Assembly: GCA_049296775.1 (NCBI GenBank)
Contig: JBAQTB010000003.1
Span: forward strand, 336,068 to 383,515
Length of the DNA: 47,448 nt
Direction: 5' to 3'
Source of the DNA: Patescibacteria group bacterium
GTDB taxonomy: Bacteria > Patescibacteriota > Patescibacteriia > UBA9934
Part shown: piece after piece, positions 1 to 47,448 of the stretch
Position numbering within the stretch: the stretch's first letter is position 1
Layout: each line of letters begins with the position of its first letter
Made by a program: the position numbers and the translations under genes
The notes under the pieces: generated by a model
What the model was told of the DNA's origin: nothing
The model's input: the letters and a program-made list of their open reading frames with translations, nothing else
The model's database searches: none

Positions 1-168
1 CCACATGACATCCTCGCCAGTGAGAATGGCACGCGGCCGCGTGTTTGGCATCACAACAGCTCGACTGGCGTAACGCATTGTGAACGGCAATACCGCCCTC
101 AAGAGATCGCCGGTTCTAACATGCATATGCATGTCATCAAACCGACGCAGCGTCAAAATCTGAGTCAT
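1..168 (-). CDS. pyrC: dihydroorotase, N-terminal 56 codons (gene runs off the left edge)
   Basis: Not in the ORF track. The minus-strand ATG at 168-166 lies 4 nt after the pyrD-like stop. Translation: MTQILTLRRFDDMHMHVRTGDLLRAVLPFTMRYASRAVVMPNTRPRAILTGEDVMW. The DDxHxHxR (HxH metal ligands) and VVMPN motifs match the N-terminus of E. coli-type dihydroorotase (RRPDDWHLHLRDG...IVMPNL). Confidence 0.6.
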   Translation of the reverse strand, partial: MTQILTLRRFDDMHMHVRTGDLLRAVLPFTMRYASRAVVMPNTRPRAILTGEDVMW

Positions 169-171
169 GAT

Positions 172-1119
172 CTACCTCCACTGCAACTGGTTAGCGTGAT
201 CGATAATTCCACTCACCCGCCACGGCCGCAAGACTGCAACCGAACCCAAGAAGATGGAAGAAGCTCCGGCCTCGTGATAACGATCAACGTCCTCACGGCA
301 GAGAATACCGCCACCACCGTTAATTGGTTTGGTGAAGCCCGCCTCTCGCAAGCGCCCAATCCATGCACACACGAGCGGACACAAAACTTTACCGGACAAA
401 CCCCCACCCCCCAACTTTGCAAGCGGAGAAGTCTTGCTCCCCCAGGCTTTTTGCCAATCAACACCCTGCCAGCCAAACGGCAAAGTGTTAGACACGCAAA
501 TAGCATCACAACCCGGATGAGCCTCAAGTTCCATCACGGCCTCAATCGGAGCCGATGCGATGCTGTATTTAGGCATAACCGGAACGCCCAGTGAAGCCGC
601 AATCTCAAGCACCTGTGTCGACTCACGCATAAGTTCACGTGGATCGTGTCTCGTGTTAGGACAGGATAAGTTAATCTGCAAACCAAACGGTGCAGAAAAA
701 TCGTCCTTCACAAAGCTGATCATCTCTACCATCAGACGCAGTTCATCGAACCGTTTCTGAGGCGTATTAGCCAGTGACATAATCGAGAGCCAGAGCGGCT
801 GCTCTCGTTCCTGCCACTTGCCGGTGCCAAACAGGGCGCCGATACCGGGATTGCTCAAACCAACCGAATTCAGCATTACGCCGCGCACTGGTTTGGCCTG
901 AACGCATCCAGGCAACGGGTCACGCGGCGTATAGTCTCTGGTCAGCGGCATGTTCCCCGCACGAGGCAACAGCGTCGCCGTCTTGGCGACAAACGTCATC
1001 TTCTCAAAGTCCAGGCCTAACGAATGCCAAGGCCGATGGAACCAGTAACCCTCGCCAAAGAACCCTTGCACGCCCGAACCACCTAGCACATTGCCAAAAT
1101 CAATACCGCGTAATTTCAT
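172..1119 (-). CDS. pyrD: dihydroorotate dehydrogenase family protein (class 1-like)
   Basis: Motifs LSNPGI, INLSCPN (class-1 catalytic Cys context) and a C-terminal GGGGI flavin-binding loop. The second ATG (1119, MKLRGIDFGN) is preferred because GGAGGA lies 8 nt upstream; the track start at 1134 contains that Shine-Dalgarno sequence. Confidence 0.7.
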   Translation of the reverse strand: MKLRGIDFGNVLGGSGVQGFFGEGYWFHRPWHSLGLDFEKMTFVAKTATLLPRAGNMPLTRDYTPRDPLPGCVQAKPVRGVMLNSVGLSNPGIGALFGTGKWQEREQPLWLSIMSLANTPQKRFDELRLMVEMISFVKDDFSAPFGLQINLSCPNTRHDPRELMRESTQVLEIAASLGVPVMPKYSIASAPIEAVMELEAHPGCDAICVSNTLPFGWQGVDWQKAWGSKTSPLAKLGGGGLSGKVLCPLVCAWIGRLREAGFTKPINGGGGILCREDVDRYHEAGASSIFLGSVAVLRPWRVSGIIDHANQLQWR

Positions 1120-1164
1120 GGTCAATTCCTCCATTCAATTGTCTAAGAACAGTTTCCGCCCGCA

Positions 1165-1193
1165 AGATTAACAGGACTATCAATAAAATTCAA
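1165..1193 (-). promoter_or_regulatory. candidate sigma70-type promoter for pyrD-pyrC
   Basis: Minus strand reads TTGAAT - 17 nt - TAATCT, about 45 nt upstream of the pyrD-like ATG. By eye only. Confidence 0.35.
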
Positions 1194-1264
1194 CGTTTTA
1201 AAGCCCTAAGAATTACTAAAAACAAAAACCTCAACAATCATGCCGAGATTCCTGCGAAGCTCGT

Positions 1265-1696
1265 TTAAGAGTTTTTGTTGTCTTCTGCTAAGGTTTGTTC
1301 GAGGGCGATGTGTTCGTTGGTGAGGAAAGTGACTTGGAGTTTAGATAAGCCTTCCCCGCTTTTCAAAATGGCCGCGACTTTATCCCGATATTCTTTCAGA
1401 GTCGCCAAATCGACTTCACTGTCTTTGGTACAAGAGAAAACTGAGATCAATACCTGCATGCCGCCAGGTTCAACCGTGACCATGCCGTTACGCACAAAGT
1501 ATTTGGCTTGGTGCGAACCAGTGTCAATCACCACCAAACTAGCGGTAATCGACCCTACCAAGGCCACGTGACCAGGCATAACTTGAATCATGCCGTCGTT
1601 GGTTTTAAGCGTCACAACACTAGCCTGTTCATCAAAGTGCTCTTCATCCGGAGTCTGAATGCGCACGCGCAATGTTTGTAAGGCCTTTTCAACCAT
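1265..1696 (-). CDS. atpC: F1 ATP synthase epsilon subunit
   Basis: 143 aa, last gene of the atp operon directly after beta. The N-terminal beta-sandwich region (LRVRIQTPDEEHFDEQASVVTLKTNDGMIQVMPGHVALVG) is typical of epsilon. Confidence 0.85.
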   Translation of the reverse strand: MVEKALQTLRVRIQTPDEEHFDEQASVVTLKTNDGMIQVMPGHVALVGSITASLVVIDTGSHQAKYFVRNGMVTVEPGGMQVLISVFSCTKDSEVDLATLKEYRDKVAAILKSGEGLSKLQVTFLTNEHIALEQTLAEDNKNS

Positions 1697-1701
1697 AAAG
1701 C

Positions 1702-4012
<2,311 letters not shown>

Positions 4013-4015
4013 GAA

Positions 4016-5524
4016 TTAAGCCTGAACAAATGCGGTTACAGCCTCTTCTAGGCCTTTCTGAACTTCATCACTCATCTCACGTTTAGTTTCAATCAAGGTC
4101 ACCAAATCTGCTCTGGAAGCCTCAACCTTCGTAAGTAATGATGCGATCGCAGTTACAACATCGCCCACGGGAACTTTATCCAAGTGACCTTTGGTGGCGG
4201 CGTACAAAATTACCACTTCCTGCCACAACTTATACGGAGAGTTTTGCTTCTGTTTCATCGCCTCAACTACGCGCTCACCCCGAGTAAGTTGTTGCTTGGT
4301 AGCTGGATCTAGCTCGCTACTAAACTGAGTGAAGGCGGCTAGCTCATAGAACTGCGCCAAATCTAGCTTAGCACTACCCGAAGCCTTTTTCATGACTTTA
4401 GTTTGTGCTGAGCCACCTACACGAGACACGGAGATACCAATGTTGATAGCTGGACGAATACCGCGGTTAAACAGATCTGTCTCCAAGAAAATCTGACCAT
4501 CCGTAATTGAAATTACATTGGTAGGAATATACGCCGACACGTCATTGGCCTGTGTTTCTACAATTGGCAATGCGGTCATGGAACCACCGCCATACTTCTC
4601 GCTCAATTTAGCTGAACGTTCCAACAACCTAGAGTGCAAATAAAACACGTCACCCGGATACGCTTCACGACCCGGTGGACGACGCAACAGCAAAGACATT
4701 TCACGGTAAGCCACCGCGTGCTTTGACAAATCATCATACACAATCAAGGCGTGCTGGCCCTTGTTCATGAAATACTCACCAATGGCAGCACCGGCATACG
4801 GAGCCAAGTACTGCATAACTGCTGGTGAAGCGGCACCGGCAGACACCACCACGGTGTAATCCAAAGCGCCGTGCTCTTTTAAGGCGCGTACTACGTTAGC
4901 GGTCTTAGCTTCACGTTGACCAATGGCTACGTAAATACACATCACGTTCTTACCTTTCTGATTGAGAATGGCATCAATAGCTACAGCAGTTTTACCGGTC
5001 TGACGATCACCAATAATCAACTCACGCTGACCACGGCCCACTGGAATCATGGAGTCAATCGCCAAAATACCCGTCTCCATTGGCTCACTCACCGGCTCGC
5101 GCGTCATTACGCCTGGAGCAATACGTTCAAGCGGCATGAAATCACCACCCTTAATGGCAGCACCGCCGTCAATTGGTAAACCAAGCGCGTCTACAACTCT
5201 ACCAATGAGTTGCTCACTAGCGGCTAGGCCCAGGAATTTGCCACCGGCTGTGACCGCCTGACCTTCCTTCACTTCAGCACCATTAGTTAATAAAATAGCG
5301 TAGGCGTTCCGTCGGTCTAGCTGCATGACTAAAGCTTCAGCATTCACACCCTCAACTTTGACGACCTCGCCCATGCGAACACCGTCCAAGCCGTAAATAT
5401 GCAAAATACCGTCCTTAACAGAACGGATTACGCCTGCCGCCGCGCCTTTGGATTTTTCTGCATCCACCTGCGCAATGGCAGTATCAATCCGAGAGAATAA
5501 TTCTTGAAATGTTGTTTTGTCCAT
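4016..5524 (-). CDS. atpA: F1 ATP synthase alpha subunit
   Basis: Walker A GDRQTGKTA, plus YDDLSKHAVAYREMSLLLRRPPGREAYPGDVFYLHSRLLER. Confidence 0.95.
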   Translation of the reverse strand: MDKTTFQELFSRIDTAIAQVDAEKSKGAAAGVIRSVKDGILHIYGLDGVRMGEVVKVEGVNAEALVMQLDRRNAYAILLTNGAEVKEGQAVTAGGKFLGLAASEQLIGRVVDALGLPIDGGAAIKGGDFMPLERIAPGVMTREPVSEPMETGILAIDSMIPVGRGQRELIIGDRQTGKTAVAIDAILNQKGKNVMCIYVAIGQREAKTANVVRALKEHGALDYTVVVSAGAASPAVMQYLAPYAGAAIGEYFMNKGQHALIVYDDLSKHAVAYREMSLLLRRPPGREAYPGDVFYLHSRLLERSAKLSEKYGGGSMTALPIVETQANDVSAYIPTNVISITDGQIFLETDLFNRGIRPAINIGISVSRVGGSAQTKVMKKASGSAKLDLAQFYELAAFTQFSSELDPATKQQLTRGERVVEAMKQKQNSPYKLWQEVVILYAATKGHLDKVPVGDVVTAIASLLTKVEASRADLVTLIETKREMSDEVQKGLEEAVTAFVQA

Positions 5525-5534
5525 ACTGTGGTTA

Positions 5535-6221
5535 TCAGGAGAAAAGTCGATTCAGAGTTGCGCGCCAAGAAACATCTATCAGCTCACCGTTGTGGAATAA
5601 TCTACCGCCCCCCAGTAAGCCACGCTGCACAGTCACTTGTACGAGCGCACCCTGTAAACTCTTAGCAAGTGCTTGTTTTAATTTCAGCTCCTCAGCAACT
5701 GGTAACGCTGTTGCGACTTGCATCTCTGCCGCTCGTTCACCAGTTTTAGCGCTCATGAAATCGGCCGCTTCCCGGTACAGAACCCGACACAATTGCGGCG
5801 TAGACGCGTCATCAGCCGCAAAGACTCTAGCCGTATACGCTCCCAACACGCCAGAGACACCCGCGCAGAAAGTTCCAGGCGCTAGACTAGGCGTCACTTC
5901 TTTCAGAAACATTTCAAAGGCGTGTAATAATCCGCTCTCTGACGTGGCCGTGGCTGCTTGAGCTTCATGAATCTGAGCTTCACGCGCAACTAGACTCAGT
6001 AACGGCTTACCACTCGCTATGAAGGCCGCCGCTTCAATCAAGTCTGCATACGCCTGCGTAGCTGGGATGTTCAACAAGTAAGCTTGCAAAGCTTCTGGAT
6101 ATGACTTGAGCTGAGTGGCTAAAATCGACCCCCTATCTTTAGACGGTTGCTCGAAAAAATCCGTCTCTCTGTGCAAGGCCAGAGCATCACTAACTACCGC
6201 GGCGTAAAGATCAGTCAACAT
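5535..6221 (-). CDS. atpH: F1 ATP synthase delta (OSCP) subunit, long form
   Basis: Lies between the b and alpha genes. The C-terminus VQRGLLGGGRLFHNGELIDVSWRATLNRL matches the delta C-terminal signature. At 228 aa it is longer than the usual ~180 aa, and the N-terminal half is not recognisable. Confidence 0.65.
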   Translation of the reverse strand: MLTDLYAAVVSDALALHRETDFFEQPSKDRGSILATQLKSYPEALQAYLLNIPATQAYADLIEAAAFIASGKPLLSLVAREAQIHEAQAATATSESGLLHAFEMFLKEVTPSLAPGTFCAGVSGVLGAYTARVFAADDASTPQLCRVLYREAADFMSAKTGERAAEMQVATALPVAEELKLKQALAKSLQGALVQVTVQRGLLGGGRLFHNGELIDVSWRATLNRLFS

Positions 6222-6224
6222 AGC

Positions 6225-6725
6225 TTAAAGCTTAGCTGTGTCTTTCCAGACGGCACGTACGCTAGCCTCAACAGCCTCGGCAGGGACATGATCACTAAGC
6301 ACAGCAACGACAACTTTTTTCATAGTGCTCAGCATCTCCGCCTCTAACTCATGCTTAACAGACTGCTTCATAGCCTCAATCTGCTCAGCAGTTTCCTGCA
6401 AGAGTTTAGCCTTATGCGCCTCAGCATCTGCCAACAATTGCTCAGCCTTAGCGTTGGCAGCTAATTTTGCTTCTGCAATCTCTTTTTCCAGTCTAGCGAC
6501 CTGAGCAGCTGTTTCTGCCTTTTGCTTAACAGCCTCTTGCTCAAAATCATGGCGCAACTGTTCTGCAGCTGAAACGTTATCCGCGATAAACTTTTGGCGC
6601 TCATCAACTACTTTTAAGAGTGGCTTGTACAAAAATTTTGCCAAGACTAATAAGAGTACGCCGAAGTTAATCGCATACAGCAACACTCCCCACCAATCGA
6701 TTCCAATTTTTGCCAAGACGTCCAT
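6225..6725 (-). CDS. atpF: Fo ATP synthase subunit b
   Basis: One N-terminal TM helix followed by a long charged Ala/Glu/Lys-rich helix; lies between c and delta. Confidence 0.8.
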   Translation of the reverse strand: MDVLAKIGIDWWGVLLYAINFGVLLLVLAKFLYKPLLKVVDERQKFIADNVSAAEQLRHDFEQEAVKQKAETAAQVARLEKEIAEAKLAANAKAEQLLADAEAHKAKLLQETAEQIEAMKQSVKHELEAEMLSTMKKVVVAVLSDHVPAEAVEASVRAVWKDTAKL

Positions 6726-6747
6726 ACTAATCAGCCACGCGGCGCAA

Positions 6748-6978
6748 TTAGACTACGAAGAGTAAAATCAAAGACACCACCAAAGCGTAAATACCGGTTG
6801 ATTCACAGATAGCCATGGCGACGATCATGTTTGGGATCAACTTATCCGCCACAGCTGGATTGCGACCAATAGCTTCCATGGTCTTAGAAGCTACCATACC
6901 TTCACCGAGAGCAGGACCGATAGCACCCAAGCCCATACACAAACCTGCAGCTAACATCTTCATTGCAATTGGATCCAT
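6748..6978 (-). CDS. atpE: Fo ATP synthase subunit c
   Basis: 76-aa helical hairpin with GLGAIGPALGEG in helix 1 and AICESTGIYALV in helix 2; lies between a and b. Confidence 0.9.
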   Translation of the reverse strand: MDPIAMKMLAAGLCMGLGAIGPALGEGMVASKTMEAIGRNPAVADKLIPNMIVAMAICESTGIYALVVSLILLFVV

Positions 6979-7018
6979 ACATTTATACTAAGTATTTTAT
7001 TTAAGCCCTCCGTATTTG

Positions 7019-7813
7019 TCAGGCAGTTGCCTCCACCACCGCTTGCCGGTGCGCTTTCGCGGAGGCTACTGAGCCTGCTACGAACTGCATCGTCAAGAGC
7101 ATGAAGACAAAAGCTTGAACAAATCCAGAGAAAATGCCGAGCGCCAAGAACGGAATCGGTACCAAGAAAGAAGTGTAAACCGACAAAGACACGATCACCG
7201 CCACCATTACGTTACCCGCAAACATATTGCCAAACAAACGACACGCGAGTGAAATAACCTTAGAAAATTCACCGATGATGTCCATGAAGCCCAGAGCAAA
7301 TCCGATACAAGCGTTGAGAAAGTCCATCAAGCTCTTGACCTTCAAAAATGGTGCTACGCGAATGAAACTTCCAATATGTCCGAGAGGAGAGATCGATAAG
7401 GCGAGCACATGAGCTAAGACCACCATGATCAGAGCCAAAGCAATCGTGCCACTCAAATCAGATGTCGGCATTCTGAGCGCTAACGTGCCGTCGTAAGTAA
7501 TCGAAGTAATTAAGGGGACTAAAGTAAATTGGTTAGCAAGGACAATAAAGATCAAAGTCGTGGCAAACAAAGGTAAAAACTTACGCGCCTCCTGCTTATC
7601 CCCAAAAGCGACTTCTAATTGATTGGAAACAAATCCCAGTAACGCCTCACATGCCACCTGTAACCTGCCAGGTACACGTGTAAAACGCTTGGAGACCAGG
7701 AGTGCAAAGATAGCTAAGCCTAAGGAAATCAAACCAGCGTTCAAAACACCATCAGAGATTGGCACCGGACCAATGTGGAAAAGAGTCGTAGCTGGAACTG
7801 TAATATTGAGCAT
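7019..7813 (-). CDS. atpB: Fo ATP synthase subunit a
   Basis: Polytopic protein with the conserved Arg helix LACRLFGNMFAGNVM. Confidence 0.9.
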   Translation of the reverse strand: MLNITVPATTLFHIGPVPISDGVLNAGLISLGLAIFALLVSKRFTRVPGRLQVACEALLGFVSNQLEVAFGDKQEARKFLPLFATTLIFIVLANQFTLVPLITSITYDGTLALRMPTSDLSGTIALALIMVVLAHVLALSISPLGHIGSFIRVAPFLKVKSLMDFLNACIGFALGFMDIIGEFSKVISLACRLFGNMFAGNVMVAVIVSLSVYTSFLVPIPFLALGIFSGFVQAFVFMLLTMQFVAGSVASAKAHRQAVVEATA

Positions 7814-7818
7814 ATAAC

Positions 7819-8016
7819 CTAAGCTCTAAAGAACCTGTACAAAGCCGTCTGAACGACTGGAAAAGATACAACTAGACCAACGATCAAAAAGGCTGGAGTG
7901 GTCTGGAGAGCTGCATCGAGTAACCAGCCGCCACCGCCAAATACCGCCACACCCAATAACGTAATCCCAAAAATCTGGAGGCGATGTTTTAGAATTGTGG
8001 TGCGGTTAAGTCCCAT
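7819..8016 (-). CDS. AtpZ/AtpI-like small membrane protein
   Basis: 65 aa, two predicted TM helices, first gene of the atp operon. The call is positional plus topological only. Confidence 0.5.
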   Translation of the reverse strand: MGLNRTTILKHRLQIFGITLLGVAVFGGGGWLLDAALQTTPAFLIVGLVVSFPVVQTALYRFFRA

Positions 8017-8036
8017 AGCATTAAAAAGACGGGTAG

Positions 8037-8065
8037 ATGATACAGCTAGGCCAAATAAAAGGCAA
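8037..8065 (-). promoter_or_regulatory. candidate promoter of the atp operon
   Basis: Minus strand reads TTGCCT - 17 nt - TATCAT, about 20 nt upstream of the 8016 ATG. Confidence 0.4.
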
Positions 8066-8090
8066 GATTGGCAAAAGCGAGACTTTTACC

Positions 8091-8119
8091 TTGACAAACT
8101 GCTATTTTTTGGTTATTGT
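8091..8119 (+). promoter_or_regulatory. candidate promoter of the lipoprotein gene
   Basis: TTGACA (8091-8096) - 17 nt - TATTGT (8114-8119), divergent from the atp promoter. An 8-bp hairpin (tgcccatc/gatgggca, ~8149-8184) sits in the 5' UTR, and GGAGAG lies just before the ATG. Confidence 0.45.
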
Positions 8120-8206
8120 GCTACATTACCAGTGTGAGTTATCCATCTCTGCCCATCAACAGTTGGTGAGTACAGATGGGCAACCCGCCCAATTACAGGA
8201 GAGAGC

Positions 8207-8899
8207 ATGTTTATTCTACTGGTTCTCGGCGGCCTCATGGGCTGTGTCGATTACCATTTGCAAGAAGGTACGGATCCACTCGTGGATACTGGCCTCGATG
8301 AAACTGAACCCGTGGTGTCGACCGACACTAACTGCGAGTTCATCACAAATGAGGGCGAAACTTCGGCCATGCCGATCTTCAGCCTCATCGGCAGCGACGA
8401 TTTCGAACTCCAGGCCGGCAAGAGCCTGGTACTCGAAGTCGATGTTGTCAGCAGCGATAGCTGCGGTGACATCAAGCTCAGTTTGCTCGGGTTCACCGTT
8501 CTCGATCCCCGCCCGGGCAGTCGAGAATGGATGAACCGCATCAGCCAGCGCGGGATTCCCGCTGAGCTGGTAGATGCCTACGACTACTCGGCATTCCCGC
8601 CGACAGTCGCAAATGGTGTCGCTACCACCGCTGATGGCAACACGCTCCGTTACGTCTGGCACGATGGCCAGGCGGACTGGAGCCCAGCTCAACCCGCCGA
8701 CAACATGTCGCCGGAGCTGATCGAGGCCGACAGCGGCAAGACCTACGGCTTCGTGTGGCCCGCCACGGCCTACACGCCAGCCAAGACCATTCTCGAGGTT
8801 TCACTCTCTGAAGTCTGCTGGGAGGACATCGCCACTGGCGTGTCTGTCTGCACAGACCAGGGCCTCGACGTTACGGCCACGGTACGCATCATCAGATGA
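8207..8899 (+). CDS. hypothetical acidic protein with lipoprotein-type signal
   Basis: N-terminus MFILLVLGGLMGC (lipobox-like LMGC, but no basic n-region). It has its own promoter, a Shine-Dalgarno sequence and a terminator. It is much more GC-rich than the neighbouring genes. No recognisable domain. Confidence 0.6.
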   Translation: MFILLVLGGLMGCVDYHLQEGTDPLVDTGLDETEPVVSTDTNCEFITNEGETSAMPIFSLIGSDDFELQAGKSLVLEVDVVSSDSCGDIKLSLLGFTVLDPRPGSREWMNRISQRGIPAELVDAYDYSAFPPTVANGVATTADGNTLRYVWHDGQADWSPAQPADNMSPELIEADSGKTYGFVWPATAYTPAKTILEVSLSEVCWEDIATGVSVCTDQGLDVTATVRIIR

Positions 8900-8920
8900 T
8901 CCGTCCCGTGCCCCCACCTT

Positions 8921-8958
8921 CCGAGCAGTCGAACCCACGGTTCCTGCTCGGTTTTTTT
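8921..8958 (+). terminator. intrinsic terminator
   Basis: ccgagcag (8921-8928) pairs with ctgctcgg (8944-8951), followed by T7 (8952-8958). Confidence 0.7.
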
Positions 8959-8964
8959 ATATAA

Positions 8965-8996
8965 CGAAAAACATCGCTGTTATGCGATGTTTTTCG
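8965..8996. terminator. bidirectional intrinsic terminator (ends the tRNA transcript on the minus strand)
   Basis: Perfect 13-nt inverted repeat cgaaaaacatcgc/gcgatgtttttcg with a 6-nt loop, i.e. A5-stem-T5. On the minus strand it begins 1 nt after the CCA of tRNA-Thr. Confidence 0.65.
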
Positions 8997-8997
8997 A

Positions 8998-9073
8998 TGG
9001 AGCCACGGTCGGGGCTTGAACCCGAGACCTCATCCTTACCATGGATGCGCTCTACCAACTGAGCTACCGCGGC
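8998..9073 (-). tRNA. tRNA-Thr (anticodon GGU), CCA encoded
   Basis: Hand-folded cloverleaf: GCCGCGG TA GCTC AGTTGGTA GAGC G CATCC ATGGTAA GGATG AGGTC TCGGG TTCAAGC CCCGA CCGTGGC T CCA. It has a 7-bp acceptor stem (one G-U), U33 and A37. Confidence 0.9.
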
Positions 9074-9337
9074 GTATCGGCCTGTTTAAATCCTCCATCT
9101 TCGTCGTCGTTCGCTCCGTCGGACTCACCGTAGGATTTACCTACGCCTCGTCCTTACTCGCTCACTCCTAGAACCTGAAGGATTTAAACAGGCCTCTTTG
9201 TCAACCATTACCGTGAGGGTGAATGGTGCCTGTCCTCTGCGTAGGCGAAGGATCGGACTCGTTCGGGACATTCTCCTCCCTGCGTTGGGTCACGGTCAAT
9301 CACGGTGGAACACCATGAGCGAACGCAGTGAGTCGAA
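9074..9337 (-). other. 264-nt transcribed spacer between tRNA-Tyr and tRNA-Thr; candidate structured RNA of unknown class
   Basis: It lies inside a unit bounded by a promoter upstream of tRNA-Tyr and a terminator after tRNA-Thr. It is GC-rich, purine-rich on the transcribed strand, and has several long complementary segments (see findings). I could not fold any cloverleaf in it. Confidence 0.4.
9079..9194. repeat. 16-bp perfect inverted repeat flanking 84 nt
   Basis: ggcctgtttaaatcct (9079-9094) and aggatttaaacaggcc (9179-9194). An inner hairpin cgtagg/cctacg lies at 9129-9145. Confidence 0.9.
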
Positions 9338-9423
9338 TGGTGGGTCGAGAAGGGTTCGAACCTTCGTAGGCTTGCGCCAGCAGATTTACAGTCTGCCCCG
9401 TTTGACCGCTTCGGTATCGACCC
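9338..9423 (-). tRNA. tRNA-Tyr (anticodon GUA), class II long variable arm, CCA encoded
   Basis: Hand-folded cloverleaf: GGGTCGA TA CCG AAGCGGTCAAA CGG G GCAGA CTGTAAA TCTGC TGGCGCAAGCCTAC GAAGG TTCGAAC CCTTC TCGACCC A CCA. Confidence 0.9.
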
Positions 9424-9447
9424 GGGCTCACTAGCGTTGCGGGCTAT

Positions 9448-9476
9448 ATAATGCCGGAATCGCTCAAATTGTGCAA
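9448..9476 (-). promoter_or_regulatory. candidate promoter of the tRNA-Tyr/spacer/tRNA-Thr unit
   Basis: Minus strand reads TTGCAC - 17 nt - CATTAT (or ATTATA at 18 nt), about 20 nt upstream of the tRNA-Tyr 5' end. Confidence 0.35.
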
Positions 9477-9501
9477 GGTCTAGACCGGGGACAAACCAAG
9501 T

Positions 9502-9530
9502 TTGACAAAAGTCCCATTCTATTCTAAGAT
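9502..9530 (+). promoter_or_regulatory. candidate promoter of rpmG
   Basis: TTGACA (9502-9507) - 17 nt - TAAGAT (9525-9530), 24 nt upstream of the rpmG ATG. Confidence 0.5.
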
Positions 9531-9553
9531 TGTCTCGATTTTTATCTTACCCT

Positions 9554-9709
9554 ATGTCTCAGGAAACACTCATCAAATTGGAATGCACCGTCTGCAAGTC
9601 CATGAACTATCGCTCAACCAAGAACAAGAAGATGTTAAAAGATCGTCTTGAATTGGCTAAGCACTGTTCAACTTGCCACAAGCATACTCCTCACAAAGAA
9701 ACTAAGTAA
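9554..9709 (+). CDS. rpmG: 50S ribosomal protein L33 (Zn-ribbon C+ form)
   Basis: Not in the ORF track (51 aa). Translation: [51 protein letters not shown]. This is the L33 pattern (CxxC...NY.t.KNk....kLel.KyC..C.kHt.HKE.K). Confidence 0.9.
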
Positions 9710-9711
9710 CT

Positions 9712-9743
9712 AAAAAACTACAGCCTCTAAACCGTAGTTTTTT
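9712..9743. terminator. weak AT-rich bidirectional terminator between convergent rpmG and the TPR gene
   Basis: aaaaaactac/gtagtttttt with a 12-nt loop; only 4 G/C-containing pairs. Confidence 0.3.
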
Positions 9744-10544
9744 TTATTTCTTAACGCGCTTTTGACGCACTTCTTCTACCCGAGCTTCAAAAACCTGAAT
9801 CTTTTTATTGTCAGGGTTAACTTCACGCAAGTGGTTGAGTGCCATATTCGCTTCCATGAGGTCGCCTTTTTTAATGGCGGCCTCAATAAAGAAATCTAGG
9901 TACTTGGGATTATTTGGACTGATGTTTTTAGCTCTAGAAAAATAAGTAAAGGCAGCGGCAGGGTCATTCTCAAGATTAGCAATCTCCCCCAAGCTCGCCA
10001 ACACACTGGCGTCTTGCGGCATGAGCTTCTGCAGATACTTAAAAGCTTCTTTGGCGTTATCAATATTCTTGGTTTCAATATACAACCTACCAATGCATTC
10101 ATAAGCATCAGTGTTCTTGGGATCCATGCTCAAAATCTCAATCAACTTTTTCTCGGCAGCATCATAAGCCTCATCGTCGAGCAAAACTTGTGCCTCTTCA
10201 TTCATGCGACGCAGCTCCTGAGTGTTAGGCTTGCGTCTAGTAGTGCTCTTCTGACGATCCGTATAAGTACGCTCAATCTGCGCTAAACGTGCCGCCGCCT
10301 TACGCACCGCCGTCTGCAAAAATCGGAATGGACCCCCGATCTGTTTGCGCATACCGGCCGTTCTCTCGGTACTCACACGCTCCAAACGCTGACGCAAAAT
10401 TTCGTACTTCACACCCTTGGCCTTAGCTTCCTTAGAACTAGCCGGGTCGATAATCTTAAGTTGCGGCAATTTACGCACGGCGATCCAAAGCAAGAGCAAA
10501 AGCCCTAGTCCCAATAAGACCAAAAATATAATCGTCAAAATCAT
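9744..10544 (-). CDS. membrane-anchored TPR-repeat protein
   Basis: N-terminal TM helix MILTIIFLVLLGLGLLLLLWIAV. The C-terminal half has TPR-like repeats (AYDAAEKKLIEILSMDPKN, AYECIGRLYIETKNIDNAKEAF, AAAFTYFSRAKNISPNNPKY). Its ATG overlaps the tpiA stop (ATGA). Confidence 0.6.
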   Translation of the reverse strand: MILTIIFLVLLGLGLLLLLWIAVRKLPQLKIIDPASSKEAKAKGVKYEILRQRLERVSTERTAGMRKQIGGPFRFLQTAVRKAAARLAQIERTYTDRQKSTTRRKPNTQELRRMNEEAQVLLDDEAYDAAEKKLIEILSMDPKNTDAYECIGRLYIETKNIDNAKEAFKYLQKLMPQDASVLASLGEIANLENDPAAAFTYFSRAKNISPNNPKYLDFFIEAAIKKGDLMEANMALNHLREVNPDNKKIQVFEARVEEVRQKRVKK

Positions 10545-11317
10545 ACGGTAGCTTGCGCTTCCATAACCTCACAGGCGACTGCTAAAACTTTAGCAAATTC
10601 TGTAGCTTTAATACTCGCTCCACCCACCAAAACTCCATCGATCTCGGACTCGCGCAAGAATTGATGCGCGTTCTCGCCATCAATTGAGCCACCATACAAA
10701 ATTGCGACCTTGTCACCGGACAAGCCAAACTCAGCTTGCAGATACTGACGAATAGTTGCGTGCATCGCAATAGCCTCAGCGGGCGTGGCTGGCTGACCAG
10801 CACCAATGGCCCAAATAGGCTCATACGCCACCACCACACGTTTATCCCGCGCAATGTGCTGGCCCACTAAGGCGGATTTCAGCTGTTTCAAGACAAAGGC
10901 CTCGGCCTGACCAGCTTCACGCACCTCTCTGGACTCCCCCACGCACAACACCGGCGTTAACTGTGAAGCTAGAACCGCTGTCAAACGCTGTCTAACCACT
11001 TCATCTGATTCATTAAACTGCAATCTACGTTCTGAGTGTCCAATAATCGCATAACTACACCCCACATCTTCTAGCTGCGCTAAACCCACCTCACCTGTCA
11101 TAGCTCCAGCCCGCTCTGGACCGGCATTCTGAGCACCCAGCTCCAAGTGCGTGCGCGTTACGAGCTTATGCACCTCAGACAAAGCCGTAGCGGATGGGCA
11201 CAACACAATCCGCGGAAAATGTTCGCGTCCCTGCAAGGTCAAAAGCACACCTCTAACTAGAGCCACGGATTCGCGGACTGACAGATTCATCTTCCAATTT
11301 GCGATCACGTATTTCAT
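10541..11317 (-). CDS. tpiA: triosephosphate isomerase
   Basis: Motifs ANWKMN, IGHSERR, AYEPIWAIGAG and YGGS. Confidence 0.95.
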   Translation of the reverse strand: MKYVIANWKMNLSVRESVALVRGVLLTLQGREHFPRIVLCPSATALSEVHKLVTRTHLELGAQNAGPERAGAMTGEVGLAQLEDVGCSYAIIGHSERRLQFNESDEVVRQRLTAVLASQLTPVLCVGESREVREAGQAEAFVLKQLKSALVGQHIARDKRVVVAYEPIWAIGAGQPATPAEAIAMHATIRQYLQAEFGLSGDKVAILYGGSIDGENAHQFLRESEIDGVLVGGASIKATEFAKVLAVACEVMEAQATV

Positions 11318-11343
11318 AAGCCAAACTCCAAAGTGCGACTAAA

Positions 11344-12627
11344 CTACTTTACCATGTCCTTAGGGAAATGCTTCAACAGATCGGCTTCGTTCTTGTAAGG
11401 TCCAATGGCAGCAATAGATAACCTGCGGAAATTGATAATTTCAGCCGCAACGCGCTTAACATCTGCCAACTTCACGGCGCTAAACTTACTGAGGCGCTCC
11501 TCAGCTGTCTCTACCTTACCATGAAACAGCTCTTGACGGGCATAGTATTCTGCCAAGTTGGACGAATCTTCAAGTCTAAGCGTAGTACTACCTTTAACAT
11601 TATCCTTAGCCATCTTAAGTTCAGCTGGTGTAACGCCATTTTTAGCGATCTTCTTCAGCTCGCCCACAATCACCTTCATAGCCACTGACAGGCGACTAGC
11701 ATCCAGACCAGCTCTGACGGTCAATAAACCAGTGTCTTCATAAAAATCCGCTGATGCACGGACGTTGTAGCACAAGCCCCGCTTCTCTCTAACTTCAATA
11801 AACAAACGGGAACTCATAGTGCCGCCGAGCACACCCGCTAAAATGCGGAGGGCATCAGTATCGGCATGATCTCTACCAAAAGCTGGGAACCCAAGTGAAA
11901 CCTGAATCTGCTCCAGCTTCTTCTCCTGGATACGGACACGCGGCTCAGTCCACTCACCTTCAATCGTAAAGGGCGTGACCTCAGATACAGTTGGCTTGGC
12001 CTTCACTTTGCCGAAAGTCTTTTCAAGTAAAGCCATGGCGTCCTTTGGCACATTGCCCGCCAAGGCGATCACCATATTCTCCGGTACGTAATAAGCGTCT
12101 CGGTAAGCTAAAACGTCAGCGCGTTTCATGGCGGTCATGCTCGCAGGAGTACCGGCGATATTTCTGCCCAAGGTGTGCGTAGCAAAAATCGCCTCTTCTA
12201 GCATGTCTTCTAGATGCATGATGGGATTTTCCTCATACATTTTGATCTCCTCAATAATCACCTTCTTCTCCCGGGTCATTTCTGTGGCCTCAAACTTAGA
12301 GTTGAACAACATGTCATGCAACAAATCTACAGCTACGGGAATCTGTTCAGCCGCAATCTTCACCCAATAACCGGTTAAATCCTTGCCCGTGTAAGCGTTG
12401 TACTCCGCGCCGTAACGATCGAGCTCCTTCGAGATATCTATCGTCTCTGGTCGCTTCTTGGTACCCTTGAACATTAAGTGCTCAATAAAGTGTGAGCCGC
12501 CCCAAACTTTGAGCGGCTCATTCCGTGAGCCGACCCTAAACAACACGAGCAAACTCGCAGCCTGCGTACCTTCAAGTGGCACAATGTGCACGCGGGTGCC
12601 ATTCTTCAAAGTCTGAACTTTTGACAT
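11344..12627 (-). CDS. M16 (pitrilysin/insulinase) family zinc peptidase
   Basis: Inverted zinc motif HFIEH followed by LMFKGT..., at the ~420 aa length typical of M16B. Confidence 0.8.
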   Translation of the reverse strand: MSKVQTLKNGTRVHIVPLEGTQAASLLVLFRVGSRNEPLKVWGGSHFIEHLMFKGTKKRPETIDISKELDRYGAEYNAYTGKDLTGYWVKIAAEQIPVAVDLLHDMLFNSKFEATEMTREKKVIIEEIKMYEENPIMHLEDMLEEAIFATHTLGRNIAGTPASMTAMKRADVLAYRDAYYVPENMVIALAGNVPKDAMALLEKTFGKVKAKPTVSEVTPFTIEGEWTEPRVRIQEKKLEQIQVSLGFPAFGRDHADTDALRILAGVLGGTMSSRLFIEVREKRGLCYNVRASADFYEDTGLLTVRAGLDASRLSVAMKVIVGELKKIAKNGVTPAELKMAKDNVKGSTTLRLEDSSNLAEYYARQELFHGKVETAEERLSKFSAVKLADVKRVAAEIINFRRLSIAAIGPYKNEADLLKHFPKDMVK

Positions 12628-12645
12628 ACGTCTTGATTTTCAAAA

Positions 12646-14034
12646 TTAACCACCGAGCTGCTTAGACAAGTAAGCCTCAAGTTCAGCCAACGGAACTCGT
12701 TCCTGCTGCATAGTGTCACGATCACGCACAGTCACAGCCTGATCCGCCAGCGTCTCAAAGTCCACCGTCACACACAACGGCGTCCCAATCTCATCCTGCC
12801 GACGATAACGTTTACCAATAGATTGCGTTTCATCATAATCAACACGCCAACGTTTCGCTAACTGTTCGGCGAGCGGATAAGCCACCTGGGCCAGCTCATC
12901 TTTTTTGCTAAGTGGCAGAATAGCCACCTTAATTGGAGCTAGATGCTTAGGTAAACGCAAAACGATACGCACATCTTCTTCAACGGCCTCCTCTTGATAA
13001 GCTGAGGTTAAGATCGCCAAGAAAGTTCTATCGACTCCAAATGACGGCTCAATCACATGTGGCACGTATTTTTCGTTGGTGTCTGGATCGGTATACGTGA
13101 TCTCCTTACCTGACGCTTGGCCGTGGTTAGTTAAATCGAAATCCGTACGATACGCTAAGCCGTACAATTCTTTTTTTCCAAACGGAAAATCGTATTCAAT
13201 ATCAACCGTGCGCTTAGAATAGTGAGCTAACTCGTCGACTGGAACTTCTAGATCATGAACAGCTGACTGAGTAATACCACATTCCTCGGTCCACTCATGC
13301 ATAGCGGTCAACCACAACTCAAAGTGCTTCTCCCAATCTTTAGGGTGGATGAAATACTCAATTTCCATCTGTTCAAATTCACGCTGACGGAAAATGAAAT
13401 TTCCTGGGGTAATTTCATTTCTAAACGCTTTTCCAATCTGAGCAATACCAAACGGAATACGCTTGCGTGATGAAGTTTGCACCAACTGAAAGTCCACAAA
13501 CATGGCCTGTGCAGTCTCCGGACGGAAATATACAGTCGCAGAGGCGTCTTCCTTTGGACCAAGGAATGTTTTCAGCATTAAATTGAATGACGACGGATCT
13601 GTGAACGTATCAGCAGCCAATGCTCCACAGTTCGGACAATTGCCCGAAATACGATAAGCCACCGATTGATTAAGATCTTCCGGTCGAGGGAGATCTTTAG
13701 CATTAAATTCAACTTTAAACGATTGTGACGCATCGTCAGCCCTAAAACGCGCATGGCACTTTCGACATTCGACAAGTGGATCGCTAAAAGTAGCCACGTG
13801 ACCTGAAGCCTCCCAAACCTTGGGATTCATCAAGAGCGCGGCATCAAGACCAACCATGTCCAAGCGAGAAGTCACGAACTTCTTCCACCACGCCTGTTTA
13901 ATGTTATTTTTCAGCTCAACTCCAAGTGGACCGTAATCCCAACTATTCGCTAAGCCACCGTAAATATCCGAACCTGGAAAGACGAAGCCTCTGGTCTTAC
14001 AATGATTGACGATCTTATCCATGCTGATACCCAT
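12646..14034 (-). CDS. glyQS: glycine--tRNA ligase (alpha2 type)
   Basis: N-terminus KIVNHCKTRGFVFPGSDIYGGLANSWDYGPLGVELKNNIKQAWW and class II motifs (FRNEITP...FRQREFEQMEIEYF). The start may be the second ATG at 14022 (MDKIVN...). Confidence 0.9.
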   Translation of the reverse strand: MGISMDKIVNHCKTRGFVFPGSDIYGGLANSWDYGPLGVELKNNIKQAWWKKFVTSRLDMVGLDAALLMNPKVWEASGHVATFSDPLVECRKCHARFRADDASQSFKVEFNAKDLPRPEDLNQSVAYRISGNCPNCGALAADTFTDPSSFNLMLKTFLGPKEDASATVYFRPETAQAMFVDFQLVQTSSRKRIPFGIAQIGKAFRNEITPGNFIFRQREFEQMEIEYFIHPKDWEKHFELWLTAMHEWTEECGITQSAVHDLEVPVDELAHYSKRTVDIEYDFPFGKKELYGLAYRTDFDLTNHGQASGKEITYTDPDTNEKYVPHVIEPSFGVDRTFLAILTSAYQEEAVEEDVRIVLRLPKHLAPIKVAILPLSKKDELAQVAYPLAEQLAKRWRVDYDETQSIGKRYRRQDEIGTPLCVTVDFETLADQAVTVRDRDTMQQERVPLAELEAYLSKQLGG

Positions 14035-14037
14035 AAA

Positions 14038-14580
14038 CTAAACCGTCATTATCTCTTTTTCTTTCTTGTCGCCCATGTCATCGATCTTGCTAACGAAGTC
14101 TTTCACGAGCTTGTCTAAGGCCTCTAGTTGATTACGGATATCGTCCTGACCAATCCCTGTTTGCTTTTCAATTTTTTTCTTAGCCTCTTCTCTAACCTTT
14201 CTCAACTTCACTCGCCCGTCTTCCATGAAACCGTGCATGACCTTGACCATCTTCAAACGATTCTCTTCCGTCATCATGGGCATGATCAACCGGATGATCT
14301 TGCCGTCAACCACTGGAGAGATACCAATTCCAGAAGCGATAATCGCAGATTCAATCGCCTTAACTACAGATGAATCCCAAGGCTCAATCACCAGGGTACG
14401 AGCATCTGGAGTCGACATGGATCCGAGCGCTTTGACAGGCTGCATGGCTCCGTAAGCCTCAACTGGCAAATCTTCAACCAACGCCGGACTAGCTCTGCCA
14501 GTGCGCAAAGTATTAATTTCGTGGTGCAAATGCTCTAAAACTTTCTCGAACTCTGGTTTGTAGTCGTTAATAATGTCCAT
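14038..14580 (-). CDS. frr: ribosome recycling factor
   Basis: 180 aa; LEHLHHEINTLRTGRASPALVEDLPVEAYG...LTEENRLKMVK is the RRF pattern. Confidence 0.9.
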   Translation of the reverse strand: MDIINDYKPEFEKVLEHLHHEINTLRTGRASPALVEDLPVEAYGAMQPVKALGSMSTPDARTLVIEPWDSSVVKAIESAIIASGIGISPVVDGKIIRLIMPMMTEENRLKMVKVMHGFMEDGRVKLRKVREEAKKKIEKQTGIGQDDIRNQLEALDKLVKDFVSKIDDMGDKKEKEIMTV

Positions 14581-14597
14581 AAAAGATATACCCGAGC

Positions 14598-14626
14598 AGT
14601 TTAAAGGCCAAAGGCCGCCAAGTCAA
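14598..14626 (-). promoter_or_regulatory. candidate promoter of frr-glyQS-...
   Basis: Minus strand reads TTGACT - 17 nt - TAAACT, 17 nt upstream of the frr ATG. It overlaps a short ggccg/cggcc hairpin. Confidence 0.45.
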
Positions 14627-14637
14627 CCGGCCTCAGT

Positions 14638-15702
14638 TTATTCCACTGACCTAACGCCTAGGAATACTTGATCTGGATTACCCTGATTAACATGAATGAC
14701 TGACGCAGCTCTAGAAGATGGGAGATTGGTAGTGCTCCAAGCAGTACCCCCAGAAGTCGAGGTGTAAAAAGTTGCACCAGAAGCGTAATACATGATGTTC
14801 TTGTTGACCGGAGAAATCTCGGCAGCGGTTACAACGACTTCGCCGGCGCTAGTCACTAAGTTGATATTCTGCCAAGAAGTACCACTGTCATCTGAAAACA
14901 GCAAACCGTAACCGCTACGTAACAAAATTCTGTCGCCGCTCTCTGTCTGTGACAAACTGTAAACTTTGTCAGACTTAGAGTAAGGCTTTAAAGCTGTGGC
15001 TGAGTCTACCCAAATCGCTCCCCCATCTGTGGTCCGGTAAATCCCCTTGGAACTAGTACCTGCCAAGATAATGCGACTATCTGCATTGCTGATTTCTAAA
15101 TCGACAATGGCGTTCTTAGCTCTGAAAATTGCGGCCCAAGTCTCACCACCATCTTGTGAGCGCAAAATATCACCTTGAGTAGTCCCTAGCAAAACCGTGT
15201 TGGGGCTATACCAATCCAAGGCCATGCTGGTTAAAAACTCATCCGTTCTGGTTTCTACGTAAGTTTCCACATCAAACTCTCGACCACAAGAAGTAGTTTT
15301 CAAAAGTCGATCAGTCTTCAGTACGTAATAAGTACACACATCTCTGGGATCAACCTCAACTGCGAGCACTGCGCCACTAGCCGCAAGCTTCTCTTCTGGT
15401 CTAGCCCAAGACTCACCACTATCTAAAGAGTAAAACAAACCGCTCGTCTTTGAGCCTAAGTAGACAGCCGAAGCGTCTGACGGATCTTGCTCCAGAGCTA
15501 AAATATCTAACCCGTTGATACTGGAAACTGAAGCCGGCAAAGGCAAAGCGCTCTTAGCCACCCAAGTACTGCCGTTATTATCTGATAACCATACCCCTCC
15601 GCTGGCAGGCGCTGGCTCATTAGACCCTCCCAGGCCAAAACAGCCTGCCCCAGTAGCTAGAAGTAAAGTTAGCGCTAAAGTTGTGACACGTGACTTGGAC
15701 AT
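14638..15702 (-). CDS. secreted/lipid-anchored BNR (Asp-box) repeat beta-propeller protein
   Basis: Repeated SxDxGxTW-type boxes (NNGSTW, DSGESW, DGGETW, DGGAIW, DSGTSW, SGGTAW). Signal peptide with Cys (LLLATGAGC). The ATG at 15702 (MSKSRV...) is preferred to the track's TTG at 15714. Confidence 0.65.
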   Translation of the reverse strand: MSKSRVTTLALTLLLATGAGCFGLGGSNEPAPASGGVWLSDNNGSTWVAKSALPLPASVSSINGLDILALEQDPSDASAVYLGSKTSGLFYSLDSGESWARPEEKLAASGAVLAVEVDPRDVCTYYVLKTDRLLKTTSCGREFDVETYVETRTDEFLTSMALDWYSPNTVLLGTTQGDILRSQDGGETWAAIFRAKNAIVDLEISNADSRIILAGTSSKGIYRTTDGGAIWVDSATALKPYSKSDKVYSLSQTESGDRILLRSGYGLLFSDDSGTSWQNINLVTSAGEVVVTAAEISPVNKNIMYYASGATFYTSTSGGTAWSTTNLPSSRAASVIHVNQGNPDQVFLGVRSVE

Positions 15703-15725
15703 AAGATGATGCAAAGGGTTAAAGC

Positions 15726-16625
15726 TTAAGGTAAGGCTAAAGCGATTCGTTCCAAGGCCAGCGCGACGTTACCATTAGCCTGCAAGGCTTGTCTGGCATC
15801 CAACAAACTCGAGAGTCCAGCCACCACCCGTGCGGGCACCACCGGTTCAGTATGTAACTTGAGGTGTAAAGCGTCGCATAGCTCCAGTAACCACTGTTGG
15901 CGACCATCTGCGCTCTTGGCGTCATCACCCTTCACTAGGGTAGCAATCGTCTTGATGCGCTCTGCTCGTGGTGCCGCGATGAATTGCTGAATGACTTCAT
16001 CCCGCTTGTGGGCCTCCATAAGCGTATCCGCGTCTGCTAACGCCAGCGCCACACCCGGCCGACCAACGGCTCGTCTAGCGGCTTCTTCTGCGATTTGAGG
16101 TGCGTAGCCACGTGCCGCCAAGCCGGCCGCAAGCTTAACGGTTGGCACACGTGACAAAGTAACCGGCACACTCCGCGACACAATCGTACGGAGCAAACGT
16201 GAACGATCTTCAGCTAACAAGAAGATTACGGCTTGTCCGGATGGTTCTTCTAAAGTTTTCAGTAACGCATTTTGCGCCTGAGTCGTCATGGTGTCGGCTT
16301 CATCAATGATCACGATCTTCCGACCTTGCACGGCAGAGAGCGCCAATCTGTCGCAAGCTGCCCGAATTAGCTCCAAAGGAATCTGTTTCTTTTTATCACC
16401 AGTTTTATCATCTAACGGCCGCTCAACGTACACCACATCCGGGTGCATCCGTAAGCGTTTGAGTTCAGTAGACAAGAGCGCTCCAGCCAAACGTTCAGCT
16501 ACCGCCATTTTGCCCACCCCTTGCGGACCCAAGAATACATAAGCATGAGCAGCACTATCTTGAGCTAAAACACGTTCAAAATAGGCTACTTGCTGAGTGT
16601 GACCAATAATGTCAGCAAAAGTCAT
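15726..16625 (-). CDS. holB: DNA polymerase III delta' subunit
   Basis: FADIIGHTQQV...AHAYVFLGPQGVGK, IIDEADTMT and SRS/SRV motifs of clamp-loader AAA+ proteins. The ATG at 16625 is preferred to the track's GTG at 16646. Confidence 0.8.
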   Translation of the reverse strand: MTFADIIGHTQQVAYFERVLAQDSAAHAYVFLGPQGVGKMAVAERLAGALLSTELKRLRMHPDVVYVERPLDDKTGDKKKQIPLELIRAACDRLALSAVQGRKIVIIDEADTMTTQAQNALLKTLEEPSGQAVIFLLAEDRSRLLRTIVSRSVPVTLSRVPTVKLAAGLAARGYAPQIAEEAARRAVGRPGVALALADADTLMEAHKRDEVIQQFIAAPRAERIKTIATLVKGDDAKSADGRQQWLLELCDALHLKLHTEPVVPARVVAGLSSLLDARQALQANGNVALALERIALALP

Positions 16626-16765
16626 AGTCAGAGCAAAGTATAACACGTTAACGTAATCAGAATAGACCCCTCAACCGGATAAAGTCGTCAGAAATCTAGC
16701 AGTAAACCAGGCTCAGCTAATAGAATTATATTGGCTAATTTTAGCTATAAACTAGCCGTTTATAC

Positions 16766-16794
16766 TTGACAAAAGACGATTTTTCTGCTAGACT
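16766..16794 (+). promoter_or_regulatory. candidate orphan promoter
   Basis: TTGACA (16766-16771) - 17 nt - TAGACT (16789-16794), facing a ~300-nt non-coding stretch. Confidence 0.5.
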
Positions 16795-16799
16795 GCCCG

Positions 16800-17101
16800 G
16801 TTGCTTAAAAACTATTGCTCCCAGAACTTCGGGGAGGAGAGATGGTCGGACGGGGGTGGCAACACCACCCCCCCGATCGGTGTGGAGGTACCGGACTTGG
16901 CTCCGGCTGACTCTTGGCACCGCACCGCATCACGATTCACATCAACTTCGGCTGATCACTGAGTCCCTTCTTTCCGAAGTTGTGTGAGGAATAGCTTGTG
17001 GGTAACAATCTGAGTTTGCAGTTGGTTCAATAATCGATTACTTTAGACACCCCTGAACCTCAGATTGTTACCCATAACCCCCCACACCCCAGGGAGATGC
17101 C
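16800..17101 (+). ncRNA. candidate structured 5' leader or ncRNA, class unknown
   Basis: At least four strong hairpins. (1) gggggtgg/ccaccccc at 16852-16872, extendable by tcgg/ccga flanks. (2) ccgga/tccgg at ~16891-16906. (3) A 13-bp stem with one bulge at 16938-16951 / 16974-16986. (4) A 16-bp perfect stem at 16999-17014 / 17059-17074. No convincing ORF. Confidence 0.35.
16999..17074. repeat. 16-bp perfect inverted repeat with a 44-nt loop
   Basis: tgggtaacaatctgag (16999-17014) and ctcagattgttaccca (17059-17074), 27 nt upstream of the ORF at 17102. Confidence 0.9.
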
Positions 17102-17332
17102 ATGCTCGATGCGGTACGTAAAGACAAGCTAACTTTGTTTGAAGTAGATTACGAACCGTACTCGGTCACATATATCCCGACCGACCGAGACCGAAGTCGC
17201 TCGAGTTCGAAGCGGCTCAAGTACATCGAGGAGAGGATTTACTACCGTCGGTACGGTCAGTATTATGTGGACGGCAAGAAAGATCGGCGAATGACGCAAA
17301 CGCGGAGGCTGAAGGATGCTTTCCGCCGCTGA
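17102..17332 (+). CDS. hypothetical small basic protein (76 aa)
   Basis: AGGGAG lies 7 nt upstream of the ATG. Arg/Lys/Tyr-rich (…RDRSRSSSKRLKYIEERIYYRRYGQYYVDGKKDRRMTQTRRLKDAFRR). No recognisable family. Confidence 0.4.
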   Translation: MLDAVRKDKLTLFEVDYEPYSVTYIPTDRDRSRSSSKRLKYIEERIYYRRYGQYYVDGKKDRRMTQTRRLKDAFRR

Positions 17333-17495
17333 GCAACTAGAGGTCGACCTGAACGGCCTCAGCCCAGAAGATCGCGAGATCGTCTTGATGACGACCCTGC
17401 GGTCATCGTTCATCGTCGATGGCACCAAGCCCGACGACCTCGTGCCTACGTCCGACTGGGACGCGATCACCACCCGGTCAGAGTTTGGCATCTAG
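17316..17495 (+). CDS. hypothetical small acidic protein (59 aa)
   Basis: Not in the ORF track. The ATG overlaps the last 17 nt of the previous ORF, and GGAGG lies 8 nt upstream. Translation: MLSAAEQLEVDLNGLSPEDREIVLMTTLRSSFIVDGTKPDDLVPTSDWDAITTRSEFGI. Confidence 0.4.
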   Translation: MLSAAEQLEVDLNGLSPEDREIVLMTTLRSSFIVDGTKPDDLVPTSDWDAITTRSEFGI

Positions 17496-17518
17496 GCCGA
17501 CTCTGAAGACACCCACAG

Positions 17519-17553
17519 CCTGCCCCGCCCTCGTGCGTCGGCAGGTTTTTTTT
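17519..17553 (+). terminator. intrinsic terminator
   Basis: cctgcc (17519-17524) pairs with ggcagg (17540-17545), followed by T8. It abuts the stop of the convergent TrmB-like gene. Confidence 0.55.
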
Positions 17554-18325
17554 ATTTAACGGCTAATTGACGTTCAATATCCCCCGCCTGCCGCCACGCT
17601 AATTCCAAAGTCGCCCGGCAAGTATCAGCGATGGTAGGTGAAATGATCTCAATCGCCGTGACGTTCAGCGTGTACGCAAACATGAGGACATGATCAGCGC
17701 ACACCGTCATCTCCCCCTTGACGTCTAACATAGCCGCAGGGATGCATCTTACCTCAAAATCAGCTCCAGCCGGAGCATCAACTTTAGTATCTGTCACCAA
17801 AATGGCTCGTCCCTTGGATTTCTTAGACTGTAATCTAGCACCACGTTCTTGTACTAGAGAATGTTTATGCAATTCAAGAAAAGCATCATAGCCCACCATC
17901 TGCAAAATGGGTTGATCTAAATTAGCGTAAGCACTATGCAACTCACGTAATTCTTCCACATCATTAATAATCCTAAACTGTGGCCGCACCACACCGTCAG
18001 CCGCCAAAGCTTCCAACTGAGGCAAAAAATTCAAGGCACGCTGGCGTCTAGCTTGCGCTTCCTCAAGTTGCAAAGTCAACAAGAGATTGAGGCGATCAGG
18101 CGGCTCAGTAATGTACACCTGTTGACCGGACTCTGAAGCACCCTTAACCAAACCTTGAGTAATGAGTTGTTGCAACGTGTCATAGCAAGTAGCTCTAGGC
18201 AAACCAGAAGCTAAAGCCAACTGCTGCACGCCACTTTTAGAAAACCGTAACAAAGTCACGTACACGCAGGCCTGACGCTCAGAAAATCCCAAGGCCTCAA
18301 GTTCGCGCTGCAAATCCGTCTGCAT
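17552..18325 (-). CDS. TrmB-family transcriptional regulator
   Basis: N-terminal wHTH LEALGFSERQACVYVTLLRFSKSGVQQLALASGLPRATCYDTLQQLITQGLV is the TrmB N-terminal pattern. Confidence 0.65.
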   Translation of the reverse strand: MQTDLQRELEALGFSERQACVYVTLLRFSKSGVQQLALASGLPRATCYDTLQQLITQGLVKGASESGQQVYITEPPDRLNLLLTLQLEEAQARRQRALNFLPQLEALAADGVVRPQFRIINDVEELRELHSAYANLDQPILQMVGYDAFLELHKHSLVQERGARLQSKKSKGRAILVTDTKVDAPAGADFEVRCIPAAMLDVKGEMTVCADHVLMFAYTLNVTAIEIISPTIADTCRATLELAWRQAGDIERQLAVK

Positions 18326-18326
18326 A

Positions 18327-19472
18327 TTATTCTCTGGCCGTGGCCCGCAAAGCCTCCCAGGTTAGCGCCGCTGTCTTACTCCAAGCAAAAACCTGACTAC
18401 GTGCACGTCCTTTAGTTACCAGCTCTGCACGTCGTTCTTGATTAATCAGCATGGTATCCAAAGCCACGGTCCACTTGGCGATATCTAAAGGTGGTGCAAA
18501 TAACGCGGCATCTGCGGCCACTTCCCTGAAGACCGGAAGATCGCTAGCAATCACCGGTACGCCCATGCTCATAGCCTCTAGCACCGGAATGCCGAAACCT
18601 TCGCCCAGTGAAGGCATGGCAAAGCACAGAGCGTGCTCCAATAAACCAGCCAAATCGTCATCTGGTACATAGTCCAAAAAGAGAATGTCGTGTGTGCAGT
18701 TCGAGGCCTTGGCTAGCTGCGCCGCTTCTTCACCGCCAAAACCAAAACTCCCAGCCAAAACGAGTTTCAGCGGATGCCCCACGCCATAACGCCGGCGTAA
18801 TTCTATAAACGCCCGTACCAAAGTGGCCGGATTCTTCTTAGCCTCAACCCTACCAATGTAGAGAACATACATCCCGGGCGTGACATCATATTTACGCATG
18901 ACTTCAGCCACCGGCTGAGTAGAACCTAGCTCATGCGTGGGCGCCAAATGTGTCACCGTAATTTGATCAGCGGGAAATTTATACAAATTAACTAGATCCT
19001 GCTTAGTGGCTTCAGACACGGCTAAGATAGTTTGTACCTGTTTAACTACACGCTTAATCGCCCATTCCTGACGACGCAGATTTCTGGCCGGGTAGGCGCT
19101 CGGGACATTTCTAAAGACGACATCGTGTACAGTAGTCACCAATTTGGCACGCCGGTGCCACAACGGAATTTCATGAGCAGGATTAAAAAAGACATCCGGT
19201 GGATGCAGTAACAGTTCCGTACTTAAACGTAAGTGTGTCCAACCTTTAGGCAACCAGAAACCTAACTCCTTCCAACTCCAACCCGGCGCCAACGCTAAAG
19301 ACCCCGGCTTAGGCTTAGGGGCGTAAATCACCACCTCTTCTTCAACTAAATTCAAGGGCACCTCCATCATCGCCAAGAGTAACCGTGACACGTAACGCTC
19401 AACACCGGTCGGCTTAGCTGCCAATAAAGCCGCGCCGTCTATGCCGTAAGTGATCTTAGTTTTGTCCGCCAT
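18327..19472 (-). CDS. glycosyltransferase family 4 (GT-B, Glycos_transf_1)
   Basis: C-terminal EGFGIPVLEAMSMGVPVIASD motif, and IGRVEAKKN upstream. Confidence 0.8.
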   Translation of the reverse strand: MADKTKITYGIDGAALLAAKPTGVERYVSRLLLAMMEVPLNLVEEEVVIYAPKPKPGSLALAPGWSWKELGFWLPKGWTHLRLSTELLLHPPDVFFNPAHEIPLWHRRAKLVTTVHDVVFRNVPSAYPARNLRRQEWAIKRVVKQVQTILAVSEATKQDLVNLYKFPADQITVTHLAPTHELGSTQPVAEVMRKYDVTPGMYVLYIGRVEAKKNPATLVRAFIELRRRYGVGHPLKLVLAGSFGFGGEEAAQLAKASNCTHDILFLDYVPDDDLAGLLEHALCFAMPSLGEGFGIPVLEAMSMGVPVIASDLPVFREVAADAALFAPPLDIAKWTVALDTMLINQERRAELVTKGRARSQVFAWSKTAALTWEALRATARE

Positions 19473-19479
19473 GTGACGA

Positions 19480-20484
19480 TTAATTACTAAACAAACTGCG
19501 CTTATACGCCTCTAAGTTCTCAAGCGCCAAACCAGTACCTCTAGCCACACACAACTGCGGATCCTCAGCCATGTAAGTAGGGACGCTGGTGGCTTCTGCG
19601 ATCAATCGATCTAAGTTACGTAGCTGACTGGAGCCGCCAGAAATCACGATGCCTTTATCCATGACATCAGCGGATAATTCTGGAGGTGTTTGGCCTAAAA
19701 CTTCTTTCAGCGCTGTGATTATACCTTCTAGCAAAGGCTGGATGGCTTCCGTCACGTCGTCACTCGTCACTTCAATAATCTTTGGTAGACCTGTAATCAT
19801 GTCACGGCCCTTAACGTCCATGCGGAGCTTTTCAGTTAAATACATGGCCGAACCACACTTGATCTTAATCTCCTCCGCCGTACGCTCACCAATAGCTAAA
19901 TTGTACGTGCGGCGCACGAACTCCATAATGGCATGGTCCAACTTAACACCCCCGATTCTGACCGAAGTCGATGCCACGATACCACCCAAAGAAATAACCG
20001 CCATCTCACTAGTACCGCCCCCAATTTCTACGATCATGTGTCCATTTGGACTGCCGATTGGGATATTCGCTCCAATCGCCGCCACAATCGGCTGTTTGAT
20101 AATATACGCCGCCTTAGCACCCGCCGACAAAGCGGCATCAATCACCGCGCGCCGTTCAGTGGAAGTAATCCCGCCCGGCACCGCAATCATGACTTCTGGC
20201 CTAAAAATACGTACCCCACCCAAAGCTTTGTTAATGAAGTAACGCAACATGGCTTCCGTAGTGCGATAGTCTGCGATAACACCATCTTTAAGCGGACGCC
20301 TAGCCACAATCGTGTCCGGAGTACGGCCAAGCATATCTTTAGCCTCCTTGCCCACAGCCAAAACTGTCTTATCTAATTTTGAGACAGCTACCACTGAAGG
20401 TTCATTAATAATGATCCCCCGTTTAGGGACATACACCAAAACCGTAGTGGTACCCAGATCGATACCAATTTTCTTACTAAACAT
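19480..20484 (-). CDS. mreB: rod-shape-determining actin homolog MreB
   Basis: IGIDLGTTTVLVY, EPSVVA, DGVIADY and IVISGGSSQLRNLDRLI motifs. Confidence 0.9.
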   Translation of the reverse strand: MFSKKIGIDLGTTTVLVYVPKRGIIINEPSVVAVSKLDKTVLAVGKEAKDMLGRTPDTIVARRPLKDGVIADYRTTEAMLRYFINKALGGVRIFRPEVMIAVPGGITSTERRAVIDAALSAGAKAAYIIKQPIVAAIGANIPIGSPNGHMIVEIGGGTSEMAVISLGGIVASTSVRIGGVKLDHAIMEFVRRTYNLAIGERTAEEIKIKCGSAMYLTEKLRMDVKGRDMITGLPKIIEVTSDDVTEAIQPLLEGIITALKEVLGQTPPELSADVMDKGIVISGGSSQLRNLDRLIAEATSVPTYMAEDPQLCVARGTGLALENLEAYKRSLFSN

Positions 20485-20502
20485 AGGCTAACGAGCCCAG
20501 AA

Positions 20503-22584
20503 TCAACGGAGACGGACCGTAAAGAGTTTATCTGTATTTAGCTCTGTTGTCACCTGGTAGAGACTATCCCCGTAACCCGTAGCGTCTTCGCTAGGTAGCG
20601 CCGATGTCAACGTGGTACCAAAGTCTAAGTTGAGGGTCAAAAGGTTATCCCCCGCACCCAACTGTTTCATGGCTAATAACCGATAAGATCCACGATTTAT
20701 GGCGCTAACGACCGTGGCTGGAAGATCGTAAGTAAAGGTTAACGTACCAGATTCGCCCGGCTCAATAGCTATAAACGCGCCAAAGCTCGTCATTCCGAGC
20801 TCGTCTTGCACCGTTACTTTTCCTGGCAATAAACCCGGGTTACTCAGTTTATCATTTTTCAGGCTACCACTTGAAGATACGAATTGAGACCCAAGCGGCA
20901 CAAACAGACGTGTATACGTGCGGTACCGGGTAGTCTTCCAATCAAAACCACCATGATGATCGTAATTAATACTGACCGTAGCTCTATACCCCGATCCGTG
21001 TGGAACCATAGTGTATGTAACGTGTCGCTCAACGACCGGATCAGATTTATACGCCGCCAAATTAGCATCTACAGTCAGCAATAAATCATCTGACCCGACC
21101 GGATTCAATACACCCGCCCAACCGTTATCTTCTAACGCGGCCTGAGTCTTATCCGTGTAACTCATGAGCGCAAATTCTTTCTCATCAAAACCGGTATGAA
21201 TGATCTTGAATAAACTGGGCCAAGAGGCCGGTGGTAGCTCTAATAGTCGATCTACCAATTCATCCGTCACAGAACTAACGATGTCCTTGCGCTGATGTTC
21301 AGGAATGCCCTGCAGGGCGTAGCCTTGTTCAACTTGGTACTCCAACTGATCGGCGATGTTGACGCTATCAAAAGTCTGACCTTCCACTGTAATCGGTCCT
21401 ACGAACTCTAGAAGTCTTGCAATGAACGTGGGCGTAATCCCTACGACTCCATTAATTTCAGGGACTGGCTGACCGCCAAATGCCACTTCCTGCCTCAAGA
21501 GCTGTGCGGCGTCACGCGCACTCACAGAAAAATCTGGTGACCAGGCTGAATCTCTAAAAAACCAACTTGGTTGATTCAGATACGTAGCCAAAGGAGCTGG
21601 CGGATTCACGTTATAGCCCGGTTTACCCTCTACATTGGCATCGATCTCGTAAGAATCTCCGGTGACCAAATTCACAATCTGACCGTCCCGAATAACCATT
21701 AAGCCGTAAACACCAATAAACCCACCGCCTGGCCTTAATTCAGTGTTGTTCAAAAATAAGACTAAAAACTGTTTATCTATCCCGATGCCACCAAAGTCTG
21801 GAGCAATGGCTGCAAACGGCACCAAAACATCAACGCTAGTTAGCAAATCTGGCACCAAGTCTCTAAGTGGCTGAATGGCGTGGCTCAAGACCGGTGCCAA
21901 TTTGTAATCATTCAACCGATCTAAATCCGCCTGGGCTAAGCGTAAGCTAACCTGCATCTGCCTGAGCTCTGGCAATGACGCCGCCAAACCAGATAAGAGT
22001 AAACGCTGCTCTTCATCCGTCAGATCAGCGTACGCCCTAGTTTCCGTAGTAATTGAGACGCCACCAACTAACTCATCTGCACTAGCAGCTGACGCCAAGA
22101 CATCCTGACCAACTTTGAGACCGGTTTGAATGACGTCTAAAGTCTCAATTGAGGCTTGAACGGCCACCTGCGCTCCGCCCAATTGCTCACCCACCCACGG
22201 AACAGGTTTCAAGTAACTTAAAAATGGAAAAGCGGCCTGCATTTCCCGCAACCCTGACTGCGCTTTATCTAAAGACTGATTAGCAGCCGCAAAATCTGCA
22301 GCTGAGACTGCCGTTTCGCCAGCTGACATCGCGGCTTTAACGCGCAAAGCGCCATCTAGCAATAAGGCTCCGCCTATCACAGTCATGACCGTCACCGCGC
22401 TCACACCTAAACCTGCACCAATTAACAAAAATCTCCGAAGTTTTCCGCGCGAAGGTCGTGGAGCTAACGGCTCAACGACCAGATGGTCATGAGGTTGCTC
22501 AAACTGTGGCTGGAGGAAGTTGTGGGAATTCACGGGGATTTTTCTGTCCGGAATGTTTTCGGAAGAATTTGTAGGCGCTCTCAA
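20503..22584 (-). CDS. large N-terminally anchored extracytoplasmic protein, DUF4012-like
   Basis: One TM helix (LLIGAGLGVSAVTVMTVIGGALLL), and a motif FLNNTELRPGGGFIGVYG that I recall as the DUF4012 core. Start is uncertain: the track start is TTG at 22584 (86-nt overlap with the upstream GT2), with GTG at 22533 as an alternative. Confidence 0.5.
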   Translation of the reverse strand: MRAPTNSSENIPDRKIPVNSHNFLQPQFEQPHDHLVVEPLAPRPSRGKLRRFLLIGAGLGVSAVTVMTVIGGALLLDGALRVKAAMSAGETAVSAADFAAANQSLDKAQSGLREMQAAFPFLSYLKPVPWVGEQLGGAQVAVQASIETLDVIQTGLKVGQDVLASAASADELVGGVSITTETRAYADLTDEEQRLLLSGLAASLPELRQMQVSLRLAQADLDRLNDYKLAPVLSHAIQPLRDLVPDLLTSVDVLVPFAAIAPDFGGIGIDKQFLVLFLNNTELRPGGGFIGVYGLMVIRDGQIVNLVTGDSYEIDANVEGKPGYNVNPPAPLATYLNQPSWFFRDSAWSPDFSVSARDAAQLLRQEVAFGGQPVPEINGVVGITPTFIARLLEFVGPITVEGQTFDSVNIADQLEYQVEQGYALQGIPEHQRKDIVSSVTDELVDRLLELPPASWPSLFKIIHTGFDEKEFALMSYTDKTQAALEDNGWAGVLNPVGSDDLLLTVDANLAAYKSDPVVERHVTYTMVPHGSGYRATVSINYDHHGGFDWKTTRYRTYTRLFVPLGSQFVSSSGSLKNDKLSNPGLLPGKVTVQDELGMTSFGAFIAIEPGESGTLTFTYDLPATVVSAINRGSYRLLAMKQLGAGDNLLTLNLDFGTTLTSALPSEDATGYGDSLYQVTTELNTDKLFTVRLR

Positions 22585-23335
22585 TGTGACGCCAGGTCAA
22601 AGGCGAGCGTAATTGCTGAAAAATCGAGCCATCGGCAGAGGCTCTACGGTGGTAGTGTACCATGACGGCTTCTGGATAATAGATGACTTTGTAGCCGGCT
22701 TCCCAAAAACGCCAACACAAATCCGTGTCCTCAAAATACATAAAAAATCGCTCATCAAACACTCCAACTTTAGCCAGGCCTTCAGCCCGAGTAAATAAAG
22801 CGCTGCCCATCAACCAATCAACTTCATTGATCTGGTCATGGTTCATGTCTTTCATCAAAAATCGATCCACGATCTTCTTGCCCCAAGGCAGCCTGCCGAG
22901 TGGACTACGGCGCAAAATCGGAACAGACAATTCATGGTAACGGTTACATGAATATTGCAAACTCCCATCAGCATTCGATAACTTAGGACCAACGATTCCA
23001 ACCTGAGGGTTAGCCTCCATGTAATCAAACATCTTCTCCAAAGCACCCGGAGAAATAATAATATCCGGATTAAAGATCAAAATATACTTGCCCTTGGCGT
23101 GCTTAATGCCTACGTTCATGGCTGATCCAAAGCCTTCATTCTTTTTAGAAAAGTATCTAACTTCAGGGAACTCGCGATCCAGCATGTCGCGGATACCCGC
23201 CGCCGGGTTATTGTCGATCACTAAAACCTCCACGTTTAACTGTGGCGCAGCCCGCCGTAAACCTCGCAAGGTTTGACGAATGAGCCGCTGTTCAAAGGTA
23301 TGAACAATCAGGATAGAGACATCAAGAGTTGACAT
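22499..23335 (-). CDS. glycosyltransferase family 2
   Basis: VSILIVHTFEQ...VIDNNPAAG and the NPDI (DxD-equivalent) GT-A pattern. Confidence 0.75.
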   Translation of the reverse strand: MSTLDVSILIVHTFEQRLIRQTLRGLRRAAPQLNVEVLVIDNNPAAGIRDMLDREFPEVRYFSKKNEGFGSAMNVGIKHAKGKYILIFNPDIIISPGALEKMFDYMEANPQVGIVGPKLSNADGSLQYSCNRYHELSVPILRRSPLGRLPWGKKIVDRFLMKDMNHDQINEVDWLMGSALFTRAEGLAKVGVFDERFFMYFEDTDLCWRFWEAGYKVIYYPEAVMVHYHRRASADGSIFQQLRSPLTWRHIESAYKFFRKHSGQKNPREFPQLPPATV

Positions 23336-24365
23336 AATTACGAATCACCTTACCTGATTCTTTGGCCATGGCCAAGCTCTTGGAGCGCTTCTTGAACATT
23401 TTTAAGGTAAGTTTGCCGCTTTTTAAGAGCAATTTACGTGTTTCTGGCTCAAACATCAGCCCATACACGGATCTACTTAGTTCCGTTGGAATAATCCAAA
23501 CCCCGTATCTAAGCAGATCTCCCCAAGTTAAATTCTTAATCAAAAAATACACCTGGTTCCGGGTAGACATGGCGGCTGGAAACGGTCGCTGCTTACGGCG
23601 ATCCAAAAAACGCTGCCACAAACCGCGCTTAGCGGCGCCGTACATGCCCCGGTAATGGTGAGCTTTCGCACTTGGAACAAAAGCCGCTTTCCAACCAGCA
23701 CGCCTAGCTCTTAAAGCTAAATCGCAATCTTCTCGGTAAGCGAAAAAATCGCCATCTAACGGCTCACCATCAATACTCAAAGCCTTAAGCGCCTCCGCCC
23801 GCCACAACGCACTCGTGCCAGTGGCACCAATAATATCCGTCCGCGTATCATACTGACCAGTATCTACCTCCCCCGCCCCTCTGTCCTCCATGCGCCAAGT
23901 TTTAGTTAAACACAATCCAGTAGTATCCAAAATATCTGACTGAATATTCTGCTCTACGCCATCCTCTGAAGTAATATCCGCAAAAGCGCGTAACAATTTC
24001 GGTTGAGTAGCCGCCAGAGTAGGATCTGCCAGGAGCGCCGACACCAACTCCGCGACCATGGTGCTATGCAGAATCATATCCGCGTTCACTAGCAAAATGG
24101 CTTTGTCTGACAAATCCTCGCCCCAACGCTCTAATGCAAACTTAATCAACTGATTATGTCCCGGTGCAAAGCCTAAATTACGCACGTTACGTGCCACTAA
24201 ATATTGCGGATGATGCTTTTGAATATATTCCAAAGTCCCGTCAGTGCTACCGTTATCCAGCACCCGAATACTCACATCCGGGTATGTCTGGGCCTCAATC
24301 GATCTAAACAAGTCCGGCAAATAGCGTAGATCGTTCCAGGTCAAAATGTTAATCGAGACATGCAT
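23322..24365 (-). CDS. glycosyltransferase family 2
   Basis: VSINILTWNDLRYLPDLFRSIEAQTYPDVSIRVLDNGSTDGT and NADM GT-A motifs. It overlaps the next gene by 14 nt. Confidence 0.75.
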   Translation of the reverse strand: MHVSINILTWNDLRYLPDLFRSIEAQTYPDVSIRVLDNGSTDGTLEYIQKHHPQYLVARNVRNLGFAPGHNQLIKFALERWGEDLSDKAILLVNADMILHSTMVAELVSALLADPTLAATQPKLLRAFADITSEDGVEQNIQSDILDTTGLCLTKTWRMEDRGAGEVDTGQYDTRTDIIGATGTSALWRAEALKALSIDGEPLDGDFFAYREDCDLALRARRAGWKAAFVPSAKAHHYRGMYGAAKRGLWQRFLDRRKQRPFPAAMSTRNQVYFLIKNLTWGDLLRYGVWIIPTELSRSVYGLMFEPETRKLLLKSGKLTLKMFKKRSKSLAMAKESGKVIRNYVNS

Positions 24366-24368
24366 AAG

Positions 24369-25865
24369 CTAGCGGTTTCTAGTGGTAGTCAACTTTTTAG
24401 TCACGTTAAAGCCTAAGTACTTGCCTAACATGAACCTAGTCTGTGCATCTAAAGCCGGAATAGCGCCAAATAAAATGAAAGTTACGGGTAACAGCAGCCA
24501 CTGACACAACATCAAGAGCCAATTCCAGCGTGGTGAACGGTTGGGCCTGGGGGGCAGTAAAAAGAAACTCAAACCACCCGTGATAAACACGCCCAGAGTG
24601 GCTCCCCGCATCATGAACTCCAGCGTGTAAGGTGAATTCACAAACAACGCACTCTCAGCGTTAGACACCGTTAAGAATGGCAAATAACCTAAGACGAAGA
24701 TCAGAAATGGTGCAGTGGCCCAAGTAAACATACCTTCCAAATGGTTGAAGATGTACAACCATTTCAAGCGTCTTGGTAACTTGGGATGTTCCTGAAACTT
24801 TTTGATCATGTACGGAAAATGCTCCACTCCCCAGGCCCAACGCCGCTGCTGTTTATATAAAGCCACCAAACTTTGCCAATACGTTCCGCCCTCCACTGCG
24901 TCCATGGAGACTGGTAAGAAAATCGGTGTGACGCGGTAGTCGCCGTCATAATGCAAAAAACCTTGTAAGAAAATCCGCGAATCTTCACTGACTAAATCAG
25001 GCTCCCAAAATCCGACCTCTGTCAGCATGCGCCAAGACATGGAGTGTGAAGAAAAGGTCCACAACCGCTCCGGTCTCACCAACTCAGAAAATAGCCAGAA
25101 CACCGTACCAAAGGCCGCCACCCGCACTGGCGCCACGGCACTCCAAATATTGTTAGAAAATAACGTGATCGGCTGATAGGAAGAACGATGCGGATTTTTG
25201 ACCGTTCTAAATTGATAAGCCAAACACGCAAAATACTGCGGGTGCGCCACCGTATCTGCATCAAAAGCTGAAACGACAATATCATCCGGATTAATCTGCT
25301 TAGTAGCTAAATACTTCTGCACTTCATGGCCCATGTGGCGCATGTTGGAACCCTTACCGGGGATCTCTCCCGGGGTGTCTTTAGGATGCAGCGTAAACAG
25401 CAAGTCAGCAAAGTGATGACCATAACGCTTCTGCAACTCCTCTTGATGACTCTGAAAATTCTCCTGGTCACGCTCCTCACCCCCAATCACCACAATAAAC
25501 CGATCTTTGCGATATTGTGAGCGCAACAGTGACTCCAGTGCTTCCTCAAGAATGGGTAGCCCCTCCTGATAAGTTGGGATCATGACTAGGTGATACACGC
25601 TATCCCAATTAGGCAGCGCGGTCAGCTGCTCGTACCAGCCGATTTTCAAGTAGCGGCGATATTCCCGGTACGTGGCAATCACGTGAATGATGAAATAAAA
25701 AACCCGCAACATCCAATAAAGGTCGAAGATAATGATAAACACGACCGCCACGGTGGGCGCCACAAAAGCCGAGACGATAGCCGCGCTTAAAATGCCCCAG
25801 CTCAACAAGCCTGGAATAACTTCCAGATGACGATATTTGCCGTACTGACCAAAAGTTTGTGACAT
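24369..25865 (-). CDS. integral-membrane processive GT2 synthase (cellulose/chitin/NodC-like)
   Basis: TM helices flank a GT-A core with the D, DxD (FDADTV), ED (VSEDSRI) and QxxRW (QQRRWAWG) motifs characteristic of processive beta-glycan synthases. Confidence 0.7.
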   Translation of the reverse strand: MSQTFGQYGKYRHLEVIPGLLSWGILSAAIVSAFVAPTVAVVFIIIFDLYWMLRVFYFIIHVIATYREYRRYLKIGWYEQLTALPNWDSVYHLVMIPTYQEGLPILEEALESLLRSQYRKDRFIVVIGGEERDQENFQSHQEELQKRYGHHFADLLFTLHPKDTPGEIPGKGSNMRHMGHEVQKYLATKQINPDDIVVSAFDADTVAHPQYFACLAYQFRTVKNPHRSSYQPITLFSNNIWSAVAPVRVAAFGTVFWLFSELVRPERLWTFSSHSMSWRMLTEVGFWEPDLVSEDSRIFLQGFLHYDGDYRVTPIFLPVSMDAVEGGTYWQSLVALYKQQRRWAWGVEHFPYMIKKFQEHPKLPRRLKWLYIFNHLEGMFTWATAPFLIFVLGYLPFLTVSNAESALFVNSPYTLEFMMRGATLGVFITGGLSFFLLPPRPNRSPRWNWLLMLCQWLLLPVTFILFGAIPALDAQTRFMLGKYLGFNVTKKLTTTRNR

Positions 25866-25868
25866 GAA

Positions 25869-26285
25869 TTATTCAAGCTTACGCTTCAAGGCATCGTGTG
25901 TAGATACAGTAATAGTAGGCGCACGCCCGTAAGTAGGTAAAGCGAAGGGCTTAGCGACTAGTCCCGCCAAACTTGACGCGACCTCGAGATCAGTTGAATC
26001 TTCAGTTTTATCTAGAGACATAACTTCTACTCCGAGCGCTAAAGCCAAAGCATTAACCATAGCATGAGAAGTTCTAAGGGCCGTAGCCGAACCTGGTCCA
26101 CTGACTATCACAAAGCCGGTGATACCTTGCTTATCTAGACCAATCTTCTGTAACCAGCTGGAGAAAGTCGCCAAATATTGCTCAGGTCTGACCTGAAACA
26201 CCTGCGGCTCATGCAACCAAGCCGAGCCGCTCCAACCGCCTAGCGCTAATCTAGCGATATCCTGACCATTGACGTAAATCATCAT
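25869..26285 (-). CDS. tsaB: short TsaB-like protein (t6A complex dimerisation subunit, N-terminal domain only)
   Basis: FVIVSGPGSATALRTSHAMVNALALALGVEV matches the TsaB GPGSFTGLR...A.gLa motif. It is only 138 aa. Confidence 0.55.
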   Translation of the reverse strand: MMIYVNGQDIARLALGGWSGSAWLHEPQVFQVRPEQYLATFSSWLQKIGLDKQGITGFVIVSGPGSATALRTSHAMVNALALALGVEVMSLDKTEDSTDLEVASSLAGLVAKPFALPTYGRAPTITVSTHDALKRKLE

Positions 26286-27013
26286 ACCTTACCAATGGTA
26301 TCAGATAGCACGACCCGCTTGCCCTGCAGAATACTGGTCAAGAAACGGTCACCCACATCATACCTGTATTCAAACTCATCACGTGGCATGTAGGTGTAAT
26401 TCACTTCACGACCAATCTCCTTTTCAAACTCAGCAATTGAACTTTGCACTCCTTCTTCCTTAAGTTCTCCGACGACTAAAATATCGGTAGGAATAGTTGG
26501 CGTATCTGTAAAGCTACCCGTTAAAATCAACAGGTCCAAACGACCGTGCTTAGACATTTCTTGGGTCAAGGTATGGTTCATGAGGACCGCGACTTTTTTC
26601 ATAACGCCACGCAAATCTTCAAAAATCGGAAAATCTGAATTAGCCTGATAAAAACGCTTATTATCGACTTTACCGTCTTCATCATCTTTACTCTCGACCT
26701 CAACAGTCTCACCGTCAACCTCATGCACGATCCCTACATCCACCAAATTCTTAAGCTCCCGCCGCACTGAATTTAACTGAGCGTCAATGCGCCGAGCGAG
26801 TTCACGAACAAAAAAAGCACGTTCACTATTTTCTAAAAATAAACCGAGCAAGCGGGCACGGGTTCTGGAACCGAATAACTGCTCAACCCTAAAGACCCCA
26901 CCCTCGACTTTTTCGGGTTCGTCAATCTCAACCTGAGACTCAACCAACAACGGCTCAGACTCTTTGAGCTTGGGGCTATCTGGCAACGGAGCTGGAGTCA
27001 GCGAATTATCCAT
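26282..27013 (-). CDS. winged-helix regulator-like protein with acidic N-terminus
   Basis: FGSRTRARLLGLFLENSERAFFVRELARRIDAQLNSVRRELKNLVDVGIV is an ArsR/MarR-like wHTH. The C-terminal domain is unassigned. Confidence 0.5.
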   Translation of the reverse strand: MDNSLTPAPLPDSPKLKESEPLLVESQVEIDEPEKVEGGVFRVEQLFGSRTRARLLGLFLENSERAFFVRELARRIDAQLNSVRRELKNLVDVGIVHEVDGETVEVESKDDEDGKVDNKRFYQANSDFPIFEDLRGVMKKVAVLMNHTLTQEMSKHGRLDLLILTGSFTDTPTIPTDILVVGELKEEGVQSSIAEFEKEIGREVNYTYMPRDEFEYRYDVGDRFLTSILQGKRVVLSDTIGKV

Positions 27014-27101
27014 AGAACCTGGGGGTAAACCTTAGCGATCTTTTGTACCAAGCAAGGTTTGGGTATACTGTAATAGTAAACAGGGGGAAAGGGCAACCAT
27101 C

Positions 27102-29282
27102 ATGAGTCAACATCTAACGATAAAATCGGCTGATCTAGTGATTCCTTCACCAAAAGGTGAGCTAGATATCCGTAGTGTGCTCCACGCTTTACCGCAAGGC
27201 AAGGGCTGGGTTTTTGGTTTATTCAGCCTAGAGTCCAAAGATGAAACGGCTAAAGAGCGGATTGCCCATATTCTACGCAGCCACCTGGAGCACTTAGCCG
27301 CTGATCTGGCGGACGAACCGAATGTCGTCAGACGTTTTGAACAAGGCTTGAGCAGAGTTAATCGTGACCTAAACAGGGCCGCCAAAGATTTATCTTTAAA
27401 CATCGATAAATTTGATGCGGTGATTGGCGTCTTAGCGGGTCATCAAATCTTCTTGTCTGGAATTGGCAAACTGAAAGCGATCTTTTTACACAAAACCGCT
27501 GAACGCAGATACGTTATTTACGAACTGGATGAACAATTTCATGTTGACCAAGCCCACACCTGGGAAAAGCCGTTGGTTGCCGTGTTGGACGGGGAATTTC
27601 ATCCCGGAGATATCTTTTACTTAGCCTCCCCTATTCCGCGACTCGCCCTGAGCTTAGACGAGCTGCAGGATATTTTAGTAACCCTGCCGCCCGCTGGAGC
27701 CCTGCAACGCATTAGGCAATTCTTACCTGCCACAGACCACTTTGGCGGTATCGCCTTCCAAGCCATGCAAGAAGATAAGACCGGTATAGTCCGCAAAGCA
27801 AATCCGATTAGCTCCCTGCAGGAATTAGAAAATACCAAGGAACAAACAGCGAATGTCCTTGGCGACCAACAAGCTGACCTAGTGCATACCGTCAAAGAAA
27901 TGGCGTCTGGCATCAGTAAAAAACTGGCTAGCCCAGGCATGCGCGGCGCGCAAACTACTGCCAAACGTGGCCTAGCCTTAACCGTCAAAGGCCTGTCAAA
28001 AGTCATCGCAGTCCTAGCTGCTCTAGTCATGAAATTACAGGGCTATCTTAAGACACGTTTTAGAGAAGCGAGAACTTCAAGAGCCTTAAGACACGGTGTG
28101 GGCAGAACCAGAAACACTAGTAAACCTGGTTTCATGGGCGCTTCTAGAGCGTTTATGCGAGAACTCTCCGCCCCGCGTAAATTCGCTGTCATTAGCTTCA
28201 TGCTGGCCATGGTGGTGATTGGCGGCGTGGTCTTTATCAACGGCGGCGAATCTGAAGGCGACAAAACAGCCCTAGCCTTTGCGACTTCAGTTAAAGCTAT
28301 TGATGACAAAATCTTAGCCGCTGAAGCTAGTTTGATTTACAGAAATACTGAAGAGGCGCAACGCACTTTAAGTGAAGCGGCAGCCGGGCTAGAAACACTC
28401 CCCCGAGACACCAATGAGCACAGCGCGGAAGCCAATCGATTAGCCAAAGCTTTAGCCGCGCTACAAGCCAAAATTAGAGGTGTCACTTTGGTTGAGCCAA
28501 GCGTCATAGCTGATCTGAGAAGTATTGACGCTAGCGCCTCGCTTCTCACTGGCACTTTGACTCCAAACGGTATCATCGCCTTAGCTGACAACTTGAATGC
28601 CTATAAACTAGATAGCTTAAGCGGGGCCTGGATTAAGCAAGAAACGGTCAACGGTCCCGTATCCAGAATCACCTCAAGTACGACCCTGCAGAATGACGTT
28701 CTAGTAGTTGACGCTACGCAGCAGCTAGCTAGACTGGACCTAACCGCACTCACCCTCACCACCGTCAACAGTGGCACTAACGGCATGGCGAGTGTGGAAG
28801 ATATCACCACCTATAACGACACCCTGTACGCTCTAACCGCTGACAGTCAGCAAGTAGTCAAAATGCGCGCCCAATACCCTAGCTTTGAAGCTGGCACGGT
28901 CTGGATCAACGCCAATACTACTGATCTAACCAGCGCTAGAGCTATAGCCATCGATTCAGATGTCTATATGCTACTCGCCAATGACATCATCAAATTTACT
29001 AGCGGACGCGAACAAGATTGGCAAACAGCCACTATCGACCCGCCGCTTTCGGCCGCCACTGATCTGTATACATCGCTTGAATCGCCGTACTTGTACGTGC
29101 TCGACCCGGCTGAAACTCGCGTCTTAGTTCTACTCAAAGCTACCGGCGCTATACAGGCTCAATACGTGAACGAAGCCTTTGGACAAGCTGTCGGTTTCAT
29201 AGTTGAGGAAGCCACCAGCAAAATCACCGTCATCACTGGCACCGAGGCCCTAGAATTTACCCCCTCGCATTTGCTCAAATAA
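27102..29282 (+). CDS. hypothetical single-pass membrane protein (726 aa)
   Basis: A ~350-aa N-terminal domain is followed by a very basic stretch, then one TM helix (FAVISFMLAMVVIGGVVFI), then a ~340-aa C-terminal domain. The positive-inside rule puts the N-terminus in the cytoplasm. No family recognised. Confidence 0.6.
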   Translation: MSQHLTIKSADLVIPSPKGELDIRSVLHALPQGKGWVFGLFSLESKDETAKERIAHILRSHLEHLAADLADEPNVVRRFEQGLSRVNRDLNRAAKDLSLNIDKFDAVIGVLAGHQIFLSGIGKLKAIFLHKTAERRYVIYELDEQFHVDQAHTWEKPLVAVLDGEFHPGDIFYLASPIPRLALSLDELQDILVTLPPAGALQRIRQFLPATDHFGGIAFQAMQEDKTGIVRKANPISSLQELENTKEQTANVLGDQQADLVHTVKEMASGISKKLASPGMRGAQTTAKRGLALTVKGLSKVIAVLAALVMKLQGYLKTRFREARTSRALRHGVGRTRNTSKPGFMGASRAFMRELSAPRKFAVISFMLAMVVIGGVVFINGGESEGDKTALAFATSVKAIDDKILAAEASLIYRNTEEAQRTLSEAAAGLETLPRDTNEHSAEANRLAKALAALQAKIRGVTLVEPSVIADLRSIDASASLLTGTLTPNGIIALADNLNAYKLDSLSGAWIKQETVNGPVSRITSSTTLQNDVLVVDATQQLARLDLTALTLTTVNSGTNGMASVEDITTYNDTLYALTADSQQVVKMRAQYPSFEAGTVWINANTTDLTSARAIAIDSDVYMLLANDIIKFTSGREQDWQTATIDPPLSAATDLYTSLESPYLYVLDPAETRVLVLLKATGAIQAQYVNEAFGQAVGFIVEEATSKITVITGTEALEFTPSHLLK

Positions 29283-29310
29283 AAATACCGCTCACGTGAG
29301 CGGTATTTTT
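29281..29310. terminator. bidirectional intrinsic terminator
   Basis: Perfect palindrome aaaaataccgctcac/gtgagcggtattttt between convergent genes. Confidence 0.75.
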
Positions 29311-29338
29311 CTGAATAACTCTAGGGACCAAGAAGTAC

Positions 29339-29740
29339 TTACTTCAAAGTTACTACAGCACCAGCAGCCTCTAGCTTAGCCTTCATATCGTCAGCTTCAG
29401 CCTGGCTTGCGTTCTCTTTAACTGCCTTTGGAGCAGCATCAACGATATCCTTAGCTTCCTTCAAGCCAAGACCGGTCAACTCACGCACAGCCTTGATCAC
29501 GTTGATCTTGCTGTCACCAGCAGCGGTCAACTCAACAGTGAAAGAGCTCTTCTCCTCAGCGGCGGCAGCGCCAGCAGCTGGAGCAGCCATCATCATAGCT
29601 GGAGCAGCAGCAGAAACGCCGAACTTGTCTTCCAAAACCTTTACCAATTCGGCAAGATCTAGAACAGACATCTTCTCAACACTCTCTACCAATGACTTGA
29701 ACTTCTCTGGTACCTCTACGTTCTTCATTTCGTCTGACAT
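29339..29740 (-). CDS. rplL: 50S ribosomal protein L7/L12
   Basis: N-terminal dimerisation helix, an Ala-rich hinge ([21 protein letters not shown]), and a C-terminal domain [21 protein letters not shown]... Confidence 0.95.
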
Positions 29741-29763
29741 ATTAGATTCTACTATATCGATTA

Positions 29764-30312
29764 TTAAGCCTTCTTATCTTTAATCGCACCGATCACAGTC
29801 ACCAAGCCGCGTAAGTTACCAGCTAAGACATTCACAAAGCCAGAGATTGGAGCGTTCAAAGTACCTACCAGCTGACCGAGCAATTGCTGCTTGGTTGGCA
29901 ATGAGGCCAAACGCTTTACTTCATCCGCATTCATGAACTTTCCTTCTAGAATACCAGCGATCAATTGCATGGTAACTAGTTTGTCTTTGCTCTCAAGCTT
30001 CTTGCTAGCTGCAAGGTCGCTCAAAAGCTTAGCTGCCGACACCTCATCAGCGTAGCTCACAGCGGTTAGGATGGAACCATCCATGCCGTCTGTCGCCATA
30101 CCCTCAATGCCAGCCTCCTTAGCAGCGATTGCGAGCAAAGTACGCTTGGTAATAAATACCTCAACGTTCTGCTCGGCAGCCTTGGCACGGAGCTTGTCCG
30201 CGTCAGCCATGGTATAACCAGACACCTGAGAGAAGGCCGCAGCCTTCATGCGCTTGAGACGATCGGCGACTTTGGCCACGATTTCGGCCTTTTGGGCACG
30301 AGTTTTTGGCAT
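29764..30312 (-). CDS. rplJ: 50S ribosomal protein L10
   Basis: Lies immediately upstream of rplL. 182 aa; the N-terminus [35 protein letters not shown] is the L10 pattern. Confidence 0.9.
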
Positions 30313-30322
30313 ACATCGTCGT

Positions 30323-30349
30323 AAAAAAAATTAGCGCCATCGTTGGCGC
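30323..30349 (-). terminator. terminator-like hairpin inside the rplJ leader (candidate attenuator)
   Basis: Minus strand reads GCGCCA-ACGA-TGGCGC followed by TAATTTTTTTT, ending only ~10 nt before the rplJ ATG. Confidence 0.45.
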
Positions 30350-30456
30350 AAAACATATGAAAATAGACAATATTTTGGCTATTTTCATCGATATTCTCGA
30401 CGGGACTTATGGAGATAAACTCCGACCCGAGTTCTGCGAATTTCGACGGTAGCCAT

Positions 30457-30485
30457 AGATTAGCGGAGAAAATCAGCTACGTCAA
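30457..30485 (-). promoter_or_regulatory. candidate rplJL promoter
   Basis: Minus strand reads TTGACG (30485-30480) - 17 nt - TAATCT (30462-30457). The -35 box overlaps the stop codon of the upstream cohesin-like gene. It gives a ~140-nt leader. Confidence 0.45.
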
Positions 30486-31762
30486 GACTCATGGTGGTCG
30501 GAATGATCCAGATCATGATGATGCTGCAATTCCGCCTGCTCATGCTCCTCAGCTTGAATTTGACGCAAAGCCTCACGGTAACGCCTCAGCCTGTGCCAGA
30601 TGTGCAGATGGAAGAGGTAATACAAGAGCAAAATCACCAAACCAATGCCGAGCAAGACAAAGATATTATCCTTGACTAGGCGAATAATTGATGCGCCCAC
30701 GGTCACGTTAATATGCTCATCCGTGACATTCCCAGCTTTATCAAAAACTCTCACCACCACCCTAAAACGACTACCGATCAAACTCGGTAGCTGATAAGGG
30801 CTCTCTGTACGCACAAACACCGGCGATTCATCAGCAGATTGGCTAGCTTCCAAAACACCAACTTCATAATGGTCTATCCCAGAGTGTTCGTCAGTAGTGA
30901 AAAAAGAAATAAACACCTTGGCCTGCTCATTAGAAAACAGCACTTCTGACACGGGCTTAAACTTAGCCGGCGGTTGAGTATCAACACGTAACAGTAAATG
31001 GGTCGGTGTGCCCCACACGTCTTGTCTACGCGCTTTCACATGAAAATACCAAACACCGTCTGCCACATCATTGAAACTCACAATCGCGTCGCTCGTATCC
31101 GGAGTATTGTCAGGAACGGTAAACGGCTTGTTATCTAGTTCGTAGCTAAAATCGGTGACGCCGGATTGCTTCTCTAACGTCAACGTGATCGAATTATTGT
31201 TGTACCACTGATCACTAAACGGATGCGTATCTGAGTACACGTTAACCCCCTCCAATGGCCGCGGAGTGATCGAAAATGTTGCCCTCCCCAAACCGGATAG
31301 CGTTTGAGTGCCTAGACCGTCATTAGCCAAAACGCTGGAACTGGACCGGATCTCAACAACTGCCGTGCCGGGATTAATGGCTTCAAAAGTAATCGTTGAA
31401 ACTAGTCCGCTACTCGTAGTAATGCCATTTGGGATAACGCCCACCAGATGAGCTGTGCCGTTTACATTAGAATAAACGGGAGGCTCAAGCCAGATAGCTA
31501 ACAAAGACTTATCTGACGACGGCTTCACGATTCTCAGCTTGTCAGCAGGAAAACTAATATCAACCTGAACCGTATTAATGCTCTGACCCTGGGAATTCAA
31601 CAGGACTGAAACATCAAAAGTAGAACCTACGAGATTAGTTCCAGCCGCTGGTGAAAAAAATAGCTGTGTACCCTCCGTTTGCGCCTGTGTGGTGACGGGA
31701 AAAGTTGGCCAGGCCAAGCCCACCAATAGCGTCAACATTAAGCAAAAACGAAAAAAACGCAT
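30482..31762 (-). CDS. cohesin-like domain protein A (signal peptide, cohesin-like module, two further beta-rich modules, TM anchor, His-rich tail)
   Basis: Signal peptide MRFFRFCLMLTLLVGLAWPTFPVTTQA. Cohesin-like module LFFSPAAGTNLVGSTFDVSVLLNSQGQSINTVQVDISFPADKLRIV...LAIWLEPPVYSNVNGTAHLVGVIPNG. TM helix IFVLLGIGLVILLLYYLF. Tail ...HEQAELQHHHDLDHSDHHES. Confidence 0.6.
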   Translation of the reverse strand: MRFFRFCLMLTLLVGLAWPTFPVTTQAQTEGTQLFFSPAAGTNLVGSTFDVSVLLNSQGQSINTVQVDISFPADKLRIVKPSSDKSLLAIWLEPPVYSNVNGTAHLVGVIPNGITTSSGLVSTITFEAINPGTAVVEIRSSSSVLANDGLGTQTLSGLGRATFSITPRPLEGVNVYSDTHPFSDQWYNNNSITLTLEKQSGVTDFSYELDNKPFTVPDNTPDTSDAIVSFNDVADGVWYFHVKARRQDVWGTPTHLLLRVDTQPPAKFKPVSEVLFSNEQAKVFISFFTTDEHSGIDHYEVGVLEASQSADESPVFVRTESPYQLPSLIGSRFRVVVRVFDKAGNVTDEHINVTVGASIIRLVKDNIFVLLGIGLVILLLYYLFHLHIWHRLRRYREALRQIQAEEHEQAELQHHHDLDHSDHHES

Positions 31763-31768
31763 ACACCG

Positions 31769-32773
31769 CTACAACTCCGTTAATGACTTCTCAAGTTGAT
31801 CCTCTAAATTAACCAGTGCCTTTGACGCCGCCAAGACCGCAACCTTGGCCGCCTTAGGTAAGTTGCGTTGCCGACTAAGCTTTTCCAAATCATGCAAATG
31901 TTTAGCGGTGCTCAAATTAATCATTTTCAACCTGCGACTAACTGGAACTGACCTTGAGTCCCTTGGAGCGCGCCCACCCCAACCAAAGTGAGCCTTAACC
32001 AAGCCTACCAGAGCAAGCAGTACCAAACCCACCAAAGCCAAAAGCAGCAAGGCGAAGACTATGAAAATTACGAGTTCAAAAGTTTGCATGGCGCCTAACT
32101 GTTTAAATAGACCCTTCTGTTCATCTGAATCAGTTCCGACGACATCAAGACCAAAAGCTGAGGCTAAAGCGGTATGAATACCGGCTACCCTGCCAATCGG
32201 ATGCCAATCATACGCGGCTACCGGCTCAGTGCCATCACCTTCCTCCCCGATCAGAGCAGTGCCAGCGGGATTAGCTGCGAAAGCAAAGCTGGCTGCCCCA
32301 AAGTCACCAGAAATATCTGTACCGTTCCCGTCATTTGCTAAAACCAAGCCGTTTACAAAACTGAGATTAGCCGACTCTTCACCCAAAACCTCAAAGGTGA
32401 CGTTCAAAAGCTTACCGCCCGTCCCCTGATAGCCGGGATTCGGAATAAGACCTTCAAAACTCAAAGTTCCCGAAGTGTTGGAATAAGCTGGCTCACGTAC
32501 CCAGAGTTGAATCATTGATCCAGACTTTGAAACGGAAGTAATCTTGACTTGATCAGGTGGAAATTGAATCAGGGCTGAGAAAGCGCTAGCCGGCTGATCC
32601 GAACTATCCGCGTAAATACCCACTGTGAAAGATGAATGTGCCGAATACGTACCGCCACTGGGAGAAAAATACTGACTAGCTGCCTGCGCAGACACAGTCA
32701 TGGACAGCGCGCAGACTAAACTTAAAAGTATTCCCCCTACCCGCGGCGCCCACGATGCAATTTTTTCGCCCAT
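31769..32773 (-). CDS. cohesin-like domain protein B (signal peptide, cohesin-like module, TM anchor, cytoplasmic tail)
   Basis: The ATG at 32773 (MGEKIASWAPRVGGILLSLVCALSMTVSAQA) is preferred to the track's GTG at 32854. Cohesin-like module QYFSPSGGTYSAHSSFTVGIYADSS...IQLWVREPAYSNTSGTLSFEGLIPNPGYQGTGGKLLNVTFEV. TM helix FELVIFIVFALLLLALVGLVLLALVGLV. Confidence 0.6.
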   Translation of the reverse strand: MGEKIASWAPRVGGILLSLVCALSMTVSAQAASQYFSPSGGTYSAHSSFTVGIYADSSDQPASAFSALIQFPPDQVKITSVSKSGSMIQLWVREPAYSNTSGTLSFEGLIPNPGYQGTGGKLLNVTFEVLGEESANLSFVNGLVLANDGNGTDISGDFGAASFAFAANPAGTALIGEEGDGTEPVAAYDWHPIGRVAGIHTALASAFGLDVVGTDSDEQKGLFKQLGAMQTFELVIFIVFALLLLALVGLVLLALVGLVKAHFGWGGRAPRDSRSVPVSRRLKMINLSTAKHLHDLEKLSRQRNLPKAAKVAVLAASKALVNLEDQLEKSLTEL

Positions 32774-33546
32774 AGGTGACGAAGGAAAATAACTCCGACC
32801 ACTCCCAAGAAAACTAAGCCAAGTATACCCCAAAATTGATAGCCCTCGTACCACTCATGCTCAGCCGTACCAACCATCTGGACAACCCTCTCATTCCCAG
32901 CTTTATCAATAGCCTTTACCCTCACAACACGCCGCAAGTTCTGGTCGATCAAAACATGTGGGCTATTGGCCGTAACCCAGCCGCCCTGACCTTCTTTAAC
33001 CTCATACCTATCAATCCCGCTTCCCTTATCCTGAGCTGAAAAAATTACCGCCCACTGATCAAACTCGGCTGGAGAACCTAGCACGGGTGTAAAAATCTCC
33101 GGCGGCTCAGTGTCTAATGGCGCCGTGTATTCACCTACCTCACCTTCACTGACCACGGTGAATTGCAACGGGCCAGGCACAACCTCAGCATCACTCCCCA
33201 GACCATCACTCAGTAAAATACGGGTATCTTCAGCTGACAAGTTCGCTACCCCTAAGCTATTCGCTTGCAGCACCAATACGAACAGCTCAGCCCGATCACC
33301 TGAATACCCACCAGGAATGGCTCCGCTAAACTCAACTCCACCCGCCGCCGCATGTGGTCGTTCGATCCATAAACTCACGGCAGAGTTGCCATCGCGTATA
33401 TTTATAAGCCTAAAACCTTCCGGCAAGTTAATCTTGCTCTCGATAGCCGCGACGGTTTGTCCGTGCGTATCCAGAAATACGCCAACTTCAAAAGTTTCAT
33501 TAAGCGTAACGGATAAGTCTGACATGCCGAAATAAATCTGTGCCAT
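32737..33546 (-). CDS. cohesin-like domain protein C (no obvious signal peptide; cohesin-like module, DKAGN module, TM anchor)
   Basis: The ATG at 33546 (MAQIYFGMSDLSVTLNETFEVGVFLDTHGQ...), 5 nt after the dockerin-gene stop, is preferred to the track's GTG at 33609. It shares the DTxPP...SGIDxYEV...DKAGN module with protein A. TM helix FWGILGLVFLGVVGVIFL plus a basic tail. Confidence 0.55.
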   Translation of the reverse strand: MAQIYFGMSDLSVTLNETFEVGVFLDTHGQTVAAIESKINLPEGFRLINIRDGNSAVSLWIERPHAAAGGVEFSGAIPGGYSGDRAELFVLVLQANSLGVANLSAEDTRILLSDGLGSDAEVVPGPLQFTVVSEGEVGEYTAPLDTEPPEIFTPVLGSPAEFDQWAVIFSAQDKGSGIDRYEVKEGQGGWVTANSPHVLIDQNLRRVVRVKAIDKAGNERVVQMVGTAEHEWYEGYQFWGILGLVFLGVVGVIFLRHLWAKKLHRGRRG

Positions 33547-33550
33547 ACGT

Positions 33551-34882
33551 CTAGCCTGACCAGTAATAAGCCATGATCGCAAAATCGACCAAGTCCAACC
33601 TACCGTCACCGTTCAAATGATTCTGCTCCTTAATGCTAAAAGCCGGACTGAGTTCTCGCTTATACCAAAAACCCGCAATCGCAAAATCGACTAAATTAAC
33701 TTGACCGTCTTCATTTAAATCACCCTTCAAATAAGTCTCGTCTATTACGGGTACATTCTCATCTGCCACAGTAAAAGTCTGCGGAGTGCCAAAATCACTC
33801 TGTCCGGCCAGGCCGCTACTTCGGCTCATGACCGTATAATTGCCTAAACGTAAAGCCTGCGTTGGTAATGAATAACTATATTTTCCAGCTTCGTCCGCTG
33901 AGGTCTCAATCAAGTCAACGGTCTGACCGTCTAAAAAAATACTTACTAAACTAGCGGGTGCCGTTTGACCAAAAATCGAAATGCTATCACCTCTTTTTAC
34001 TTGTGACTTAGTCAGACTCAAAGTCGGAGATAGGTAAATACCGCTAATGTTTGTAATATTTTCACTAGCAATCGCTACCCTGAAGGTTCGGACCGCTGAA
34101 CGATGCCCGGCAGTATCTTCACCGTAAATCACAAAATTATATGTGCCAGTACTCAAACCAGTCAGCGCCATTTCAAAGGTACCATTTGATGCCGCTTCAG
34201 TATCTAGAGCGAATTCACCATCTTTCAGCAAAGTAATCCTACCCCTTGGAAAGGCGGTACCCGCAAAAGTCACTAAATTATCTCCAGCCTCCGTACCTCC
34301 ATCAACAGGTCCAGGTGATCCACCACCCCCGCCTCCGCCGCTACCACCAGCTCCACCGCCACCAGCCGCTACTGGCACCGAACTAACTTCAGACGAATAA
34401 GTATTCTGGTTTAAATTTGCATCGTTAACCTTAATCACAAAGTAGTAAATGGTGTCATTGGTCAGACCCGTCACAGTTGTGGAAGTAGAGACTCCAACGC
34501 TGGTATAAGTATACGGTCCACCAGAGGCCGTGGCTTGACCAACGGAATAGCTAGAAACTACGCCCCCGAAATACGTGGTTGAGGCCGTCCAGCTTAAATC
34601 CACCTCTGTATCACCAGCTGTAGCGGTAATCACCGGAGACGTAAAGTGAGCATAGCTCTCAGTACCGGCCCGACCCACAAACGCCCCACCAGCGCTGTAG
34701 CCGCTCTCAATTCTAGCACCGGTCTGTGAAAACACCGCAAACGACGAAGAGCTAGAATAACCACCCACTAAAGTTAAAAAAGGATCACGTAAAATAAAAT
34801 CGCTCCCGGAATAATCCTCCGCTAACACTAAAGCGGAAGGCCAGAGCATTGCTGCCATGAGTAACCAGGCCAAAATCCTCAT
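33551..34882 (-). CDS. secreted FN3 / Ig-like protein with a C-terminal type-I-like dockerin
   Basis: Signal peptide MRILAWLLMAAMLWPSALVLA. FN3 pattern (VDLSWTAS...VTGLTNDTIYYFVIKV). Gly linker GGGGAGGSGGGGGGGSPGP. Two Ig-like modules. The C-terminus has a duplicated Ca-loop/helix: DLNEDGQVNLVDFAIAGF and LNGDGRLDLVDFAIMAY. Confidence 0.7.
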   Translation of the reverse strand: MRILAWLLMAAMLWPSALVLAEDYSGSDFILRDPFLTLVGGYSSSSSFAVFSQTGARIESGYSAGGAFVGRAGTESYAHFTSPVITATAGDTEVDLSWTASTTYFGGVVSSYSVGQATASGGPYTYTSVGVSTSTTVTGLTNDTIYYFVIKVNDANLNQNTYSSEVSSVPVAAGGGGAGGSGGGGGGGSPGPVDGGTEAGDNLVTFAGTAFPRGRITLLKDGEFALDTEAASNGTFEMALTGLSTGTYNFVIYGEDTAGHRSAVRTFRVAIASENITNISGIYLSPTLSLTKSQVKRGDSISIFGQTAPASLVSIFLDGQTVDLIETSADEAGKYSYSLPTQALRLGNYTVMSRSSGLAGQSDFGTPQTFTVADENVPVIDETYLKGDLNEDGQVNLVDFAIAGFWYKRELSPAFSIKEQNHLNGDGRLDLVDFAIMAYYWSG

Positions 34883-34897
34883 AGTCGCCTGAAGTGA

Positions 34898-35341
34898 CTA
34901 GTTATTAGCTTCATTTTCAGCACTTGCGCCTGCCACGTCTGGCTCCAGAGGGCTACCAGTGTCTGCACCTAAGCTGATAGGTGCTACTTCAACAATTTTA
35001 TTTGCTACTGGATCATATAAAATAGCTTTCTTGGCATTCGTATACAGCAAAACCCTGTCGCCAGTCTTGGCATTCGCAAAAAAAGTCTGGTCCCTGAGCC
35101 GTTCAGGATCAGCCACGGTAGCCACCGTAGGAGTTTCATCAGTGGGTAAAACGATTAATTTACCAACATCCATAATCAGTCTATCGACCTCAGCTGCCGC
35201 CAAAGTGTCGGAATCAGTCTTCAGCGTTTGCATTTCCAAAAATAGGTAGACGCCGGCTGCAATCGAACTCAGCAACAACAAGACTAAAACCGGCACTATG
35301 AGGCGCTTCCACCACGGTTTTCTCAAGCCTGAGTCTGACAT
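34898..35341 (-). CDS. hypothetical N-terminally anchored small protein (147 aa)
   Basis: A basic N-terminus plus TM helix (RKPWWKRLIVPVLVLLLLSSIAAGVYLFL), then a ~100-aa external domain. No family recognised. Confidence 0.5.
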   Translation of the reverse strand: MSDSGLRKPWWKRLIVPVLVLLLLSSIAAGVYLFLEMQTLKTDSDTLAAAEVDRLIMDVGKLIVLPTDETPTVATVADPERLRDQTFFANAKTGDRVLLYTNAKKAILYDPVANKIVEVAPISLGADTGSPLEPDVAGASAENEANN

Positions 35342-35366
35342 AAAATAGAATCAATCATTTAAACAC

Positions 35367-35375
35367 ATTCTAGCA
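35367..35375 (-). promoter_or_regulatory. possible extended -10 promoter
   Basis: Minus strand reads TGcTAGAAT about 25 nt upstream of the 35341 ATG, with no good -35 box. Confidence 0.3.
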
Positions 35376-35413
35376 TGTTCAAGCTCCCAGAGCTACAACC
35401 AGCCTTAATTTAA

Positions 35414-36484
35414 TCATGTCTGCATTTTGTCCTGCTCATGACTATGCTTGAACCAGATCAAAGTACGCTGTAAGCCGTCAGACAATGACACCTGAGGTGC
35501 GTAACCCAATTCGCTTCTAGCTAAACTAATATCAGGGCAACGGCGCATCGGCTCTTCATTAGGATAACCATCCGGATACGGTATTTTAGCTATAACTGCC
35601 GTCTGAACTAAGGCACACACAGCTTGAGCTAGCTCATTTAAACTGACCTCATGTGGGTTGCCGATATTATGTACCTGAGCGCCGTGCTCCGCTAGCATAA
35701 CTTGCAGAAAACCGGTGATTGCATCAGAGATATAGCAATAACTCCGTGTCTGCAGCCCATGCCCGTGAACCGGCAGAGGCTCGTCGCGTAAAGCGCAGGT
35801 TAAAAACTGCGGCACTACTCTGCGATCATCTGGACGCATGCCTGGCCCATACACATTGAATGGACGAATGATCTGAACCGGAATACCAAACAGCCGCTGA
35901 TAAGTAATGGCTAGAGTTTCACTCATGCGCTTAGATTCATCGTAGCAAGCACGAGGACCCAAAGTAGAGACTTGACCCATGTAGGTCTCAGGTGTGGGAA
36001 TGGCATGATCCGGTGGATCTCCGTAAATTTCACTGGAACTAAAGACTAAAAACTTGTGCAACTGTTGGCTTCTGGCAAACTCCAATAAGTTCTCCGTACC
36101 GTGAACTGCCGCCCGAATAGTTTCCAATGGAAATTTAGTGTAATACACCGGTGAAGCAATACCCGCCATGTGCACGATATAATCCACCTTCAAATCTAAA
36201 CTAAGTGGCGCACAAATATCCGTAGTAATGTGAGTAAAATTTAGGTCATATAATTCTCCAAAAGTATTTAGACCCGTACCCACAATCGAACTATCAATAG
36301 CGATCACTTTGCAAGGCTTGGCTAAAACATGCTGATTTAGGTGCTGTAACGCAAGCAAAAAATGACGTCCTAAAAAACCTGAACTCCCAGAAACTAACAA
36401 GGTTTTACCGCTAAGTTTATGCGCCTGAGCACCCAAAGCTTGCACTATGGCCTGCAGGTCAGCAGCTAATACTTGACCAAACAT
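35414..36484 (-). CDS. UDP-glucuronate decarboxylase-like SDR (UXS / ArnA C-terminal-domain family)
   Basis: GSSGFLGRH Rossmann motif, SSSEIYGDP, GPRACYDESKRMSE (YxxxK), DDRRVVPQF and GHGLQTRSY. These are close to the human/bacterial UXS motifs STSEVYGDP, GPRACYDEGKR, DGRVVSNF and GSQTRAF. Confidence 0.75.
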   Translation of the reverse strand: MFGQVLAADLQAIVQALGAQAHKLSGKTLLVSGSSGFLGRHFLLALQHLNQHVLAKPCKVIAIDSSIVGTGLNTFGELYDLNFTHITTDICAPLSLDLKVDYIVHMAGIASPVYYTKFPLETIRAAVHGTENLLEFARSQQLHKFLVFSSSEIYGDPPDHAIPTPETYMGQVSTLGPRACYDESKRMSETLAITYQRLFGIPVQIIRPFNVYGPGMRPDDRRVVPQFLTCALRDEPLPVHGHGLQTRSYCYISDAITGFLQVMLAEHGAQVHNIGNPHEVSLNELAQAVCALVQTAVIAKIPYPDGYPNEEPMRRCPDISLARSELGYAPQVSLSDGLQRTLIWFKHSHEQDKMQT

Positions 36485-36499
36485 ATTGCAGGGAGAGTA

Positions 36500-37744
36500 T
36501 CACACTACTTTTGGCTTTGGAATTGGCAAAATGAATTTACCCCCAGCCTGTTTAAAGGCTTGATTTTTATCCATTATCGGCTGTGCAAAATTCCAAGCTA
36601 GAATTAGCAAATAATCCGGCGGCTGCCGTTTCAAAGCCTGCGAGCTGACCACAGGAATGTGCCGCCCAGGTGAATATTTACCCTGCTTGAGCGGACTATC
36701 GTCCACAATGTAGTCCAGCAAATCTGGTCCAATACCGAACACGTTCAGTAAAGTATTCCCCTTGGCCGGTGCACCGTAAGCTGCAATTTTTTTCCCAGCC
36801 TGTTTCAAATTCGTTAAGAGTATTAGGAGATCAAGCTTATTCTGCTGAATCCGAGCGGCATATTCTGTATACAGCCGTATACTCTTCAGACCGAGACTAG
36901 ACTCAGAACGCAAAAATTCCTGAACAGCTGACTGGATCTTATGCTTAGCGGATGCGAATTTAACGTATAGCCTGATCGACCCACCGTGAGTAGAAATTTT
37001 TTGCGCATCAAAAATCCTTAGCCCATGTAGCTTAAAAAACGTATTTAAGGCTGCGACACTAAAATATGACAAATGCTCATGATAAACAGTATCAAAAATA
37101 TTTTGCTGCAAAAAATCAACCAAATAAGGAACTTCAACGATAAATACACCATCCGGCTTGAGTAAGTACTTCACGCCTGCCGTAATATCAGCTAAATCAT
37201 CAACATGAGCAAAGACGTTAGTAGCGGTCACGATATCTGCTGCCCCTACTTTGCGTCTCAACCGAGCAGCGTAAGCACCAGAAAAGAATGCTACTTCAGT
37301 CGGGATTCCTGCCCGGCGTGCCAACTTAGCCACAGCCCGGGCTGGATCTACTCCCAACACCTTTACACCGTGTCGCTTAAATGGCGCCAAGAGGATACCG
37401 TCATTCGAACCAATGTCGATAACTAGTGAATTGGCGTTAAGCGCGAAACGCTCCGTAACCTGCGCAGCTAAACTCTCAAAATGAGCCTGAAATACTGGAG
37501 AAGTAGAAGAAGCGTAAACATACTCAGCGAACATTAGTTTTGGCAGTACCACATCTTGAAGTTGCACCAAGCCACACCGTTGACACAGAAACACGTTCAA
37601 AGGAAAAAACAGCTCCGGTGCATGCAACTGTTCCTGACTCAAAAAAGCATTAGCCAAGGGTGTCTGCCCAAAAGCTAAAACCAGCTTCAATTTGGTATGG
37701 CCGCAAATACGGCAATTGGTGCGGTGTTTAATTAAGCGCGACAT
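36500..37744 (-). CDS. NDP-sugar C-methyltransferase-like protein (Zn-ribbon + class I SAM MTase + C-terminal domain)
   Basis: CRICGH...PLANAF...FPLNVFLCQRCGLVQL Zn-ribbon, then EYVYASSTSPVFQAHF, and the SAM motif VIDIGSNDG. This is the architecture of the TylC3-type sugar C-methyltransferases. The ATG at 37744 is preferred to the track's TTG at 37753. Confidence 0.6.
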   Translation of the reverse strand: MSRLIKHRTNCRICGHTKLKLVLAFGQTPLANAFLSQEQLHAPELFFPLNVFLCQRCGLVQLQDVVLPKLMFAEYVYASSTSPVFQAHFESLAAQVTERFALNANSLVIDIGSNDGILLAPFKRHGVKVLGVDPARAVAKLARRAGIPTEVAFFSGAYAARLRRKVGAADIVTATNVFAHVDDLADITAGVKYLLKPDGVFIVEVPYLVDFLQQNIFDTVYHEHLSYFSVAALNTFFKLHGLRIFDAQKISTHGGSIRLYVKFASAKHKIQSAVQEFLRSESSLGLKSIRLYTEYAARIQQNKLDLLILLTNLKQAGKKIAAYGAPAKGNTLLNVFGIGPDLLDYIVDDSPLKQGKYSPGRHIPVVSSQALKRQPPDYLLILAWNFAQPIMDKNQAFKQAGGKFILPIPKPKVV

Positions 37745-37749
37745 ATCAC

Positions 37750-38499
37750 TCAACGTTTAGGAAATAGCTTGGTTGGTAAGCCACACCAAGCGCTTAAAAT
37801 ATATAAACCCAAGACCTTAAAAGTTTGCATGGCATACACCGTTGATTTCTTGAGACTGATAGAGGTATGTTCCTCATGGTAATCACAACGCACCGGCACC
37901 TCAGCAACTTTAAAATCGTAATATTTTGCTTGAGCGATGATCTCGAAGCTGTATAGGTAATCGTCAGAGGTACCCGCGAAAGTAAGCTTATCAAAAAGCT
38001 TAGCACTATACACCCTAAATCCCGAATGAAACTCTGTTAACGGTAGCTGTAAGATCAAGCGATCGATCGTGCTCAAACCCAGATTAGCCAAATACCGCGC
38101 GTACGAAATCCCGTCCCGCAAAGGCTGCAAAATATGCCCAGCAAAACGTGAACCGAGCAAAAAATCGAGCCCTTCTGCTTCCATCTTTGCCACTGCCAGG
38201 GCCGCATCCGTACTAGCGTACTGACCGTCACCATGTATCTCAACCATATAATCAGCCCCCAGCTCTAAGGCTTTGGCCAAACCAAACTTCAGATTCCCGC
38301 CGTACCCCAAGTGAGTGTGGGTAAATGCCAGTAAACCCAAACTCTCAGCTACCGCCAGCGTATTGTCCGCTGAACCGTCGTCAACCACAATGAGCTGCGT
38401 GTATGCCGTTTTAGGTAAACGCTCCAGCGTACGCCTAAGCATATGCACGCAGTTGTACGTCATAATCACGCCGATGACTTTAACTTTATCGTCTAACAT
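37750..38499 (-). CDS. GT2 polyprenyl-phosphate glycosyltransferase-like (ArnC/Dpm1-like)
   Basis: VIGVIMTYNC...VVDDGSADNT and DGDGQY (DxD). It is short and soluble-like with a C-terminal hydrophobic segment. The ATG at 38499 is preferred to the track's TTG at 38517, and it overlaps the upstream gene by 14 nt. Confidence 0.6.
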   Translation of the reverse strand: MLDDKVKVIGVIMTYNCVHMLRRTLERLPKTAYTQLIVVDDGSADNTLAVAESLGLLAFTHTHLGYGGNLKFGLAKALELGADYMVEIHGDGQYASTDAALAVAKMEAEGLDFLLGSRFAGHILQPLRDGISYARYLANLGLSTIDRLILQLPLTEFHSGFRVYSAKLFDKLTFAGTSDDYLYSFEIIAQAKYYDFKVAEVPVRCDYHEEHTSISLKKSTVYAMQTFKVLGLYILSAWCGLPTKLFPKR

Positions 38500-40474
38500 A
38501 ATCTGGAATTGGTTCAAGTTGACGCCGCTCAGCCACGGTATCTAAATATTCTTGAATTTCTGGTCTATCCGGCTGTAAGCGTTTAGCGGCATCAATAGCT
38601 TCCTCGGCTTTATCATACAAACCCATCCGAATATATGCCGAAGCTAAAAATAAATAATTACTCCCATTCCGCTGACCATTCTCAATGGCTCGCTCTAAAT
38701 ACATCATGGCCAAAATTGGTGACCGGCCATCATCAAAGCTCAATTCCCATTCACCGAGAATTGACCAAATCTTACCTATCTCTGGCCACTCAGTTACCAC
38801 GCGTAAATATGTCTGAATACTCAAATCTGCCCGGCCAAGTAAGTTAAAGGTATCTGCTGCCAGGATTAAATCGGCTTTGTCTCCAAACTCAGTCAGATAC
38901 CCCAAACGCTCACCAGCGTTATCGTAATTCACTCCGTACATCTCAATCACCTTCTGATTCGCCGGAATGTTTCTGACGAAGATAATATTGTACACATCAA
39001 CATGCACAATCACCCATTCAGGATCATTGGCTCTTCGATACAAAAAATCCCTTAACCCCGGCGCCTGATCGTAAGCGTAAAAAAAGAGGGTATTAAATTG
39101 ATACTCAGCTTGTTTGACCCGCCAAATCTCCTCATCCTGAATCATGGGTAAATATGTCTTTTCAGTAAAATCTATAGAATAAGCATCACCAAAACGATTA
39201 TCAATGAACACTCGTTCTTGTGGGTACAAATAAAAAATTAAATAACTACCAATATCTGGATCGTTGAAAACTGGACCGTGTAAATCTTGCTCAATAAAAA
39301 ACTGAGCGGCATCAAGGGAGCGTTCCGTTAAGCCGGCACCAAGCAAAGTTCGCGGAATAATTACTCCACTGAAACGGAGTGCAACCAAAATTATCCAGAA
39401 CAAACATAAAGTAAAGATCCCCAACCTACCTAAACCTATCCATACGGCCGGGTACTTATCCCGTAATTTAGCTGACTGACCCTCAAAAACAGGACTTAAA
39501 TTAGCTGAGACCGACGGCAAAAACATGAAGCTGAAAAATGGTAAGGCGCGAATCAATTTGTAAGCCAAGAGAAAACTGGCCGTTAACCCAGCCAAGAAAA
39601 AGACTGGCCGACGGCGCCAAGCACAGAATAAAGATAAGCCAGCAATAATGCCACTCAAAAAAAAGATCGGAATAACCAGATCAGCAGTAAGAGAGCTATT
39701 ACTCAACCAGGTAGGTATAGATTGATTCTCTGCGATTAGAATTGGAAATTCTCTAAAGACATTTAGACGCAAGGAGAACAGCGCTCCCTGAATACCGTAC
39801 GGACTAACCAAACACGCCAGCGCTAAAAGCGGCGTAATAATAGCTAATTTGCGCATCAAGGGGTCAGTTCTCAAACTACCTGGAGACTGAATAATTTTCT
39901 CAACCAAAAATCCAGCCGTCATTAAGACCCCAATGCCAAAAAACAAATGTGAGTTAACCCATAAAATCTGCAGCGGTATGAGCAGATAGATAGAGTTTTG
40001 TCGCGGCTTATCTTCAGCGGAAAATAACAAGTAAATAAAGATCGCAATCAGCAAATAACTAAAAATCTCTGGGCGCACTTGGGTACGAGCGCTCAACATC
40101 AAAATCGTGGGGATTGACAACCAAGCCACGACCCAAAAATTAGCCCGTTTCAAAGTGGCGAAGAAGAGTACAGCAAAAGTAACCAGCCCAAGAATTACCT
40201 TCAGGATCACCAGGCCTCCGTAGCCAATAACCTGATACAACCAAAAGAAAACAACACTGCTCAGCCAATGATGGTTAGCGAACGGTTGCTGCGGCTCCGT
40301 GTAGGAATACAGATTTTTAGTCAGAACATCCGTGTCGCTAAACAACACGCGACCATTCTGAATCAGTCTAGGCAAATCATCTCCAATTGGGAGCTCAATC
40401 TTATGCAATAAGACTAAACCGTAAAACAGCAAAGATAAGCTCAGTACTAAAATTTTTGCCCAAGTCCAAGTCAT
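38486..40474 (-). CDS. polytopic GT-C-like (ArnT/PMT-like) membrane glycosyltransferase with C-terminal TPR domain
   Basis: Roughly 12 hydrophobic helices. An acidic DD pair sits in the first external loop (ELPIGDDLPRL), as in GT-C enzymes. A ~230-aa soluble C-terminus has TPR-like repeats (YLFLASAYIRMGLYDKAEEAIDAAKRLQPD). Confidence 0.45.
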   Translation of the reverse strand: MTWTWAKILVLSLSLLFYGLVLLHKIELPIGDDLPRLIQNGRVLFSDTDVLTKNLYSYTEPQQPFANHHWLSSVVFFWLYQVIGYGGLVILKVILGLVTFAVLFFATLKRANFWVVAWLSIPTILMLSARTQVRPEIFSYLLIAIFIYLLFSAEDKPRQNSIYLLIPLQILWVNSHLFFGIGVLMTAGFLVEKIIQSPGSLRTDPLMRKLAIITPLLALACLVSPYGIQGALFSLRLNVFREFPILIAENQSIPTWLSNSSLTADLVIPIFFLSGIIAGLSLFCAWRRRPVFFLAGLTASFLLAYKLIRALPFFSFMFLPSVSANLSPVFEGQSAKLRDKYPAVWIGLGRLGIFTLCLFWIILVALRFSGVIIPRTLLGAGLTERSLDAAQFFIEQDLHGPVFNDPDIGSYLIFYLYPQERVFIDNRFGDAYSIDFTEKTYLPMIQDEEIWRVKQAEYQFNTLFFYAYDQAPGLRDFLYRRANDPEWVIVHVDVYNIIFVRNIPANQKVIEMYGVNYDNAGERLGYLTEFGDKADLILAADTFNLLGRADLSIQTYLRVVTEWPEIGKIWSILGEWELSFDDGRSPILAMMYLERAIENGQRNGSNYLFLASAYIRMGLYDKAEEAIDAAKRLQPDRPEIQEYLDTVAERRQLEPIPDYVRR

Positions 40475-40516
40475 GCAATAAACTCAAAGATTACCTGCAG
40501 CTTAACAGGAAAAATC

Positions 40517-43500
40517 TTAAGTAGAAACAGGTGATGTTGACACTTCTGCAGGAACTGGATCTGAGCTGACAGGCTCTGATGGGGTGTTTTCTGGAGCTTC
40601 CAGAACTGGAGTCGGTAAGACCGGCTCAATCACTTCAGGCTCAACAGGGACTGTTTCAGGGTTAGCCACATTTTCCTCAGCATCTGTCTGCTCGACGACT
40701 GGCTCGCCGCCAGTGTCCCCCACCTCATCAGTTTCACCAGCGATCTCTGGCTCAGGTACGGTGAGCTGTTCGCTTGGAACATTATCCTCAAGTGGCGCAA
40801 AATCTGGGTTTAAATTGTCTGGCGTAGTGGCATCAAATGGATCGATTACAGCCCCATTCGTAGGTGGCTCAGAAATTACCGGCGGCTGGACAACCGGAGC
40901 GCCAACGCTAGACTCAGCTAAACCAGCGTCCTTAATGGCCAAAGCAATCCAACTAAACCGTAGATCAAAGGGGGCAGCTTGACTGAGTGTCACAGTAAAG
41001 CCCGTCGTACTCTTGTCTGTAATGACATAACGAAGGTCACTGGCTAAGTATGCTTGCTCTGCCGCTGCCATATCCGCAATCAATGTCTGATCAGCAGCCT
41101 CAAAGTTCACGCTGGCCTGAACAACCGGCTGAGTCAGATATGCTTCTGTAAAATTCACTCTAACCTGCTTAGCGCCCGCGTGAATCAAGGCAAAACCGCC
41201 CATGTCAGCGTTAAAGTAAGGTCTACCGATCACCACTAAGTCGCTCAAGAAAGTTACCGCGTTGCCAAATGAACCGATCGTATCCACTTTTATTCCACCC
41301 GCAAAACTCGCCAAGCCCTGCACGGACAGATCGCCAGCCAAATCTAGGAAAGCCATGTTTAGGCCGGGCTGATCTTCCACCGCCGTAATCCTACCGAGTA
41401 AATCGGTCAAGCTGCCGTCTGTGATAACCACAGACGCTTCCACAGCAGCTAAACGTAAATCTAGCGCCTGCAAGCCAGCCAGCATCGAATCATTAATGAT
41501 CAGCTGGGAATCAATATGCTGATTAAGTGTAGCTAATAACGTTGTCGATTGCCCAGTCACTTGGCCGGACAGAGAGAGCGCGTAACTCTCAACCGCCGCG
41601 ACCATATCCCTCACATTCACCAAGTCAGCTGCAGTGACTTCCGTAGTATCGCTACTCAGGCCATCAACAGCGTCAGACAAAACCGCGATTCTGTCAGCGA
41701 AAATATCCAGGCCCGTGATGGTGTTGGCGTTGAAACTATCAGCCGTGACTGTGCCACGGAAATAGGCGTTGCCGGTAGCGTCAAAGCGAATAACTGCATC
41801 GTCTTCCATGATATTTTCAGGCTCTCCGTCAGCTTGAATCGCCGGTATTGCTGCCGGCCCCTTAATCACAAACTCTCCGTCAGCATTCAAAACCACCTGA
41901 AGCTCGGTACCAGTGACTGGCATCAAGATATCTGTCTGCACGGCGTTAGCGATGACTCTTGGAGTAATAATCTCCAGTCCGGCCGCAATTCTATCGGCTG
42001 AAATCTCAGAGAGTTCTAGTTGATTAGATAGTGCATCTTTTTGATGCATGAAATACTGCAAGGCTTGAGTGCCAACATCTGGTAACTCCAATGTTTCGCC
42101 GACCGTCTCAGTATCCGTAAGCGCTTCTGCACCTGAATCAGGTGGCGCCACTAAGCCAGAAAGTAAAGTCTTAATTGAAGAACCGTTAGCGTAACTGGTC
42201 TTAATGAAGGCTGTTACAACTGGCAATTCCTCATATGCGCCCGCGTAACCGGTAATCGCCTGACCTACAACCTGACCAGCCTTAGTAGCCCGCATCGCCA
42301 CACCCGGGACAGATGAACTAGTTAGCAAGTCTCCAGGCTGAATCGGGCCATTTTCAATGGAGACTTTTACCGGTACACGACCAGCCAAAGCCACCACAGC
42401 TGCGCGTTTACCATAATCCTCAATACTTCCCATGACGATACTCGGTGCAGTAGAGATGACACCAATCGCCGTTGGGTCATACGGACCCGTACTCTTCTTA
42501 ACCCCGGCTATCAGGGTTGGATCTAAAGACACCACGTCACCAGGCACGATCTCGTCATCATTAGTGGAGTAAATTTCCGCAATGTCAGCGCCAGTGCCCT
42601 TGATGGTCCATACACGTACCTCTCCGCGGCCGCCGGTTCCACCGTTACCGCCGTTTTCACCAGAAGCACCACCACCAGCACCACCACCAGCACCGCCGCC
42701 CAAAGCGCCTCCATCCCCTCCAATTGCTCCAACACCAGTAGCTACTCCACCTCCACCACCACCTCCACCACCGATGATACCGGTTCCGGCAGTACCGGCA
42801 GTACCAGCCGTACCGCCAGAAGTACCACCCGCCGCCCCAGTGTTAGACGTATAAGTACCTGCCAAGCCACCATTACCACCACCACGACTTGGGCCATTAG
42901 CACCAGCGCCACCTCCGGCACCACCCCTCAATGAGCCGCCACCGCCGCCAGAAGTGGTAGTGCTTGTACCACCGCCGCCAGCTCCACCAAATTGAGCGTT
43001 ACCTCCACCGGCTGCGTTGATTGTTCCGCCACCGCCACCCGCACCAGAAGCGTTAACAGTTGCGGGCAGAGGTCCACCACCGGCCACATTGGTGGTGCTA
43101 CCGTTGGTACCTACGCTTGATTCTCCACCTCCACCACCACCGCTGCTCACTGTAGCCGCCACCTGTCCGGCTCTACCGCCACCGCCACCAAAAGCTTGTT
43201 GATAAATAGTTCCAGTACATGCCGCACCAGTACTAAAACAACTTGACGCGCCCGGATTACCAGGAGACCCAGCATTGTTGTTCGAAGTGGAGCCAGCACC
43301 ACTCGCACCACCTGCACCAACGTCAACTTCAACTGTAGACGCTAAATCAGAAGCATCGAAATACTTTTCCACGTACGCTCCGCCACCGCCTCCGCCACCG
43401 CCGGCTCCAACAGCATTATTACCCCGTCCACCACCGCCTCCGCCACCGCCGGCTCCAAAGATTTTAACGAAAACTAGAACTGCATCGGCTGGTTTTGTAT

Positions 43501-46500
43501 ATGTACCATCTGCGGTATAAACGTTCTCAGTAATTGGGGCGATATCATGAACCGTGCCGTTCTCACATACTTTGATCTTGGTCTCAGAAGTATCGGCGTA
43601 AATATTATAATTACCAGCCGCACACGTAGGATTGGTGTCTGACTCCGTAAACTCAACACCTAAATTAGACGCCACCACTTGGCCAGTCGGCGCCAACGTA
43701 CCCACAGTCCCTGTATCTGTAACAGTCAACAAGTCATTACCGCTAGTGTCTTCTATAGTTAGCGTTCCAGAAGCACTTTCAAAGATCCTAACGGTATTCA
43801 TCTGGAAAAAATTATCACCTAGGTATAAGCCAGTACCGATATTAGAATCTGAAACGTTGACGCCGTATCGTATACCATTATCAACATTAGGCGATGTAAT
43901 TAACAAGCCACTAGTCAGGGTATTAGTAGTGGTTTCAGCATTATTGATACGTATCCCGGCATCCATAGACGTGTCCGCCGCACCGTCCTCCCAGTTGATG
44001 ACAATCCCGTCAAATGTGTCTCCAGAATCTCCAGACTCAGACGTTAGATCTAGACGTAAAGCATCAAAGTCGTCAGTACCATTGCCATCATCAATTTGAT
44101 CAAAATCAAAGGTAAATCCGTTTTGGCTGTTTTGAGCAGTATAGACAAAAGTTACGGTTTCAGCCTCGTCAAAAGTAACAGAAGTAACACCCGTCGGATC
44201 GCCGATGTCGTTAAAAGCCGTGGCCCCTCCCGATCCACAGCTATCCCATTTAAAATCTCCACCACCGGAAGTTTCAAACTGTAAACATTCACCGTCAGCT
44301 GGCGCTCCGTCTTCTGTGGCGTAATCAAGATCATCAGCATCCAAAGTGCCGTTTAAAATATCGGCAGATTCAATATTAGTAATCGAGTTGCCTGTGCCAT
44401 TAGCATCGAGATCTATGCCGGTAAGTGCGCCAGCGCTAGTAATTGCCCAACCGGCACCGCCCGTAATCGCGACCGTAGTTGAAGCATGAGCATTACCAAT
44501 CGTGATTACATCAGCAGCGGTGGCGTTAGTCGCGATATTGATCGTGTTGGTTCCGCTCGCAGTTACGCCTCCGATGTCGATGGTGGAGGTGACAGCCGCA
44601 TCATTAAAATTAACGGTCGTAGCGGCGCCGAAAGCGTTAACGGTCGTGGCATTAGTATTAATGAGGTTAAAAGTTGCCGCACTCGTAGTCAAATCACCAC
44701 CGTTAACGGACACATCACCTGACACATCTAGCGTTACCGTGCTCAGATAGACAAAGTCACCCTCACCTTCCGCCGTAACAGACCAATCATCACCTCCGGA
44801 TACGGCAACCGTCGTAGCAGCGTTCAAATTACCGATAGAGATCACATCAGCAGCAGTGGAATTAGTAGCGATATTAACTGTGTTAGTGCCACTGGAAGTT
44901 ACGCCTCCGATGTCGATGGTGGAAGTTACAGCAGCATCGTTGATATTCAGGGTGGTTGCAGCATCAAAAGCATTGATGGTGGTTGAGGCCGTGGCTAGGA
45001 GATTAAAAGTTGCAGATGAGCTTGTCAGGTCGCCACCGTTTAGAGCGATGTCACTAGCAGTCGTGATTAGACCAGCTGACGTAATCGACCAATCAGCATC
45101 AATGATCGTAATACTGTCGGTAGAGCTACCAATGTTAATGACATCGGTATCTCCCTGAGTTCCAATAGTAATTGTGTCGCAGGCTGCAGAGTTACACAAA
45201 GATAAAGTGGTAGCACTTGTTCCAGCTATCAATAATACTCCAGCTGCGTTAGTGTCTAATCCAATACCCGCGGCCACAGTGATATGTCCGGTCGACGCTA
45301 CGTCAAAGTTAGTGAAGTCAATGGTAGAGGTAGTACCGACAAGTGAGTAAGTGGTACCGGTGATGTTATTATCTCCAATTGAGAGAGAGTTAGTATAATC
45401 AGTATCCGTAATATCTATGGCGGTGGTAGCCGTAGCGCTAGCTGAGAGCGTCATGACTCCCGTGGCCGCAATTGACCAATCATCACCACCTGTTATGGCC
45501 ACCGTAGAAGAAGCATGAGTATTACCAATCGTAATGACATCAGCCGCTGTCGCATTAGTCGCGATGTTAACGGTATTCGTACCGCTATTAGTCACGCCAC
45601 CGATGTCGATGGTCGAAGTTACCGCCGCGTCATTAATATTGAGCGCAGTAGCCGCATCAAAGGCGTTGATCGTCGTAGAAGCAGTTGCGAGCAAGTTGAA
45701 GGTCGCCGCTGAACTCGTCAAATCACCACCCGTGATAGCGATATCCCCTGCTGTCGTCAAAGTTCCACTGCCAAGGAAGCTAAAGCTAGGATTAGTAGTC
45801 GCATTACCAAAAGCGATGTTCTCTGAGGCATTGGTAGTATTGATGTTTATGTAGTTATTAGTCCCTTCCTGAATGTCTAGAGCATCTGTAATATTGTCAG
45901 TTAAGGTGGAAGATAGAGTATCTGTTAAGAAAGCAACTGTACCTGTGCCATCCTGGAAGGTTATGGTCTGCTCATCAGTTGGATCAGTAATAACAAACGT
46001 TGTCCAATTGTCGTCATCCGTTGCACCCTCAAAGACAAACGGGGTAGCTCCTAGAATCTGAGCCGCTCCGGTTGTGATGTTACCTCCTGAGACCGTGAGC
46101 CCAGCTGAGCCCGTGATGAGGCCGTCAGCGGTAATGGCTCCAATGCCTGTCATGGCTCCCGTAGCTGAAATATCCCAGTCAGAAGAATTGATCGCGACAG
46201 TAGCCGAATTATTGCCAAGCGCCGTCACTCCGGTTGATGACAAAGTAGTAAAAGCACCGGTCGATGGAGAATTGGCACCAATCGCAGTGCCATCGATGGC
46301 ACCTCCGTTGATGTCGACAGTAGTAGCGGTCAATGTGCCCGAGTCAGTCAGTTCTGAGAGTGCAATGCCACCGTCAAGGACAGTGATCTCAGCATCAGCG
46401 ACGGTAGTGGCTCCAATAACAAGAGATAACGAGGCTCCGTTAATGATAACGGTGTCATTAGCAGCGTCACCAATCGTTATAGCATCCGCATCAGCGTTAG

Positions 46501-47448
46501 TCCCAATCGTTATAGTGTCGCAAGCAGCTGAGTTACAGACAGAGACTGAAGTCGCGTTAGTGTTGCCGAGAGCAAGGGCCCCAGCTGCGTTAGTATCGAG
46601 CCCAACGCCAGCCGCAACCGTAATCGCACCCGTGGAAGCTACATCAAAGTTAGTAAAGTCGATGGTCGAAGTTGTACCGATCAGTGAATAAGTAGTACCG
46701 GTGATATTGTTATCACCGATCGACAAGGAGTTGGTGTAATCGGTGTCAGTGATAACGATGGCGGTTGTCTGAGCTCCGGTAGCCGCTAGAGTGATTACAC
46801 CTCCAGAAGAAATGTCCCAGTCAGTGCTATCGATTGCAACAGTGGCCGAGTTGTTGCCAAGCGCCGTGACTCCAGTGCTCGATAGTGTCGTGAAGGCACC
46901 GGTTGATGGTGATGAGGCACCAATAGCCGTGCCATCGATGGCACCACCATTGATGTCCACAGTGGTGGCGGTCAGTGTGCCGGAATCGGTGAGCTCGGAC
47001 AGAGCAATGCCGCCGTCTAGGACATTGATTTCTGAGGATGAGATCAATGTACCGGCGTTATCGATAATGTTAGTAAAGGTGCCACCAGCGTCAACGATCT
47101 TAATGGCTGCACCCACAGCATCATCAGCGTCAGAGTTATCTAGCACGAGAGTAGCATCAAGCCCTTCGGTTGAGGCTAGATTATCGACATAAAGACCGAA
47201 CTGACTCGTAGTTGCCGCTCCAGTGTCTGAGGCTGTAAACGTGAAGATAACACCATTCTCGGCAGTATCGTTAGTCAAAGAACGAGCAATAGTAAAGGTT
47301 TCTCCAGCTAGCCCAGTTACTAGGAAGGCAGCATCAAGAGCAGCTGAATCAATGATCTTATCAAAGTCGAGAGTGTCATTAGTCAGGTCAGCGTTATCGA
47401 TGTTAGAGATAGAGTTACCAGAACCATTGGCATCAAAGCTAGCTCCAG
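40517..47448 (-). CDS. giant mosaic repeat surface protein, partial (N-terminus beyond the right edge)
   Basis: I checked codon by codon that the frame stays open from 47278 to the window end, so there are >=2309 codons in the window; the track's M at 47278 is an internal TTG. The N-terminal 950 aa are Thr/Ala/Gly/Asp-rich repeat families. These are followed by a Cys-containing module, a Gly-rich domain, a tail-fibre-like module, a coiled-coil-like region and a Pro/Glu/Val-rich acidic tail. Confidence 0.85.
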   Translation of the reverse strand, partial: GASFDANGSGNSISNIDNADLTNDTLDFDKIIDSAALDAAFLVTGLAGETFTIARSLTNDTAENGVIFTFTASDTGAATTSQFGLYVDNLASTEGLDATLVLDNSDADDAVGAAIKIVDAGGTFTNIIDNAGTLISSSEINVLDGGIALSELTDSGTLTATTVDINGGAIDGTAIGASSPSTGAFTTLSSTGVTALGNNSATVAIDSTDWDISSGGVITLAATGAQTTAIVITDTDYTNSLSIGDNNITGTTYSLIGTTSTIDFTNFDVASTGAITVAAGVGLDTNAAGALALGNTNATSVSVCNSAACDTITIGTNADADAITIGDAANDTVIINGASLSLVIGATTVADAEITVLDGGIALSELTDSGTLTATTVDINGGAIDGTAIGANSPSTGAFTTLSSTGVTALGNNSATVAINSSDWDISATGAMTGIGAITADGLITGSAGLTVSGGNITTGAAQILGATPFVFEGATDDDNWTTFVITDPTDEQTITFQDGTGTVAFLTDTLSSTLTDNITDALDIQEGTNNYININTTNASENIAFGNATTNPSFSFLGSGTLTTAGDIAITGGDLTSSAATFNLLATASTTINAFDAATALNINDAAVTSTIDIGGVTNSGTNTVNIATNATAADVITIGNTHASSTVAITGGDDWSIAATGVMTLSASATATTAIDITDTDYTNSLSIGDNNITGTTYSLVGTTSTIDFTNFDVASTGHITVAAGIGLDTNAAGVLLIAGTSATTLSLCNSAACDTITIGTQGDTDVINIGSSTDSITIIDADWSITSAGLITTASDIALNGGDLTSSSATFNLLATASTTINAFDAATTLNINDAAVTSTIDIGGVTSSGTNTVNIATNSTAADVISIGNLNAATTVAVSGGDDWSVTAEGEGDFVYLSTVTLDVSGDVSVNGGDLTTSAATFNLINTNATTVNAFGAATTVNFNDAAVTSTIDIGGVTASGTNTINIATNATAADVITIGNAHASTTVAITGGAGWAITSAGALTGIDLDANGTGNSITNIESADILNGTLDADDLDYATEDGAPADGECLQFETSGGGDFKWDSCGSGGATAFNDIGDPTGVTSVTFDEAETVTFVYTAQNSQNGFTFDFDQIDDGNGTDDFDALRLDLTSESGDSGDTFDGIVINWEDGAADTSMDAGIRINNAETTTNTLTSGLLITSPNVDNGIRYGVNVSDSNIGTGLYLGDNFFQMNTVRIFESASGTLTIEDTSGNDLLTVTDTGTVGTLAPTGQVVASNLGVEFTESDTNPTCAAGNYNIYADTSETKIKVCENGTVHDIAPITENVYTADGTYTKPADAVLVFVKIFGAGGGGGGGGRGNNAVGAGGGGGGGGAYVEKYFDASDLASTVEVDVGAGGASGAGSTSNNNAGSPGNPGASSCFSTGAACTGTIYQQAFGGGGGRAGQVAATVSSGGGGGGESSVGTNGSTTNVAGGGPLPATVNASGAGGGGGTINAAGGGNAQFGGAGGGGTSTTTSGGGGGSLRGGAGGGAGANGPSRGGGNGGLAGTYTSNTGAAGGTSGGTAGTAGTAGTGIIGGGGGGGGGVATGVGAIGGDGGALGGGAGGGAGGGASGENGGNGGTGGRGEVRVWTIKGTGADIAEIYSTNDDEIVPGDVVSLDPTLIAGVKKSTGPYDPTAIGVISTAPSIVMGSIEDYGKRAAVVALAGRVPVKVSIENGPIQPGDLLTSSSVPGVAMRATKAGQVVGQAITGYAGAYEELPVVTAFIKTSYANGSSIKTLLSGLVAPPDSGAEALTDTETVGETLELPDVGTQALQYFMHQKDALSNQLELSEISADRIAAGLEIITPRVIANAVQTDILMPVTGTELQVVLNADGEFVIKGPAAIPAIQADGEPENIMEDDAVIRFDATGNAYFRGTVTADSFNANTITGLDIFADRIAVLSDAVDGLSSDTTEVTAADLVNVRDMVAAVESYALSLSGQVTGQSTTLLATLNQHIDSQLIINDSMLAGLQALDLRLAAVEASVVITDGSLTDLLGRITAVEDQPGLNMAFLDLAGDLSVQGLASFAGGIKVDTIGSFGNAVTFLSDLVVIGRPYFNADMGGFALIHAGAKQVRVNFTEAYLTQPVVQASVNFEAADQTLIADMAAAEQAYLASDLRYVITDKSTTGFTVTLSQAAPFDLRFSWIALAIKDAGLAESSVGAPVVQPPVISEPPTNGAVIDPFDATTPDNLNPDFAPLEDNVPSEQLTVPEPEIAGETDEVGDTGGEPVVEQTDAEENVANPETVPVEPEVIEPVLPTPVLEAPENTPSEPVSSDPVPAEVSTSPVST
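42611..43516 (-). repeat. Gly-rich low-complexity coding region (GGN runs)
   Basis: Runs from YTADGTYTKPADAVLVFVKIFGAGGGGGGGGRGNNAVGAGGGGGGGGAY... to ...GGAGGGAGGGASGENGGNGGTGGRGEVRVW. The plus strand shows long (ccn)n tracts, which produce the Pro-rich antisense ORFs in the track. Confidence 0.9.
44441..45730 (-). repeat. intragenic repeat family 3 (3 copies, ~87 aa)
   Basis: GGDLT(S/T)SAATFNL(L/I).T.A(S/T)T(I/V)NAF.AAT.(L/V)N.NDAAVTSTIDIGGVT.SGTNT(V/I)NIATN.TAADVI(T/S)IGN...A.(S/T)TVA(I/V).GG..W occurs at 45470-45730, 44777-45037 and 44441-44701. Confidence 0.9.
45158..46765 (-). repeat. intragenic repeat family 2 (2 copies, ~89 aa)
   Basis: TAI(V/D)ITDTDYTNSLSIGDNNITGTTYSL(I/V)GTTSTIDFTNFDVASTG.ITVAAG.GLDTNAAG...CNSAACDTITIGT occurs at 46499-46765 and 45158-45424. 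Confidence 0.9.
46166..47032 (-). repeat. intragenic repeat family 1 (2 copies, ~75 aa, 642-nt period)
   Basis: The sequence E-I-(N/T)-VLDGGIALSELTDSGTLTATTVDINGGAIDGTAIGA(S/N)SPSTGAFTTLSSTGVTALGNNSATVAI(D/N)S(T/S)DWDIS occurs at 46808-47032 and 46166-46390. The protein copies are near-identical, while the DNA differs mostly at third codon positions. Confidence 0.9.

Follow-up and report, generated by a model that had tools for sequence, protein, structure and literature searches.

Bacterial genes such as ssrS (6S RNA), ffs (SRP RNA), and rnpB (RNase P RNA) are single copy, have their own strong promoter, and encode transcripts with a long terminal 5'/3' helix; they are also conserved above neighboring protein genes and apparently inherited vertically at a fixed locus, and the RNA gene described here is like them in these respects. 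6S RNA is a rod with an open bubble, SRP RNA has its domain IV hairpin, and RNase P RNA has a P4-pseudoknot core. The 3' flanks of tRNA, tmRNA, and small-RNA genes are hot spots at which, as at the locus described here, a conserved RNA gene is followed by a segment of foreign composition that varies among close relatives. RNase III hairpins between stable RNA and mRNA segments are known, for example, from the phage T7 early-region sites and from rRNA precursor stems, and our locus likewise has a near-perfect, covarying duplex placed exactly between a structured RNA and a coding segment. Type II toxin-antitoxin systems, as is also seen here, are formed by two small, overlapping, co-directional genes of opposite charge. 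Within the CPR, to which the Patescibacteria belong, RNase P RNAs too diverged to pass the Rfam thresholds have been reported; of 35 circular CPR genomes, 10 had no RNase P RNA detected at standard thresholds (PMC8172020).

Here, we analyze a locus within a 47,448-nt stretch of Patescibacteria DNA (the window). In Patescibacteria (CPR), genomes are tiny and very few noncoding RNAs have been characterized; the RNA encoded at this locus, to which we refer as the core RNA, is a new structured RNA in this group. An initial annotation of the window had listed a promoter, hairpins, two open reading frames (ORFs), and a terminator. All of these are present, but they belong to two different things, and we think it likely that a conserved RNA gene and an accessory segment together make up the locus, with the ORFs of the latter expressed by read-through.

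Results

Position and composition of the locus

For comparison, we retrieved 11 related genomes; 10 distinct RNA sequences were available, all from one clade and one genomic context. The gene order MreB, GT4, TrmB-like, [RNA], HolB, BNR, RRF is the same in 11 of 11 distinct relatives. Of the two neighbors named initially, holB and trmB, the "trmB" gene (17552-18325) encodes a TrmB-family helix-turn-helix transcription regulator (PF01978) and not the tRNA methyltransferase TrmB. The locus had been described as the only plus-strand unit in its part of the window, which holds from ~9.7 to 27.1 kb, and as a GC-rich islet; our recount of three 60-nt lines gave 65, 60, and 35% GC, compared with hand counts of 67, 60, and 35%. 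The GC excess is modest: segment 16801-17551 has a GC content of 55%, the mean of the window being 48.6%, and ranks among the top 3.5% of 750-nt windows without being the maximum. ARAGORN finds only two tRNAs in the window. Features of the locus are listed in Table 1.

Table 1. Features of the locus, in positions of the window
Feature	Position	Strand	Basis
Conserved A/T-rich element TTGGCTAATTTTAGCTATAAACTAGCC, 5' of the -35	16731..16757	+	Similar blocks in relatives; putative function
Sigma-70-type promoter: TTGACA, 17-nt spacer, TG-n-TAGACT (extended -10)	16766..16794	+	10/12 matches; kept in relatives
Core noncoding RNA, tight four-way junction	16812..16995	+	Consensus fold, covariation, covariance model R1
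Closing helix P0/P1 of core RNA	~16812-16839 with 16967-16995	+	Consensus fold, covariation
H1, core RNA arm	16844-16878	+	Consensus fold, covariation
H2, core RNA arm, UCCG loop	16879-16931	+	Consensus fold, covariation
H3, core RNA arm, UUCG loop	16934-16965	+	Consensus fold, covariation
Hairpin H, ~20-bp stem (16996-17017 with 17056-17077)	16992..17085	+	Covariation, model R2
C-rich, G-poor spacer AACCCCCCACACCCC, then ORF1 SD GGGAG (17092-17096)	17078..17101	+	Read from sequence
ORF1, 76 aa, basic, pI 10.0	17102..17332	+	Profile match, SD GGGAG, codon-position GC
ORF2, 59 aa, acidic, pI 4.1	17316..17495	+	SD GGAGG (17304-17308), codon-position GC
Intrinsic terminator, stem CCUGCC..GGCAGG, inner CGC/GCG, then U8	17519..17553	+	Read from sequence; homologous hairpins

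A conserved promoter and a structured RNA

The promoter proposed initially was confirmed, together with a TG preceding its -10 element. A scan gave two promoter-like matches where 2.4 are expected, and a single match is thus within chance; we take this one as real because it is conserved in all of the relatives, with the -35 TTGACA, the 17-nt spacer, and TGCTAnnnT retained in 11 of 11. Transcription is predicted to start near 16799-16801. Upstream of TTGACA, the relatives have ATATTAGCYnTAAAnTAGC-like blocks, and the A/T-rich element of the window, possibly an UP element or a site bound by a regulator, also belongs to the promoter region of the divergent holB gene.

This conserved extended -10 promoter drives a core RNA of ~195 nt, the 5' and 3' ends of which pair in a ~30-bp closing helix around three hairpins with UNCG-type loops. 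Compensatory (double-sided) changes are found at 29 of the 64 consensus pairs, and 94.5% of the pair cells are paired, compared with 35 to 52% in slid controls; none of 500 shuffles reaches any of the five measures used. Segment 16795-17105 also folds far better than shuffled sequence (z = -5.5; 0/100 shuffles as good). Only ~7 junction nucleotides are unpaired in the covariation-supported fold, and these are invariant. With covariance model R1, the core RNA is found at 16819-16986 with a score of 182 bits, on the plus strand only and in one copy per locus; the model has no match in 17 unrelated bacterial loci.

The core RNA is conserved much more strongly than the neighboring protein genes, with 89 to 94% identity to close relatives as compared with 63 to 65% for holB DNA. 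Its gene is single copy and ancestral within this Patescibacteria lineage and invariably lies antisense between the TrmB-like gene and holB, and its presence at the same locus in all 11 relatives indicates that inheritance is apparently vertical. In two relatives (L025 and L028), the intergenic span is only 322 to 326 nt and comprises promoter, RNA, and terminator, with no ORFs; the core RNA of L025 is nonetheless 90% identical to that of the window, and that of L028 retains its structure through compensatory changes. The core RNA is therefore a separate, previously uncatalogued structured RNA gene and is not part of an ORF unit. A 22-codon frame from an SD-like GGAGG-N6-AUG inside P1 was rejected, being broken in L031 and different in L032, and a concatenated six-frame pseudo-translation of the core RNA, used to fish for miscalled ORFs, had no match. 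We found no description of the core RNA in the literature, and four DNA patterns taken from it and from hairpin H had no match in viral contigs.

By analogy, the strong promoter, the terminal helix, and the sequence conservation above that of proteins argue for a stable, abundant, trans-acting RNA, which would probably serve as a ribonucleoprotein scaffold.

Hairpin H and proposed read-through into the accessory segment

The accessory segment (16992-17553) is composed, in order, of hairpin H, the C-rich spacer, ORF1, ORF2, and the terminator. Hairpin H is the long hairpin noted initially, with arms that are 91% complementary, and it is found in five genomes (the window, L022, L023, L024, and L027). 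Double-sided changes occur at 9 of its 27 pairs, among only five sequences, and model R2 scores 93 bits on the plus strand against 43 on the minus strand, with one copy in the window; covariation and strand asymmetry together support hairpin H as an RNA-level element. Its conserved loop, CAGUUGGUUCAAUAAUCGAUUA...CCCCUG, includes a 10-nt palindrome, TAATCGATTA, at 17031-17040. AACCC-rich spacers followed by an SD are also present in L022, L023, L024, L031, and L032. A 5' untranslated region elsewhere in the window (8150-8206) resembles hairpin H plus spacer, yet has no match to model R2.

We considered whether hairpin H belongs to a mobile element. An integron attC site was rejected: the stem ends are GUUG/CAAC, no integrase is among the annotated genes of the loci, and the inner GGGTAAC/GTTACCC is lost in relatives (GGGCAGC/GGTGCCT in L022, for example). 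It does not behave as a MITE either, in that there is one copy per locus, the mid-stem covaries, and the plus strand scores twice the minus strand. A separate "module X" does qualify as MITE-like, with several dispersed copies and terminal inverted repeats that are sequence-conserved and not covarying.

The terminator, described as a stem plus T8, is present as proposed; our terminator scan missed it because its loop exceeds 8 nt. Its U-tract overlaps the stop codon of the convergent TrmB-like gene, and GACCYRCC..GGYRGGUC hairpins close the unit in L021, L022, L023, L024, L027, and L031. A U-tract after the closing helix of the core RNA is absent in every locus with ORFs and present in the ORF-less L025, where it follows directly, and L028, where a small hairpin and U4 follow. 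No strong second promoter was found upstream of ORF1 in the scan, the only other plus-strand match (9/12, at 17238-17266) lying inside ORF1 and upstream of ORF2. Because no U-tract follows the closing helix in the window, we infer that polymerase reads on through hairpin H, the spacer, ORF1, and ORF2 to 17519-17553, such that the ORFs would be expressed from a 3'-extended form of the RNA transcript. Hairpin H would most plausibly be an RNase III-type (double-strand-specific) processing or stabilizing site separating stable RNA from mRNA, with ORF1 presumably translated from its own SD and ORF2 from its own SD plus translational coupling.

ORF1, ORF2, and the variable slot

ORF1 and ORF2 are present as first described, with a 17-nt overlap and an SD upstream of each; the overlap is 4 nt in L024 and 1 nt in L022. 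GC contents at codon positions 1, 2, and 3 are 0.52, 0.40, and 0.62 for ORF1, and 0.58, 0.42, and 0.80 for ORF2. ORF1 belongs to a small, fast-evolving family in four genomes with the motif E-V-D/E..Y..T/P.RD..S......RR.G; a profile of L021, L022, and L024 matches only the ORF1 frame among 745 six-frame segments (E = 7e-9), and the pairwise match to the L021 ORF has E = 2e-6. These sequence matches indicate that ORF1 is a real reading frame. ORF2 has the same position as the acidic ORF2 of L022 and L024, with similarity that is not significant (E = 13); no gene is on record for its product, which is an orphan. It had been stated that neither peptide was recognizable, and indeed ORF1 has no match to a known family. 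A word-indexed protein search with ORF1 had no match, and two matches in an exhaustive phmmer search were rejected as artifacts, summing ~4 bits per repeat over Ig-like repeats. Pairing of 12 of 13 bp between the ORF1 start and the ORF2 end was also set aside, since it is not conserved in relatives. A gene caller picked an antisense 120-aa frame (17129-17491) in place of ORF1 and ORF2.

The slot that separates the RNA from the convergent TrmB-like gene is, depending on the relative, empty (L025 and L028) or occupied by ORF1 alone (L021), an ORF2-type gene without ORF1 (L023), both, or unrelated orphans (L027, L031, and L032), and L029 has a deletion-inactivated copy of the L021 ORF. A comparison of relatives, suggested at the outset, thus finds the RNA at the locus in 11 of 11 and the ORF part absent, decayed, or replaced. 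Each slot ORF is preceded by an SD and has a GC3 far above its GC2; GC3 values are 0.62 to 0.94 (0.62 to 0.80 in the window), against 0.40 to 0.61 for host genes. In clustering at 90%, every slot protein forms a cluster by itself. Nine of them had no match in Pfam, PADLOC, NCBIfam, PHROGs, or PDB sequences, and neither tblastn of slot proteins against phages and plasmids nor blastn of the islet against phages gave a match. The data support an ORF part that is accessory and compositionally foreign. The C/G-rich third positions of all slot genes fit capture from GC-rich donors, and a single ancient acquisition would not readily account for a high GC3 in every slot gene, deep branches included; we assume that capture was repeated. 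No donor homolog was found for the slot genes.

Alternative readings of the locus

The core RNA could be a cis-acting 5' element for the slot gene (a riboswitch or attenuator, a self-processing ribozyme, or a 5' stabilizer), left as a relic where the slot is empty. In 9 of the 11 genomes, a co-oriented, SD-preceded ORF does follow the RNA with no terminator between them, the junction nucleotides do not vary, and the closing helix and U-tract of L025 resemble a terminator that helix formation could switch. However, L025 and L028, although ORF-less, have an intact RNA, whereas a relic would decay; in both, the terminator and the convergent TrmB-like gene come directly after the RNA, which speaks against a riboswitch or cis-leader. 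Moreover, the slot genes are mutually unrelated, unlike functionally coherent riboswitch regulons, and no known riboswitch or ribozyme family is matched. We regard a cis-acting role as unlikely. Similarly, the initial annotation had a self-contained unit with a ~300-nt leader exerting RNA-level control of the ORFs, but the promoter and first ~195 nt form an RNA gene that is ORF-free in two relatives and conserved above neighboring protein genes; because the RNA exists without the ORFs and is far better conserved than the neighboring proteins, it is not a leader that evolved to control them.

A second alternative is that the ORFs are nonfunctional, with 16800-17553 being one long structured noncoding transcript or the decaying remnant of an integrated element, in which open frames are incidental. 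Long open frames arise on both strands of GC-rich sequence (that at 17129-17491 was called), single-sequence AlphaFold2 models are of low confidence (pLDDT 59 and 49), no homologs were found past four genomes, one of the copies is deleted, and dN/dS estimates are noisy, with several near 1. Nonetheless, we think this improbable. The sense frames have a strong codon-phase asymmetry (GC3 up to 0.94 against GC2 of 0.36 to 0.47), an SD lies at the right distance 5' of every ORF, the ORF1 amino acid motif is retained while the DNA diverges, and dN/dS is ~0.4 in the best-aligned pairs; furthermore, the folding of the coding part has only a modest advantage over that of shuffles (z = -2.6), and long-range 5'-3' pairing is not conserved.

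Third, the core RNA could be a highly diverged housekeeping RNA (6S, a reduced RNase P RNA, or SRP RNA) that Rfam models miss. The strong conserved promoter, single copy, apparently vertical inheritance, and terminal 5'/3' helix are as expected for such a gene, and its size (~190 nt) is near that of 6S RNA. Two segments, GAGGUACCGGAC and AUCAACUUCGGCUGAUC, have what we take, by eye, to be a faint likeness to RNase P CR-I and CR-V, a point in favor of an RNase P-type RNA. Yet the core RNA has no match in Rfam 15, with no RNase P, 6S, SRP, or tmRNA even among the matches listed for the 206-nt core query, which reach down to 4.7 bits; searches with the window, the 206-nt core, and the two most divergent homologs, at the gathering threshold and at E <= 10, gave noise only. 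The candidates were also rejected singly. An RNase P RNA has no match at E <= 10 on the 206 nt, the fold pairs both candidate CR segments locally, and at ~170 nt the core RNA is far below any known RNase P RNA. For 6S RNA, a closing stem and a terminal arm exist, though family RF00013 does not match, and the "bubble" strands are paired hairpins (H1, 14 bp; H3, 11 bp) with compensatory changes. With ~7 unpaired junction nucleotides, there is no room for either a 6S-type open bubble or a P4 pseudoknot. A tmRNA is not found by ARAGORN, which gives only the two tRNAs of the window, or by Rfam. A retron msr-msd was rejected as well, no reverse transcriptase being among the annotated genes of the fetched loci. 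We therefore give a diverged housekeeping RNA very little weight. The initial annotation had named a conserved noncoding RNA of a known Rfam family as one of the findings that would speak against it; the RNA is indeed conserved, and it is the known family that is missing.

Finally, it is highly improbable that the whole of 16766-17553 was acquired horizontally as a single module of two genes, with a promoter of its own and a long regulatory leader, encoding a toxin-antitoxin or anti-defense pair. In favor of such a module, the two ORFs are small, one encoding a basic and the other an acidic product, and they overlap (an arrangement kept in L022 and L024); they also have atypical GC3 and are present or absent among relatives. 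Against it, the promoter and "leader" occur without ORFs in two relatives and with unrelated ORFs in three, the leader is conserved above housekeeping genes, either ORF type can occur without the other, the window ORF2 is not homologous to the other ORF2s, and no toxin-antitoxin, defense, or anti-defense family is matched in the searches above of protein families, PDB sequences, phages, and plasmids. Of the proposed horizontal acquisition, what stands is an accessory ORF part with foreign GC3; acquisition of the whole unit does not, the promoter and ~195 nt being apparently vertical.

Discussion

Our favored reading thus remains that the locus combines a conserved RNA gene with an accessory segment read by way of the RNA promoter. 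The core RNA retains ~90% identity where proteins have drifted to ~70%, which points to an important cellular partner, and covariance model R1 is directly usable for mapping its distribution. The slot, filled lineage by lineage with different orphans with GC-rich third positions, offers a compact natural case of gene gain and expression in streamlined genomes. For annotation, we note that gene callers took the wrong strand in the GC-rich segment in at least two assemblies.

The locus departs from the known systems in several ways. Unlike the ssrS, ffs, and rnpB products, the core RNA folds into a compact four-way junction whose three arms are fully paired, and it matches none of their families; it has neither the 6S rod with open bubble, nor the SRP domain IV hairpin, nor the RNase P P4-pseudoknot core. 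In contrast to type II toxin-antitoxin systems, ORF1 and ORF2 lack homology to any toxin or antitoxin family, and the partners are not inherited jointly, as L021 and L023 illustrate, with the window ORF2 being unrelated to those of L022 and L024. Hairpin H, for which cleavage is only putative, differs from RNase III processing hairpins by a 22-nt invariant loop with the perfect palindrome UAAUCGAUUA. A simple RNase III site does not account for this invariant loop, which suggests an additional sequence-specific partner or loop-loop pairing.

The closest likeness in layout is to the 3'-flank hot spots of RNA genes, and independent insertions are seen here too (a MITE-like element in L022 and L027, and a DUF559 gene in L031). 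The locus differs from them in having no integrase and no att-type direct repeats of the RNA 3' end (direct repeats of this type at the locus are none beyond chance), in a cargo of only 0.3 to 0.9 kb that is always co-oriented, and in a seeming dependence of that cargo on read-through from the RNA promoter. A bolder reading, which we consider doubtful, is that the core RNA, hairpin H, and the terminal hairpin are a dedicated capture-and-expression platform, in which GC-rich foreign genes, possibly donated by a GC-rich host or its mobile elements, would be repeatedly inserted between hairpin H and the terminator and expressed from a housekeeping-RNA promoter, the RNA itself being a new Patescibacteria ribonucleoprotein RNA. 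Such a platform would be functionally like an integron, although anchored on an RNA gene and without a recognizable integrase.

Islet layout and comparison genomes

The islet elements reported in the initial annotation (promoter, hairpins, ORF1, ORF2, their SDs, and terminator) are all found in the sequence, and its hand counts of GC content proved correct (65%, 60%, and 35% on recounting). The neighboring gene named there as trmB encodes a TrmB-family transcription regulator, not a tRNA methyltransferase. Positions 16801 to 17551 have 55% GC versus 48.6% for the window, placing them in the top 3.5% of 750-nt windows. The source organism of the contig is of the Patescibacteria/CPR type.

Coordinates of the islet, its flanking genes, and the helices of the core RNA
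Feature	Position	Strand	Remarks
Promoter	16766-16794	+	TTGACA-17-TAGACT, TG before -10
Structured stretch	16795-17105	+	folding z = -5.5 vs shuffled sequence
Closing helix P0	extends P1 to ~16812 and ~16995	+	consensus fold
Closing helix P1	16822-16839 with 16967-16984	+	consensus fold
Arm H1	16844-16878	+	consensus fold
Arm H2	16879-16931	+	consensus fold
Arm H3	16934-16965	+	consensus fold
Near-perfect long hairpin	arms 16996-17017 / 17056-17077	+	
ORF1	17102-17332	+	76 aa, pI 10.0, SD motif upstream
ORF2	17316-17495	+	59 aa, pI 4.1, SD motif upstream
Terminator	17519-17553	+	stem + T8
holB	15726-16646	minus	flanks islet
TrmB-family transcription regulator gene	17552-18325	minus	flanks islet

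A close relative (L021) was found by a metagenome scan and nine further relatives via HolB homologues, whose encoding contigs were fetched, giving 11 distinct genomes with the window included; the intergenic region was taken from each and oriented as the islet. Housekeeping proteins are 41 to 78% identical among these genomes, except in the L021/L029 pair (98%), and the gene order MreB, GT4, TrmB-like, intergenic region, HolB, BNR protein, RRF is common to all 11. We note that one relative only, L027, has a gene with a 23S_rRNA_IVP domain (PF05635; L027 positions 6133-6504), between RRF and a tRNA synthetase gene; PF05635 proteins are usually encoded in 23S rRNA intervening sequences.

A conserved RNA gene upstream of the ORFs

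At the holB/TrmB-like junction, the promoter (-35 TTGACA, 17-nt spacer, and TGCTAnnnT extended -10) and the ~170-nt core downstream of it are kept in 11/11 genomes, and the part of the islet 3' of this core is variable. In L025 and L028 the entire intergenic region is 322 to 326 nt, with nothing beyond promoter, RNA, and terminator: directly 3' of the RNA closing helix is UUGUUUUA in L025 and a small hairpin with U4 in L028, and the convergent TrmB-like stop codon comes next after this U-tract or hairpin and U4. The variable segment separating the core RNA from the TrmB-like gene is here called the slot; only where it is empty does a terminator directly follow the RNA. The apparent leader, proposed at first to belong to a self-contained acquired module, is an independent conserved RNA gene, present with and without downstream genes and ORF-free in L025 and L028.

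Core identity between the window and its close relatives is 89 to 94%, versus 63 to 65% for holB DNA. A covariance model of the core finds exactly one copy per locus, on the islet strand only (182 bits at 16819-16986 in the window, and at most 15 bits on the opposite strand of the loci), with no match in 17 loci from unrelated bacteria. Within P1, an SD-like GGAGG-N6-AUG opens a 22-codon frame that lacks conservation (L031 has a frameshift in it, and in L032 it differs), and constraint therefore acts on the RNA. Directly 5' of the -35 (window 16731-16757, and equivalent positions in relatives) is a conserved block, ATATTAGCYnTAAAnTAGC, within a region common to the divergent holB promoter. The block is a candidate for an UP element or for an operator, in the latter case perhaps for the adjacent TrmB-like regulator.

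The consensus fold leaves ~7 nucleotides unpaired at its junction. Pair-keeping changes on both sides are seen at 29 of 64 pairs, 94.5% of pair cells are paired (35 to 52% with partners slid by 1 to 3 columns), and 0 of 500 column shuffles of the alignment reach any of five measures.

Several motifs stand out in the core RNA. A purine tract, GGRGGAGAGAG-AUGG, in the 5' strand of P1 (window 16831-16845) is nearly invariant across the relatives and resembles an SD with a start codon. Toward the RNA 3' end (16954-16977), GAUCAC precedes a run of pyrimidines, CCCUUCUUUCC (AUCACCUCC in L031), reminiscent of the 16S rRNA 3' end. These likenesses may be fortuitous, or they may point to some connection with the ribosome. 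The apical hairpins of H2 and H3 (16901-16910 and 16946-16955) share YYCGGCUGA, in which CUGA follows a UNCG-type tetraloop, and this repeat could provide paired binding sites for one protein.

A variable slot of accessory genes

Slot contents in the 11 genomes
Genome	Slot
L025, L028	empty
Window, L024	hairpin H, ORF1, ORF2
L022	~115-nt insert (module X), then H, ORF1, ORF2
L023	H and ORF2-type gene only
L027	X, H, unrelated acidic ORF
L021	ORF1 homologue only
L029	L021 ORF, disrupted by internal deletion
L031	H remnant, 288-aa orphan; DUF559 gene inserted behind terminator
L032	159-aa membrane-like orphan

All slot ORFs have the orientation of the RNA and an SD upstream, with no U-tract between the RNA and any of them. 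A related GACCYRCC...GGYRGGUC hairpin ends the unit in L021, L022, L023, L024, L027, and L031, followed by a clear U-run in L021 and L031. Slot states are scattered on a tree built from a concatenation of three flanking proteins, and several losses or replacements must therefore have occurred.

Hairpin H, between core RNA and ORF1, has compensatory changes in 9 of 27 pairs (n = 5 sequences) and is single copy. Its ends (GUUG/CAAC), inner CAAUCUGAG/CUCAGAUUG, and loop are nearly invariant, the loop being CAGUUGGUUCAAUAAUCGAUUA...CCCCUG with a perfect 10-nt palindrome. With its covariance model the islet strand reaches 93 bits versus 43 for the other, and several G-U pairs of H would become C-A mismatches on the opposite strand; H is accordingly an RNA-level element. 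Position and geometry would fit a double-strand-specific processing or stabilizing site between a stable RNA and an mRNA; the invariance of the loop points to a more specific role than that of a plain processing site.

A third copy of module X lies at window 9079-9194, between tRNA-Thr and tRNA-Tyr: this copy is 116 nt long, its 24-nt terminal inverted repeats are 88% complementary, and it is homologous to the ~115-nt inserts that L022 and L027 carry between core RNA and H. Common to them are a CGTAGG..ACCTACGCCTCG core and TAAA(T/A)TTT ends, and module X appears to be a mobile, MITE-like family of elements in this lineage. Adjoining two tRNA genes is also a second plus-strand GC3-rich unit amid minus-strand genes (8092-8960), with a TTGACA promoter-like site, a 5' UTR hairpin (GCCCATC..GATGGGC) not detected by the H model, an SD, a 230-aa lipoprotein-like ORF (8207-8899; GC3 0.71; no Pfam match), and a stem with T7 terminator. 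The AACCCGCCC spacer after its 5' UTR hairpin resembles that 3' of H.

Coding capacity of the slot

ORF1 represents a genuine gene family that evolves fast: a profile of the L021, L022, and L024 proteins has the window ORF1 frame as its sole match among 745 six-frame segments (E = 7e-9), and the family motif is E-V-D/E..Y..T/P-x-R-D..S......R-R-x-G. Window ORF2 shares position and charge with the acidic ORF2 of L022 and L024 without significant similarity to them (E = 13), and we treat it as an orphan. Evidence that the slot ORFs code comes from GC at codon positions 1/2/3 (0.52/0.40/0.62 in ORF1, 0.58/0.42/0.80 in ORF2, and in relatives up to 0.69/0.44/0.94 in L022 and 0.65/0.45/0.90 in L031, with host gene GC3 at 0.40 to 0.61), from third-position C (0.28 to 0.59 versus 0.19 to 0.22 in host genes, and 0.41 to 0.59 in every slot ORF but window ORF1), and from dN/dS of ~0.4 for the best-aligned pairs, with noisy values in others. 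In the window and L031, public gene calls for the GC-rich slot are on the wrong strand. Where the window has ORF1 and ORF2, the public assembly has a 120-aa antisense frame (17129-17491, minus strand); this is a shadow ORF, as is a 311-aa call in L031 (8474-9427) that overlaps the RNA 3' end; the frame opposite the latter encodes the 288-aa orphan, with SD AAGGAGG and the L031 codon-position values above.

The slot is accessory and of foreign base composition, and this much of the original interpretation of the ORF pair stands. The self-contained module does not, nor does a toxin-antitoxin or anti-defence role: slot proteins have no match in Pfam, PHROGs, PADLOC, NCBIfam, PDB sequences, phage genomes, or plasmids. 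Each of seven gene-called slot proteins looked up is a singleton in its own 90% cluster, and exhaustive phmmer with ORF1 gave repeat artefacts only.

The most likely arrangement is that the core RNA acts as a stable trans-acting RNA, and that the window transcript runs on into ORF1 and ORF2. To judge from the sequence, H would be processed or would shield the mRNA 5' end, and translation of the two ORFs would start from the SD of each, with coupling where they overlap. Slot genes were probably captured from GC-rich donors, the convergent gene junction presumably being a capture site tolerant of insertions.

Relation to known RNA families

At Rfam 15 gathering thresholds the islet region has no match, the only matches in the window being two tRNA genes, so that the check on the leader returned no known family; at E <= 10, the window region, the bare 206-nt core (matches listed down to 4.7 bits), and the two most divergent homologues gave noise only. 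Diverged RNase P RNAs below Rfam cut-offs have been reported in CPR genomes (PMC8172020), and we re-examined RNase P for this reason: no RNase P model scores on the core RNA, and its faintly CR-I/CR-V-like segments are both paired locally in the covariation-supported fold, leaving no P4 pseudoknot. The same fold pairs locally the strands of a 6S RNA-like open bubble, excluding it, and ARAGORN found no tmRNA. Covariation support for the core RNA is unusually strong, and we regard it as a candidate for a new family of structured RNAs in Patescibacteria; this candidate family, with its odd slot of GC3-rich orphan genes, is the most valuable result of the analysis.

Follow-up and report, generated by a model that had tools for sequence, protein, structure and literature searches.

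A conserved fibre, dockerin and cohesin gene cassette in Patescibacteria as a candidate host-attachment device

Do the genes that fill one end of the 47,448-nt stretch of Patescibacteria DNA analysed here (the window) form a single indivisible unit, or do they belong to separable sets? A preliminary description had taken the minus-strand run at 30482-47448 for one functional unit combining three parts, which builds, glycosylates and docks a surface appendage. Based on a comparison with ~90 related loci, with gene-order statistics drawn from 80 of them, we consider that wording too strong and favor, with a probability of roughly 0.55, a layered assembly comprising a dockerin/cohesin set, a fibre set and a sugar island.

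Gene layout and transcription signals

Ten consecutive ORFs fill the run, in the order giant fibre protein, multi-pass TPR protein, GT2 glycosyltransferase, C-methyltransferase, short-chain dehydrogenase (SDR), small membrane protein, dockerin protein (Doc) and cohesin proteins C, B and A. ORF calling bore out the positions and order previously given, with ten genes in place of the eleven claimed; the earlier list itself names ten. With start positions taken from a second, independent gene call of this DNA (L087), we obtained intergenic gaps of 42, -14, 5, 15, 72, 15, 4, -37 and 6 nt, reproducing the reported range of -37 to +72 nt. However, the minus strand carries nearly all ORFs of the window, and gaps outside the run are likewise mostly ≤60 nt, so the spacing within the run is no evidence for a single unit: co-directionality and tight packing are a property of this genome and, here, no more than expected by chance.

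A terminator scan returned 15 weak sites, compared to 19.1 expected from shuffled sequences, and none within the run was convincing (the giant/TPR gap holds a weak 5-bp hairpin at 40509-40494), in agreement with the earlier statement that internal terminators are lacking. The sole strong site, a GC-rich hairpin followed by a T-run on the minus strand (30349-30324), is positioned directly after the gene for A and 12 nt upstream of rplJ, had no Rfam leader match and likely marks the transcription end of the run. The extended -10-like motif TGCTAGAAT, read from the sequence in the 72 nt that precede the small gene (35375-35367, minus strand), was found where it had been placed; it lacks a properly spaced -35 element and was not called by a consensus promoter scan.

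The giant fibre protein and its small neighbor

The giant secreted protein (40517-47448, minus strand) is encoded in a frame that is open from 47446 to a stop at 40517; more than 2309 residues are visible, the window ending before the N-terminus is reached. Another assembly (L087) is likewise broken at this gene. GC skew is positive over 44001-47000, within this gene. Its first 1015 visible residues (44402-47446) form a Thr/Ala/Gly-rich mosaic, whose repeats, as previously suggested, are real: three interspersed families with 66-72% identity pair residues 123-230 with 337-444, 204-328 with 651-775, and 550-668 with both 781-899 and 903-1015. A region with 39% glycine follows (42632-43549; weak Pfam Gly_rich_2 match, E = 9.7e-4). 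In the C-terminal module, AF2 predicted a beta domain with high confidence (42182-42604; pLDDT 88-96) and a long, coiled-coil-like helical segment (41375-41710; helices 308-327 and 334-419). Near the C-terminus, Foldseek searches of the PDB with a predicted beta sandwich (40940-41200) retrieved the H-type-lectin-like folds of Helix agglutinins, SLL-2 and discoidin II (E = 4e-3 to 3e-2, probability 1.0, TMt ~0.5). Pfam H_lectin matched 6 of 26 fibre family members (best 2.9e-9) and did not match the window copy, for which the lectin-like assignment is weak. The protein ends in a low-complexity tail (40520-40906; Pro 19%, Val 15%, Glu 14%), and the consensus of its homologs likewise shows a Pro-rich tail.

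Might the fibre gene be a prophage or tailocin remnant that lies beside the cohesin and dockerin genes by accident? Its beta domain resembles phage proteins (BFVD matches with E = 8e-12 to 1e-8 and 26-35% identity, including 'Preneck appendage protein barrel' entries), and tailspike and pyocin fibre folds are among the PDB matches. However, no other phage genes are found nearby, the same adjacency recurs in dozens of distant lineages, complete fibres carry Sec signal peptides (as seen in orthologs from loci L021 and L068), and the GC content of the gene (0.47-0.53) falls within that of the window (0.44-0.53). We thus regard a phage remnant as highly improbable.

The small gene (34898-35341, minus strand) encodes a bitopic membrane protein with an N-terminal transmembrane segment (residues 14-32) and a conserved domain of ~75 residues, for which no family or PDB match was found; L65, P66, E69, P71, F87 and F88 are invariant in an alignment of 27 orthologs. 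Association of the fibre, the slot behind it and the small gene is recurrent among relatives. The small gene is located upstream of Doc in 47 of 75 loci, and the fibre C-terminal module precedes Doc in the same orientation in 29 of 46, with another large ORF in about six more. Fibre length varies from 0.6 to more than 6.8 thousand residues: at one locus (L089), a 618-residue protein corresponds to the C-terminal module alone and retains the same neighbors. We infer that the fibre most likely forms a trimer and serves as a sugar-binding adhesin, acting together with the Doc/cohesin platform on the cell surface; in these bacteria, which are probably episymbiotic, host-cell attachment would be its likely use.

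A clade-specific sugar island

Between the fibre and small genes, the window contains four genes that could together modify a sugar. The UDP-glucuronate decarboxylase (UXS)-like SDR (35414-36484, minus strand; Pfam Epimerase, 2e-42) is far closer to human UXS1 (5.9e-57) than to ArnA (1e-12 to 1e-14) among PDB matches; the former 'Arn-like' label is an analogy, and these genes are not an Arn pathway. Next to it lies a gene for an NDP-sugar 3-C-methyltransferase (36500-37753, minus strand) with Pfam Methyltransf_13/14 domains and PDB matches to MtmC (1.4e-102) as well as KijD1 and TcaB9 (~1e-77 to 1e-84). The GT2 glycosyltransferase (37750-38517, minus strand; Pfam Glycos_transf_2, E = 6.7e-14) is of the polyprenyl-phosphate-sugar synthase type, its best NCBIfam match being PpgS (8e-19, below the PpgS cut-off). 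Finally, the multi-pass membrane protein (38486-40474, minus strand) comprises ~10 hydrophobic segments in residues 1-375 and a C-terminal TPR domain, and its Asp33, after the first transmembrane segment, is invariant across 41 relatives. The membrane part had no Pfam, NCBIfam or PDB sequence match; no model supports the 'GT-C' label applied earlier, and we retain a GT-C-type glycosyltransferase as a putative assignment. In the pathway we propose, the UXS-like enzyme would provide a UDP-4-keto-pentose or xylose-type intermediate, to be branched by the 3-C-methyltransferase; GT2 would load the branched sugar onto polyprenyl phosphate, and the multi-pass TPR protein would then transfer the sugar on the outer side of the membrane, perhaps to the Thr-rich fibre.

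If all ten genes built, glycosylated and docked one appendage, the sugar genes would be integral to it and the giant protein would be the docked cargo. Consistent with such a unit, the complete ten-gene order is retained at two loci (L086 and L088, with 55-80% protein identity), GT-C-like/GT2 islands recur in the slot after the fibre (in the window, these two loci, L085, L091 and partly L013), O-glycosylation of the Thr-rich giant protein is plausible, and the run lacks a strong internal terminator. However, 79 of the 80 distant loci lack the sugar genes and have the slot either empty or occupied by a beta-lactamase-like gene; L008 lacks them too, although its rplJ is 87% identical to that of the window. 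At L004, on a 1-Mb contig, the fibre, small, Doc, C and B genes are kept without them, and in L085, a close relative, they are broken up or rearranged while the surface genes are intact. Both L085 and L091 bear a variant island after the fibre gene; since the latter has the fibre, small gene and island and lacks the Doc set, the island travels with the fibre, as does the small gene. Fibre and Doc sets are likewise found apart in some genomes. In addition, no canonical dockerin was detected on the giant protein or on the fibres of relatives at 80 loci, which leaves the earlier proposal that the cohesins dock the giant protein unsupported. The surface-gene neighborhood is conserved in many Patescibacteria lineages, as predicted, and the comparative data suggest that the cassette functions in relatives devoid of the island. 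A single ten-gene unit therefore seems unlikely to us, and the island is a clade-specific layer, found in the clade that includes the window and in a small number of others.

Cohesin and dockerin proteins

The Doc-C-(B)-A order is almost invariant, and this set is the layer conserved across Patescibacteria. Doc is encoded in at least 404 species-level CPR genomes, and both the Doc and A families comprise hundreds of full-length homologs each, nearly all from Patescibacteria MAGs. C directly follows Doc in 73 of 75 loci from very distant lineages; Doc, C, and A or B occur together in 62 of 63, B being present in some relatives and absent in others. The topology is read from signal peptides and from C-terminal membrane helices that have basic tails behind them.

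Doc (33551-34882, minus strand; Pfam fn3, Big_13 and Big_6) starts with a signal peptide and a conserved N-domain and has more than 565 full-length homologs at ~40% identity. An fn3 domain, a Gly run and two Ig-like domains lead to its type-I-like dockerin (residues 386-438; 33569-33727). This dockerin has two EF-hand-like loop-helix repeats, DLNEDGQVNLVDFAI and LNGDGRLDLVDFAI, and scores just under the Pfam Dockerin_1 cut-off (21.7 versus 22.9 bits; E = 2.4e-4). Nonetheless, the assignment holds, as 32 of 35 family members match Dockerin_1 (best 3.9e-9) and its loop and helix positions hardly vary across the family alignment.

Protein A (30482-31762, minus strand), with more than 1245 homologs, begins with a signal peptide and a cohesin module (31259-31675). 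Its fn3-like middle domain, in which the THP/WYNNN residues are invariant, leads into an Ig domain, and a His-rich tail follows the transmembrane segment. Within the AF2 model of A (pLDDT 87), the N-domain superimposes on clostridial cohesins (Foldseek TMt 0.74-0.76, rmsd 2.5-3.5 Å) and matches the Coh-FN3 construct 2w1n (E = 2e-10). In B (31769-32773, minus strand), a signal peptide precedes the cohesin module, a linker connects this module to the transmembrane segment, and ~80 residues form a cytoplasmic tail; C (32737-33546, minus strand) has a cohesin module, an OmpL47-type Ig domain (NCBIfam barrel_OmpL47, 1.2e-9) and a C-terminal transmembrane segment. By hhalign, B (E = 3.8e-41) and C (E = 7.7e-43) both align to the A family with 100% probability, identifying them as paralogs of A; among PDB profiles, C best matches a scaffoldin cohesin from R. 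flavefaciens (E = 0.008). Pfam Cohesin matched neither A nor C of the window and B only weakly (E = 0.035), yet it matched 32 of 38 A family members, and together with the structural comparisons this upholds the cohesin assignment. The window copy of C has lost its signal peptide, a poor fit to an outward-facing cohesin.

C, B and A are single-pass membrane proteins, each with one outward-facing cohesin and a C-terminal membrane helix, and we propose that they would hold the Doc stalk on the outside of the cell membrane by calcium-dependent cohesin-dockerin binding. Alternatively, the cohesin-like proteins and Doc might not bind each other at all and be independent envelope proteins (such as adhesins that bind the wall or glycans, or components resembling an S-layer) that are adjacent for co-expression, the dockerin binding calcium or another ligand. 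In favor of this alternative, every locus has two or three cohesins versus one dockerin within 10 kb, distance-matrix co-variation of Doc and cohesins gave no signal above controls, and the extreme conservation of the A middle domain suggests a function of its own. Peer and colleagues are also said to have noted, in 2009, that cohesin and dockerin modules outside cellulosomes, their partners unknown, occur widely across the three domains of life. Against it stand the adjacency of Doc to a cohesin gene across such distant lineages and the near-invariance of the dockerin helices, as would be expected for one fixed partner surface; moreover, we know of no studied case in which the type-I dockerin fold has a function other than cohesin binding. 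We therefore think it improbable that the two do not interact.

We found no published description of this cassette. Retention of the surface gene set in at least 404 CPR genomes makes it a candidate host-attachment device. Cohesin- and dockerin-domain proteins have been detected by metaproteomics in a CPR bacterium, and those of Ca. Shapirobacterales and Roizmanbacterium (CPR Microgenomates) were read as a cellulosome (10.1101/2021.08.21.457207). The presence of both domains here could likewise indicate a small cellulosome for polysaccharide degradation. This we deem very improbable: neither the window nor the ≤10 kb searched at 80 loci encodes a glycoside hydrolase, carbohydrate-binding module or other dockerin-bearing enzyme; of 44 dockerin-like loop matches, 41 fall in ORFs the size of Doc, one belongs to a fragment of Doc and two are not dockerins; each protein bears a single cohesin, with no multi-cohesin scaffoldin; and Doc has only fn3/Ig domains besides its dockerin. 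Unlike a cellulosome, then, the cassette consists of single-cohesin membrane proteins without dockerin enzymes, and we judge it not to be one; the Doc/cohesin layer would in effect amount to a minimal, non-enzymatic 'anchoring scaffoldin' system.

Gene order and conservation of the surface cassette

ORF calling placed ten consecutive genes between 30482 and 47448 of the window, all on the minus strand and encoding, in the order of transcription, a giant repeat protein, a 662-aa multi-pass membrane protein with a TPR tail, a GT2 glycosyltransferase, a sugar C-methyltransferase, a UXS-like SDR, a 147-aa membrane protein (the small protein), a 443-aa secreted fn3/Ig protein with a C-terminal dockerin (Doc) and three membrane-anchored cohesin proteins, C, B and A. 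The preliminary description had given the same order and strand; it counted eleven genes, however, where its own list holds ten. More than 2309 residues of the giant protein are visible, its N-terminus lying beyond the window end. The gene is broken in two assemblies made independently from one organism (at window position 47448, and at position 1 of locus L087, which is identical DNA with an independent gene call), as expected from its internal repeats. With the L087 start codons, the successive gaps are 42, −14, 5, 15, 72, 15, 4, −37 and 6 nt, reproducing the range of −37 to +72 nt reported before. Since almost all ORFs of the 47-kb window are minus-strand and most gaps elsewhere are also below 60 nt, the co-directionality and spacing of this run indicate nothing specific.

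A terminator scan returned 15 sites as compared to 19.1 in shuffled sequence, with none strong within the run, in line with the earlier statement that the run lacks an intrinsic terminator; the proposed extended −10 element is likewise present on the minus strand at 35375-35367 (TGCTAGAAT). The sole clear terminator-like site is a minus-strand hairpin followed by a T-run at 30349-30324, just past A and 12 nt before rplJ (GCGCCAacgaTGGCGC followed by T8, upstream of the rplJ start codon within 30313-30481). It may terminate the cohesin run, act as an attenuator of rplJ-rplL, or do both; no L10 leader was recovered with Rfam in the A-rplJ interval, even at E up to 1. The A-rplJ-rplL junction (29339-31762) is kept in the window's clade (loci L001, L008, L085 and L086), with the upstream side of rplJ devoid of the usual rplK-rplA. 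In L008, rplJ is 87% identical to that of the window as compared to 43% for Doc, which indicates that sequence change is much faster in the surface proteins than in the neighboring ribosomal ones.

Elsewhere in the window, a second glycosyltransferase cluster (GT4, a DUF4012 protein and two GT2-type genes) occupies 18327-25865 on the same strand, ~5 kb downstream of rplL. The window has just one clear plus-strand gene (27102-29282), for a 726-aa protein without Pfam match; L001 carries a 727-aa ORF, equally without Pfam match, in the same relative orientation, a likeness noted in size and orientation. Genes for the alpha and beta subunits of an F-type ATP synthase at the far end (1702-5524), tRNA-Thr and tRNA-Tyr (8998-9423), a class II tRNA synthetase and M16 peptidases indicate an ordinary chromosomal context.

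The A and Doc families each comprise hundreds of full-length homologs with 40-50% identity, almost all from Patescibacteria MAGs, and a Doc relative was found in at least 404 genomes when one genome per species was scanned. For order statistics, all window proteins were mapped onto the 80 best loci, which span Magasanik-, Uhr-, Kaiser-, Taylor-, Nomura-, Buchanan-, Harrison- and Vogelbacteria, Peribacteraceae and Paceibacterota. Record titles among L009-L084 often read ‘uncultured Gammaproteobacteria’, ‘Planctomycetia’ or ‘Candidatus Saccharibacteria’; such titles seem untrustworthy and are no guide to the taxonomic range of the cassette. C lay directly 3′ of Doc in 73 of 75 loci, and Doc was accompanied by C plus A or B in 62 of 63. 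All three cohesin genes were present in 16 loci, C and A without B in 30, and C and B without A in 16. Upstream of Doc, the gene for the small protein was found in 47/75 loci and the C-terminal module of the giant protein, on the same strand, in 29/46, with another large ORF in about six more. On a 1-Mb contig (L004), a 5047-aa counterpart of the giant protein (collectively, the fibres), the small protein, Doc, C and B follow in order, A is convergent and the sugar genes are absent. In L089, a 618-aa protein consisting of little beyond the C-terminal module has the same neighbors, so the partner is defined by this module and not by protein size. Two or three tandem copies of the small gene precede Doc in L005, L045 and L052.

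Dockerin and cohesin domains

Doc matched the Pfam models fn3, Big_13 and Big_6, and the window copy fell just short of the curated Dockerin_1 (PF00404) threshold of 22.9 bits, scoring 21.7 (E = 2.4e-4). Dockerin_1 was detected at E ≤ 0.01 in 32 of 35 Doc homologs (best 3.9e-9). Alignment of these 35 full-length sequences revealed a layout of signal peptide, conserved N-domain, fn3, glycine run, two Ig-like domains and dockerin, with two nearly invariant C-terminal repeats, DLNxDxxVNLVDFSI and LNGDGKIDLVDFSI. In Doc itself, the dockerin is made up of two tandem segments of ~22 residues, each a predicted calcium-binding loop followed by a helix (DLNEDGQVNLVDFAIAGFWY and LNGDGRLDLVDFAIMAYYW), and the second loop has a residue other than Asp at position 1. 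At the level of primary structure, this loop-helix pair is the type I dockerin signature. Together, the nearly invariant repeats and the Pfam matches across the family bear out the dockerin label that Doc had been given.

A search for dockerin-like loops identified one match in the window, within Doc. The 10-kb flanks of 84 loci contained 44 matches, 41 of them in Doc-sized ORFs; the remaining three comprise one Doc fragment (L017) and two Asp/Gly-rich strings without the dockerin helix, which are not dockerins (L008 and L075). An HMM of the Doc N-domain matched Doc genes alone among 2492 ORFs, and a motif common to Doc and the fibres was not found. A ‘dockerin’ protein of Southlakia epibionticum, SEML1_0315, is essential (Wang et al. 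2023, PMC10633639); as a 927-aa stand-alone gene with unrelated neighbors, it was ruled out as a Doc orthologue.

The AF2 model of A (pLDDT 87) contains three beta-sandwich domains, the first of which adopts, as modeled, the nine-stranded jelly-roll fold of cohesins. Foldseek searches of the PDB aligned this domain to clostridial cohesins with TM 0.74-0.76 and rmsd 2.5-3.5 Å; the matches of A included 6kgc_A (TMt 0.76, rmsd 2.5 Å) and 1g1k, 2vn5 and 2vn6 (TMt 0.63-0.74), and 2w1n, the cohesin-FN3 module of C. perfringens GH84C, was the second-best structural match (E = 2e-10). Among the window copies, the Pfam Cohesin model (PF00963) gave no match to A and C and an E of 0.035 for B. It matched 32 of 38 A orthologues (best 2.9e-9), and the best PDB match of the A and C profiles was a cohesin (E = 0.009 and 0.008, respectively). 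Profile-profile comparison (probability 100%, E = 1e-41 to 1e-43) identified C and B as paralogues of A, C corresponding to A minus its middle domain. Each of the three proteins has one cohesin module (residues 30-168 of A, 57-195 of B and 2-140 of C) and a C-terminal membrane helix followed by a basic tail. Fold model, family matches and paralogy thus sustain the cohesin-like designation of all three.

At 32737-33609, where Doc ends and C follows, C begins with MAQIYFG, 4 nt past the Doc stop codon, and lacks a signal peptide. A classical signal peptide that ends right before the equivalent residues is found in most of the 79 C orthologues, and C proteins without one also occur in L001, L006, L008, L023, L028, L034 and L044. 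The lack of this peptide in the window and a few relatives speaks against the surface-docking mechanism proposed below, yet the C-terminal helix and basic tail of C still predict an outward-facing domain. A programmed frameshift fusing Doc to C was rejected, because the frame of C relative to Doc differs between the window and L001. The middle domain of A (residues 169-327; 30782-31258) contains residues invariant in 38 distant orthologues (S-x-T-H-P, W-Y-N-N, P-D, D-G-x-W-Y-F-H-x-K and W-G), a conservation pattern that looks like a ligand-binding or catalytic site.

The fibre protein and the sugar island

Mapping of the giant protein by k-mer and diagonal scan, protein self-BLAST being uninformative, corroborated the mosaic repeats noted earlier. 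Residues 1-1015 are Thr/Ala/Gly-rich mosaic repeats, residues ~1300-1605 are 39% glycine, and the last ~700 residues form a conserved module (mean pLDDT 74) composed of a beta domain, a ~90-residue helix, a C-terminal sandwich and a Pro/Val/Glu-rich tail. The beta domain is similar in structure and sequence to phage pre-neck appendage and tail-fibre domains (BFVD: E = 8e-12 to 1e-8, 26-35% identity, rmsd ~3 Å over ~145 residues), with two of the matches named pre-neck appendage protein. The C-terminal sandwich is a putative H-type-lectin-like domain: Foldseek paired it with HPA, HAA, SLL-2 and discoidin II (E = 4e-3 to 3e-2, TMt ~0.5), and the Pfam model H_lectin (PF09458) matched 6 of 26 fibre homologs, the window copy not being among them. 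Complete fibre orthologues start with a signal peptide. This anatomy is that of a secreted fibre that is probably trimeric and sugar-binding.

The four genes between the fibre and the small protein form a sugar island that had been termed Arn-like. Its SDR aligned over residues 25-349 to human UXS1 in the PDB (2b69 and 4gll, E = 5.9e-57 to ~1e-56) and to ArnA at 1e-12 to 1e-14 only, and thus shows full-length similarity to extended SDRs of the UXS type, while passing none of the NCBIfam equivalog thresholds. The methyltransferase matched the Pfam models Methyltransf_13 (1.7e-22), Methyltransf_23 and Methyltransf_14 (1.3e-59) and aligned to PDB 4rv9 over residues 11-417 (1.4e-102), with MtmC, KijD1 and TcaB9 as relatives; its zinc-binding N-domain, SAM domain and C-terminal domain, and this full-length similarity, are those of NDP-sugar 3-C-methyltransferases. 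The GT2 resembles polyprenyl-phosphate sugar synthases (NCBIfam). Pfam and NCBIfam searches of the ten genes detected neither an aminotransferase such as ArnB nor a formyltransferase, and found no ArnT or PMT_2 match for the 662-aa protein. With an SDR nearest UXS1 and a C-methyltransferase in place of those enzymes, the island is not an Arn pathway.

The 662-aa protein has ~10 hydrophobic segments and a TPR tail, and its Asp33, in a D-L-G-R-H motif past the first transmembrane segment, is invariant in 41 relatives, consistent with the multi-pass architecture and acidic residue in the first extracytoplasmic loop of GT-C enzymes. Relaxed Pfam/NCBIfam, PDB-sequence and 1.84-billion-representative searches, followed by Pfam and PDB searches with the 41 relatives, matched only the TPR part; for the membrane part, there was no match in Pfam, NCBIfam or PDB sequences, and a stray PIG-U match appeared in the family scan (E = 0.008). 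The protein is therefore only a putative GT-C enzyme. Its family, from which the 41 relatives were drawn, is very large (10,656 cluster representatives at E ≤ 1e-3, 699 at ≤ 1e-30); many members lack the TPR tail, and their membrane part falls under no Pfam model. The small protein had no match in Pfam, NCBIfam or PDB, even with a 27-sequence profile.

Within 10 kb, the SDR, methyltransferase and GT2 were absent from the 80 loci, and the TPR membrane protein was found once (L013). The slot between fibre and small protein was often filled instead by a class-A beta-lactamase-like gene (~335 aa, range about 325-370 aa; 16 loci). Such a gene stands straight after the fibre in L007, L009, L012-L014, L017, L019, L033, L050, L051, L060, L064, L073, L076, L078, L085, L086 and L091; the slot genes match Pfam Beta-lactamase2 and have SxxK, SDN and KxG motifs. 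The window slot is without one, just 42 nt separating the giant gene from the next. Two loci, L086 and L088, preserve the order exactly, as fibre, beta-lactamase-like gene, TPR protein, GT2, methyltransferase, SDR, small protein and Doc. In L085, the surface genes are intact, the TPR protein and GT2 are in fragments, the SDR is absent, and the methyltransferase is inverted, divergent and accompanied by a MocA-type oxidoreductase. L008, which has the A-rplJ-rplL junction in common with the window, lacks the island. Finally, in L091 a 971-aa fibre precedes, in this order, a beta-lactamase-like gene, the TPR protein, GT2, MocA, methyltransferase, a carbamoyltransferase and the small protein, and Doc and the cohesin genes are lacking.

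This pattern reveals that fibre-slot-small and Doc-C-(B)-A are sub-modules that can be separated. It also marks the sugar island as an insert specific to certain lineages, which accompanies the fibre and whose tailoring genes differ between relatives. The proposal that the run is one functional unit, conserved in order among relatives, therefore fits the surface genes, whose sets recur across the superphylum, and the two loci with full order, but not the sugar genes, nor the joining of two sub-modules that can occur apart. The finding is narrower than the preliminary description, in that the sugar genes are a local insert, yet broader, in that the surface cassette is superphylum-wide.

A proposed docking mechanism and known systems

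The loci hold conserved gene sets, a cohesin fold, dockerin repeats, secretion signals and membrane anchors, and the domain identities and their conservation carry higher confidence than the mechanism built on them. In this mechanism, outward-facing membrane-anchored cohesins would capture the dockerin of secreted Doc in a calcium-dependent manner, fixing its stalk at the cell surface; a lectin-tipped fibre adhesin would work with this platform; and, in the window's clade, a lipid-carrier pathway would make a methyl-branched pentose for transfer on the outer side of the membrane, the Thr-rich fibre being a possible acceptor. We put the overall mechanism at roughly 55%. Binding of Doc by the cohesins is, in our judgment, slightly favored, even though two or three cohesins face a single dockerin and distance-matrix correlations between the dockerin and the C, A and B cohesins (0.23-0.43; 36-78 loci) were no higher than those of control domains. 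For participation of the fibre, the odds appear even. No fibre within the compared loci carries a dockerin, and the two sub-modules are separable, both of which speak against the mechanism. Glycosylation of the fibre is the most tentative part, and we lean slightly against it.

A further-reaching reading gives the Doc/cohesin set an ancestral role, as the membrane anchor of a lectin-tipped adhesin that derives from phage fibres and serves many Patescibacteria in host attachment, with cohesin-dockerin binding replacing sortase or SLH anchoring in wall-poor, sortase-poor cells, and with slot inserts (beta-lactamase-like genes, branched-sugar islands) tuning or disguising the fibre. We regard this reading as unlikely; if true, it would amount to a previously undescribed, superphylum-wide attachment organelle. 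To our knowledge, host recognition and attachment by Patescibacteria are largely unknown beyond the type IV pili of Saccharibacteria. With the cassette, surface display and host attachment in this group become amenable to direct tests: it is a concrete candidate set, found in at least 404 species-level genomes of many lineages, that comprises a secreted stalk with a dockerin, cohesins anchored in the membrane and, in most cases, an adjoining, putatively lectin-tipped fibre. As the modules are small and soluble, calcium-dependent cohesin-dockerin binding can be tested in vitro without culturing. Splitting the shared core from a clade-specific island also matters for inferring function from gene order when nearly every gene of a genome points the same way. 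Full-text literature searches, whose coverage leaves out many subscription papers, returned no description of the conserved cassette.

Among known systems, the cassette may be likened to a minimal version of clostridial anchoring scaffoldins. A shares the cohesin beta-sandwich of CipC (1g1k) and CohA2-Doc0917 (6kgc; TMt 0.74-0.76), Doc has the duplicated calcium-loop/helix and near-symmetric repeats of clostridial type-I dockerins, and the proposed logic, a cell-bound cohesin holding a secreted dockerin protein, would be the same. The anchor differs, being an SLH domain or sortase signal in Clostridia and a C-terminal membrane helix in A, B and C. Unlike clostridial cellulosomes, moreover, the cassette has one cohesin per protein, a single dockerin protein and no enzyme or carbohydrate-binding module, and its pair is conserved across the superphylum, whereas clostridial pairs diversified species by species. 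A cellulosome was rejected as an explanation: there is no multi-cohesin scaffoldin, Doc consists of fn3/Ig domains only, and no dockerin-bearing enzyme was found within 10 kb in 84 loci. As far as the models tell, the nearest structural relatives are the non-cellulosomal cohesin-FN3 modules of C. perfringens toxins. GH84C (2w1n), a non-cellulose use of cohesin-dockerin pairing, has a cohesin followed by an FN3-type domain, as does A; there, the modules sit on secreted glycoside hydrolases, and here on membrane-anchored proteins and a non-catalytic fn3/Ig stalk.

Within the same superphylum, cohesin- and dockerin-domain proteins of a CPR bacterium were detected in a groundwater metaproteome and read as a cellulosome (Bell et al. 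2021, 10.1101/2021.08.21.457207), with a similar claim for Roizmanbacterium cited in that report. These accounts of Microgenomates (Bell et al. 2021; Geesink et al. 2020, as cited there) involve the same two domain types and propose carbohydrate degradation without reference to gene order, membrane anchors or a fibre; the likeness to the cassette is one of domain types. As the cassette contains no enzymes, the published inference of cellulosomes and carbon turnover is doubtful for the Doc/cohesin family.

The beta domain of the fibre matches phage appendage proteins (E down to 8e-12) and invites comparison with phi29 gp12 and with phage tail fibres that have C-terminal assembly domains; a long helix comes next, and then a sandwich that may be akin to H-type lectins such as Helix pomatia agglutinin. 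An appendage-like beta domain, a long helix and a lectin-like sandwich are elements typical of trimeric receptor-binding fibres. Unlike phage fibres, the giant gene is chromosomal and has cellular neighbors, and its product, which can reach thousands of residues, is secreted through Sec. The sugar island, in turn, appears closer in logic to Ppm1/Pmt-type lipid-linked glycosylation than to Arn. Like actinobacterial O-mannosylation (Ppm1/Pmt) and ArnC/ArnT, it pairs a GT2 of polyprenyl-phosphate type with a multi-pass membrane protein, with tailoring enzymes alongside; it differs from the Arn and Pmt systems in that its membrane protein matches no GT-C model and its SDR is UXS-like, and the sugar 3-C-methyltransferase points to a branched sugar. 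Eukaryotic TMTC O-mannosyltransferases combine GT-C and TPR parts, an arrangement that the TPR tail of the 662-aa protein recalls. Taken together, we rate the cassette as a cohesin-dockerin system that is non-cellulosomal, anchored in the membrane and associated with phage-like fibres.

Follow-up and report, generated by a model that had tools for sequence, protein, structure and literature searches.

The S147-D-C-B-A cassette and its reading frames

The window analyzed here, a 47,448-nt stretch of a patescibacterial genome, contains five closely packed genes, here termed S147, D, C, B and A, together with the following associated features.

34898..35341, minus strand: S147, small protein with an N-terminal transmembrane (TM) anchor and a conserved external domain of about 75 aa
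33551..34882, minus strand: D, secreted 443-aa protein with a C-terminal dockerin
33554..33727, minus strand: dockerin module of D, two F-hand repeats, with an invariant ..YYW(T/S)G at the C-terminus of the protein
32737..33546, minus strand: C, 269 aa; cohesin, putative OmpL47-type Ig-like domain, TM helix and basic tail
31769..32854, minus strand: B, 361-aa ORF; signal peptide, cohesin, spacer, long TM helix and helical tail
30482..31762, minus strand: A, 426 aa; signal peptide, cohesin, middle beta domain, putative OmpL47-type Ig-like domain, TM helix and tail
30334..30349, minus strand: terminator-like hairpin plus T-run between A and rplJ, from a consensus scan and the sequence
40517..47278, minus strand: giant Gly/Thr/Ala-rich fibre-like protein of at least 2253 aa, loosely associated and not part of the core

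An ORF check places D, C, B and A on the minus strand at the coordinates originally assigned to them. Tight gene spacing (15 nt, 4 nt, an overlap and 6 nt, from S147 to A) and a terminator-like site after A support the reading of S147-D-C-B-A as one operon-like cassette. The hairpin at 30334..30349 might represent the 3' end of the transcription unit, which reaches at least to 35341, as the S147 gene ends 15 nt upstream of D.

Judging from the reading frames, the start of C is most likely ATG 33546 (MAQIYFG), 4 nt past the stop of D; a GTG at 33609 was discarded as a start, since it merely reads the dockerin-coding DNA in another frame. B, in turn, most likely begins at Met28 of its ORF (~32773), a start that would provide the protein with a signal peptide. 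A recoding event (frameshift or readthrough) fusing D to the signal-peptide-less C was also rejected, given that the frame offset varies, being +1 in the window and +2 in two other loci (L001 and L005).

Domain architecture of the dockerin and cohesin proteins

The D protein comprises a signal peptide (residues 1-21), an fn3 domain (85-168), a Gly-rich linker (177-199), two Ig-like domains (202-283 and 292-373) and the dockerin (386-443), with Pfam matches to fn3, Big_6, Big_13 and Dockerin_1. Its segment 18-75 is conserved and has low confidence in the AF2 model, and a search for the N-terminal segment outside D orthologs returned only one fragment. As the initial annotation had observed, D ends in a duplicated Ca-binding loop plus helix, here delimited as two 22-residue loop-helix repeats at residues 388-409 and 422-443 (DLNEDGQVNLVDFAIAGFWYKR and HLNGDGRLDLVDFAIMAYYWSG). 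Loop 1 is canonical (D388, N390, D392, N396 and D399, each present in 40-43 of 43 orthologs); loop 2 keeps N/S3, D5, D/N9 and D12, and its position 1 is K, H or R, never Asp, in the 43 orthologs. Such near-invariance of Ca ligands and helix residues is as expected of a conserved interface. The AF2 model of D (pLDDT 80.5) places the dockerin helices at 397-406, 413-422 and 431-439, where pLDDT is about 90. Window D scores 21.7 bits against Dockerin_1 (PF00404), for which the cut-off is 22.9, and the same family is matched by 39 of the 43 orthologs (best 3.9e-9), while the D-family profile retrieves the PDB dockerins 2y3n_B (7e-5), 5nrm_B (2e-4) and 4fl4_A (2e-3). These sequence comparisons support the assignment of the C-terminal module as a dockerin at the family level. 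A Foldseek search with the whole D model was swamped by FN3 tandems and is uninformative on the 60-aa dockerin.

The N-terminal module of about 135 aa common to A, B and C contains the sequence blocks quoted for it in the initial annotation (W..(E/R)P, G.IP.G and L(A/L)(N/S)DG.G(T/S)), and in BLASTP the similarity of all three pairs is far above the chance level (A-B, 33% over 146 aa, E=3e-19; A-C, E=2e-12 and 6e-9; B-C, E=4e-12). The TM helix and basic tail noted previously in each protein were likewise recovered, as a single hydrophobic helix close to the C-terminus and, after it, a stretch rich in Arg and Lys, and the three proteins are predicted to be membrane-anchored with the cohesin outside. 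In C, the cohesin (1-133) precedes a putative OmpL47-type Ig-like domain (~143-225), the TM helix (235-256) and a 13-residue tail. In the 361-aa ORF of B, the cohesin (57-193) is followed by a short low-complexity spacer, the TM helix (258-289) and a helical cytoplasmic tail of ~70 aa; B orthologs are longer (median 474 aa) and retain Ig-like domains lost in window B. A carries a cohesin (32-168), a conserved middle beta domain (175-262), a putative OmpL47-type Ig-like domain (268-355), the TM helix (~363-386) and a cytoplasmic tail of ~40 aa. The DTxPP...SGIDxYEV...DKAGN module described as common to A and C is indeed present in both and resembles NCBIfam NF047446 (OmpL47-type beta-barrel), with 38.4 bits (E=1.2e-9) for C and 18.5 bits for A, both under the cut-off of 40; AF2 models this region of A as a beta domain. 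Neither the middle domain of A nor the tail of B matches a Pfam family. In this lineage the signal peptide of C is missing, and the C cohesin may therefore not be exposed outside in this genome; a signal peptide is present in about 70 C orthologs.

Among the window proteins, Pfam Cohesin (PF00963) matches B only, and weakly (E=0.035), with no match in A or C. D, B, C and A all fall under the Pfam gathering scores, and module identity rests on orthologs and structure. Pfam Cohesin is matched by 42 of 48 A orthologs (best 2.9e-9) and by 6 of 40 C orthologs (best 3.3e-6). At the profile level, the C family matches the PDB cohesins 5aoz_A (8e-5) and 5m2o_A (3e-4) and the A family matches 5g5d_A (E=0.01); hhalign aligns the C and A families with a probability of 100% (E=5e-46), and the A-family cohesin HMM scores B at 90.7 bits (E=5e-28). 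The AF2 model of A (pLDDT 89.4) is all-beta over residues 32-166, and Foldseek superposes this N-terminal domain on solved cohesins (2vo8, TMt 0.82, rmsd 2.6 A; 1g1k_A and 6kgf_C, both TMt 0.74, rmsd 2.9; 2vn5_C, 0.69), as well as on the cohesin-FN3 construct 2w1n (E=4e-10). The predicted structure thus supports a cohesin beta-sandwich fold for the N-terminal module of A, and homology to A suggests the same fold in B and C. Hence, the cohesin and dockerin identities put forward in the initial annotation stand at the family level, through the ortholog HMM matches, the PDB profile matches and the structural match of A. Of the checks proposed there, structure prediction gives an A model that superposes on solved cohesins (TM 0.74-0.82), and the Pfam HMMs recognize most D and A orthologs and leave the proteins of the window itself under the cut-offs.

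Gene order and genomic setting across the Patescibacteria

The D-C-B(-A) order is fixed in 80 GTDB species genomes of the ultrasmall Patescibacteria (CPR), spanning the Paceibacteria, Uhr-, Magasanik-, Kaiser- and Peribacteria lineages and Ca. Microsyncoccus archaeolyticus, whose co-cultured strain PMX.50 carries the cassette. Recurrence of the same gene set and order in at least 80 species indicates that the cassette probably encodes a conserved cell-surface assembly. Every one of the 62 loci that extend 5 kb or more downstream of D has cohesin genes there, numbering two in 44, three in 16 and one in 2 of them. A neighbor-joining tree separates the cohesin modules into three clades that match gene position, with C-clade modules directly after D in 78/80 cases and B-clade modules second after D in 67/71. 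The A, B and C cohesins thus form, by sequence, three ancient orthogroups, each tied to a gene position. Homologs are numerous: D homologs of about 440 aa exceed 560 and A homologs exceed 1245. A run of the D-family profile against 1.84 billion representatives returned 2586 at E<=1e-30, a figure inflated by fn3-rich giant proteins, and the best 150 of these matches include many D-type representatives of ~430-450 aa, plus variants of ~350 and ~600 aa.

An HMM scan of the 47-kb window finds a dockerin in D alone and cohesins in A, B and C alone, and 83 related loci hold 83 dockerins within 10 kb of the cassette, every one in a D ortholog. No further dockerin or cohesin, for instance in the giant protein, was detected by HMM in any ORF of the window and the 83 loci. 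Only four families recur in the flanks, namely D, the cohesin proteins, S147 and the giant protein, and the last two neighbor D in only about 40-50% of loci. Of the 69 loci with room for it, 33 have an S147 homolog immediately upstream of D, sometimes in 2-3 copies, and the external domain of S147 (consensus VGKLIVLP..E.PT.ATV.DP..L..Q.FF..A..GD.VL.Y) has no relative in Pfam or the PDB. The C-terminal ~700 aa of the giant protein are conserved at the C-termini of giant proteins preceding the cassette in other genomes, a homologous module occurring no more than 8 kb upstream of D in 21/53 loci; against Pfam, the giant protein gives a weak Gly_rich_2 match only, and no family for its C-terminus.

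The cassette is probably non-cellulosomal and not a cellulose-degrading machine, as the initial annotation had argued. Its window neighbors are housekeeping genes and glycosyltransferases, and no glycoside hydrolase was found in the 32 window ORFs scanned, a set outside which fall the ORFs at 8037-8534, 17129-17491 and 22499-23335 (each of at least 110 aa and non-nested). CBM and GH domains are absent from D, A, B and C and from the other scanned window ORFs. Each cohesin protein carries a single cohesin, and neither a multi-cohesin scaffoldin with a CBM nor dockerin-bearing glycoside hydrolases, the hallmarks of a cellulosome, were found. The cassette proteins have no Pfam match to SLH, and no LPXTG motif is visible in their sequences.

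A putative surface assembly and its alternatives

The reading that we favor, with moderate confidence, is that S147-D-C-B-A encodes a non-cellulosomal cohesin-dockerin surface assembly in which A, B and C are fixed, non-redundant subunits. C, B and A would be type-I membrane proteins, with the C-terminal TM helix in the cytoplasmic membrane, the basic or helical tail inside and a stalk of one or two Ig-like domains bearing the cohesin at its distal tip. D would leave the cell via Sec without an anchor of its own, its predicted Ca-binding dockerin would dock with the cohesin of at least one anchor, a contact and a stoichiometry that we infer, and its Ig-like pair, Gly-rich linker, fn3 domain and N-terminal segment would project outward, plausibly through the wall. 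As no catalytic domain was detected in the five proteins, the role of the complex may be structural or adhesive, either in envelope architecture or in presenting a surface fibre. This reading is supported by the co-occurrence of the only dockerin and the only cohesins of the neighborhood, and by a fitting geometry, with the cohesins distal to the TM helix and the dockerin at the extreme C-terminus of D. Two lineages (L061 and L065) present a single ORF with two cohesin modules; we do not take these C-B "fusions" as Rosetta-stone evidence for dockerin-cohesin contact, since they are run-together ORFs with a TM-KRRR-signal peptide junction, but they keep the topology and are counted as support for a surface assembly. 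Against the favored reading, it is uncommon for a single dockerin to face three cohesins, no ortholog has Asp at position 1 of loop 2, and C has no signal peptide in this genome.

The initial annotation had instead regarded A, B and C as three alternative docking sites, that is, interchangeable membrane receptors for D and possibly for dockerin proteins encoded elsewhere. The conserved blocks and topology common to the three proteins, the near-identical dockerin repeats, the dual binding modes established for type I dockerins and the parallel of single-cohesin anchoring scaffoldins in cellulosome producers would all suit such redundancy. We nevertheless find it quite unlikely, and this part of the annotation is not upheld: the cohesins are not recent paralogs and belong to ancient, position-specific orthogroups kept apart across the phylum, as is not expected of redundant copies, no second dockerin protein occurs within 10 kb in the 83 loci, and C has no signal peptide here. 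The position-tied orthogroups argue rather for non-redundant parts of one complex.

It is also conceivable, though unlikely, that the modules are not partners at all, the cohesin folds serving as Ig-like spacers, glycan binders or homo-oligomerization domains and the dockerin of D attaching elsewhere, to a wall polymer, the giant fibre protein or a host surface. Many genomes do contain isolated cohesin-like and dockerin-like modules, the second F-hand has a degenerate first position, the window proteins fall under the Pfam cut-offs, and a dockerin protein of Southlakia is essential yet stands alone; set against this, the sole dockerin strictly adjoins the sole cohesins in every locus examined, and the fold matched is that of bona fide dockerin-binding cohesins. 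A role as signal-transducing receptors, whose cytoplasmic tails would signal to the cell interior that D or a host ligand has bound, appears highly improbable. The B tail is conserved between the window and L001 and the model of A has a long continuous helix through and past the membrane, but the tails match no known signaling domain, that of C is just 13 residues long, and no kinase or regulator recurs in the neighborhood.

The proposed surface assembly can be compared with the single-cohesin anchoring scaffoldins of cellulosome-producing Firmicutes, which we take to include SdbA, OlpA and OlpB of Clostridium thermocellum and ScaE of Ruminococcus flavefaciens. By analogy, a cell-bound cohesin would tether a secreted dockerin-ending protein, and a dockerin with two putative Ca-binding F-hand repeats and the cohesin fold are shared, the C-family profile matching cohesins of R. 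flavefaciens scaffoldins (5aoz and 5m2o). The cassette anchor, however, is a C-terminal TM helix instead of SLH domains or sortase; multi-cohesin scaffoldin, CBM and glycoside hydrolase are missing from the scanned ORFs, the cargo is purely Ig/fn3, three fixed cohesin orthogroups face one dockerin, and the cassette resides in the reduced genome of a patescibacterium. The structures 2vo8 and 2w1n, among the best matches of the A N-terminal domain, belong to the non-cellulosomal pairs of Clostridium perfringens (GH84C/NagJ and GH33/NanJ), which likewise act outside cellulose degradation and assemble secreted proteins. Their modules sit on secreted enzymes joined into toxin complexes, whereas no enzyme was detected in the cassette, its cohesins are membrane-anchored and its operon-like gene set is conserved. 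Non-cellulosomal cohesin-like and dockerin-like modules are found in all three domains of life, mostly with unknown function. Those scattered through Bacteria and Archaea are mostly isolated, whereas the cassette modules adjoin one another in every locus examined, in an order that is conserved throughout the phylum, which makes their pairing testable. Within the Patescibacteria, the saccharibacterium Southlakia epibionticum has a dockerin-domain envelope protein, SEML1_0315, that is essential by Tn-seq (Cell 2023, PMC10633639). It resembles D as a dockerin-bearing, Ig-rich envelope protein, with no orthology implied, but has 927 aa and is encoded by a solitary gene flanked by a hydrolase gene and a tRNA gene; as cohesin genes do not adjoin it, it was rejected as a member of such a cassette.

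Database pipelines already label relatives as 'cohesin domain-containing' or 'dockerin type I repeat-containing', and the domain calls are hence not new. The conserved cassette and its three cohesin orthogroups appear undescribed, a full-text literature search on dockerins and cohesins in CPR, Patescibacteria, Parcubacteria and epibionts having returned no published description. Patescibacteria account for a substantial fraction of bacterial diversity, and cultivated members live attached to other cells; to our knowledge, almost nothing is known of their envelope and attachment beyond type IV pili in Saccharibacteria. The cassette offers a concrete, testable candidate surface complex with recognizable docking modules. 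With its TM-helix anchor, it would be the simplest cohesin-dockerin anchoring system in nature, and would serve both as a point of comparison for cellulosomal systems and as a module for surface display. A bolder reading, to which we assign a low probability, sees a phylum-wide housekeeping surface organelle in which C and B, together with A, would make up a hetero-oligomeric base in the membrane, the near-identical dockerin repeats of D would bridge two different cohesins simultaneously, and the outward N-terminus of D, conserved and disordered alone, would carry either S147 or the giant lectin-tipped fibre protein in contact with the host cell. If this were true, the cohesin-dockerin pair would be the core joint of a CPR attachment apparatus.

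Layout and domain identity of the cassette

The main new result of this analysis is the genomic context of the S147-D-C-B-A cassette, in which genes for a small TM protein (S147) and a putatively secreted, dockerin-ending protein (D) are followed by those for three membrane-anchored cohesin proteins (C, B and A). The identification of the domains is not in itself new, because relatives already bear the labels 'cohesin domain-containing' and 'dockerin type I repeat-containing' from NCBI pipelines. In a full-text literature search, no account of the cassette as a conserved unit, of the order of its genes or of its three cohesin orthogroups turned up. The features of the locus are the following:

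34898-35341, minus strand: S147
33551-34882, minus strand: D
32737-33546, minus strand: C
31769-32854, minus strand: B, probable start at Met28 (~32773)
30482-31762, minus strand: A
30349-30334, minus strand: GC-rich terminator-like hairpin and T8, after A and before rplJ and rplL, 22 nt upstream of the rplJ start

With successive spacings of 15 nt, 4 nt, an overlap and 6 nt, the S147-D-C-B-A layout is operon-like, and the hairpin may be the cassette terminator, part of the L10 leader, or both. The remaining window is ordinary chromosome, comprising an F-type ATP synthase operon, TIM, RRF, a tRNA synthetase and MreB, together with a DUF4012 protein, several glycosyltransferases, an epimerase and a C-methyltransferase. 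It also encodes a 726-aa protein (27102-29282, plus strand) that belongs to no Pfam family and has two hydrophobic segments in its middle; L001 and L005, both close relatives, carry it at 74% identity, and it is missing from all other cassette flanks.

The initial annotation had described a duplicated loop-helix in D and a shared N-terminal module in A, B and C. Both were recovered: the former consists of two repeats of 22 residues each, and the latter spans ~135 aa (BLASTP E=3e-19 to 4e-12 between the three proteins), each of which ends in a single TM helix followed by basic residues. The DTxPP...SGIDxYEV...DKAGN domain common to A and C was likewise found, matching the NCBIfam OmpL47-type barrel model just below its cut-off. 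As to the assignment of these modules, profile HMMs are borderline for the window proteins alone and clear for their orthologs. Window D reaches 21.7 bits against Dockerin_1 (cut-off 22.9), whereas 39 of 43 sampled D orthologs match it (best 3.9e-9); the Pfam Cohesin model matches window B (E=0.035) and neither A nor C, whereas 42 of 48 sampled A homologs, from more than 1245, match it.

At the family level, the C-terminal module of D is clearly a dockerin. Homologs of ~440 aa number more than 560, the family profile matches the solved dockerins 2y3n_B, 5nrm_B and 4fl4_A, and the three terminal helices of the AF2 model (pLDDT 80.5 overall) are predicted at pLDDT ~90. All five Ca-ligand positions of loop 1 are kept in 40-43 of 43 orthologs; in loop 2, positions 3, 5, 9 and 12 are kept and Asp occupies position 1 in none of the 43 aligned. 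Both dockerin helices of the orthologs read LVDFSI(A/M)AY, and every ortholog aligned ends in ..YYW(T/S)G. Elsewhere in D, residues 18-75 (window 34660-34830) carry conserved S-x-x-F / S-x-S-F repeats ending in GF(L/E)YFP, with AF2 confidence below 50; this segment may fold only on a partner, and the shorter, ~350-aa D variants that occur in other genomes have neither it nor fn3.

The N-terminal modules of A, B and C are, again at the family level, clearly cohesins. Besides a signal helix and a long TM helix, the AF2 model of A (pLDDT 89.4) has three beta domains, and its N-terminal domain superposes on the bona fide cohesins 2vo8 (TMt 0.82, rmsd 2.6 A), 1g1k_A and 6kgf_C (TMt 0.74 each); non-cellulosomal cohesins from C. 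perfringens enzymes are among its best structural neighbours. Among all structural matches to the A model, the cohesin-FN3 construct 2w1n ranks second. Homology of C to the A family (hhalign E=5e-46) spans cohesin, Ig-like domain and TM helix, and the C-family profile directly matches the R. flavefaciens cohesins 5aoz and 5m2o.

Conservation of the cassette across genomes

With the D-family profile as query, a search covering a single genome for each GTDB species yielded 325 confirmed loci, the best 80 of which were kept and inspected. They come from Paceibacteria (Kaiser-, Wolfe-, Zambryski-, Nomura-, Taylor- and Harrisonbacteria), from Uhr-, Magasanik-, Buchanan- and Peribacteria, and from the co-cultured Ca. 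Microsyncoccus archaeolyticus PMX.50 (L073). Many cassette-bearing co-assembly MAG records (L006-L018 and others) are titled 'uncultured Gammaproteobacteria', 'Planctomycetia' or 'Saccharibacteria'. These titles are probably placeholders or errors, not evidence of the cassette outside Paceibacteria/ABY1-type lineages; because several of them look unreliable, taxonomic breadth past the named CPR lineages is uncertain.

When ORFs are annotated by the window proteins, gene order is near-uniform: D, C, a B-type gene and then often A. Wherever 5 kb or more is available downstream of D, which is the case in 62 loci, cohesin genes lie there without exception (two genes in 44, three in 16 and one in 2). 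The initial annotation had treated A, B and C as paralogs. An NJ tree of 177 cohesin modules instead resolves three clades that track gene position, with 78 of 80 C members in first place after D, 67 of 71 B members in second place and the 26 A members mostly third or nearby; the three proteins therefore represent ancient, separately conserved orthogroups. Clustering of every flanking ORF returned four recurrent families, namely D (83 loci), cohesin proteins (80), S147 (34) and a giant, fibre-like protein (24), all other flank genes being variable among loci. No other dockerin or cohesin ORF occurs in the window or in the flanks of related loci; within this genome, the hunt for further dockerins covered 47 kb of the 383-kb contig.

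Local departures and upstream neighbours

In this genome, C begins 4 nt past the D stop with MAQIYFG, which corresponds to the mature N-terminus, and has no signal peptide, as is also the case in the closest relatives L001, L002 and L005 (L001:780, L005:7097). Some 70 other C orthologs carry a classical signal peptide with an A-x-A end just ahead of the same motif. The deletion is clean, leaving Met directly before the mature N-terminus (window 33540-33555). An upstream GTG ORF proved to be merely another frame of conserved dockerin-coding DNA, and recoding between D and C was ruled out because the frame offset varies among relatives. B is also reduced, at 361 aa against an ortholog median of 474 (~110 aa shorter), and has lost the Ig-like domains of its orthologs; its residues ~258-289 (window 31988-32083) form a hydrophobic stretch of unusual length, in which the peptide LLALVGLV is directly duplicated. 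In two other loci (L061:4248-5993 and L065:6871-9471), C and B are run together as one ORF with two cohesin modules, the C TM helix being followed by KRRR and then by the B signal peptide, an arrangement in which both cohesins would stay outside.

By HMM search, 33 of 69 loci have S147 immediately upstream of D, with two or three tandem, diverged copies in L004, L026 and L030. At 21 of 53 loci, a gene for the giant protein, defined by a conserved ~700-aa C-terminal module, lies no more than 8 kb upstream of D. Its window representative (40517-47278, minus strand; at least 2253 aa) is Gly/Thr/Ala-rich and possibly truncated or mis-started, since it has a TTG start and no signal peptide. The last ~700 aa, with a poly-Gly stretch, a coiled-coil-like region and no Pfam match, are conserved at the C-termini of cassette-adjacent giants of up to 5047 aa elsewhere. 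The giant gene directly abuts S147 in other genomes; here four genes for sugar modification or membrane proteins are inserted between them (35414-40474, minus strand), coding for a TPR protein with ~10 TM helices, a GT2, a C-methyltransferase and an NAD-epimerase/dehydratase, and these may modify sugars on surface proteins.

A putative surface complex

Signal peptides are predicted on D, B and A, and the positive charge after the TM helix is predicted to place the cohesins outside; co-conservation of the cassette genes is phylum-wide. D would be secreted with no anchor of its own, and its C-terminal dockerin would bind C, B and/or A at their distal cohesin, holding D at the membrane; the beta domains of anchor and D, roughly seven in all, would then extend outward from it as one chain. 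We consider it reasonably probable that D docks in this way on one or more of the three cohesins, forming a membrane-anchored surface complex. That dockerin and cohesin modules so regularly encoded side by side do not pair with each other seems rather unlikely, and the reading of A, B and C as redundant docking sites, akin to the three alternative sites for one cargo proposed in the initial annotation, is unlikely too, each of the three belonging to its own ancient orthogroup. A role as a signalling receptor appears highly improbable. No catalytic domain was detected in any of the five cassette proteins.

Judged from its genes, the cassette would work like a single-cohesin anchoring scaffoldin with its dockerin-bearing cargo. 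Unlike the cellulosome, it has no multi-cohesin scaffoldin, CBM, GH, SLH or sortase anchor, and its non-cellulolytic character, as initially claimed, is borne out by the absence of any glycoside hydrolase among the 32 window ORFs scanned, a set that excludes three others of 110 aa or longer. An essential dockerin protein has been reported in the saccharibacterium Southlakia (PMC10633639); at 927 aa it stands alone, unlike the D of the cassette. Because no catalytic domain was found and D orthologs remain 40-45% identical across classes, a structural envelope or fibre-presenting role is favoured over that of a fast-evolving, host-specific adhesin.
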